From Rhodobacter capsulatus SB 1003 (GTDB taxonomy: Bacteria; Pseudomonadota; Alphaproteobacteria; Rhodobacterales; Rhodobacteraceae), in assembly GCF_000021865.1 (NCBI RefSeq), contig NC_014034.1, positions 2,100,001 through 2,132,000 of the forward strand: DNA of 32,000 nucleotides, read 5' to 3'. Position 1 is the first letter of the stretch, and every line of letters begins with the position of its first letter. The translations under genes were made by a program, and so were the position numbers. Of the stretch, positions 1 to 32,000 are shown piece by piece. The notes under the pieces are model-generated. The model was given only the letters and a program-made list of their open reading frames with translations, was not told the origin of the DNA and did no database searches.

Positions 1-190
1 AGCCTCTCCGCCTTTTCCGGCTGATCGGGCGGCGCCCCGCCCGGCCGCACTTATTAACCATTTCGGCCTTAATTATTTCATAACCATAAAGCCAAGATGG
101 CGGCTGTCTTCCCCCGTCGCGCGGGGCCCGGGGCCATTCCTGCCGGGACCCGAGGAGCCTCTGCGCGACCCAGCCCCGAAAGGACCCCGG

Positions 191-757
191 ATGCGTGGCT
201 TTCCGTTTTTCCAAATCAACCTTCTTGACCTGTTCAAGGCGCTCAAGGTGAACGTGCTCGACAATTCCGACAACCGGCTCAGCGCGGGGGCGGACAGCGA
301 TTTCGTTCTGGGCCTTGGCGGCGCCGATTCCCTGGCCGGCAATGACGGCAACGACACCCTTCTGGGCGGCACCGGCAATGACCTGCTTCTGGGCGGCGCG
401 GGCACCGACCGCATCGACGGCGGCGCGGGCAATGACGAGATCTACGGCGGCAAGGACGCCGACCGGCTCTTTGGCGGCAGCGGATCGGACACGCTTTCGG
501 GCGATTTCGGCGCCGACACGCTGAGCGGCGGCACGGGGCGCGACACCTTTGTCTTTGTCGCGCGCACGGCCGATGCGACCGATGTCATCACCGATTTCGC
601 CTTTGGCGAGACGATCCAGCTGAAGGGCTTTTCGGGCCATGCCAGCTACGAGACGGTGAACGGCAATGATGTCGCGGTCTCGATCGACGGCCATGTCATC
701 GCGCTGCTCGAAGATGCGGCGGGCCGCGTCAGCGACGCCACCTTCACCTATGTCTGA
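191..757 (+). CDS. Small RTX (hemolysin-type) calcium-binding repeat protein
   Basis: 188-aa ORF; the ATG is preceded by GAAAGGA. The central block is tandem Gly/Asp nonapeptides ([80 protein letters not shown]), which is the GGxGxD RTX repeat. It is followed by a ...VITDF..GETIQL... tail typical of small RTX proteins. Confidence 0.85.
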
Positions 758-763
758 GCGCCG

Positions 764-2128
764 TCACGGCTGAGCGTCGCGACCCGCGTGGGCGAGCCCC
801 GCGCGGGTCAGCTCTTCCTGCACCCGCCGCACGACGCCGCTCGCGGTGGGCAGATATTCGAACCGCCCCTGCCGCCCGACCGGCAGCACCCCCGCCTGCA
901 CCAGCCGCTCCAGCACCGCCGCGCGCCGGGCAAGCTGGCCCGGGCGATACAGCGGATAGGCCTGCGGCGTCGTCACCGCGCCTTCCAGCCGCAGATCCTC
1001 GGCCAGACCCAGCCGCAGACATTGCGCGGCGAATTCGGCAAAGACCGTCTCGGGGCTCAGCGCCTCGCCGGGCAGAAGCGTCGCCTCGACCGAGAAATAC
1101 TCGCGCGTGATCGCCGGATCGGGGTAGATCCGGGAATAAAAGGTGGCGCGTTTCCACCGCCCCGCGCCGTGGAAGTTGAACAGAAGAGTGCCCGCGCCGG
1201 GCGCAAACCGCCCCGCCGAGACGAAAAGCGTCATCAGCGACAGGCTTTCAAAGCCGCTTTCCGTGCCGAAAACCGCGCGGTGCAGCGTGTCAAGGGGCGC
1301 CGCCCCGACCACGGTCGCGACGCGAAACCGCCCCGCCGGGCTGGTGACGACCATCCGCCCCGAAGCCTCGCGTTCGATCCGCGTCACCGGCGCCTGCAAC
1401 ACGACACGCCCCCCCGCGGCTTCCAGCTGTGCCCGGATGCGCTCGAAGAGCACGCCATAGCCCGCGCGCGGCCGCACCCGCAGCGGGTCCCGCGGCTTCA
1501 CCCGAAAGGCGCCGTGGCGCAGCCCGTTCCAGCCCGCCCGCGCCATCGCGGCGAAATCGGTCTGCCGGTGCACGAAGCGCATCCGGTCGACAAAGAATTC
1601 CTCGTCGATCGCCTCGGGCGGGCTGACGTTGAACCGCGCCACGTAATCGCGCAGCCCGGTGCCGCGGTAAAAGACCGGCCCGAGCCGGTTCACGCAGGCC
1701 CGCTCCAGCGTGCCGTCGCGCCGCAGCAAGAGCCGCGCCGCCAGCATCGCCGCCACCGCCCCCGCCAGCCGCGCCCGCGGCCAGCGGCGCAGATCGCGCA
1801 GCTCGATCGGGTAATGGCACAGCGTGCCTTCGGGATCGATCCGGCACTGCACGCGCTGCACCTGCGGGCACAGATCGCGCAGCCCCGGCGCAAGGTCGAA
1901 AAGCGCCGCCGTCTCCTCGTAAAAGATCGCGCCCAGATCGAAACTGTAGGGGCCGATCTCGACCGAATGATGCATCCCGCCGAGCCAGTCCCCGGCCTCG
2001 AGCAGCACCACCCGGTGCCCCGCCCGCGCCAGCGCGTCGGCCGCGGCCAGCCCGCCGATGCCGCCGCCGATCACCAGAACCCCGGTGTCCTGCGCCGGGT
2101 CCCTCCGCGCTGCCTGCAGATCTTCCAT
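764..2128 (-). CDS. NAD(P)/FAD-dependent oxidoreductase (amine-oxidase / desaturase / UDP-galactopyranose-mutase-like Rossmann flavoenzyme); specific function unknown
   Basis: 454-aa ORF with ATG at 2128 and GGGGGAA upstream. The N-terminal dinucleotide-binding fold is VLVIGGGIGGLAAADALARAGHRVVLLEAGDWLGG (GxGxxG, acidic residue ending beta-2, then GG). The rest has no motif I can assign by eye. Confidence 0.65.
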   Translation of the reverse strand: MEDLQAARRDPAQDTGVLVIGGGIGGLAAADALARAGHRVVLLEAGDWLGGMHHSVEIGPYSFDLGAIFYEETAALFDLAPGLRDLCPQVQRVQCRIDPEGTLCHYPIELRDLRRWPRARLAGAVAAMLAARLLLRRDGTLERACVNRLGPVFYRGTGLRDYVARFNVSPPEAIDEEFFVDRMRFVHRQTDFAAMARAGWNGLRHGAFRVKPRDPLRVRPRAGYGVLFERIRAQLEAAGGRVVLQAPVTRIEREASGRMVVTSPAGRFRVATVVGAAPLDTLHRAVFGTESGFESLSLMTLFVSAGRFAPGAGTLLFNFHGAGRWKRATFYSRIYPDPAITREYFSVEATLLPGEALSPETVFAEFAAQCLRLGLAEDLRLEGAVTTPQAYPLYRPGQLARRAAVLERLVQAGVLPVGRQGRFEYLPTASGVVRRVQEELTRAGLAHAGRDAQP

Positions 2129-2264
2129 CGGCGTTCCCCCGCCCCTGTCGCCGCACTCTGACCCGGCCGGGGCCCGCGTTTCAAGACCTTTCGCCCCCCG
2201 CCGCGCTTGCCATCATGCCGCATTCCGGTCTAGCTGGCCGGACCCCAGCCCGCCGGAGCCGCCG

Positions 2265-3461
2265 ATGCCGCCTGCCCCCCTGATCCGCCTGATGAACGTC
2301 AAGTTCAGCCCCAATCTGGGCGACGGGCTGCTGTCGGACTGCCTCGAGGCGGGGCTGCGCGCGCGCGGCGTGGCGGCCGGTTCGATCGATCTGGCGGCGC
2401 GGACGGGCTACGGGCAGGGACTGGCCGGGCGTGGCCGGGTGCTGCGGCTGCTGGAGGCGATGCCGCCGGGGCTGCGCGCGCAGGCGGTTCGGGCGCCGCT
2501 CGCCCTTGCTTCGGCGCGCAAATGGGCGCCGCATTATGCGCGTGAACTGACCGGGGCGACGGCCATGGTGATCGGCGGCGGCAATCTTCTGTCCGATCAC
2601 GACCTGAACTTTCCGACCAAGCTGGCCCTGGCACTGACCGCGGCGCGGGACCGCGGCCTGCCGGTGGCGTTTCACGCCTGCGGCATGGCCGCGGACTGGA
2701 GCGCCGAGGGCGAGCGCCGTCTGCGCCGTGCCCTTGCGGGCGTCGATCTGCGGGCGGTCTTCCTGCGCGATGCGCCCTCCTGCGCGCGCTGGGATGCCCG
2801 CTTCGCCGAGACGACCGGGCAGCGCGCCAGCCAGGTCCGCGACCCCGGGCTGCTCACCGCGCTGACCTGGGCGCCGCCGCCGCGCGACCCCGGGGCGGCC
2901 GCGCCGATCGGGCTTTGCGTGATGTCGCATCTGGCGCTGCGCTATCATGCGCGCACGACGCTTGCCGCCGCCGATCTGCTGCGCTGGTATCGCGCGCTTG
3001 CCCGGGCCCTGTGCCGGGACGGCGCGCGGCTGCGCGTCTTCACCAACGGCGCCCCCGAAGACCGCGAGACCCTGGCCCTGCTTGCCCCCGATCTGCGCGC
3101 GTTGGGGGCCGAGATCGTGCAGCCCGAAACCCCGGCCGATCTCGCCGCGGTGATCGCGCCCTGCGCCGCGCTGATCGCCTTTCGCATGCATGCGGTCATC
3201 GCCGCCTATGCCAGCCGCGTGCCGGTTCTGGCGCTGAAATGGGATGACAAGCTCGACGCCTTCCTCGCCTCGGTCGGGCAGGAAGGGTGGCTGGCCGATG
3301 CCGCCACGCTGGCCCCGGAGGCGGCGGCGAAGCGCGTGCAGAGGCTGGCGGCAACGGGCGGCGATTTCTCCCGCCAGCCCGCGGTGATCGCCGAGGCCGG
3401 GGCGGATCTCGACCGGCTGCTGGCGGCGCTCAGCCCGGCCCCGCCGCCAAAGACCCGGTGA
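2265..3461 (+). CDS. Polysaccharide pyruvyl transferase-like protein (ExoV/WcaK/CsaB-type family)
   Basis: The track ORF starts at 2058, but the ATG at 2265 has GGAG 7 nt upstream and gives MPPAPLIRLMNVKFSPNLGDGLLSD... The N-terminal NLGD motif, ~398-aa size and EPS-cluster context fit the PS_pyruv_trans family. The family call rests on a remembered motif, so confidence is moderate. Confidence 0.55.
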   Translation: MPPAPLIRLMNVKFSPNLGDGLLSDCLEAGLRARGVAAGSIDLAARTGYGQGLAGRGRVLRLLEAMPPGLRAQAVRAPLALASARKWAPHYARELTGATAMVIGGGNLLSDHDLNFPTKLALALTAARDRGLPVAFHACGMAADWSAEGERRLRRALAGVDLRAVFLRDAPSCARWDARFAETTGQRASQVRDPGLLTALTWAPPPRDPGAAAPIGLCVMSHLALRYHARTTLAAADLLRWYRALARALCRDGARLRVFTNGAPEDRETLALLAPDLRALGAEIVQPETPADLAAVIAPCAALIAFRMHAVIAAYASRVPVLALKWDDKLDAFLASVGQEGWLADAATLAPEAAAKRVQRLAATGGDFSRQPAVIAEAGADLDRLLAALSPAPPPKTR

Positions 3462-4671
3462 CGCCCGCGTAAAGCTCCAGAAGCCCGTCGCACCAGGCGT
3501 CCGTCGTCAGGCACAGACCGGCACGGGCGCCAAAGCCCGCCTCCGAAACCTGCCGCAACGCCGCGGGCGGCAGATCGGCCACAAGGCGCAACAGCGCGGC
3601 AAAGGCCGCCGGGTCGCGGGTGTCGCAGGCCCAGCCCAGCCCCTGCGCCGCGATCTCGGGGGCCAGAAGCGCGGGTTCGGAGAGGATCACCGGCAGGCCC
3701 GACAGCACCGCCTCGGCCGCGACCAGACCGAAGGGCTCGGGGTAGCGCGAGGGCATGACGACGGCGCGGGCCTGTTGCGCCTCGGCCAGCATCCCGGCGC
3801 GGTCAAGCCAGCCGGTGAAGCGCAGCTGCGGATGCGCGCGGGACAATGGCGCGCGCAGCGGCCCCTCGCCCACCACCGTCAGCGCCACCCCGGCCGCCTG
3901 CGCCGCGCCGATCAGCTCCTCGATGCCCTTTTCCGCCTCGATCCGGCCGATGAACAGAAAGCCGCGGTTCGTCTCGGCCGGGATGCGGCAGGGCGACAGC
4001 GCCTCGGCCGGGTTGCGCAGCACCCGCAGCCGCGCGGCCGGATAGCCCTGCGCCACCAGGCGCGGCGCCATCGCCGGATGGATCAGCACGATGCCGCCCC
4101 AGGGCGCGCGGCGCGGCAGGCTGCGGTGCAAGATCGCCTGCCGGGCGCTGCGCCAGAGCTTTTGCGCGAAGCTGCGCTTGTCGCACTGCGTCGTCAGGCA
4201 GGCGGCCGAAAGCCCGCGCCGGGCGCAGGGCCGCATCGCCTGATAATCCATGAAGCCGCCATTCGGGCAGGCCAGAAAGAAATCATGCGCATGGATGAAA
4301 ACGCGCGGCGCCACCGGCCGCAGCGCGGCAAAGACCGCGGGCGTCAGCGCCTTTGACCAAGAATGGACGTGATAGACGGTGTCGGGCCCGTCATGGGCGG
4401 CGATCACCCGCGCCAGCATCCGCGCCACCGCCGGATTGTAAAGCCCGCGCGTCGCCGCGACATGGGGCGCGGCCTCGGTCAGCGGCTGCGCCCCCGCCAG
4501 ATGCACCTCGACGCCGATGTCGCGCAGCGCCGCGGCCCCCGCGCCGCGATCGGCGCTGGCAAAGACCACGGCCAACCCGCGCGCCCGCAACAGCCGCGCC
4601 TGCAAAAGCGCCAGGCCGGTGGCGCCGCCACGCGCGACGCTGGCATCGTTGAGGATGACGACCTTCGGCAC
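3430..4671 (-). CDS. Glycosyltransferase, GT-B fold, family 4 (GT1 domain)
   Basis: This is the C-terminal 413 codons of the 832-aa track ORF. The GTG at 4669-4671 is preceded by AAGGAA with a ~6-nt spacer. The N-terminus is VPKVVILNDASVARGGATG...; the C-terminal signature is VVMPSRYPEPFGLVAAEAVLSGLPVI (E-x7-E type). The upstream in-frame part is antisense to the GT2 gene and crosses a non-3n tandem repeat, so it is not coding. Confidence 0.8.
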   Translation of the reverse strand: MPKVVILNDASVARGGATGLALLQARLLRARGLAVVFASADRGAGAAALRDIGVEVHLAGAQPLTEAAPHVAATRGLYNPAVARMLARVIAAHDGPDTVYHVHSWSKALTPAVFAALRPVAPRVFIHAHDFFLACPNGGFMDYQAMRPCARRGLSAACLTTQCDKRSFAQKLWRSARQAILHRSLPRRAPWGGIVLIHPAMAPRLVAQGYPAARLRVLRNPAEALSPCRIPAETNRGFLFIGRIEAEKGIEELIGAAQAAGVALTVVGEGPLRAPLSRAHPQLRFTGWLDRAGMLAEAQQARAVVMPSRYPEPFGLVAAEAVLSGLPVILSEPALLAPEIAAQGLGWACDTRDPAAFAALLRLVADLPPAALRQVSEAGFGARAGLCLTTDAWCDGLLELYAGVTGSLAAGPG

Positions 4672-4698
4672 CGATGTTCCTTTCGCCCTCGCGCCAAA

Positions 4699-4800
4699 GG
4701 CGCGGTCTTTCCGTCGTTCTTGCGCCTGCGGCGCGGTCTTTTCGTCGTTCTTGCGCCTGCGGCGCGGTCTTTTCGTCGTTCTTGCGCCTGCGGCGCGGGG
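4699..4800. repeat. 31-bp direct tandem repeat, 3 full copies plus a 9-nt partial fourth, in a divergent intergenic region
   Basis: Copy 1 is 4699-4729, GGCGCGGTCTTTCCGTCGTTCTTGCGCCTGC. Copies 2 (4730-4760) and 3 (4761-4791) are both GGCGCGGTCTTTTCGTCGTTCTTGCGCCTGC, one mismatch from copy 1. 4792-4800 is GGCGCGGGG. A degenerate copy may precede at ~4674-4698. Every unit junction forms the palindrome GCGCC-TGC-GGCGC. Confidence 0.95.
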
Positions 4801-4815
4801 CGACTGTGACGGCTT

Positions 4816-4853
4816 TGCCCCGGCGCGGCAACCGCTTCGTGCCGCCCGGGGCA
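4816..4853. promoter_or_regulatory. Strong GC-rich hairpin / inverted repeat in the divergent promoter region
   Basis: TGCCCCGGCGCGGCA (4816-4830), loop ACCGCTTCG (4831-4839), TGCCGCCCGGGGCA (4840-4853). This gives 14 Watson-Crick pairs with one bulged C (4824). On the + strand it is followed by GCGCTTTGTTGACA. Confidence 0.6.
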
Positions 4854-4917
4854 GCGCTTTGTTGACATCGCGCCCCGCGCCCGCCATCACCCGCACAGGC
4901 AGGACGCAGGGCAGGAC

Positions 4918-5823
4918 ATGACAGCAGAGCCGAAGACCCGTATCGCGGTGGTGATCTGTTCGGTCGGACGGCCGGACATCCTGCGCGAGCTGATGCCGCA
5001 TCTGCAGCGCCAAAGCCGCGCCCCGGACCGGCTCCTGCTGATCGGGCATCAGGACAGCGACATCGGCTTCGATCCGGCGCCGCTGTTTGGCCCCGAAACC
5101 CGCGCCGAGACGGTGCTGACCCGCAAGGGCCTGTGCCTGCAGCGCAATGCGGGCCTGGACCGGATCAATGGCGACTGCGATCTGGTGGTGTTTTTCGACG
5201 ATGATTTCGTCCCGGCGCAGGATGCGCTGGAAGGGATCGTCGCCGCCTTTGCCCGCTGGCCCGAGGTGAACGGCATGACCGGCCTTGTGCTGGCCGATGG
5301 CATCCTCGGCCCCGGGCTGGATGATGCGCAGGCCCGCGCGCTGGTGGCCGCCTATGAGGCCACGCCGCGCGGCACGCCACAGATCCTGCGCAGCGGGCTG
5401 CAAAGCCTTTACGGCTGCAACATGGCCTACCGGATGGCGGCGATCGGCCCGGCGCGGTTCGACGAGACCCTGCCGCTTTACGCCTGGCAGGAGGACAGCG
5501 ATTTCGCCGCCCGCCTGCCCGGGGGGCGGATCAGGACAGACGCCTTTGCAGGCGTGCATCGGGGCACGAAATCGGGCCGCGAGACGGCTGGGCGGCGGCT
5601 GGGCTACAGCCAGATCGCCAATCCCTGGTATCTGTGGCGCAAGGGCTCGATGCGGGGGCGCTTTGCCGCCCGGCTGGCCTTGCGCAACCTTCTGGCCAAT
5701 CACCTGAAGATGGCCCGGCCCGAGCCCTGGATCGACCGGCGTGCCCGGGCGGCGGGCAACTGGCTGGCGCTGCGCGACATTCTGCGCGGCCGGTCGCATC
5801 CGGGCCGGATCCTGGAGCTTTGA
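4918..5823 (+). CDS. Glycosyltransferase family 2 (GT-A fold)
   Basis: 301 aa. N-terminus is TRIAVVICSVGRPDILRELMPHLQRQS... and the acidic motif is LVVFFDDDFVP (DxD-type), the typical GT2 layout. It is divergent from the GT4 gene at 3430-4671. Confidence 0.75.
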   Translation: MTAEPKTRIAVVICSVGRPDILRELMPHLQRQSRAPDRLLLIGHQDSDIGFDPAPLFGPETRAETVLTRKGLCLQRNAGLDRINGDCDLVVFFDDDFVPAQDALEGIVAAFARWPEVNGMTGLVLADGILGPGLDDAQARALVAAYEATPRGTPQILRSGLQSLYGCNMAYRMAAIGPARFDETLPLYAWQEDSDFAARLPGGRIRTDAFAGVHRGTKSGRETAGRRLGYSQIANPWYLWRKGSMRGRFAARLALRNLLANHLKMARPEPWIDRRARAAGNWLALRDILRGRSHPGRILEL

Positions 5824-5968
5824 GCCGCGGCGGGACGCGGAAATCCTCTTGCGCCGGGCCCGGACTTGCCCCGATAACGGCCGGGGCCCGACAGGCCGGG
5901 GTGAGCCCTGTCGCGCCGGAACGGGCAACCGGCAGGGGCGCTGCCGGGCTGGATTTGGGGGCAGGCCG

Positions 5969-7114
5969 ATGACCGTGCAAGACGTTGATCCTTTCGCGGC
6001 CGGGGCGGCCGACGGGCGCCGGGTGGCGCTGATCCATTACTGGCTGGTGGGGATGCGCGGCGGCGAAAAGGTGCTCGAAGCGCTGTGCCGGATGTTTCCG
6101 CAGGCCGACATCTTCACCCATGTCGTCGTGCCCGAGCGGATCTCGCCCGCGCTGCGCCGCCATGCGATCCATCAGACCCGGGTCGGGCGGCTGCCCTTTG
6201 CGCCGCGGCTGTACCAGAAATACCTGCCGCTGATGCCGCGCGCGCTCGAAGAGCTGGATCTGAGCGGCTACGATCTGGTGATCTCCTCGGAATCGGGTCC
6301 GGCCAAGGGGGTGATCGCGCCGCCGAACGCCCCGCATCTGTGCTATTGCCATTCGCCGATGCGCTATCTGTGGGACCAATACACGCTTTACCTGAACGGC
6401 GCGGGCGGGCTGACGCGGCTGATGATGCCGCATCTGGCGCATCCGCTTCGACAATGGGACGTGACCAGCGCCGCGCGCGTCGACGGCTTCGTCGCCAATT
6501 CCGCCTTTGTCGCGCGGCGGATCGAGAAATACTGGCGCCGCAGCGCCGATGTCGTGCATCCGCCGGTGGCGGTGCAGGAATTCGCTCCGATCCCCGCGGC
6601 AGAGCGCGGCGATTATTACCTCTGGGTGGGCGAGCTGACGCATTACAAGCGCCCCGATATCGCGGTCGAGGCGTTTCGCCGGCTGGGCCTGCCCTTCAAG
6701 ATGCTGGGCGGTCCCGACAAGCTGGCGAAGGCGCTGGCGCGGCAGGCCGGGCCGCGGACGCAGATCCTGGGCAAGCGGCCCTTTGCCGAGCTCAAGGCGC
6801 TGATGACGGGCTGCAAGGCGCTGATCTTCCCGGGCGAGGAGGATTTCGGCATGGTCCCGGTCGAGGCCATGGCCTCGGGGCGGCCGGTGATCGCGCTGGG
6901 CCGCGGCGGGGCGCTCGAAACCGTGGTCGAGGGGGAAACCGGGCTGTTCTTTCACGACCAGTCGGTCGAGGCGCTGGTCGATGCGGTCGAACGCTTCGAG
7001 GCCTCGGGGCTGGGGCGCGACTGCACCGCGGCCTGCGTCGCCCGGGCGGCGGATTTCTCGGAGGAGCGGTTCGTCGCGGGCATCCGCGCCAGCCTGGCCC
7101 GGATCGGCGCCTGA
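5969..7114 (+). CDS. Glycosyltransferase family 4 (GT-B fold)
   Basis: The track ORF starts at 5741, inside the end of the GT2 gene. The ATG at 5969, with GGGGGCAGG upstream, gives MTVQDVDPFAAGAADGRRVALIHYWLVGMRGGEKVLE... The C-terminal signature is LIFPGEEDFGMVPVEAMASGRPVIALGRGGALETVVEGETGLFF (E-x7-E). Confidence 0.85.
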   Translation: MTVQDVDPFAAGAADGRRVALIHYWLVGMRGGEKVLEALCRMFPQADIFTHVVVPERISPALRRHAIHQTRVGRLPFAPRLYQKYLPLMPRALEELDLSGYDLVISSESGPAKGVIAPPNAPHLCYCHSPMRYLWDQYTLYLNGAGGLTRLMMPHLAHPLRQWDVTSAARVDGFVANSAFVARRIEKYWRRSADVVHPPVAVQEFAPIPAAERGDYYLWVGELTHYKRPDIAVEAFRRLGLPFKMLGGPDKLAKALARQAGPRTQILGKRPFAELKALMTGCKALIFPGEEDFGMVPVEAMASGRPVIALGRGGALETVVEGETGLFFHDQSVEALVDAVERFEASGLGRDCTAACVARAADFSEERFVAGIRASLARIGA

Positions 7115-7118
7115 GCCG

Positions 7119-9230
7119 ATGGCCCGCCTGCGCTTTCCCGCGGCCGCCCCGACACTGACCGGCCTTGCGCTGGCGGCGCTGACCGGCCTTTCCGCGCCCG
7201 CCCGCGCCGAGGGGCTTTCAAGCTACGGCACGCCCGGGCTGATCGATCTGCCAGCCGCCACCGCCGCGCCCGATGGCACGCTGGCCTGGACCTCGTCCTT
7301 TCTGGGCGGGCACACCCGCAACACGCTGCAGTTCCAGATCACGCCGCGGCTGTCGGGGGTGTTTCGCTATTCGATCCTGCGCGGCTATTTCGACACGCCC
7401 GAGGCCGATCTTTACGACCGCAGCTTCGATCTGCATTATGTGTTCCGCACCGAAAGCCCGCGGTTTCCGGCGCTTGCGGTGGGCTTGCGCGATTTCGGCG
7501 GCACCGGGGTTTTCGGCGCGGAATATCTGGTCGCGACGAAGCGGTTCCTTGACAACCGGCTGGCGCTGAGCGGCGGCATAGGCTGGGGGCGGCTGGGATC
7601 GTATCACGGGTTTCGCAACCCGCTGGCGGTGCTGGGCGAGCGCTTCGAGACCCGGCCGGGCCTGACCAGCCTGTCGGAAACCGGCCGCGTCTCGTTCAAC
7701 CGCTTCTTCCGCGGCGAGGCGGCGCTGTTTGGCGGGCTGAGTTATCAGCTGAACGACCGGCTGCAGCTGGCGGTCGAATATTCCTCGGACGCCTATCGGC
7801 GCGAGGTTGCCAGCATGGGCTTTGCGCATCGCAGCCCGGTGAACATCGGCCTGAGCTGGCAGGCAAGCGAGGCGCTGACGCTGACGGCCGCGGTGATCGG
7901 CGGGGCGCAGCTGGGGCTTGGCTTCAGCTACCAGCTCGACCCGCGCGCGCCGCGGGCGCCGGGCGGGCGCGAGAGGGCGGTGGCGCCGCTTTTGCCGCGC
8001 GCCGAGATCGCCGCTTTGGGCTGGCCCGCCGGGAACACGGAGGCCAGCCGCAGCCGTCTGGCATCGGCGCTGGCGCGCGACGGGCTGCGGCTGGAAAGCT
8101 ATGCCGAGGACGGCGCCCGCGCCCGGATCGTGCTGGCCAATCCGGGCTTTCGCGCCGCGCCGCAGGCGCTGGGGCGGGCGGCGCGCGCGATGGCCAACAG
8201 CCTGCCCGCCGGGATCGAACGTTTCGAGATCACCCTGACCGCGCAGGGCATGCCGACGACGCAGGCCGCGTTCCGCCGCGCGGACCTGCATCAGCTGGAA
8301 CATGCCTGGGACGGCAGCTGGCAAAGCTTCGCCCGGGCGCAGATCACCGACGCGCCCGCGCGGCTCGCCCCCGATCCGGGCGTCTATCCGGCGCTTGACT
8401 GGAGCCTGCTGCCCTATGTCCGCACCGCGCTTTTCGACCCCGACAGCCCGCTGCGCGCCGATGTCGGGCTGGCGGCCAGTGCCAGCTACCGGCTGGCGCC
8501 GGGGCTTTCGGTCGAAACGCTGATCCGGCAGAAAGCCTTTGGCACGCTGGATCAATCGAGCCGGATTTCGAATTCGATTCAACCGCATGTGCGTTCCGAC
8601 GCGCCGCTTTACGACAAGCTTTCGGGGCCGCAGCTGGTGCAGCTGAGCGCCGATTACCTGGTCCGGCCCGGGGGCGATCTGTATGGCCGGGTCTCGGCGG
8701 GCTATTTCGAACAGATGTTCGCGGGCGTCTCGGGCGAGATCCTGTGGTATCCGCAGGGCAGCCGCCTCGCCCTTGGCGCCGAGCTGAACCATCTTGTGCA
8801 GCGCGATCCCGCCGCGCGGCTGGGGCTTGGCGACTATCGCGTCACCTCCGGCCATGCCTCGGCCTATTACGATTTTGGCGACAGCTACCGCGGCCAGCTC
8901 GATCTGGGGCGCTATCTGGCGGGCGACTGGGGCGGCACGCTGACGCTGGCCCGCGAATTCGACAACGGGTTCCGCGTCGCGGCTTTCTTCACCCTGACCG
9001 GCATTTCCTTTGACGATTTCGGCGAGGGCTCGTTCGACAAGGGCATCAGCCTGACGATCCCGCTGGACTGGCTGACCGGAGAGCCGTCGCGGCGCGGCTT
9101 TGCGCAGACGATCCGGCCGATCCAGCGCGACGGCGGCGCCCGGGTGGCGATCGCGCATCGGCTTTACGAGGAGGTCCGGGGCACGAATGCCCAGACGCTC
9201 TCCGATCAATGGGGCAAGTTCTGGCGATGA
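7119..9230 (+). CDS. yjbH: YjbH/GfcD-family outer-membrane exopolysaccharide protein (module A)
   Basis: The ATG at 7119 lies 4 nt after the GT4 stop. Signal peptide is MARLRFPAAAPTLTGLALAALTGLSAPARA. At 703 aa it matches the size of E. coli YjbH/GfcD. It has the N-terminal GTPGLIDLPAA motif and the C-terminal FGEGSFDKGISLTIPLDW...IRPIQRDGG... It is a clear paralogue of 18100-20220. Confidence 0.75.
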   Translation: MARLRFPAAAPTLTGLALAALTGLSAPARAEGLSSYGTPGLIDLPAATAAPDGTLAWTSSFLGGHTRNTLQFQITPRLSGVFRYSILRGYFDTPEADLYDRSFDLHYVFRTESPRFPALAVGLRDFGGTGVFGAEYLVATKRFLDNRLALSGGIGWGRLGSYHGFRNPLAVLGERFETRPGLTSLSETGRVSFNRFFRGEAALFGGLSYQLNDRLQLAVEYSSDAYRREVASMGFAHRSPVNIGLSWQASEALTLTAAVIGGAQLGLGFSYQLDPRAPRAPGGRERAVAPLLPRAEIAALGWPAGNTEASRSRLASALARDGLRLESYAEDGARARIVLANPGFRAAPQALGRAARAMANSLPAGIERFEITLTAQGMPTTQAAFRRADLHQLEHAWDGSWQSFARAQITDAPARLAPDPGVYPALDWSLLPYVRTALFDPDSPLRADVGLAASASYRLAPGLSVETLIRQKAFGTLDQSSRISNSIQPHVRSDAPLYDKLSGPQLVQLSADYLVRPGGDLYGRVSAGYFEQMFAGVSGEILWYPQGSRLALGAELNHLVQRDPAARLGLGDYRVTSGHASAYYDFGDSYRGQLDLGRYLAGDWGGTLTLAREFDNGFRVAAFFTLTGISFDDFGEGSFDKGISLTIPLDWLTGEPSRRGFAQTIRPIQRDGGARVAIAHRLYEEVRGTNAQTLSDQWGKFWR

Positions 9231-9889
9231 ACAGGCGGCAGGTTCTGACGGCTTTTGCGGTTCTGGCGGCGCTTGCGGGCTGTTCCTCGGACCCGGGAAC
9301 ACGGGCGCTGCTGGCGGGGGCGCTGCCCTTGCGCGCGCGCGCGGCCGAGCCGAACCCGGACTTTGCCGCGGCCGAACGCGCGGGCGCCCCGGCCCTTGCG
9401 GCGGCGGTCGAATCCCGGCCGGAGGCGATCGCGGTGCTGCGGCGGCAGACCGTATCGGAGCCCGACGGCGTCGAGACGATGATCGCGGCCGATGGCGCGC
9501 AACTGATGTTTCAGGGCGGGCTTCTGGTCGGCAGCCGGGGCTTTGGCGCCGATGTGATGGCCGCGGAGGTGACGCAAAGCGCGGCGCTGGTGCGGGGGCT
9601 TTCGGCCGGCACATCGACGCGGCTGATGACGCTGATCGACGGCAATGACCATGCGGTGACGCGGGCCTTTCGCTGCCGGATCACCCCGGGCGAGATCGAG
9701 ACCGTCCGCATCGGCCCCCGCGCCGTCCCCACCCGCACGATGACCGAGGCCTGCCGCGGTGCGCTGGCGCGGTTTTACAATTTCTACTGGGTGGTGCCCG
9801 AGACCGGCGAGATCGTGCAATCCAGCCAGTGGACCGGGCCGCTGACCGGCAAGATCTCGCTGCGCCGGATCGATCCGGGGCGGCGCTGA
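9227..9889 (+). CDS. yjbF: YjbF/GfcB-family lipoprotein (module A)
   Basis: The ATG at 9227 overlaps the yjbH stop (ATGA); an alternative ATG lies at 9209. Lipoprotein signal is MNRRQVLTAFAVLAALAGC. It is ~220 aa and shares GLLVGSRGFGADVMAAE and QSSQWTGP motifs with the paralogue at 17501-18103. Its position next to yjbH supports the family call. Confidence 0.65.
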   Translation: MNRRQVLTAFAVLAALAGCSSDPGTRALLAGALPLRARAAEPNPDFAAAERAGAPALAAAVESRPEAIAVLRRQTVSEPDGVETMIAADGAQLMFQGGLLVGSRGFGADVMAAEVTQSAALVRGLSAGTSTRLMTLIDGNDHAVTRAFRCRITPGEIETVRIGPRAVPTRTMTEACRGALARFYNFYWVVPETGEIVQSSQWTGPLTGKISLRRIDPGRR

Positions 9890-9919
9890 GCCCCGCCCCG
9901 ATCCTGGCCCCGATCGCCG

Positions 9920-12001
9920 CTAGTCGCGGTAATATTCCGCATGCGCGCCGTAGCGGGCGCCATAGCTGCCGCCCTGCCCGTAACGCTGCATCCGGTCGGT
10001 GTCGATCCGGCTCAGGATCAGGCCGCTGACCTTCTGGCGCACGCTGGCGAAAAGCTGCAGCGCCTCGAAGACCTCGCGGCGCGGGGTGCCGTCCCAAAGC
10101 ACCGAAAACAGCGCCGCATCGGCCGATTGCGCGATGATCCGGGCATCGGGCACCACGAGGACCGGCGGCGTGTCGATCAGGATATAGTCGAAGCGGCGCC
10201 GCATCTGCGCGATGAAGCCCTTCCAGGCGTCGGACATGAACAGATCGGCGGCATTGACCCGGCTGCGCTCGCCCATGATCAGCGACAGGCCCAGTTCGGG
10301 ATGGGCGATCACCACCTCGTCCACCTCGGCCGCGCCGGACAGCAGCGACACCAGCCCCTTGCGCCCGGCATGCTGTGGGAAATATTCCGCCAGCATGTTG
10401 CGGCGGATGTCGCCCTCGATCAGCAGCACCGACTTGCCGATGCCGACGAAATTCATCGCCAGCGCCAGCGCATTCGTCGTCTTGCCCTCGCCCGGCACCG
10501 AAGAGGTCAGCATGATCACCTGCGGCGGCGCATCGACATTGGACAGCAGCACCGAGGTGCGCAGGTTGCGCACCGCCTCCATCGCCGCCGAGGAGGGTTT
10601 CGCCGCCAGATAGCCCATCACCTCGCCCCGCGTCGCGCCGGGAATGACCGGGATCTGCCCCATCACGACGAGGCCCGTGTCCTCCTCCAGCTGGCGCGCG
10701 GTGCGAAAACCGTCGCGCAGCAGGTCGCGCAGCAGCACGACCGCCACCCCCGCGATCAGGCCCAGCACGGCGCAGAACGCCAGGATCAGCCCCTTGCGCG
10801 GCGCCGTCGGCACCTTGGGCACCACCGCCGCCGAGAGGATCCGGCTGTCGGCCTGCTGGATGCCCTGCTGCGCCGAGGTTTCCTTGAGCCGCCCCAGGAA
10901 ATATTCGTAAAGCGTGCGGTTCGCCTCGGCCTCGCGCGTCAGCTGCTGCAGCGCGATCATGTCGTCGCCCTGCCGCGAGATCTGCCGCGAAAGCGTCGTT
11001 TCGGTGCGCCGCATCGCCGCCAGCTGATCCTCGGCCCGGGCCCGTTCCAGCCGCGCCCGCGCCAGCAACAGGGCAAATTGCGCCTCGAACTCGGCGCCAG
11101 TCCCGGCTGCCAGCCGCGCCAGCCCGGCCTCGCCCGCGGCCGCGACCTTTTCATCGGGCGTCCGCGCCGCTTCCAGCGCCGCGGCCCGCGCCGAAGCCCG
11201 CGCCGCCGCCTGCGTCGTGTCGGCGATCCGCTCGCGCAGATCCTTGAGCTGCACCTGCAGCGCCGCCAGCGACTCCTCGGAAATCAGCGTCGTGCCGACA
11301 TTGAAGGATTTCACCTTTTCCTCGGTCGCCTCGAGCTGGCGCTTCAGCGCGGCCACCCGGTTGCCCAGCCAGACCGTCGCCTGTTCGGTCGCCTCGAACT
11401 TCACCTCGATCTGGTTGACGATATAGCGCTTCGTCCAGGCATCGGCGATCCGCGCCGCCTTTTGCGGGTCTTCGGACTGCACCGCAACCTCGAAGACATA
11501 GCTGTCGGGCAGGTTGCGCACCGCCAGATGGGCCAGAACGGCATCGACCACCCCCGCCCGGATCGCCGCCGGATCGGGCGCCGCGGCCGCGCCGAAAAGC
11601 CCGCGCAACCGCGCCCGCAGGGACGGCGCCCCCAGCGTGGCGTTGAATTCCGGGTCCGCGGCCAGATCGAGCTCCGCCACCACCTTTTCCGCCACCCCGC
11701 GCGAGCGCAGCACCTCCACCTCGGTGTTCAGCTCGTCCGAGCTGCCGGTCAGCCCGCCCATCATCCCCTCGAGGTCGATCACCTGCGGCTTGCGGGTTTC
11801 CAGCACCACCGTCGCCCGCGCCGTATAGACCGGCGTCGCGAGGAATTGCGCATAAAGCAGCCCCAGCGCCACCGCCACGGCAAAGCCGGCCGCGATCGTC
11901 CGCCAGCCCGCCCGCAGGGTCCGCAGCCCCTGCGCAAGATCGATCATCTCGTCCTCGGGCGCGGGACGTTCGGCGTGAGTGTGAGGAGCGTTCATCTGCA
12001 T
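9920..12001 (-). CDS. wzc: Polysaccharide co-polymerase / tyrosine autokinase (Wzc/ExoP/GumC family), module A
   Basis: It has an N-terminal Wzz-like domain with a TM helix (WRTIAAGFAVAVALGLLYA), a long coiled-coil and a second TM. The kinase domain has Walker A SSVPGEGKTT, A' LLIEGDIRRN and B YILIDTPP, with a Tyr-rich tail YGQGGSYGARYGAHAEYYRD. Start is uncertain: ATG at 12001 or 11995; the track start at 12049 is a TTG. Confidence 0.85.
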   Translation of the reverse strand: MQMNAPHTHAERPAPEDEMIDLAQGLRTLRAGWRTIAAGFAVAVALGLLYAQFLATPVYTARATVVLETRKPQVIDLEGMMGGLTGSSDELNTEVEVLRSRGVAEKVVAELDLAADPEFNATLGAPSLRARLRGLFGAAAAPDPAAIRAGVVDAVLAHLAVRNLPDSYVFEVAVQSEDPQKAARIADAWTKRYIVNQIEVKFEATEQATVWLGNRVAALKRQLEATEEKVKSFNVGTTLISEESLAALQVQLKDLRERIADTTQAAARASARAAALEAARTPDEKVAAAGEAGLARLAAGTGAEFEAQFALLLARARLERARAEDQLAAMRRTETTLSRQISRQGDDMIALQQLTREAEANRTLYEYFLGRLKETSAQQGIQQADSRILSAAVVPKVPTAPRKGLILAFCAVLGLIAGVAVVLLRDLLRDGFRTARQLEEDTGLVVMGQIPVIPGATRGEVMGYLAAKPSSAAMEAVRNLRTSVLLSNVDAPPQVIMLTSSVPGEGKTTNALALAMNFVGIGKSVLLIEGDIRRNMLAEYFPQHAGRKGLVSLLSGAAEVDEVVIAHPELGLSLIMGERSRVNAADLFMSDAWKGFIAQMRRRFDYILIDTPPVLVVPDARIIAQSADAALFSVLWDGTPRREVFEALQLFASVRQKVSGLILSRIDTDRMQRYGQGGSYGARYGAHAEYYRD

Positions 12002-12219
12002 TCCATCGAAACCGTCGCGGCGGGGCGCAAGGCATTGCCGCACCCGCAATCCGCCCCGTCCTAGCAGAGTTTGCCCGACAGGCTAAGCGCTTTCCACCGC
12101 ACCGCCGCAACCGCCGCATTGTCCGGGCTTCGTGCAACAATCCTGCCCTGCCCGGGCGCAGTGCCGCCATTTGGAACCGGTCGCGTCTCATTTGCGCCAT
12201 ACTCGTAATCAATGGGTTA

Positions 12220-12246
12220 ACGCGTGATCTGCGAAAGATCCCGCGT
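12220..12246. promoter_or_regulatory. 27-bp near-perfect palindrome (candidate operator or 5'-UTR hairpin) upstream of the priming transferase
   Basis: ACGCGTGATCT GCGAA AGATCCCGCGT, with 10 of 11 arm positions complementary. It lies 52 nt upstream of the ATG at 12298, inside the 296-bp divergent wzc-A / sugar-transferase intergenic region. Confidence 0.5.
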
Positions 12247-12297
12247 GCGATCGTTCTGGGTGCCGAGACCTTGCGAGCTGACCTCTGGGAGTGTGAG

Positions 12298-12996
12298 ATG
12301 GCCTTTTATGACATCGGATCTTCGGCCGAAGACCTTGTCGCGCTGGAGCGGGCGCTTGCGCCCCGGCCCGGCGTCCTGCGCGCGGTCTATGCCCGTTTCG
12401 GCAAGCGGCTGGCCGATCTGGTGCTGGCGGTGCTGATGCTGCCGGTGCTGCTGCCGGTGATCGCGCTGATCTGGCTCTGGGTGCGGCTTGACGGCCATCC
12501 GGCGCTGTTCTGCCAGCCCCGCGTCGGACGCGACGGCCGGATCTTCGCCTGCTACAAGTTCCGCACCATGGTCCCCGGCGCCGAACGCGTGCTGGCCGAG
12601 ATGTGCGCCCGCGATCCCGCCATCGCCGCCGAATGGGCGACCTATCAGAAGCTGCGCCACGATCCCCGCATCACCCGCGCAGGCGCCTGGCTGCGCAAGC
12701 TCAGCCTTGATGAATTGCCGCAGATCTTCAACGTGTTGAAGGGCGACATGAGCCTGGTCGGCCCGCGTCCCTTCCTGCCCGCACAGGAACCGCTTTACCG
12801 TCAGGCGGGCGGGCGGGCCTATTTCCGGATGCGTCCGGGCGTGACCGGGCTGTGGCAGGTCGTCAGCCGTCACGACACCACGCTGGCCGCCCGGGTGCAG
12901 TTCGACGAAAGCTACGGCCGCGATCTGTCGCTGCGCCGCGATCTTGGCCTGATCCTGCGCACCGCCGGGGTGGTGGCGCGCCGCACCGGCGCCTGA
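12298..12996 (+). CDS. Undecaprenyl-phosphate sugar-phosphate transferase (bacterial sugar transferase, WbaP C-terminal / ExoY type); priming enzyme
   Basis: ATG at 12298 with GGGAG 6 nt upstream; the track start at 12271 is a TTG. There is one TM helix ([25 protein letters not shown]), followed by [23 protein letters not shown]...[21 protein letters not shown], the hallmark of this family. Confidence 0.9.
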
Positions 12997-13004
12997 GACG
13001 GCAC

Positions 13005-13029
13005 GGCCCTCTCCCGGCGGGGCAGGGCC
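13005..13029 (+). terminator. GC hairpin downstream of the sugar transferase (possible attenuator or terminator, no clear U-tract)
   Basis: GGCCCT (13005-13010) pairs with AGGGCC (13024-13029), with inner CCC/GGG pairs. It is immediately followed by the small palindrome AGATT-GCG-AATCT (13030-13042). It lies 9 nt after the TGA at 12994-12996. Confidence 0.3.
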
Positions 13030-13105
13030 AGATTGCGAATCTCGCGCCCGCAGCCTAGAGCGGAAGCAGCGCGCCCGCAGTTGCCCGGCCGCCCCAGCCC
13101 CGGAG

Positions 13106-14485
13106 ATGACCTTGCGCCTGCTGACCGTGCTGCTGACCGCGACGATGCTCTCTCAGACCCTTGGCGGCTGCGGCGTCGCCTATCACGGCGCCAAGGTCCG
13201 CCCCGGCATCAGCGCCGAGGGCAAGGTCCGCGTCCTGCCGGTCAGCGCGGAATCGGTGCTGGTGGCCAATGCCGCCCCCTATCAGCCGCGCCAGCTGCCC
13301 AGCTATTTCCGCCAGACCGCGGGCCTTGGCGGCACCTTGGCCGAACCCGTCGCCGCCCCCGAAGGCACGCTGCCGCGCCTCGCGCGGCCCGAGCCGCCGC
13401 AGATGCGCCTGCCGCCGCCGCTCGCCCCCGCGAGCTATCGGATCGGCGTCGGCGATGTCGTGCTGCTGGCGACCCCGCGCGACGGCACCACGGTCGGACA
13501 GCTGACCGGGATCCTCGCCGCCCAGACCGCGCGGCAGGGCTATACGGTGCAGGATGACGGCACGATCTCGGTGCCGACGGTGGGGCGGGTGCAGATCGCG
13601 GGCCAGACCGTCGACGACGCCGAGGCGACGCTGTTCCAAAGCTTCCTTGACCGGAAGATCGACCCGACCTTCTCGCTGGAGATCGCCGAATTCCGGTCAA
13701 AGACCGTGGCGATCGGCGGCGATGTCGCGGCGCCCGGGGTGGTGCCGGTGACGCTGGCGCCGCTGCATCTGGACGCGGCGCTGGCGGCGGTGGGCGGGGC
13801 GACCCCGGCCGATCCCGACACCGCGCTGGTGCGGCTGCACCGCGGCGGCAAGCTTTACCAGATGCCGCTGAAGGCGGTGCAGGAAGATCCCGCGGTGGGG
13901 CAGCTGCCGCTGGCGGCGGGCGACAGCCTGTTTGTCGACAGCGGCTATGCGCTGGACCGGGCGGCGGCCTATTTCGAGCAGCAGATCACGCTCGCCAATT
14001 TCCGTCAGGCCGAGCGCAAGTCGCGGCTCGAGGCGCTGCAGACCGAGGTGGCGCTGCGCCGGTCCGAGCTGTCCGAAGCGCGCGAAACCTTTGCCACCCG
14101 GCTCGATCTGGGGGCAGAGGCGCGCGATTACGTTTATGTCACCGGCGAGATCGGCAAGCAAAGCCGCTTCCCGCTGCCCTTCGACCGCAAGGCGACGCTG
14201 GCGGATGCGCTTTACGAGGCGGGCGGCGGGCTGAGCACGGCCAGCTCGAACCCGAAAGAGATCTATGTGCTGCGCGGCTCTGCCGATCCGCTGGAATATG
14301 ACGCGATCACCGCCTGGCATCTGGACGCGGGCAACATGGCGGCGATGCTGCTGGCGACGCGCTTCGATCTGCATGCCAATGACGTGATCTTCGTCGCCGC
14401 CCAGCCGGTGCAGCACTGGAGCAACGTGATCAAGGCGCTGACGCCCTCGTTGCTGGTCTCCTCGGTCAACGCCGTCTCGGAATAA
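13106..14485 (+). CDS. wza: Polysaccharide export outer-membrane lipoprotein (Wza/ExoF family), module A
   Basis: 459 aa. Lipoprotein signal is MTLRLLTVLLTATMLSQTLGGC, followed by a Pro/Ala-rich linker. The Poly_export core is YRIGVGDVVLL...YTVQDDGTISVPTVGRVQIAGQTVDDAEATL, then SLBB-like segments. The C-terminal helix ...WSNVIKALTPSLLVSSV resembles the Wza-B C-terminus WNRLISSILPTVTVV. Confidence 0.85.
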   Translation: MTLRLLTVLLTATMLSQTLGGCGVAYHGAKVRPGISAEGKVRVLPVSAESVLVANAAPYQPRQLPSYFRQTAGLGGTLAEPVAAPEGTLPRLARPEPPQMRLPPPLAPASYRIGVGDVVLLATPRDGTTVGQLTGILAAQTARQGYTVQDDGTISVPTVGRVQIAGQTVDDAEATLFQSFLDRKIDPTFSLEIAEFRSKTVAIGGDVAAPGVVPVTLAPLHLDAALAAVGGATPADPDTALVRLHRGGKLYQMPLKAVQEDPAVGQLPLAAGDSLFVDSGYALDRAAAYFEQQITLANFRQAERKSRLEALQTEVALRRSELSEARETFATRLDLGAEARDYVYVTGEIGKQSRFPLPFDRKATLADALYEAGGGLSTASSNPKEIYVLRGSADPLEYDAITAWHLDAGNMAAMLLATRFDLHANDVIFVAAQPVQHWSNVIKALTPSLLVSSVNAVSE

Positions 14486-14515
14486 GACGGCCTGCGTTCG
14501 AGCGGGCGGGCGGGC

Positions 14516-14761
14516 TCAGTTGGTGGAGGGGGTCGAGCTGCCGCCGCCGCCGCCCGCCGAAAGCGCCGCAAGCCCTGCCACGCCGCCCAGAAGCGGCAAC
14601 AGGAACACCAGGTTGGTGGCGCGGCCGACGGGCAGATCGCCCTCGGGCAGGACCACCGCGGGTTTGGTCTCGTCCTTTTCGGTCTTCGGCGCCGATTGCG
14701 CCAGCGCGGGCGCCGTCAGCGCCAGACTGCCAAGAAGCGCCAGAACCACCGCAGATTTCAT
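14516..14761 (-). CDS. yjbE: Small secreted Gly-rich protein, YjbE/GfcA-like (module A)
   Basis: ATG at 14761 with GGGAGGGA upstream; the track start at 14782 is a TTG. 81 aa. Signal peptide is MKSAVVLALLGSLALTAPALA, the middle is charged, and the C-terminus is FLLPLLGGVAGLAALSAGGGGGSSTPSTN. This is the same architecture as 17103-17420 and, from memory, as the E. coli YjbE tail (...ATGGGDGSNTGTTTT...). Confidence 0.6.
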   Translation of the reverse strand: MKSAVVLALLGSLALTAPALAQSAPKTEKDETKPAVVLPEGDLPVGRATNLVFLLPLLGGVAGLAALSAGGGGGSSTPSTN

Positions 14762-14810
14762 CCCCGTCCCTCCCGCAAGCAAGACCCTTTCGCGGCAATT
14801 CTAGCACGGC

Positions 14811-14838
14811 CGCCGCGGCTTTCACAGCGCCGCGGCGC
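14811..14838 (-). terminator. GC hairpin between the epimerase and yjbE-A
   Basis: CGCCGCGGC (14811-14819) and GCCGCGGCG (14830-14838) form a 9-bp stem with a 10-nt loop. It lies 18 nt downstream of the epimerase stop on the minus strand. There is no U-tract. Confidence 0.25.
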
Positions 14839-14855
14839 CCTGCCCCGCCGCCCGG

Positions 14856-15878
14856 TCATTTGTTGTAATACCCGCGATACCAGTCGACGAAGCGGGCGAT
14901 GCCGTCGCGGAAATCGGTCTGCGGCCGGTAGCCGGTCAGGCTGTGCAGCAGCGTCGCATCGGCAAAGGTCGCGGGCACGTCGCCCTTTTGCATCGGCAGG
15001 TAATTGCGGAGCGCCGTCTTGCCCAGACAGGCCTCGATCGCCTCGACGAAATCCAGCAGCCGCACCTTGTCGGAATTGCCGATATTGACGATGCGGAACG
15101 GCGCCACCGGCGACAGGCTGTCGCCCGCGGGCACCACGCCATCCTCGGGGCGCTGCGGCACGGCGTCGATCAACAGCCGGATCCCGCGCACGAGGTCATC
15201 AATATAGGTGAAGTCGCGATACATCTCGCCGTGGTTGTAAATGTCGATCGGCCGGTCATCGAGGATCGCATCGACGAATTTGTAAAGCGCCAGATCCGGC
15301 CGCCCCCAGGGCCCGTAAACGGTGAAGAAGCGGAACATCGTCACCGGCAGGTTCCACAGATGCGCATAGGCATGGGCCATGCTTTCATTGGCCTTTTTCG
15401 TCGCCGCATAGATCGTCAGCTGGGTGTCGGCCTTGTCGGTCTCGGCAAAGGGCATCTTCGGGTTGGCGCCGTAAACCGAGGAGGTCGAGGCGATCAGCAG
15501 ATGTTTCACCTGCAGCCGCCGCGCCGCCTCGATCACGGAGAAGGTGCCGATCACGTTGCTGTCGAGATAGGCGCGCGGATTTTCCAGGCTGTAGCGGACC
15601 CCGGCCTGGGCGGCCAGATGCACGATCACCTCGGGGCGGAAGGCGTCGGCCACGGCATCGAAACGGGGCTGATCTTCCAGCATCGCCTCGGTCGCGGTGA
15701 AATTCGGATGCGCGCGCAAGATCGCATGCCGGTCATGCTTGAGCGCGACATCGTAATAATCCGTCATCCCGTCATAGCCCTGCACCCGCCAGCCCTCGGC
15801 CAGAAGCAGCCGGGCCAGGTGAAAGCCGATGAAACCGGCGGTCCCGGTGATCAGGATGCGGGGAAGCTCTGCGCTCAA
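14856..15878 (-). CDS. UDP-glucuronate 4-epimerase (NAD-dependent epimerase/dehydratase, Cap1J/LpsL type)
   Basis: [47 protein letters not shown]..., then [71 protein letters not shown]. This is the extended-SDR YxxxK pattern and matches what I recall of UDP-GlcA 4-epimerases. The preferred start is the TTG at 15878 (GGAGA plus a 6-nt spacer). The track start at 15974 is also a TTG but has no RBS. Confidence 0.85.
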
Positions 15879-16046
15879 GGCCTGTCTCCGTTCTTGGGCA
15901 TCGGGCAGCGCGCCAAGCCGCAAGCCCGGCCCCGCCACGCCTTTGCCAATGCCATCCGCGGGCAGCCCCGTCAATTCCGCAGCGGGGAAACCGGCCCGAA
16001 GCGGCCCCCGATCTGTCGGAAGGATATGCCGGAAACGGCGTCCCGT

Positions 16047-16220
16047 TCAGACCCGGGTCGCCTGCGCCGGTCGCGGCGCGGCGCCGACGGCGGCATCCGA
16101 CGCGGGCGGCACGGGGGCCTCCTCGTCATATTGCGGCGGCTGGTCCTGCACGAGCCCGAGCCTGGCATTGAGAACCATCCACAGGATCGCGCAAACCGGG
16201 AAGATCAGAAGAGCCCACAT
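16047..16220 (-). CDS. Candidate small membrane protein (57 aa), below the ORF-track size cut-off
   Basis: Hand translation gives MWALLIFPVCAILWMVLNARLGLVQDQPPQYDEEAPVPPASDAAVGAAPRPAQATRV. There is one N-terminal TM helix, third codon positions are mostly G/C as in neighbouring genes, and an in-frame TGA sits two codons upstream of the ATG. The RBS is weak (AAGG ~12 nt upstream). Confidence 0.35.
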   Translation of the reverse strand: MWALLIFPVCAILWMVLNARLGLVQDQPPQYDEEAPVPPASDAAVGAAPRPAQATRV

Positions 16221-16509
16221 CGGTCAGATACCTTTTCGGCAAAGCTTAGCAAAGCATGCGCAGGAAATCACTACCGATCCGTTAATTATGTTCGCTCCGC
16301 AGAGGTTTTGCCCGAAGGCGCCGCATCCGGCGCCCGGGCGCGGAAAATACCGGTCATTCGCCTCAAGTTTGAAACGAAGAACCGGCCCCGGTCCGGGCCC
16401 TGCTCACCACTCCTTAAGATCCTTGCTGTCTGCTGGTTTCCGGGTGTCGGGGAAGCATGATGGTGAGGGCCATCCCCCCGACGTGAAGTGGGAACGAAGG
16501 GGTAATTTC

Positions 16510-17007
16510 ATGTGGGAACAGGCAACCCGCCTGCGGGTCCTGCCGCGCTTTGCCGCGCGCAGGATCGCAGGCGCTCTCTTGGTCTTTGGTTTGATCGGCA
16601 TGCCGCCGGGGGCACCTCGGGCGCAGGAGGTCTATCTGGCCGCCAATCCGATCATCGTCACCGCCGACCGGGGCGGCTATCTTGGCAAACGCAGCGATCA
16701 GATCGACCGGATGCGCTCGATCGGGCAGCGGGTGGAGTTGCGCGGCACCTGCCTGTCGGCCTGCACCATGTATCTGAGCCTGCCCAATGTCTGTGTCGCG
16801 CCCGATGCCGTCCTGGGCTTTCACGGTCCGAGCAAGAACGGCATACCGTTGCCGCAGCGCGACTTTGACTACTGGTCGCAGGTGATGGCCCGCAACTACA
16901 GCGAGCCCCTGCGGTCGTGGTTCATGACCAAGGCCCGGTTCATCACCAACGGCTATTACAAGGTCAGCGGCGCAGAGCTGATCCGGATGGGCTATCCGCA
17001 ATGCTGA
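16510..17007 (+). CDS. Hypothetical secreted/periplasmic protein (165 aa)
   Basis: ATG at 16510 with GAAGGGG upstream. Signal-like N-terminus is MWEQATRLRVLPRFAARRIAGALLVFGLIGMPPGAPRAQE. The mature part contains LRGTCLSACTMYLSLPNVCVAPDAVLGFHGP, which is loosely reminiscent of periplasmic ClpP/crotonase-like (COG3904-type) proteins. The upstream in-frame extension (track ORF from 15829) uses rare A/T-ending codons and is rejected. Confidence 0.55.
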   Translation: MWEQATRLRVLPRFAARRIAGALLVFGLIGMPPGAPRAQEVYLAANPIIVTADRGGYLGKRSDQIDRMRSIGQRVELRGTCLSACTMYLSLPNVCVAPDAVLGFHGPSKNGIPLPQRDFDYWSQVMARNYSEPLRSWFMTKARFITNGYYKVSGAELIRMGYPQC

Positions 17008-17031
17008 CGCCGGAAAAGCTGCGGCTCAACT

Positions 17032-17065
17032 AAAGGAAACCGGCGGGGCCTTTCGGCGCCGCCGG
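17032..17065 (-). terminator. Rho-independent terminator for yjbE-B (end of the module B operon); may act bidirectionally
   Basis: CCGGCGGGGCC (17040-17050), loop TTTC, GGCGCCGCCGG (17055-17065), with 10 of 11 pairs. On the minus strand the stem is followed by TTTCCTTT (17032-17039). It sits between the convergent genes 16510-17007 (+) and 17103-17420 (-). Confidence 0.6.
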
Positions 17066-17102
17066 CCCTGTGTCATTCGGCACCGGCGCGTTGCGCCGGA
17101 GC

Positions 17103-17420
17103 TTATTGCTGCGTGTCGGTGGTGGCACCGCCACCGCCGCCCGCCACGGCCGCCGCCACCACACCGGCCGCGGCCACGCCGCCAAGCGCACCAAGACCGC
17201 CGAGCAGCGGGAAGAAACCGGTGGCTTCAGGTTCGACACCGGCCTCTTTCGCGTCGGCTGCCGCGCCGCCGGGCGCGCCGGGCTTGGCGGCCGGGGTTTT
17301 GACGGCCGGGGGCTGCGCGGCCGGAGCCTTGGCCGAGACCCGCGCGGCACCCGGAACCTGCTGTGCCTGAACCGCGAAAGGCAGGGCGCAAAGAAGGCAT
17401 GCAAGACAGATTTTCTTCAT
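17103..17420 (-). CDS. yjbE: Small secreted Gly/Ala/Pro-rich protein, YjbE/GfcA-like (module B)
   Basis: ATG at 17420 with GGAG 7 nt upstream; the track ORF begins further upstream at 17585. 105 aa. Signal peptide is MKKICLACLLCALPFAVQA, the middle is Ala/Pro/Lys-rich, and the C-terminus is FFPLLGGLGALGGVAAAGVVAAAVAGGGGGATTDTQQ. It is the last gene of the wza-wzb-wzc-yjbH-yjbF operon. Confidence 0.65.
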   Translation of the reverse strand: MKKICLACLLCALPFAVQAQQVPGAARVSAKAPAAQPPAVKTPAAKPGAPGGAAADAKEAGVEPEATGFFPLLGGLGALGGVAAAGVVAAAVAGGGGGATTDTQQ

Positions 17421-17500
17421 GATCGTCTCCAGAAATATTTGGGTCAACATATCACGCGGCGCCTTGTCTGCAAAGCTTGTCCGGCCGTTTCGGGGGCATT

Positions 17501-18103
17501 TCACCCGCTTCTGCCGGTCATTGCGGCGGTTTCCTCCAGGTTGAACGGCCCGACATCGACATATCCCAGCGCGGGAGAGATCCATTGCCGGGATTTCGCC
17601 ACCCGACCGGCCGAATCAAGCTCGAAGACATTGGTGAAGGCGTGATCGCGCGCGCGGCAGCTTTCCTCGAAGCGGCGCAGCCCGTTTTCGACGCCCAGGG
17701 CCCGCATCGAGCAGCCCGCCGTCAGCCAGGTGGAATGGTTGTCCCCGGTCAGATAGCGCAGCTTGCGCCGGTAGACCCCCTCTGCCTGCCCGGCCAGCGC
17801 GGCGCGGGTGGGGGCGGCATCGGCCCCCATCAGATCCTCGCCCAGACCGCGGCTGGCAACCAGAATGCCGTCGTCAAAGGAGAGCGTGATCCGGTCCAGC
17901 GTCTGCCAGGTGCTGACCGGGCCATTCTGCCCCACCGGGCGCAGCACCGCCCGGGCCTTGCGCGCGGGCAGATCGGCGCGGATCAGCGGCGCGGTCAGAA
18001 ACGGCTGCGCGGCGGCGGCCAGCTCGGCCTGTTGCCGCGGCGAGGGCCCGCAACCGGCCAGAGCCGCGGCGCAGGCAAGCAGAACAAGCGCTTTTCCCGT
18101 CAT
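17501..18103 (-). CDS. yjbF: YjbF/GfcB-family lipoprotein (module B)
   Basis: 200 aa. Lipoprotein signal is MTGKALVLLACAAALAGC. The start overlaps the yjbH-B stop (ATGA at 18100-18103). It shares GILVASRGLGEDLMGAD and KSRQWISP motifs with 9227-9889. Confidence 0.65.
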   Translation of the reverse strand: MTGKALVLLACAAALAGCGPSPRQQAELAAAAQPFLTAPLIRADLPARKARAVLRPVGQNGPVSTWQTLDRITLSFDDGILVASRGLGEDLMGADAAPTRAALAGQAEGVYRRKLRYLTGDNHSTWLTAGCSMRALGVENGLRRFEESCRARDHAFTNVFELDSAGRVAKSRQWISPALGYVDVGPFNLEETAAMTGRSG

Positions 18104-20220
18104 TTCCAGAACCGCCCCCAGGATGCATCCAGCGCCGAGGCCTGTTGGCCGCGCACGGTTTCGTAAAGCCGCCCCGGCACGGCAAGCCGCGCGCCGCCGT
18201 CGCGCTGCACCGGCCGGATCGTGGTGTTGATCGCCCGCCGCTCCGGCTTGCCGGTGATCCAGTCGATCGGGATCGTCAGGCTGATCCCCTTGTCAAAGGA
18301 GCCCTCGCCGAAATCCTCGGAGGAGACATTGGTGAGCGTGGCAAAGGCGCCGATCTTCCAGCCGTTGTCGAATTCGCGCGCCAGCGTGACCGTCGCCCCG
18401 GTGTCGCCCGCCAGATAGCGGCCGACATCGATCTGCCCCATGAAGCCGCCGTCGAACTGGTAATAGGCCGAGAGATGGCCGGTGGCGACATCGTAATCGC
18501 GAAAGCCGAACATGTCGTCGAAGGCGCGCTGCTTCGTCCAGTTCACCTCGGCCCCCAGCGCGAGGCGGCTGTTTTGCGGCTTCCACAGCAGTTCCGAGGA
18601 CACCCCGCCATACATCTGTTCCAGCAGGCCGACGGTCACCCGGCCATAAAGATCCCGCCCGGGCCGGACATACCAGGCGCCGGTCAGTTCGGTCAGGCTG
18701 GTGTCGCTGCCCTTGGCGTAAAGATAGCCGTCCGAGCGCACATGCGGCAGCACCGAGGTCGAGGGGCGGATGGTCCGGTCCATGTTGCCGACCAGCTTCT
18801 GATGCAGCCGTGCCGAGAAGACCAGGCCCGCCGTCGGCTCGAACCGGGCCGAGGCCGCCACCCCGCCATCGATGCGCAGGGGCGAATCCGGGTCGAAGAA
18901 ACTGGGCGTCACATAGGGGTCAAGCCCCGCGGTGAAGGCGGGGAAATAGCCGCCGTTCGGCGCCAGCGATGTCGGCGCATCGGCGATCCGGGTGCGGGCG
19001 CGCATCAGATCGGAGGCGACGGGGTGGAATTCCAGCGCCTCCAGATCGGCGCGGCGCAGCAGCACCGAGGAGACCGGCATGCCCTTTTCGGTCAGCCGGA
19101 TCTCGAAACGCTCGATATGGGCGGGGGCAAGGCCGGTCAGCGCGCGGGCGGCGCGGCCGGTCGCCTGCGCGGCGATCGGATAGCGGTCGTTTCCGATCTG
19201 GATGCGCAGGGTGTCGCCGTCGCGGGCAAGCCCGTGCAGGGTGAGGCCTTCCTTCTCCAGCGCGCTCCGGGTGGCGGCGATCAGCGCGCCCTCGTCCAGA
19301 TCGGGGCTGGGCCCGGCCGAGCCCGCGCGCGGCACGACAGGCGGCGGCGCGGCATCCAGCCCCGAGCCCATGCGCGGCTGTTTCGGGTTCAGCGCATAAG
19401 TGAATTGCAGCCCCAGTTCCGAACCGTACAGATAGCGTGCCGAGAAGGTGGTGCGGTCGCTGTAGTGATAATCGGCACCAAAGTTCAGGGGCGATTTGCG
19501 CTTGAAGGCGGCGCCGTCCTCGCGGGCGTAATCATCCGAGGAATATTCGGCCACCAGCCGCCAGCGGTCGTTCGGGCGCCATTCCACCCCGCCGAAGAAG
19601 GCGGCATCGCCGCGAAACCAGGTCTTGGCCTGAAAGCCGCCCCCCGGGCCGGATTCGGCGAAGGGACGGTATTTGAACGCCGGTTTCAGCACGCCCAGTG
19701 GGTTGGTGAAGCCGCCATGCGAGCCCAGCCGCCCCCAGCCCAGCCCGAGCGTCGCCCGCAGCTGCGGCGAAAAGGTCTTGCTCGCCACCACATATTCGCC
19801 GCCATAGATGCCGGTGCCGACAAGGTCGTTGACCCCGATGGCAAAGGCCGGACGGTAGGTGCCCTCCTCGAGGAAGCGATACTGCAGCGAAAAGCTGCGG
19901 TCGTAGCGATAGGGCTCGACCGGGCCGCCGGGGTTGCGGCGGATGTCATGCAGCAGCGAATAGCGGAACGAGGCCGAGAGCCGCTCGGAGATCTGAAAGG
20001 TCAGCGCATGCCGGGTCTGGTTCTGGACATGGCTGACGGCATAGCCCAGCTCGCCGTCTTCGCGGCCAAAGGCGCCGGGCATGTCGATCAGCCCGGGCAC
20101 GCCGAAGCTGTTGTAGCCCCAGGCCGTGCCCTCGGGCCCCGCCGCGGCCGGACCGGCCGAAAGCCCCGCGATCAGGGCCGCAGAAGAGATCAGGAAAAAC
20201 GGTTTCGACGGTCTCGACAT
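18100..20220 (-). CDS. yjbH: YjbH/GfcD-family outer-membrane exopolysaccharide protein (module B)
   Basis: 706 aa. Signal peptide is MSRPSKPFFLISSAALIAGLSAGPAAA. It has the N-terminal GVPGLIDMPGA motif and the C-terminal FGEGSFDKGISLTIPIDWITGKPERR...IRPVQRDGGARL...WGRFWK. It is collinear with 7119-9230. Confidence 0.75.
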   Translation of the reverse strand: MSRPSKPFFLISSAALIAGLSAGPAAAGPEGTAWGYNSFGVPGLIDMPGAFGREDGELGYAVSHVQNQTRHALTFQISERLSASFRYSLLHDIRRNPGGPVEPYRYDRSFSLQYRFLEEGTYRPAFAIGVNDLVGTGIYGGEYVVASKTFSPQLRATLGLGWGRLGSHGGFTNPLGVLKPAFKYRPFAESGPGGGFQAKTWFRGDAAFFGGVEWRPNDRWRLVAEYSSDDYAREDGAAFKRKSPLNFGADYHYSDRTTFSARYLYGSELGLQFTYALNPKQPRMGSGLDAAPPPVVPRAGSAGPSPDLDEGALIAATRSALEKEGLTLHGLARDGDTLRIQIGNDRYPIAAQATGRAARALTGLAPAHIERFEIRLTEKGMPVSSVLLRRADLEALEFHPVASDLMRARTRIADAPTSLAPNGGYFPAFTAGLDPYVTPSFFDPDSPLRIDGGVAASARFEPTAGLVFSARLHQKLVGNMDRTIRPSTSVLPHVRSDGYLYAKGSDTSLTELTGAWYVRPGRDLYGRVTVGLLEQMYGGVSSELLWKPQNSRLALGAEVNWTKQRAFDDMFGFRDYDVATGHLSAYYQFDGGFMGQIDVGRYLAGDTGATVTLAREFDNGWKIGAFATLTNVSSEDFGEGSFDKGISLTIPIDWITGKPERRAINTTIRPVQRDGGARLAVPGRLYETVRGQQASALDASWGRFWK

Positions 20221-20361
20221 TCTGCCCTGCCTTGCCGGAATATATTCTTCAACTTTGGTCCAATCTGCTGCGCCCGCGCCGGGGCGTCAACCAAAAGGAG
20301 AGTGCCCGCGCCGCGAGATCGCCGCCCGTGGCGAGCCTGCCGCAGCCGCGCCCCTCCCGGT

Positions 20362-22554
20362 TCAGCCGCGGTCGGATTTGTAGTCATAGCGATAGTTGTA
20401 ATAATGATAGGCGCCGCCGTAGCGGGCCCCTTCCTCGACCTTGTAGCCGTTCAGGATCGCCCCGGTGATCGTGCTGCCCGCGGTCTCGAAGGCGCGTTTG
20501 ACCGCCTCGACCTCGCCCGCCATCGTTTCCAGATGCCGCGCGACCACGATCCGCGCGCCGACAAACCGCCCGATCACCACCGGATCGGTGACGGCCAGCG
20601 CGGGCGGGCTGTCGATCAGAACCAGATCGAAGCGCTCCGACAAAAGCTGCAGCAGCGCCTCGAACTCGGCCCGCATCAGAAGCTCGGACGGGTTCGGCGG
20701 AAACCGCCCCGAGGTGATCACCGAAAGCCCCGGAACCGGGCCTTCGACCAGCACCTCTTCCAGCGTGCATTCCCGCGCAAGATAGTCCGACAGCCCCGGC
20801 GCGGTCTTCGGCCTGCCGAAATAGCGCCGCAGATAGCCCTTGCGCAGATCGGCATCGACCAGACACACCCGCTGCCCCGCCTGCGCCGCCACCGTGGCGA
20901 AATTGACCGAGGTGAAGCTCTTGCCCGCCCCCGGCGCGGCCGAGGTGATCAGGATCGTGTTCGTGCGCGCATCGAGCATGCCGAAATGCAGCGAGGTGCG
21001 CAGGCTGCGCAGCGCCTCGATCACCAGATCGTCCGGATTGGTCAGCGCCATGATCGGCAAGGCCCCCTTGCGGCGGCGATGGTTGGCCGCCTCGGGCGAG
21101 AAATTCACCGTGGCAAAGACCGGCAGGCCCAGCTTTTCCAGCTCCTGCGCGCCGCGGATGCCGCGGTTCAGCAGCCGCCGCCCGAAAACCGTCGCCGCCC
21201 CGAGCACGAGGCCGAGCAGCAGCGACACCGTCAGGATCCGCCCCGCCCGCGGCGCCACCTTGATGTCGCTGGCATAGGCGGTGTCGATGATCCGCACCGA
21301 GCCCACGGTCGAGGCCTGCACCACCCGCAATTCCTGCTGCCGGTTCAGAAGCTGCACATAGACCTGCTGCGACACTTCCAGATTGCGGCTGAGGTTGAAG
21401 ATTTCCTTTTGCGTTTCCGGCAGGTTGGCGGTCGCCTTGCGCAGATCGGCCAGCTGCGTCTCCAGCGTGGCACGGTTTTGCAAAAGCGCCTGATAGACCG
21501 GGTGATTGACCGTGAAGCGGTCCTTCAGCTCCTCTTCCTTCAGCGAAAGCGCGTTCAGCTCGGTCTCGAGCTGCGTCGCGCGGTCCAAAAGCGCCTTGGT
21601 CTCGTAATCGACATCCACCGATTGCTGCGCCTGCCGATAGGTGTTCAGCGCATCCTGCGCCGCCGCCACCGCCGCCTCGGCCTTGGGCAGCTGCGCATCG
21701 ATGAACCCCAGGGAATTGCGCGCCTCGGCGGCAGAGCGGCTGACGTTCTGGCTGACATAGGCCTGGGCGATCGCATCCAGAATCCGCTCGGCGCGCTCGG
21801 GCACCGCATCGCGGTAGCTGACCTTGAGGATCGACGAGCCCTTCGGCGCCTCGGAGACGCCGAAGTTTTCCTGCAGCTCCTTCACCATGTCGGGCAGCGC
21901 CTGTTTCGAGACCAGGAATTCCCGCCCCACCGGCCCTTCGAGCCGGTCGACAAGGATCGCCCCCCCCGCCCCGGGCAGGTTCAGCCGCCGCCGCACCGGG
22001 CCTTCCAGCACCGCCCCGTCGGGCAGGGTCAGCCGGAATTCCCCCGGCGCGGTGATCCGCAGCACCAGCTCTTCGCCCAAAAGCGCCTCGGGCAGGTCAA
22101 GAACGCTGACCGCGATCGCCTCGTTGCCATGCCGGCGCGACGGAAACAGCAGATCCGGCACTCCAAGCCGCACCGGCAGCATGCCCAGCAGGGGCCAGGG
22201 CCGCGGCTCGGCCAGGATCTGCAGGTTCAGCCCCTGCACCACCTCGCCCATCACCATCCGCGATTTCATGATCGCCATCTCGGCCTCGCCGGGGGATTTC
22301 GTCCCGACATCGCCGCTGAGCAGTTCCTGCATCCCCTCGGGCAGCGCCAATGCCCCGGATTTCGTTTCAAGCTGCAAGAGCCCCTCGGCCTGATAGACCG
22401 GCGTCGCGCGCAGCACCGAAAACACCCCCAGCGCCAAGGAGGCCGCGGTGATCCCGGCAATCCAGAGCTTGCCCGCCCAAAGGTGACCGGCAAGCTCCAT
22501 CAGATCGATCTCGTCGCTCTGATCCGGGGTCGGACGGGGGGCGGTGCTGGTCAT
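20362..22554 (-). CDS. wzc: Polysaccharide co-polymerase / tyrosine autokinase (Wzc/Etk family), module B
   Basis: 730 aa. It has a Wzz-type N-terminus (LWIAGITAASLALGVFSVL), a coiled-coil periplasmic region and a second TM. The kinase domain has Walker A SAAPGAGKSFT, A' LVDADLRKG and B LVLIDSPP, with a Tyr cluster tail YGGAYHYYNYRYDYKSDRG. Confidence 0.9.
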   Translation of the reverse strand: MTSTAPRPTPDQSDEIDLMELAGHLWAGKLWIAGITAASLALGVFSVLRATPVYQAEGLLQLETKSGALALPEGMQELLSGDVGTKSPGEAEMAIMKSRMVMGEVVQGLNLQILAEPRPWPLLGMLPVRLGVPDLLFPSRRHGNEAIAVSVLDLPEALLGEELVLRITAPGEFRLTLPDGAVLEGPVRRRLNLPGAGGAILVDRLEGPVGREFLVSKQALPDMVKELQENFGVSEAPKGSSILKVSYRDAVPERAERILDAIAQAYVSQNVSRSAAEARNSLGFIDAQLPKAEAAVAAAQDALNTYRQAQQSVDVDYETKALLDRATQLETELNALSLKEEELKDRFTVNHPVYQALLQNRATLETQLADLRKATANLPETQKEIFNLSRNLEVSQQVYVQLLNRQQELRVVQASTVGSVRIIDTAYASDIKVAPRAGRILTVSLLLGLVLGAATVFGRRLLNRGIRGAQELEKLGLPVFATVNFSPEAANHRRRKGALPIMALTNPDDLVIEALRSLRTSLHFGMLDARTNTILITSAAPGAGKSFTSVNFATVAAQAGQRVCLVDADLRKGYLRRYFGRPKTAPGLSDYLARECTLEEVLVEGPVPGLSVITSGRFPPNPSELLMRAEFEALLQLLSERFDLVLIDSPPALAVTDPVVIGRFVGARIVVARHLETMAGEVEAVKRAFETAGSTITGAILNGYKVEEGARYGGAYHYYNYRYDYKSDRG

Positions 22555-22660
22555 CTCAAGGTCCTGTCAATCAGTCAAACATGCAGTTCGGGACAAATGA
22601 TCCCGCAATGGGACGCGCCCGTCCCGGGCAGGCCGGGGCGAGCGCTTTCGTGTTTACGCG

Positions 22661-23089
22661 TCAAAGGCGCGCAATCCAAGGCTCTGCCGCGGCGAGGATC
22701 CGGTCACGCGTCGCGCGGTGCACGTCCAGATCGCGGCGGAACGGGTCGGCGATGCCCTGCCCGCCCGTCCAGTGGTCAAACAGCATCACCCGCCCCGAAA
22801 GCTCCGGAAAGCGGCGAAAGATCTCGGCGCGGTGGCCCGGTTCCATCACCAGGATCAGATCCTGCGTCGCGCCGATCTCGGCGCTCAGCTGCCGCGCCAC
22901 ATGGCCCGACAGATCCAGCCCGACCTCGGCGGCGACAGTCGCCGCATCGGCATCGGCGCCATGCCCCACCACCGCCGCCAGCCCCGCCGAGGACAGCCGC
23001 AGCCCCGGCCGCGCCCGCGCCAGAACCGCCGCCCCGAGCGGAGAGCGACAGATATTGCCGACGCAGACCACCAGAACCGAACGGATCAT
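22661..23089 (-). CDS. wzb: Low-molecular-weight protein-tyrosine phosphatase (Wzb/Etp type)
   Basis: 142 aa. The N-terminal P-loop is VLVVCVGNICRSPLG (the C-x5-R-S signature). A downstream Asp loop is GIADPFRRD. It lies between wza and wzc as in classical wza-wzb-wzc operons. Confidence 0.9.
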   Translation of the reverse strand: MIRSVLVVCVGNICRSPLGAAVLARARPGLRLSSAGLAAVVGHGADADAATVAAEVGLDLSGHVARQLSAEIGATQDLILVMEPGHRAEIFRRFPELSGRVMLFDHWTGGQGIADPFRRDLDVHRATRDRILAAAEPWIARL

Positions 23090-23094
23090 GGCGG

Positions 23095-24171
23095 TCAGTC
23101 GGTGCTGATGTCGCCGGTGGTCTTCACCACCGTCACCGTCGGCAGGATGCTGGAAATCAGGCGGTTCCAGCGATAGACCGGGGCCGAGGTCACATAGATC
23201 ACGTCTTGCGGCAGGATCACGAAGCGGGTGCCGATCAGATAGGCGGTCGGGTTCGAGGCGTCGAGCTGATAGACGGTGATCCCCATCGGCTCGTCGCGGA
23301 AGACGAAGATGCCGCGGGCATCGGCCTTGTCCTCGGCCAGACCGCCGACGCGGGTGATCGCCTGGGTCAGGGTGATGTTTTCCAGCGTCAGATCGATCGT
23401 CGAAGGGCTTGACATTTGGGCCAACAAATAGGCCTCCTGCACCGTCTGCCGCCCGACGCTGACGACATCGCCGTTTTGCAGCACCGGGTTGTTGGCGCCG
23501 ATGCCCTGTTCCAGAAAGGCCTTCATGTCGACCTGATGGCTGCGCCCGCCGCGGCGGATGGTGACGGCGCGCGGATCGGCCGTTTCGGTCAGCCCGCCCG
23601 CCGCGTCGATCGCATCAAGCAGCGTCAGGGGCACATCGGTCAGCGGCTGGCGGCTGGGGCTGCCCACCTCGCCCGTCACCGAGACCGACTGGCTCTTGTA
23701 GCTCGCCACCCGGACCTCGACCTGCGGATCGGGGAAGAAGGCGGCAAGCTTTTTGCGCAGATCGTCGCGGATCGCCTCGGGCGTCTTGCCGCGCGCGGGC
23801 ACCTGCCCGACGTAGGGGTAAAAGAACGTGCCATCGGCCTGCACGCGCTGGCCCGCCTGTTCGACCGTGCGCCCGGTGCCCGCCGCCTGTGTCAGCTCGG
23901 GATGGTCCCAGACCGTGACATCAAGCACGTCGCCCACGCCGACCCGGTAATCCCAGGCCGACGAGGACAGCGAGGCCCGGCTGCCCGAAAGATCCCGCGG
24001 CGTGTTGAAGGCATCGATATTGTCGGCCGTCAGCTTGACCACGATGACATTGGTGGACATTTCCTCGACCTCGGCCCGGACGGCCTCGGTGCGGACCGGA
24101 AAATCGGTCTTGGTCACGTCGCAGGCCCCCAGAAGCAGACCCGACGCCGCCGCAAATACAGCGAATCGCAT
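23095..24171 (-). CDS. wza: Polysaccharide export outer-membrane lipoprotein (Wza family), module B
   Basis: 358 aa. ATG at 24171 with GAGGAA upstream. Lipobox is MRFAVFAAASGLLLGAC. The Poly_export core is YRVGVGDVLDVTVWDHPEL...VQADGTFFYPYVGQVPARGKTPEAIRDDL, followed by SLBB-like repeats and a C-terminal helix YRWNRLISSILPTVTVV. Confidence 0.9.
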   Translation of the reverse strand: MRFAVFAAASGLLLGACDVTKTDFPVRTEAVRAEVEEMSTNVIVVKLTADNIDAFNTPRDLSGSRASLSSSAWDYRVGVGDVLDVTVWDHPELTQAAGTGRTVEQAGQRVQADGTFFYPYVGQVPARGKTPEAIRDDLRKKLAAFFPDPQVEVRVASYKSQSVSVTGEVGSPSRQPLTDVPLTLLDAIDAAGGLTETADPRAVTIRRGGRSHQVDMKAFLEQGIGANNPVLQNGDVVSVGRQTVQEAYLLAQMSSPSTIDLTLENITLTQAITRVGGLAEDKADARGIFVFRDEPMGITVYQLDASNPTAYLIGTRFVILPQDVIYVTSAPVYRWNRLISSILPTVTVVKTTGDISTD

Positions 24172-24225
24172 GAATTCCTCGCAAACTGCTTGGCAGACAG
24201 TGGGGGTTTCTTACGCGATGCCGAA

Positions 24226-24252
24226 GGAAAATCCAACCGCCGGTTGCGGCGG
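24226..24252 (-). terminator. Rho-independent terminator downstream of gluQ, separating core genes from the module B operon
   Basis: The minus strand reads CCGCCG-CAAC-CGGCGG (24237-24252), followed by TTGGATTTTCC. It begins 16 nt after the gluQ TAG at 24268-24270. The stem is only 6 bp. Confidence 0.45.
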
Positions 24253-24267
24253 CGCGGTTTGCCACAG

Positions 24268-25104
24268 CTAAAGACCGATCAGGCGGCGGATATCGGCGGG
24301 AGAGGCCCCCTCGGCGCGGTATTTCGACAGCGCCCGGGCATTGTCGCGCTTGGCCAGACGCTTGCCCGCATCGTCGCGGATCAGCCCGTGGTGGTGATAG
24401 ACCGGCACCGGCAGGCCGAGCAGGCGCTGCAGCGTGACATGGATGCAGGTCGCCTCGAACAGGTCTTCGCCGCGGGTGACATGGGTCACGCCCTGCGCCG
24501 CATCATCGAGCACCACCGAAAGGTGATAAGATGTGCCCATCTCCCGCCGCGCCAGAACGACATCGCCGACGGCGCGGATCATCGTTTCGGGGCGGATCTC
24601 GTGCCAGCCGCGATGCGCGGGGCCGGTCTCCTCAAAGCCTGTCTCGGTCGCGGCAAGGTCCATGCGCAGCCGCAGCGCGGTTTCGGGCAGGGCTTGGCCC
24701 GGGCGCGGGCGGCCCTTGTCGCGGCAGCTGCCGGGATAGACGATGCCGTCGGGGCCAAGGGGCGCCCCCTCCTGCGGGGCCGAGGCGGCCTGTTCGATGT
24801 CGCGCCGGCTGCAGGTGCAGCTGTAGACGAGCCCCCTTTGCCACAGCCTTTCAAGGGCGTCGCGATAGAGCGGCAGACGGTCGGACTGCCGCAGCACCGG
24901 CCCGTCCCAGGTGATCCCGAGCCAGCGCAGATCGTCCAGAAGCTGCGCCTCCCACTGCGGTTTCGCACGCGCGCGGTCGATATCCTCGATGCGCAGCAAA
25001 AACCGCCCGCCCGCCGCCCGGGCCATGTCATGGGCCAGGATCGCCGCAAAGGCATGGCCCAGATGCAGCGGGCCGGTGGGCGACGGGGCGAAGCGGGTGA
25101 TCAC
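24268..25104 (-). CDS. gluQ: tRNA glutamyl-Q(34) synthetase (GluQRS, truncated GluRS paralogue)
   Basis: 278 aa. The GTG start overlaps the trmFO stop (GTGA). The N-terminus is [21 protein letters not shown] (class-I HIGH motif). It is catalytic-domain-only in size, with Cys residues (CTCSRRD...YPGSCR) in the region where GluQRS binds zinc. Confidence 0.85.
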
Positions 25105-26438
25105 GCCTGCGCGGCCAGCCAGGCGGTGAAGACCTCCTTGGCGCGGTCGGTATAGCCCTTGTAGCGGTCCTTGCGGCCGCGCCGTCCGCCCCGCGCGTCA
25201 TCGAGCGGCGGGAAAAGGCCGAAGTTCACGTTCATCGGCTGGAAGGTCTTCGCCACCGCGCCGCCGGTGATGTGGTTGACCAGCGCGCCCATCGCCGTCT
25301 CGGGGCCCGGGGGCGGCAGGCTGCGCCCAAGGATCCCGGCCGCCGCCATCCGCCCGGCCAAAAGCCCCATCGCGGCGCTTTCGACATAGCCCTCGACCCC
25401 GGTGACCTGACCCGCAAAGCGCAGGTTCGGGCGCGCGCGCAGCCGCATCTGATCGTCCAGCAGCGTGGGCGAGTTGAGAAACGTGTTGCGGTGAATCCCG
25501 CCCAGACGCGCGAAAGACGCCTGCTCAAGTCCGGGGATCATTTTGAAAACAGCGGTTTGCGCGCCATACTTCATCTTGGTCTGAAAGCCGACGATGTTGT
25601 AGAGCGTGCCAAGCGCATTGTCGCGACGCAGCTGCACCACCGCATAGGCCTTGGTCGCCGGGTCATGCGCATTCGTCAGCCCGACCGGCTTCATCGGCCC
25701 GTGGCGCAGGGTTTCCCGGCCACGTTCCGCCATCACCTCGATCGGCAGGCAGCCGTCGAAATATCCGGCGGTTTCGCCCGCGTGAAACTCGGTCTTCTCG
25801 GCCGCGAGCAGCGCGTCGATGAAGGCCTCGTACTGATCCCTGGTCATCGGGCAGTTGATATAGGCGGTCCGTTCCTCCTCGGTCTCGCCCTTGTCGTAGC
25901 GGCTTTGCCGCAGGCACCGAATGTCAGTGGTCTCGGCATGCACGATCGGCGCGATCGCATCGAAGAACGCAAGGCTTTCCGCCCCGGTCACCGCCCGGAT
26001 GCTCTCGGCCAGGGCGCCCGAGGTCAGCGGCCCGGTGGCGATGATCCAATGCCCCTCGGCGGGCAGCTCGGTGATCTCTTCTTCCGCGACGGAAATCAGC
26101 GGATGCGCCCGCAGGGCCGCGGTGACGGCGCCCGAGAAGGCCTCGCGGTCAACGGCCAGCGCCCCGCCCGCGGGCAGCGCATGGCGGTCGGCCGTGGCCA
26201 TGATCAGCCCGCCCGCCGCGCGCATTTCCCAATGCAAAAGGCCGACGGCGTTCCGTTCGTCGTCATCCGAGCGGAAGGAATTCGAGCAGACCATTTCCGC
26301 GAAATCGCCGGAACGATGCGCAAAGGTGCCCACGCGCGGGCGCATTTCGTGCAGCACCACGGGAACCCCTGCCTGTGCCGCCTGCCACGCCGCTTCCGAG
26401 CCGGCCAGACCGGCGCCGATGATGTGTAATCTGTCCAT
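25101..26438 (-). CDS. trmFO: Methylenetetrahydrofolate--tRNA-(uracil54-C5)-methyltransferase TrmFO (Gid)
   Basis: 445 aa. The N-terminus is [34 protein letters not shown] (FAD fold). It also has ...[11 protein letters not shown]... and ...[22 protein letters not shown]..., which are characteristic of TrmFO. Confidence 0.9.
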
Positions 26439-26472
26439 GCCGCCTGATACCGCCCCCGAAGGCAGCGTGCAA

Positions 26473-26510
26473 CGGGATCAGAGTGGCGGGATCAGAGTGG
26501 CGGGATCAGA
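26473..26510. repeat. 14-bp direct tandem repeat, 2.7 copies
   Basis: CGGGATCAGAGTGG occurs at 26473-26486 and again at 26487-26500, followed by the partial copy CGGGATCAGA at 26501-26510. The last copy contains the stop codon of the 26506-26856 gene. The array ends 35 nt upstream of the trmFO start. Confidence 0.9.
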
Positions 26511-26856
26511 TCAGCGCGATGCGTTCGCGCCGTTCGGCATCGGGGAAGGGGCGGTACAGCCCGACCGAGTAAGAGGCGATCATCGCATGCATCAGCTCGT
26601 AATGCCGCATCTCCCCCTCGGTGAATTGCGCGACCGAGCGGAAGGCCTTTTCCAGCGCCGCCATGCTTTCGAATTCGACTTCCAGGATGAAGCCCGTATG
26701 CGGCCCCGAGGCCAGCCCCATCTTGCGCCGCATCAGCCGCCAGCCGCCGATCAGGCCTTCCTGTTTCAGCTCGCTCATCCATTGTTCGACCGAGGCGGCA
26801 AAGGCCAGCGCCTTGGCATCGCTCTTCAGCTCGATCATGCAGTGGTAAAGATCCAT
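26506..26856 (-). CDS. Hypothetical small cytoplasmic protein (116 aa)
   Basis: ATG at 26856 with GGGAGA 7 nt upstream. The sequence is MDLYHCMIELKSDAKALAFAASVEQWMSELKQEGLIGGWRLMRRK...; it has no signal peptide and an alpha+beta-looking pattern. I could not name a family with confidence. Confidence 0.6.
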   Translation of the reverse strand: MDLYHCMIELKSDAKALAFAASVEQWMSELKQEGLIGGWRLMRRKMGLASGPHTGFILEVEFESMAALEKAFRSVAQFTEGEMRHYELMHAMIASYSVGLYRPFPDAERRERIALI

Positions 26857-26916
26857 GCTTTTCTCCCTCGGGCGAAGACAGAAAAGCATGGATGTCTTGA
26901 GAATGGCTTAAGCGGC

Positions 26917-27621
26917 TCAGTTGCCGATGATCGACTGCGACAGCCCGCGCTTGCCAAAGGTGACGCCATTGCCGCCCATCAGGAACTTCACGCCCAGACC
27001 CAGGGTCAGCTCGCGGTCCGACTGGTTGCCATCGACCAGCCCGAGCGAGCCGTCGATCTTCACCCCCGAGGGCATCGCATAGCCCAGCGTCGCGTCAAAG
27101 GCGGTGGTGTCCGAGCCGTGATCGGCATTGACCGTCTTGACCCGGCCGCCCAGCGACAGCGCATCCGTCAGCGCATAGCGGCCATCAAGGCCAAGGATCG
27201 TCGCGTCATTGCCGTCATTCTTCAACAGCGTCGCATTGCCCTCGACGGTCAGCAGGCCGAAGTCATGCGTGGCCTCAAGGCCGTAATGCTCCATGTGATT
27301 GCCGCCGACCCATTCATGGCCCAGAAAGCCGCCGACCGCGAAACCGTCATTCACATGGCCGATCGCATGCAGGGTGACATTCGTCGCCTCGTCGTTGCTG
27401 TTGGTGAAATGGTGCTGCGCCACGTCCAGCTGCGCGGCAAAGCCCGGGGTGAAGCCATATTCCACCGCGCCTTCGAGCGCGAGATTGTTCTTGTGCCGCT
27501 GCTGGCCCTCGGCCAGCCCCGACCAGGTGAAGCCCAGTTCCGCCCCGCGCACCGAACCTTCGGCCAGCGCGGCGACGGGAAGCAGCGCCGCAACCAGCGC
27601 CAGAGGGACAATCTTGTGCAT
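26917..27621 (-). CDS. Putative outer-membrane beta-barrel protein
   Basis: ATG at 27621 (GAGG 6 nt upstream) is preferred over 27633. Signal peptide is MHKIVPLALVAALLPVAALA. The mature part is Gly/Asp/Thr-rich with alternating hydrophobic residues (ELGFTWSGL, YGFTPGFAAQLDVA, VTLHAIGHV, YGLEATHDFG, LDGRYALT, FDATLGYAM, LTLGLGVKF). It lacks the usual C-terminal Phe. Confidence 0.5.
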   Translation of the reverse strand: MHKIVPLALVAALLPVAALAEGSVRGAELGFTWSGLAEGQQRHKNNLALEGAVEYGFTPGFAAQLDVAQHHFTNSNDEATNVTLHAIGHVNDGFAVGGFLGHEWVGGNHMEHYGLEATHDFGLLTVEGNATLLKNDGNDATILGLDGRYALTDALSLGGRVKTVNADHGSDTTAFDATLGYAMPSGVKIDGSLGLVDGNQSDRELTLGLGVKFLMGGNGVTFGKRGLSQSIIGN

Positions 27622-27650
27622 CTTCAACCTCATGGAGTTTGTTCTTGGTC

Positions 27651-30392
27651 TTACGCTTCGGCCTCGTCATCGCCCGGATCGGCCACACGGGCGACCGAGA
27701 CGACCTCTTCTTCGGCGCCGGTGTTGAACACCTTCACCCCCCCGGCCGCGCGGGAGCGGAAGGAGATCCCCGCCACCGGGCAGCGGATCGATTGCCCGGT
27801 CGAGGTCGCCAGCATCACCTGATCGGTCGGCTCGACCGGGAAGGAGGCCACCAGCGCCCCGCCCCGCATCGACTTTTCAAAGGCCGTCACGCCCTGACCG
27901 CCGCGGCCGCGCACCGGATAGCTGTGGCTGGAGGAAATCTTGCCCAGACCCTTGGCGGTGATCGTCAGGATCAGATCCTGCGCCGCCAGCATTTCGGCAT
28001 AACGGGCATCCGACAGCACGCCTTCGCCGCCCTCGGCCTCATCCTCGGCATCGCGGTCGGTCTCGGCCTCGTCCTCGGTCTCGCCGCCCAGTTCCGCGCG
28101 GTAGCGCTTGACAAAGGCGTCGCGTTCCCAGGGTTCGGCCTCGAAATGGCGAATGACCGACATCGAGACGACCTTGTCCCCCTCGGCCAGCCGCACCCCG
28201 CGCACGCCGGTCGAAGAGCGGCCCTTGAAGATCCGCACCTCGGGCACCGGGAAGCGGATGGCCCGGCCGGACGCCGTCACCAGCATGATGTCGTCCTCCT
28301 CGTGGCACATCCGGGTGTCCACCAGCGTCACGCCTTCGGGCAGTTCCATCGCCCGCTTGCCGTTTTTCATCACCTTGGCGAAATCGGAGAGCGCATTCCT
28401 GCGCACGTCGCCGTCCGAAGTGGCGAAGAAGACCTGGAAATCGTCCCAGGTTTCCTCGGGCTCGTCGACCGGCATCAGCGAGGCGACGCTGACGCCCTGC
28501 GGGATCGGCAGGATGTTGACGATCGCCTTGCCCTTCGAGGTCCGCCCCGCCAGCGGCAGGCGCCAGCATTTCAAGGAATAGACCATGCCGTCGGTGGTGA
28601 AGAACAACAGCTGCGTATGGGTGTTGGCGACGAAAAGCGTGGTGACGACATCGTCTTCCTTGGTCGCCATCGAGGCGAGCCCCTTGCCGCCGCGGCGCTG
28701 AGCGCGGAATTCGGCCAGGGGCGTGCGCTTGATGTAGCCGCCCGAGGTGATGGTCACCACCATGTCCTCGCGCTCGATCAGGTCTTCGTCGTCGAGGTCC
28801 CCGGCCCAGTCGACAATCTCGGTGCGGCGCGGCACGGCATGGGCGGCGCGGACCTCGCGCAGCTCGGTCGCGATGATCGCCATGATCCGCTCGCGCGAGG
28901 CGAGGATGGCCAGATAATCGCGGATCTTGCCCGCAAGCTCGGCCAGCTCGTCGGTGACTTCCTGCACCCCCATCGCGGTCAGCCGCTGCAGCCGCAGGTC
29001 CAGAATGGCGCGGGCCTGAACTTCCGACAGGTTGTAGGTGCCGTCGTCATTGACCGGATGCAGCGGATCATCGATCAGCCGGAGATATTCGACGATCTCA
29101 TGCGCGGGCCAGCGCCGTTCCATCAGCCGGTCGCGGGCCTCTGCCGGGTCTTTCGACGACCGGATCGTGGCGACGACCTCATCGACGTTCGAGACGGCGA
29201 CGGCCAGACCGCAGAGGATATGGCTGCGCTCGCGCGCCTTGCGCAGCTCGTAAGCGGTGCGCCGCGCCACAACTTCCTCGCGGAAGGCGATGAAATGGCT
29301 CAGGAAATCGCGAAGCGTCAGCTGTTCCGGCCGCCCCCCGTTCAAGGCCAGCATGTTGCAGCCGAACGAGGTCTGCAGCGGCGTGAAGCGGTAAAGCTGG
29401 TTCAGCACCACATCGGCCGTCGCGTCGCGCTTGAGTTCGATCACTACCCGCACGCCGACGCGGTCGCTTTCGTCGGCGATCGAGGCGATGCCCTCCAGCT
29501 TCTTCTCGCGCACCAGATCGGCCATCTTCTCGATCATCGTCGCCTTGTTCACCTGATAGGGAATCTCGTCGATGATGATGGCGAAACGATCCTTGCGGAT
29601 CTCCTCGATCCGGGTCTTGGCGCGGATGATGACGGACCCGCGGCCCTCCAGATAGGCCTTGCGGGCGCCGCCGCGGCCCATGATCTGCGCGCCGGTCGGG
29701 AAATCCGGGCCGGGCACATAGTCCATCAGCGCTTCCGAACTCAGATCCGGGTTTTCGATCAGGGCGAGCGTCGCATCGATCACCTCGCCCAGATTGTGCG
29801 GCGGAATGTTCGTCGCCATGCCGACGGCGATGCCGCCCGCACCATTGACCAGCATGTTCGGGAACCGCGCCGGAAGCACCGTCGGTTCCTTGTCCTTGCC
29901 GTCGTAGTTGTCCTGAAAATCGACCGTGTCCTTCTCGATATCGGCCAGCAGGAAGGCGGCGGGCTTGTCCATCCGCACTTCGGTGTAGCGCATCGCCGCG
30001 GCGCTGTCGCCGTCCATCGAGCCGAAGTTGCCCTGACCATCGAGCAGCGGCAGCGACATCGAGAAGTCCTGCGCCATCCGCACCAGCGCGTCATAGATCG
30101 CCGCGTCGCCATGCGGGTGGTATTTCCCCATCACGTCGCCCACCGGACGCGCCGATTTGCGATAGGGCTTGTCATGCGTGTTGCCGGTTTCATGCATCGC
30201 ATAAAGGATGCGCCGGTGCGCGGGCTTGAGCCCGTCGCGCAGGTCGGGAATGGCGCGGGACACGATCACGCTCATCGCGTAATCGAGGTAAGCGGTCTTC
30301 ATTTCCTCGGCGATGGAAACCACCGGGCCCGCATGGTGGGCACGTTTCGGGGTGTCGCCGGAGGGGTCCGTGGGGTCGATGATATCGGTCAC
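27651..30392 (-). CDS. gyrA: DNA gyrase subunit A
   Basis: [61 protein letters not shown] and [10 protein letters not shown] (catalytic Tyr region), followed by a C-terminal beta-pinwheel repeat region and an acidic tail. The start is ambiguous. The GTG at 30392 ([10 protein letters not shown]...) gives a typical N-terminal length. The ATG at 30443 has no RBS. Confidence 0.95.
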
Positions 30393-30552
30393 GCGGGGCT
30401 TCTTCTGCCAGATTTTGTTGTGCCGCCTTATATCGCAACCCATGGCTTGGGTGCAACGGCGAATGGTCTGTCCGGGGGGAAAGGGCGGAATTTGCGTCTT
30501 TGGACCAGGAAGAAACGGCGGCTTCTTCCTGGCTCAAACAGGCCCCGGGCGC

Positions 30553-31038
30553 TCAGCGCCGGGCGCGGCGGTCGCTCAGGAAGGCCGCGATCCAGAGCCC
30601 CGCGAAGATCAGCGAGAGGGCCGCGTTCAGGTTCGGCATGGTGATGCCCAGGACCTGCCAGGCGATCTCGTCGCAGCGCACCAGCGGCGCGGCCGAGATC
30701 TGCGCCATCAGGTCCTGCGCCGAGAGGCTTGAAATCGGGTTCGAGGTGCAGCTGTCGGGACCGGCAAAGATGTGGCGCTCGACGCCGGAATGATAAAGAC
30801 CGAAGCCCGCCGTGGTCAGGCAGGCCAAGGCGCCGAAACCGGCAAAGGCCATCGGCAGCCGCAAGAGCACCATCAGGCCCCCCAGAACGGCCGCGACCAG
30901 ATGCGGCCAGCGCTGCAGCACGCACAGATCGCAGGGCGGAAATCCCAGCGCCTGAAAGATCAGCGCCGCGATCAGCACCGCGGCCGAACCGGCGGCGGCC
31001 AGCGCGACAAGCAGGCGCGGGGTCAGGAACGGGGGCAT
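30553..31038 (-). CDS. dsbB: Disulfide bond formation protein B (DsbB family)
   Basis: 161 aa with four predicted TM segments. The first periplasmic-edge motif is GFPPCDLCVLQRWPH (CxxC followed by QR). A second Cys pair lies in the large loop (GPDSCTS...LVRCDE). The start lies 2 nt after the yqaA stop. Confidence 0.8.
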   Translation of the reverse strand: MPPFLTPRLLVALAAAGSAAVLIAALIFQALGFPPCDLCVLQRWPHLVAAVLGGLMVLLRLPMAFAGFGALACLTTAGFGLYHSGVERHIFAGPDSCTSNPISSLSAQDLMAQISAAPLVRCDEIAWQVLGITMPNLNAALSLIFAGLWIAAFLSDRRARR

Positions 31039-31040
31039 GT

Positions 31041-31625
31041 TCAGGCTCCTTTCAGGACAAACCAGGCGGCGGCCAGCACCAGCAGCAGCCCGCCCGCAAC
31101 CCAGACGAGGCGCCGCTCGACAAAGCTGGCGATCCGGGCGCCGAATCGTGCCAGCAGCCAGCCAAGGCCGTAAAACCGCGCCGAGCGCGCGACGATGGCC
31201 GAGGCGATGAACAGCACCGGATCGAAGCTGAGCACCCCCGCCAGGATCGTCACCACCTTCATCGGCGGCATATGCGCCAGCCCCGAGGTGACCAGCATCA
31301 CCAGGATCGCCCAGGTTCCCGCCCCCTCGCGCAGGGCGTCAAAGGTCGCCATCTTGCCCGTCGCCTCCAGAAAGGGCCGGGCCAGCAGGTCGAAGGCGTA
31401 ATGGCCGATGCACCAGCCGAAGATCCCGCCCAGAACCGAGGTGACCGAGGCGATCAGCGCATAGCGCCAGATCTTTTCGGGCCGCGCCAGCGCCATCGGC
31501 ACGAAAAGCACATCGGCCGGGATCGGAAAGAACGAGCTTTCGGTGAAGGAGATGAGGCCAAGCGCCCAATCCGCGCGGCGATGTCCGGCCAGGCCAAGGG
31601 TCCAGCGGTAAAGTCGTTCGAACAT
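31041..31625 (-). CDS. yqaA: YqaA / DedA (SNARE-associated) family membrane protein
   Basis: 194 aa. The sequence MFERLYRWTLGLAGHRRADWALGLISFTESSFFPIPADVLFVPMAL... shows the typical YqaA N-terminus with the ESSFFPIP motif, plus multiple TM helices. Confidence 0.8.
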   Translation of the reverse strand: MFERLYRWTLGLAGHRRADWALGLISFTESSFFPIPADVLFVPMALARPEKIWRYALIASVTSVLGGIFGWCIGHYAFDLLARPFLEATGKMATFDALREGAGTWAILVMLVTSGLAHMPPMKVVTILAGVLSFDPVLFIASAIVARSARFYGLGWLLARFGARIASFVERRLVWVAGGLLLVLAAAWFVLKGA

Positions 31626-31764
31626 GGGCCCCCGCGGCTGGTTCCGGCGTCTTGGCCGTGCATCGCAAGGCAGGGGGGCGGCGTCAAGCCGGGGCGCGAC
31701 GTTTTCCCGCTGTCCGGGGCGGCTTTGCGGGGCTAATTTCGCAACCGTGATCGGGAGGGGCGCG

Positions 31765-32000
31765 ATGAGGTGGCAAGGCCGTCACGGCAGCGACAATATC
31801 GAAGACCGTCGCGGCAGCGACAATATCGAAGACCGTCGCGGTGGTGGCGGGCGGCGGATCTCGCTTGGTGGCGCGGGCGGGCTTGGCCTTCTGGCGCTGG
31901 GGCTGGCGGGCTGGATCTTCGGCATCGACCTGACGCCGCTTCTGAACAGCGAGGGGCTGCACGGGAACGGGATGCCGCGCGAGAGCGCACCGCAGGTGCA
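31765..32000 (+). CDS. ypfJ: YpfJ-family putative neutral zinc metallopeptidase, 5' part (runs off the window)
   Basis: It is not in the ORF track because no stop falls inside the window. ATG at 31765 with GGGAGGGG upstream. Hand translation gives MRWQGRHGSDNIEDRRGSDNIEDRRGGGGRRISLGGAGGLGLLALGLAGWIFGIDLTPLL... The MRW...S[DE]N[IV]EDRR start followed by a TM helix matches my memory of the YpfJ family N-terminus. Confidence 0.7.
   Translation, partial: MRWQGRHGSDNIEDRRGSDNIEDRRGGGGRRISLGGAGGLGLLALGLAGWIFGIDLTPLLNSEGLHGNGMPRESAPQV
31786..31839 (+). repeat. Perfect 27-bp tandem duplication inside the ypfJ 5' coding region
   Basis: GGCAGCGACAATATCGAAGACCGTCGC occurs at 31786-31812 and identically at 31813-31839. 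It is in frame and duplicates the peptide GSDNIEDRR. Confidence 0.95.

Follow-up and report, generated by a model that had tools for sequence, protein, structure and literature searches.

Two complete polysaccharide export gene sets, each built differently, adjoin in the 32,000-nucleotide stretch of Rhodobacter capsulatus DNA analysed here (the window), which corresponds to SB1003 rcc01940-rcc01966. The best reading is of two distinct Wzx/Wzy-type export modules, two routes that most likely serve two different polymers, and to this a probability of about 0.7 is given. It draws on the family membership, architecture and synteny of the modules, on the inheritance of one of them as a cassette and on their differential co-expression. 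Module A (7119-14761, rcc01946-51) comprises yjbH-yjbF, an ExoP-like Wzc, a WbaP/ExoY-like transferase and a long Wza; module B runs from 23095-24171 back to 17103 (rcc01960-55) in the order wza-wzb-wzc-yjbH-yjbF-yjbE. Genes were called from GC3 frame bias and Pfam matches, and rcc numbers were taken from exact protein matches and the gene table in the supplement to PMC4158056. As originally predicted, each set has its own Wzc, Wza and small Gly-rich secreted protein, and all six ORFs were located; profile matches placed every family except YjbE. The copies are indeed diverged, with pairwise identities of 49% for YjbH and 28-34% for YjbF, Wzc and Wza; in global alignments the latter three pairs are only 31-34% identical.

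YjbH-A (rcc01946; 7119..9230, + strand; 703 aa), a predicted two-barrel outer-membrane protein whose signal peptide ends ARA-EG, matches the PF06082 YjbH profile with 701 bits, the alignment covering positions 3-657 of the 658 in the profile. YjbH-B (rcc01957; 18100..20220, - strand; 706 aa), also a two-barrel outer-membrane protein, matches the same profile with 759 bits, and both of the ~705-aa ORFs are therefore full-length YjbH/GfcD proteins, as had been proposed. BLASTP aligns the pair end to end, including the terminal motifs quoted earlier, with 49% identity over 696 columns (E=0). At the nucleotide level the genes are 59% identical when compared by codon, and blastn returns only patchy segments of 70-80%, which bears out the claim that neither is an assembly duplicate. 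YjbH-A is 28% identical over its full length to both E. coli YjbH and GfcD, and has orthologues of 64-69% identity in Rhodobacter, Sinirhodobacter and Paenirhodobacter; YjbH-B is 31% identical to E. coli YjbH. The AF2 model of YjbH-B (pLDDT 83.6) comprises an N-terminal barrel (58-277), an alpha/beta domain (310-414) and a C-terminal barrel (428-668), with FapF as its best PDB fold match. This two-barrel and middle-domain arrangement agrees with published descriptions of GfcD/YjbH (PMC8346858, PMC9603273, PMC11494523).

In each module the yjbH stop codon overlaps the yjbF start codon as ATGA (9227-9230 in A, 18100-18103 in B). The lipoproteins that follow, YjbF-A (rcc01947; 9227..9889, + strand; 220 aa) and YjbF-B (rcc01956; 17501..18103, - strand; 200 aa), both have the expected LAGC lipobox and lie above the PF11102 YjbF cut-off of 25.9 bits, with 82 and 69 bits respectively. 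They are 28-31% identical and have the predicted GxLVxSRGxGxDxM and SxQW motifs in common, and YjbF-A shares 31% identity with E. coli YjbF across 134 aa. YjbF follows YjbH in 73 of 76 other loci.

The two small Gly-rich secreted ORFs of the original prediction exist; their YjbE family is assigned from architecture only, with no match to either in a Pfam search and no BLASTP alignment between them. YjbE-like A (rcc01951; 14516..14761, - strand), called from its ORF and GC3, is a secreted protein of 81 aa that has a signal peptide and carries the segment LLPLLGGVAGLAALSAGGGGGSSTPSTN at its C-terminal end; related loci hold similar small proteins with GGGG-S/T-rich ends. YjbE-like B (rcc01955; 17103..17420, - strand), a 105-aa secreted protein with ORF evidence, has the C-terminal end FFPLLGGLGALGG..GGGGGATTDTQQ. 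Its orthologues, with the same GGGG..DTQ tail, lie after yjbF in cassettes L089 and L090 (see below), and in locus L091 a similar ORF sits elsewhere in the locus on the opposite strand. The window also encodes an NAD-dependent sugar-nucleotide epimerase/dehydratase (rcc01952; 14856..15974, - strand; PF01370, PF16363) and a small 57-aa membrane protein (16047..16220, - strand; GC3 0.83) that is kept in module-B cassettes, with 65-67% identity in L089 and L090 across residues 1-43. The 165-aa secreted protein rcc01954 (16510..17007, + strand) had no Pfam, NCBIfam or PDB-sequence match; a ClpP fold is predicted from its AF2 model (pLDDT 87.6), for which ClpP gave the top fold matches. Homologues, which adjoin YjbH modules of both types, were found in 16 of the 76 loci and in L089 and L090, and the invariant residues include G79, C81, S83, C85, T86, G103, F104 and H105.

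A Walker A motif, a pair of TM segments and a cluster of Tyr residues at the C-terminus are common to both Wzc proteins, which are of different types. Wzc-A (rcc01948; 9920..12049, - strand) is an ExoP-type PCP-2a tyrosine autokinase with Wzz, GNVR and AAA_31 domains, a GEGKT Walker A sequence and five Tyr among its last 25 residues; its start codon is uncertain, and 691-693 aa are called in other assemblies. The top NCBIfam model is the ExoP-type TIGR01005 (284 bits, under the model's cut-off), and exoP is the name given to the orthologue in R. sphaeroides. Wzc-B (rcc01958; 20362..22554, - strand) is an E. coli-type PCP-2a tyrosine autokinase (Wzz, WZC_N, GNVR and AAA_31) with seven Tyr among its last 25 residues, and matches PRK11519 Wzc over its full length with 575 bits. 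E. coli Etk is 36% identical to Wzc-B but 25% identical to Wzc-A, and the pairwise BLASTP alignment of the two window proteins is confined to the N-terminal ~200 residues. The low-molecular-weight phosphotyrosine phosphatase Wzb (rcc01959; 22661..23089, - strand; PF01451, 94 bits), 43% identical to E. coli Etp, belongs to module B and is the sole such enzyme in the window.

The Wza lipoproteins also differ. Wza-B (rcc01960; 23095..24171, - strand) is a 358-aa Class-1 OPX lipoprotein with a lipobox, Poly_export and SLBB_2 domains and the Wza_C helix; it scores 329 bits against PRK15078, matches the E. coli Wza model over its full length and is 41% identical to E. coli GfcE. Wza-A (rcc01950; 13106..14485, + strand) is a 459-aa OPX lipoprotein (LGGC lipobox, Poly_export and two SLBB_2 domains) with an extra helical insert of ~65 aa at about residues 278-342. 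It matches Wza in PDB 2J58 at 3e-30 and aligns with GfcE in two blocks that reach its last residue. Pfam Wza_C gave no match in Wza-A even at E<=10; a short C-terminal segment aligns with the beginning of the Wza OM helix, and this C-terminus is kept in ~60 orthologues. Against the E. coli Wzc and Wza models, the bit scores of Wzc-B and Wza-B are 2-3 times those of Wzc-A and Wza-A.

Module A adjoins a biosynthetic block (rcc01942-45; 2265..7114; Pfam PS_pyruv_trans, Glycos_transf_1/Glyco_transf_4 and Glycos_transf_2), for which start codons were taken from the gene calls of an identical contig (L086). It comprises a polysaccharide pyruvyl transferase (2265-3461, + strand; longest ORF from 2058), a GT4 (3430-4671, - strand), a GT2 (4918-5823, + strand) and a second GT4 (5969-7114, + strand; longest ORF from 5741). 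Within module A lies the initiating phosphoglycosyl transferase rcc01949 (12271..12996, + strand; Bac_transf, PF02397, 194 bits), a small protein of the WbaP C-terminal-domain/ExoY type that aligns with the C-terminal ~200 positions of TIGR03022 WbaP_sugtrans (263 bits). Just 5' of the window are genes for Wzx, an unassigned 476-aa protein, ManC, PMM and a Glycos_transf_4 protein (rcc01932). Module B, as had been noted, has no glycosyltransferases within the window and abuts gluQ-RS/trmFO/gyrA.

Each architecture is found alone in other Rhodobacterales. Type A, in which YjbH-YjbF is followed by a same-strand Wza-A-type gene, was seen in 49 of the 66 loci, among the 76, whose downstream sequence was long enough. 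In 45 loci a Wzc-A-type gene is present within 10 kb, and only one has a Wza-B-type gene. Module A is the usual Rhodobacterales exopolysaccharide set. Module B is a portable cassette, inherited as a unit: colinear copies occur in R. maris, GCA_947502265.1 and Pseudogemmobacter bohemicus, with all five proteins 47-82% identical to those of the window. The cassette of GCA_947502265.1 adjoins a Rep3 plasmid-replication gene and transposases, that of P. bohemicus adjoins IS66 fragments, and a Wza-B-type set in divergent arrangement adjoins YjbH in MAG L063. Module B may itself have been acquired as a cassette; its GC content shows no foreign signature (0.67-0.68 versus 0.68-0.71).

Whether the modules export the same polymer or two polymers, or form mixed complexes, had been left undecided, and is largely settled by published data. 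Capsule export is the role given to rcc01958-60 (wzc, wzb, wza) in PMC10218006; their expression tracks that of the capsule cluster rcc01081-86 under quorum sensing and is reduced in a gtaI mutant (PMC4158056). A second quorum-sensing-affected co-expression module holds rcc01955-57 and rcc01932, and rcc01939, 42, 45, 46, 47, 48 and 50 fall into four others (PMC4158056). By these groups, which were built from 48 arrays and divide even module B in two, modules A and B are not co-expressed. This separation argues against one composite or redundant machine for a single polymer, working as mixed complexes or parallel routes with shared Wzx/Wzy and Wzb, which is considered unlikely. The modules do adjoin in a ~40-kb locus in which only a single Wzx, a single candidate Wzy and a single Wzb were seen, so some sharing between them is possible; moreover, no glycosyltransferases belong to module B, and the YjbH proteins are fairly alike at 49%. 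However, other genomes hold either module type alone, and the initiating transferase lies in module A whereas the capsule relies on another, rcc01932. Mixed oligomers are improbable, since for both Wzc and Wza the A and B proteins come from different subfamilies and share only 31-34% identity.

The original prediction pictured two diverged paralogous copies of one module. Given the distinct Wzc and Wza subfamilies, and the occurrence of each architecture alone elsewhere, this is not supported, and the term 'paralogous modules' is misleading, since the two architectures are each conserved in their own right and do not represent a local duplication. An ancient duplication of the whole module within the locus, followed by divergence, which is judged distinctly improbable, would account for the common component list and for the YjbH tree (simple NJ, without support values), where A and B both fall within one Rhodobacterales clade with E. 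coli YjbH and GfcD outside. Type-A modules can indeed duplicate whole, as Celeribacter sp. SCSIO 80788 shows by carrying two (L017, L018). Divergence within the window is, however, very uneven (31-34% in Wzc, Wza and YjbF but 49% in YjbH), and the modules differ in gene order, orientation and content, with Wzb and a Pfam-detectable Wza_C in B only and the transferase gene in A only. The closer match of Wzc-B and Wza-B to the E. coli models, and of Wzc-B to Etk, likewise speaks against it, and the B unit is kept in other genera with no type-A module in the 10 kb flanks examined.

That one module is a decaying or silent remnant beside a single functional route is very improbable: the complete assembly CP198942.1 (L003) has Wzc-A in two pieces and shortened Wza-A, YjbF-A and YjbH-A, but it also has no trmFO call, suggesting sequencing frameshifts rather than gene decay, and every ORF is intact with strong GC3 bias in the window and three other assemblies, with orthologues kept at 87-96% identity among R. 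capsulatus lineages.

Returning to two modules with two polymers, the 'group-4-like' label of the original prediction fits B in part and A less well. Module B resembles the E. coli gfc operon, without GfcC. In E. coli, GfcD binds the GfcB-GfcC heterodimer (PMC8592465), and the analogy is incomplete because no YjbG/GfcC homologue was found within the window. Module A is the poorer fit, since it lacks a Wzb, its Wzc is of the ExoP type, and it encodes a WbaP/ExoY-type initiating transferase of its own.

Overall, both the families of these components and their association with Wza genes were known beforehand, and recognising two modules here is a correct annotation, though a fairly ordinary one. 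In the proposed scheme module B would work like the E. coli group-4 capsule export operon, accompanied by the convergent gene for the putative ClpP-fold protein and by the small membrane-protein gene. Wzc-B, cycling between phosphorylated and Wzb-dephosphorylated forms, would couple Wzy polymerisation with the Wza-B outer-membrane channel. At the outer membrane YjbH-B may help to assemble the polymer on the surface or to anchor it, together with YjbF-B, the lipoprotein that partners it, and YjbE-B, which is secreted and rich in Gly/Thr. Module A would export an exopolysaccharide of its own, probably pyruvylated, that the adjoining glycosyltransferases and pyruvyl transferase build, and would use the Wzx and candidate Wzy just 5' of the window. 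The substrate of module B would be the quorum-sensing-regulated capsule that is the RcGTA receptor, its sugars assembled by genes elsewhere, rcc01081-86 and the WecA-like rcc01932.

Modules A (7119-14761, rcc01946-51) and B (17103-24171 on the reverse strand, rcc01955-60) each encode a full-length YjbH protein, with YjbH-A scoring 701 bits and YjbH-B 759 bits on PF06082 (cut-off 24) over profile positions 2/3-657 of 658. The two proteins align end to end with 49% identity and contain the motifs quoted in the original prediction of two diverged paralogous export modules; in a neighbour-joining tree both fall within one Rhodobacterales clade, with E. coli YjbH and GfcD outside it. The AF2 model of YjbH-B (pLDDT 83.6) has two barrels, one N-terminal (strands at residues 58-277) and one C-terminal (428-668), with an α/β domain between them at 310-414, and its top fold match in the PDB is FapF. 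This architecture is in line with what has been published on GfcD/YjbH (PMC8346858, PMC9603273), and also with the model of a lateral gate through which lipid-anchored chains pass (PMC11494523). From the end-to-end identity of the pair, we infer that YjbH-A would have the same two-barrel architecture.

In both modules yjbH is followed, with the ATGA overlap that had been predicted, by a gene for a PF11102 lipoprotein carrying a LAGC lipobox (YjbF-A 82.3 bits, YjbF-B 69.1 bits; cut-off 25.9). BLASTP against E. coli YjbF gave an alignment for YjbF-A alone (31% over 134 aa), and a search of PDB sequences with YjbF-B returned no chain of this family and no GfcB, the one match being an insignificant antibody fragment (E=0.96). 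Each module also encodes the expected small secreted protein, which closes with a stretch of Gly and a Ser/Thr tail, and a GGGG plus S/T tail is common to both of these proteins and to the compared loci L089, L090, L091 and L031, among others. The YjbE label originally attached to this pair is without sequence support: neither protein has a Pfam match at E<=10, tblastn of the window with E. coli YjbE or GfcA gave nothing significant (best E>1) and BLASTP gave no alignment of the A protein with the B protein. The C-terminal end of E. coli YjbE, GGGDGSNTGTTTTTTTSTQ, bears a low-complexity resemblance to the two tails that cannot prove homology. A Pfam search of all window ORFs gave no GfcC-family match, nor did Wza-A give one even at E<=10; with E. 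coli GfcC and YjbG as tblastn queries, the best match on the window had an insignificant E of 0.18, and none of 83 loci gave one at E<=0.01.

The two component sets had been described as matching, and most parts are indeed present in both modules; the Wzb phosphatase, however, is found in module B only. The view that the modules are copies of one another does not stand, since identity between them is uneven (globally 49% for YjbH but 31-34% for YjbF, Wza and Wzc), their Wzc and Wza proteins are of different subfamilies, and a short WbaP/ExoY-type initiating transferase is found in module A and not in module B. Module B would be a portable capsule-export cassette and module A probably a resident exopolysaccharide exporter. 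Duplication during assembly, already doubted in the original prediction, is ruled out by a nucleotide identity of 59% for the YjbH pair together with the same layout in several independent assemblies.

The predicted Wzc autokinase and Wza-type lipoprotein were found in each module. In both Wzc proteins two TM segments flank a periplasmic Wzz plus GNVR region, and the P-loop kinase domain, with its Walker A motif, is accompanied by a cluster of tyrosines at the C-terminus. Scored with the E. coli models for Wzc and Wza, Wzc-B and Wza-B reach two to three times the values of their A counterparts. Wzc-B matches the Wzc model over its whole length with 575 bits (equivalog cut-off 1068), and the best model for Wzc-A is TIGR01005 (eps_transp_fam, ExoP-type), with 283.8 bits against a curated cut-off of 411.7. 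Wza-B, which matches the E. coli Wza model over its whole length, has all the features of a Class 1 OPX protein, namely Poly_export, SLBB and Wza_C (34.6 bits) domains and an LGAC lipobox. Wza-A has the Poly_export and SLBB domains and a lipobox, and gave no match to the Wza_C HMM. Its C-terminus aligns with GfcE to about 10 residues short of the GfcE end, the Wza-A segment being the shorter, and its last ~25 residues, kept in about 60 orthologues, can be aligned with the first part of the helix in GfcE. Wza-A exceeds Wza-B by 100 residues. A charged insert of ~65 residues (residues 278-342, window 13939-14131), DRAAAYFEQQITLANFRQAERKSRLEALQTEVALRRSELSEARETFATRLDLGAEARD, lies between its SLBB domains, is missing from Wza-B and from E. 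coli GfcE, and looks helical as judged from its sequence.

Since the window has a G+C content of ~68%, genes were chosen first by third-position GC bias and second by Pfam. A protein look-up showed that R. capsulatus assemblies, GCA_000505785.1 among them, carry exact matches to the window's proteins; YjbH-A is 94% identical to that of the R. capsulatus type strain. The SB1003 rcc numbering was fixed from a published gene table (PMC4158056 supplement), which gives rcc01942 as a pyruvyl transferase, rcc01945 as GT4, rcc01946 as a DUF940 (YjbH) protein, rcc01947 as a DUF2886 (YjbF) protein, rcc01948 as an ExoP-like PCP, rcc01950 as a Poly_export protein, rcc01958, rcc01959 and rcc01960 as wzc, wzb and wza, and rcc01965 as gyrA. 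The ORF at 20249-20383 (-), between wzc-B and yjbH-B, gave no family match. Whole-window Rfam and tRNA scans found nothing, so that no RNA gene or tRNA insertion site lies between modules A and B. The gene for an RTX calcium-binding repeat protein, rcc01940 (191-757, +), separates the Wzx gene from the block of pyruvyl-transferase and GT genes, and RTX genes are also close to YjbH-A orthologues in three compared loci (L007, L009, L074). Between trmFO and gyrA lie genes for a DUF6614 protein (26506-26889, -) and a small β-barrel outer-membrane protein (26917-27633, -), an arrangement kept in every R. capsulatus assembly seen. In one complete R. capsulatus assembly (CP198942.1, L003 15736-22121) the Wzc-A gene is broken into two ORFs, shortened versions of Wza-A, YjbF-A and YjbH-A are encoded and no trmFO gene is called; these oddities are more likely frameshift errors in the assembly than gene decay.

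A scan at one genome per species yielded 79 loci, which were mapped by tblastn with all window proteins; the distribution counts rest on the 76 outside R. capsulatus. YjbF directly follows YjbH in 73 of these, a Wza-A-type gene comes next on the same strand in 49 of the 66 whose downstream sequence is long enough, and a Wzc-A-type gene lies within 10 kb in 45 of the 76. A Wza-B-type gene was present in just one (1/76). These counts indicate that type A is the usual architecture in Rhodobacterales. Plasmids of the Roseobacter group commonly carry it as well, and there the RefSeq labels read "YjbH domain-containing protein" and "YjbF family lipoprotein". Two apparently identical type A modules (YjbH-YjbF-Wzc-Wza plus a gene for a ClpP-fold protein) lie far apart, at 1.2 and 2.75 Mb, on the chromosome of Celeribacter sp. 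SCSIO 80788 (L017 and L018), and are the product of a real, recent duplication or else of a problem in the assembly.

The nearest relatives of YjbH-B are encoded in cassettes of the same gene order, wza-wzb-wzc-yjbH-yjbF-small ORF, and in most cases a gene for a protein of 161-165 aa lies convergent to the cassette. Such type B cassettes occur in R. maris, in GCA_947502265.1, where the cassette adjoins a Rep3 replication gene and transposases, and in Pseudogemmobacter bohemicus, where it adjoins IS66 fragments. The five cassette proteins in these three relatives are 47-82% identical to those of the window. The genes of the type B cassette are passed on together, and the cassette looks mobile. 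Genes for a NusG paralogue and a Glycos_transf_4 enzyme lie near the cassettes of R. maris (L089 9721-12121) and GCA_947502265.1 (L090 1-1537), which suggests that the portable capsule unit is larger and includes an antiterminator and an initiating enzyme of its own.

Two further proteins accompany the cassette. The 165-aa secreted protein rcc01954 (16510-17007, +) had no match in Pfam, NCBIfam or PDB sequences, and is kept at 40-66% identity beside YjbH modules of both types; in the B cassettes its gene is convergent with the YjbE-like gene. Its AF2 model (pLDDT 87.6) has a ClpP-like fold, and the invariant residues are G79, C81, S83, C85 and T86, followed by G103, F104 and H105. Because both are among these invariant residues, S83 and H105 may form a catalytic pair. 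A paralogue with 45% identity is encoded upstream of the window beside rcc01932 (about position 20252 of L086, the contig identical to the window). The second, a 57-aa small membrane protein (MWALLIFPVCAILWMVLNARLGLV...; 16047-16220, -), recurs at 65-67% in the cassettes of R. maris and GCA_947502265.1, and is probably a real, unannotated cassette member.

When compared with E. coli gfcABCDE-etp-etk, module B encodes, in one co-oriented cluster, homologues of GfcD (31% over the full length), GfcE (41%), Etp (43%), Etk (36%) and, by Pfam family, GfcB, and has a small secreted protein of low complexity where the gfc operon has GfcA. It differs in that a relationship to GfcA/YjbE is undetectable by sequence, GfcC is missing, the order is reversed (wza-wzb-wzc-H-F-E versus A-B-C-D-E-etp-etk), YjbH has a signal-peptidase-I type signal, and the ClpP-fold and small membrane proteins travel with the cassette. 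Set against the gfc operon, module B holds equivalents of D, B, E, etp and etk and a possible A, without C, and module A is without both Wzb and C. A group 4 capsule is an O-antigen repeat polymer from a separate locus; module B is likened to this system from its genes and from published co-expression and listing, its sugar-assembly genes being elsewhere and the WecA-family initiating enzyme rcc01932 being implicated. The modules also resemble E. coli yjbEFGH, to whose YjbH YjbH-A is 28% and YjbH-B 31% identical within the same Pfam families, YjbF-A and YjbF-B likewise sharing the family of YjbF; however, they are without YjbG, run H-F-E rather than E-F-G-H, and are linked to Wza/Wzc genes, which yjbEFGH is not.

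Module A shares features with ExoP/ExoY systems: TIGR01005 is the best model for Wzc-A, exoP is the annotation of the Wzc-A orthologue in R. sphaeroides, the initiating transferase is short and WbaP-C-terminal/ExoY-like, and pyruvyl transferase and GT4/GT2 genes adjoin the module. The TIGR01005 score, however, is below the curated cut-off (284 versus 412 bits). Wza-A was not called ExoF, since no Sinorhizobium record was among the matches listed in a protein search of plasmids with Wza-A; those listed included Roseobacter-group bacteria, Ralstonia (EpsA) and enterobacteria. To our knowledge, no succinoglycan cluster includes YjbH/YjbF. A survey of OPX proteins reported YjbH/GfcD homologues near OPX genes as a recurrent pattern, with 55 near Class 1, 24 near Class 2 and none near Class 3 (Saidi et al., 2022; PMC9603273). 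Module B, with its Class 1 Wza, fits this pattern directly. In Rhodobacterales, in contrast, it is Wza-A types that are normally found beside YjbH-YjbF, and these, being without a Pfam-detectable Wza_C, would be labelled Class 3 by a domain scan; despite this Class 3-like domain content, they have a C-terminal segment, reduced in length, that can be aligned with the beginning of the Wza helix.

The polysaccharide locus runs ~10 kb past the left edge of the window (L086 12105-21365), where genes encode a Wzx flippase, ManC, PMM, an epimerase, a sulfotransferase-like protein, a 476-aa protein of no assigned family that is a candidate Wzy, and a WecA-like Glycos_transf_4 enzyme, by position rcc01932. 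One study lists rcc01958-60 among the genes for capsule export, names rcc01932 as the enzyme that initiates the chain, and gives rcc01081-86 as a capsule biosynthesis cluster needed for RcGTA receipt (PMC10218006). In published expression data, rcc01958-60 and rcc01081-86 belong to one co-expression module, lowered in a gtaI quorum-sensing mutant, and rcc01955-57 and rcc01932 to a second quorum-sensing-affected module (PMC4158056); the module A genes and the Wzx gene are spread over four others (PMC4158056 supplement). From the published listing and co-expression, our conclusion is that the capsule regulated by quorum sensing is probably exported by module B. As judged from gene content and synteny, module A would most likely export a separate exopolysaccharide made by the adjoining GT4/GT2/pyruvyl-transferase genes.

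In the Wzx/Wzy pathway, Wzx flips the lipid-linked repeat units and Wzy joins them into polymer, a step controlled by the Wzc autokinase in its cycle with Wzb; export is through the Wza octamer. The core of both modules would follow this pathway, with Wzc control and Wza exit. In E. coli, a GfcB-GfcC heterodimer is bound by GfcD (PMC8592465). Since GfcC is missing here, either YjbF would act alone or another protein would fill the GfcC role. The Wza-type exporter is a candidate for that role, because its β-grasp domains are shared with GfcC, which has Wza-like ones, and because in type A its gene comes directly after yjbF. By this analogy, replacement of GfcC by the Wza-type exporter as the YjbF partner could let the Rhodobacterales YjbH-YjbF modules work without GfcC, a proposal that we consider unlikely, at roughly one chance in five.

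The families, the two-barrel architecture and the frequent linkage to OPX genes are already published, and the R. capsulatus genes are already annotated and partly studied. No paper among those listed in our literature search names YjbH or GfcD together with Rhodobacterales taxa, and no description of the GfcC-less H-F-E form, the two distinct Wza/Wzc pairings or their adjacency in one locus was found in the literature searched. For genome annotation, modules A and B should not be read as duplicates. Current ideas on the role of GfcABCD/YjbEFGH in polysaccharide export centre on a lateral-gate exporter for lipid-anchored chains and on an outer-membrane GfcB/GfcC complex; in Rhodobacterales the YjbH-YjbF pair occurs without GfcC and beside two different kinds of Wza/Wzc machinery. 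If Wza does replace GfcC, the Wza channel would be physically tied to the YjbH double barrel, and R. capsulatus would have two differently designed couplings of this kind next to each other, sharing a single Wzb, a natural system for studying the roles of the Gfc/Yjb accessory proteins and how partner specificity is kept.
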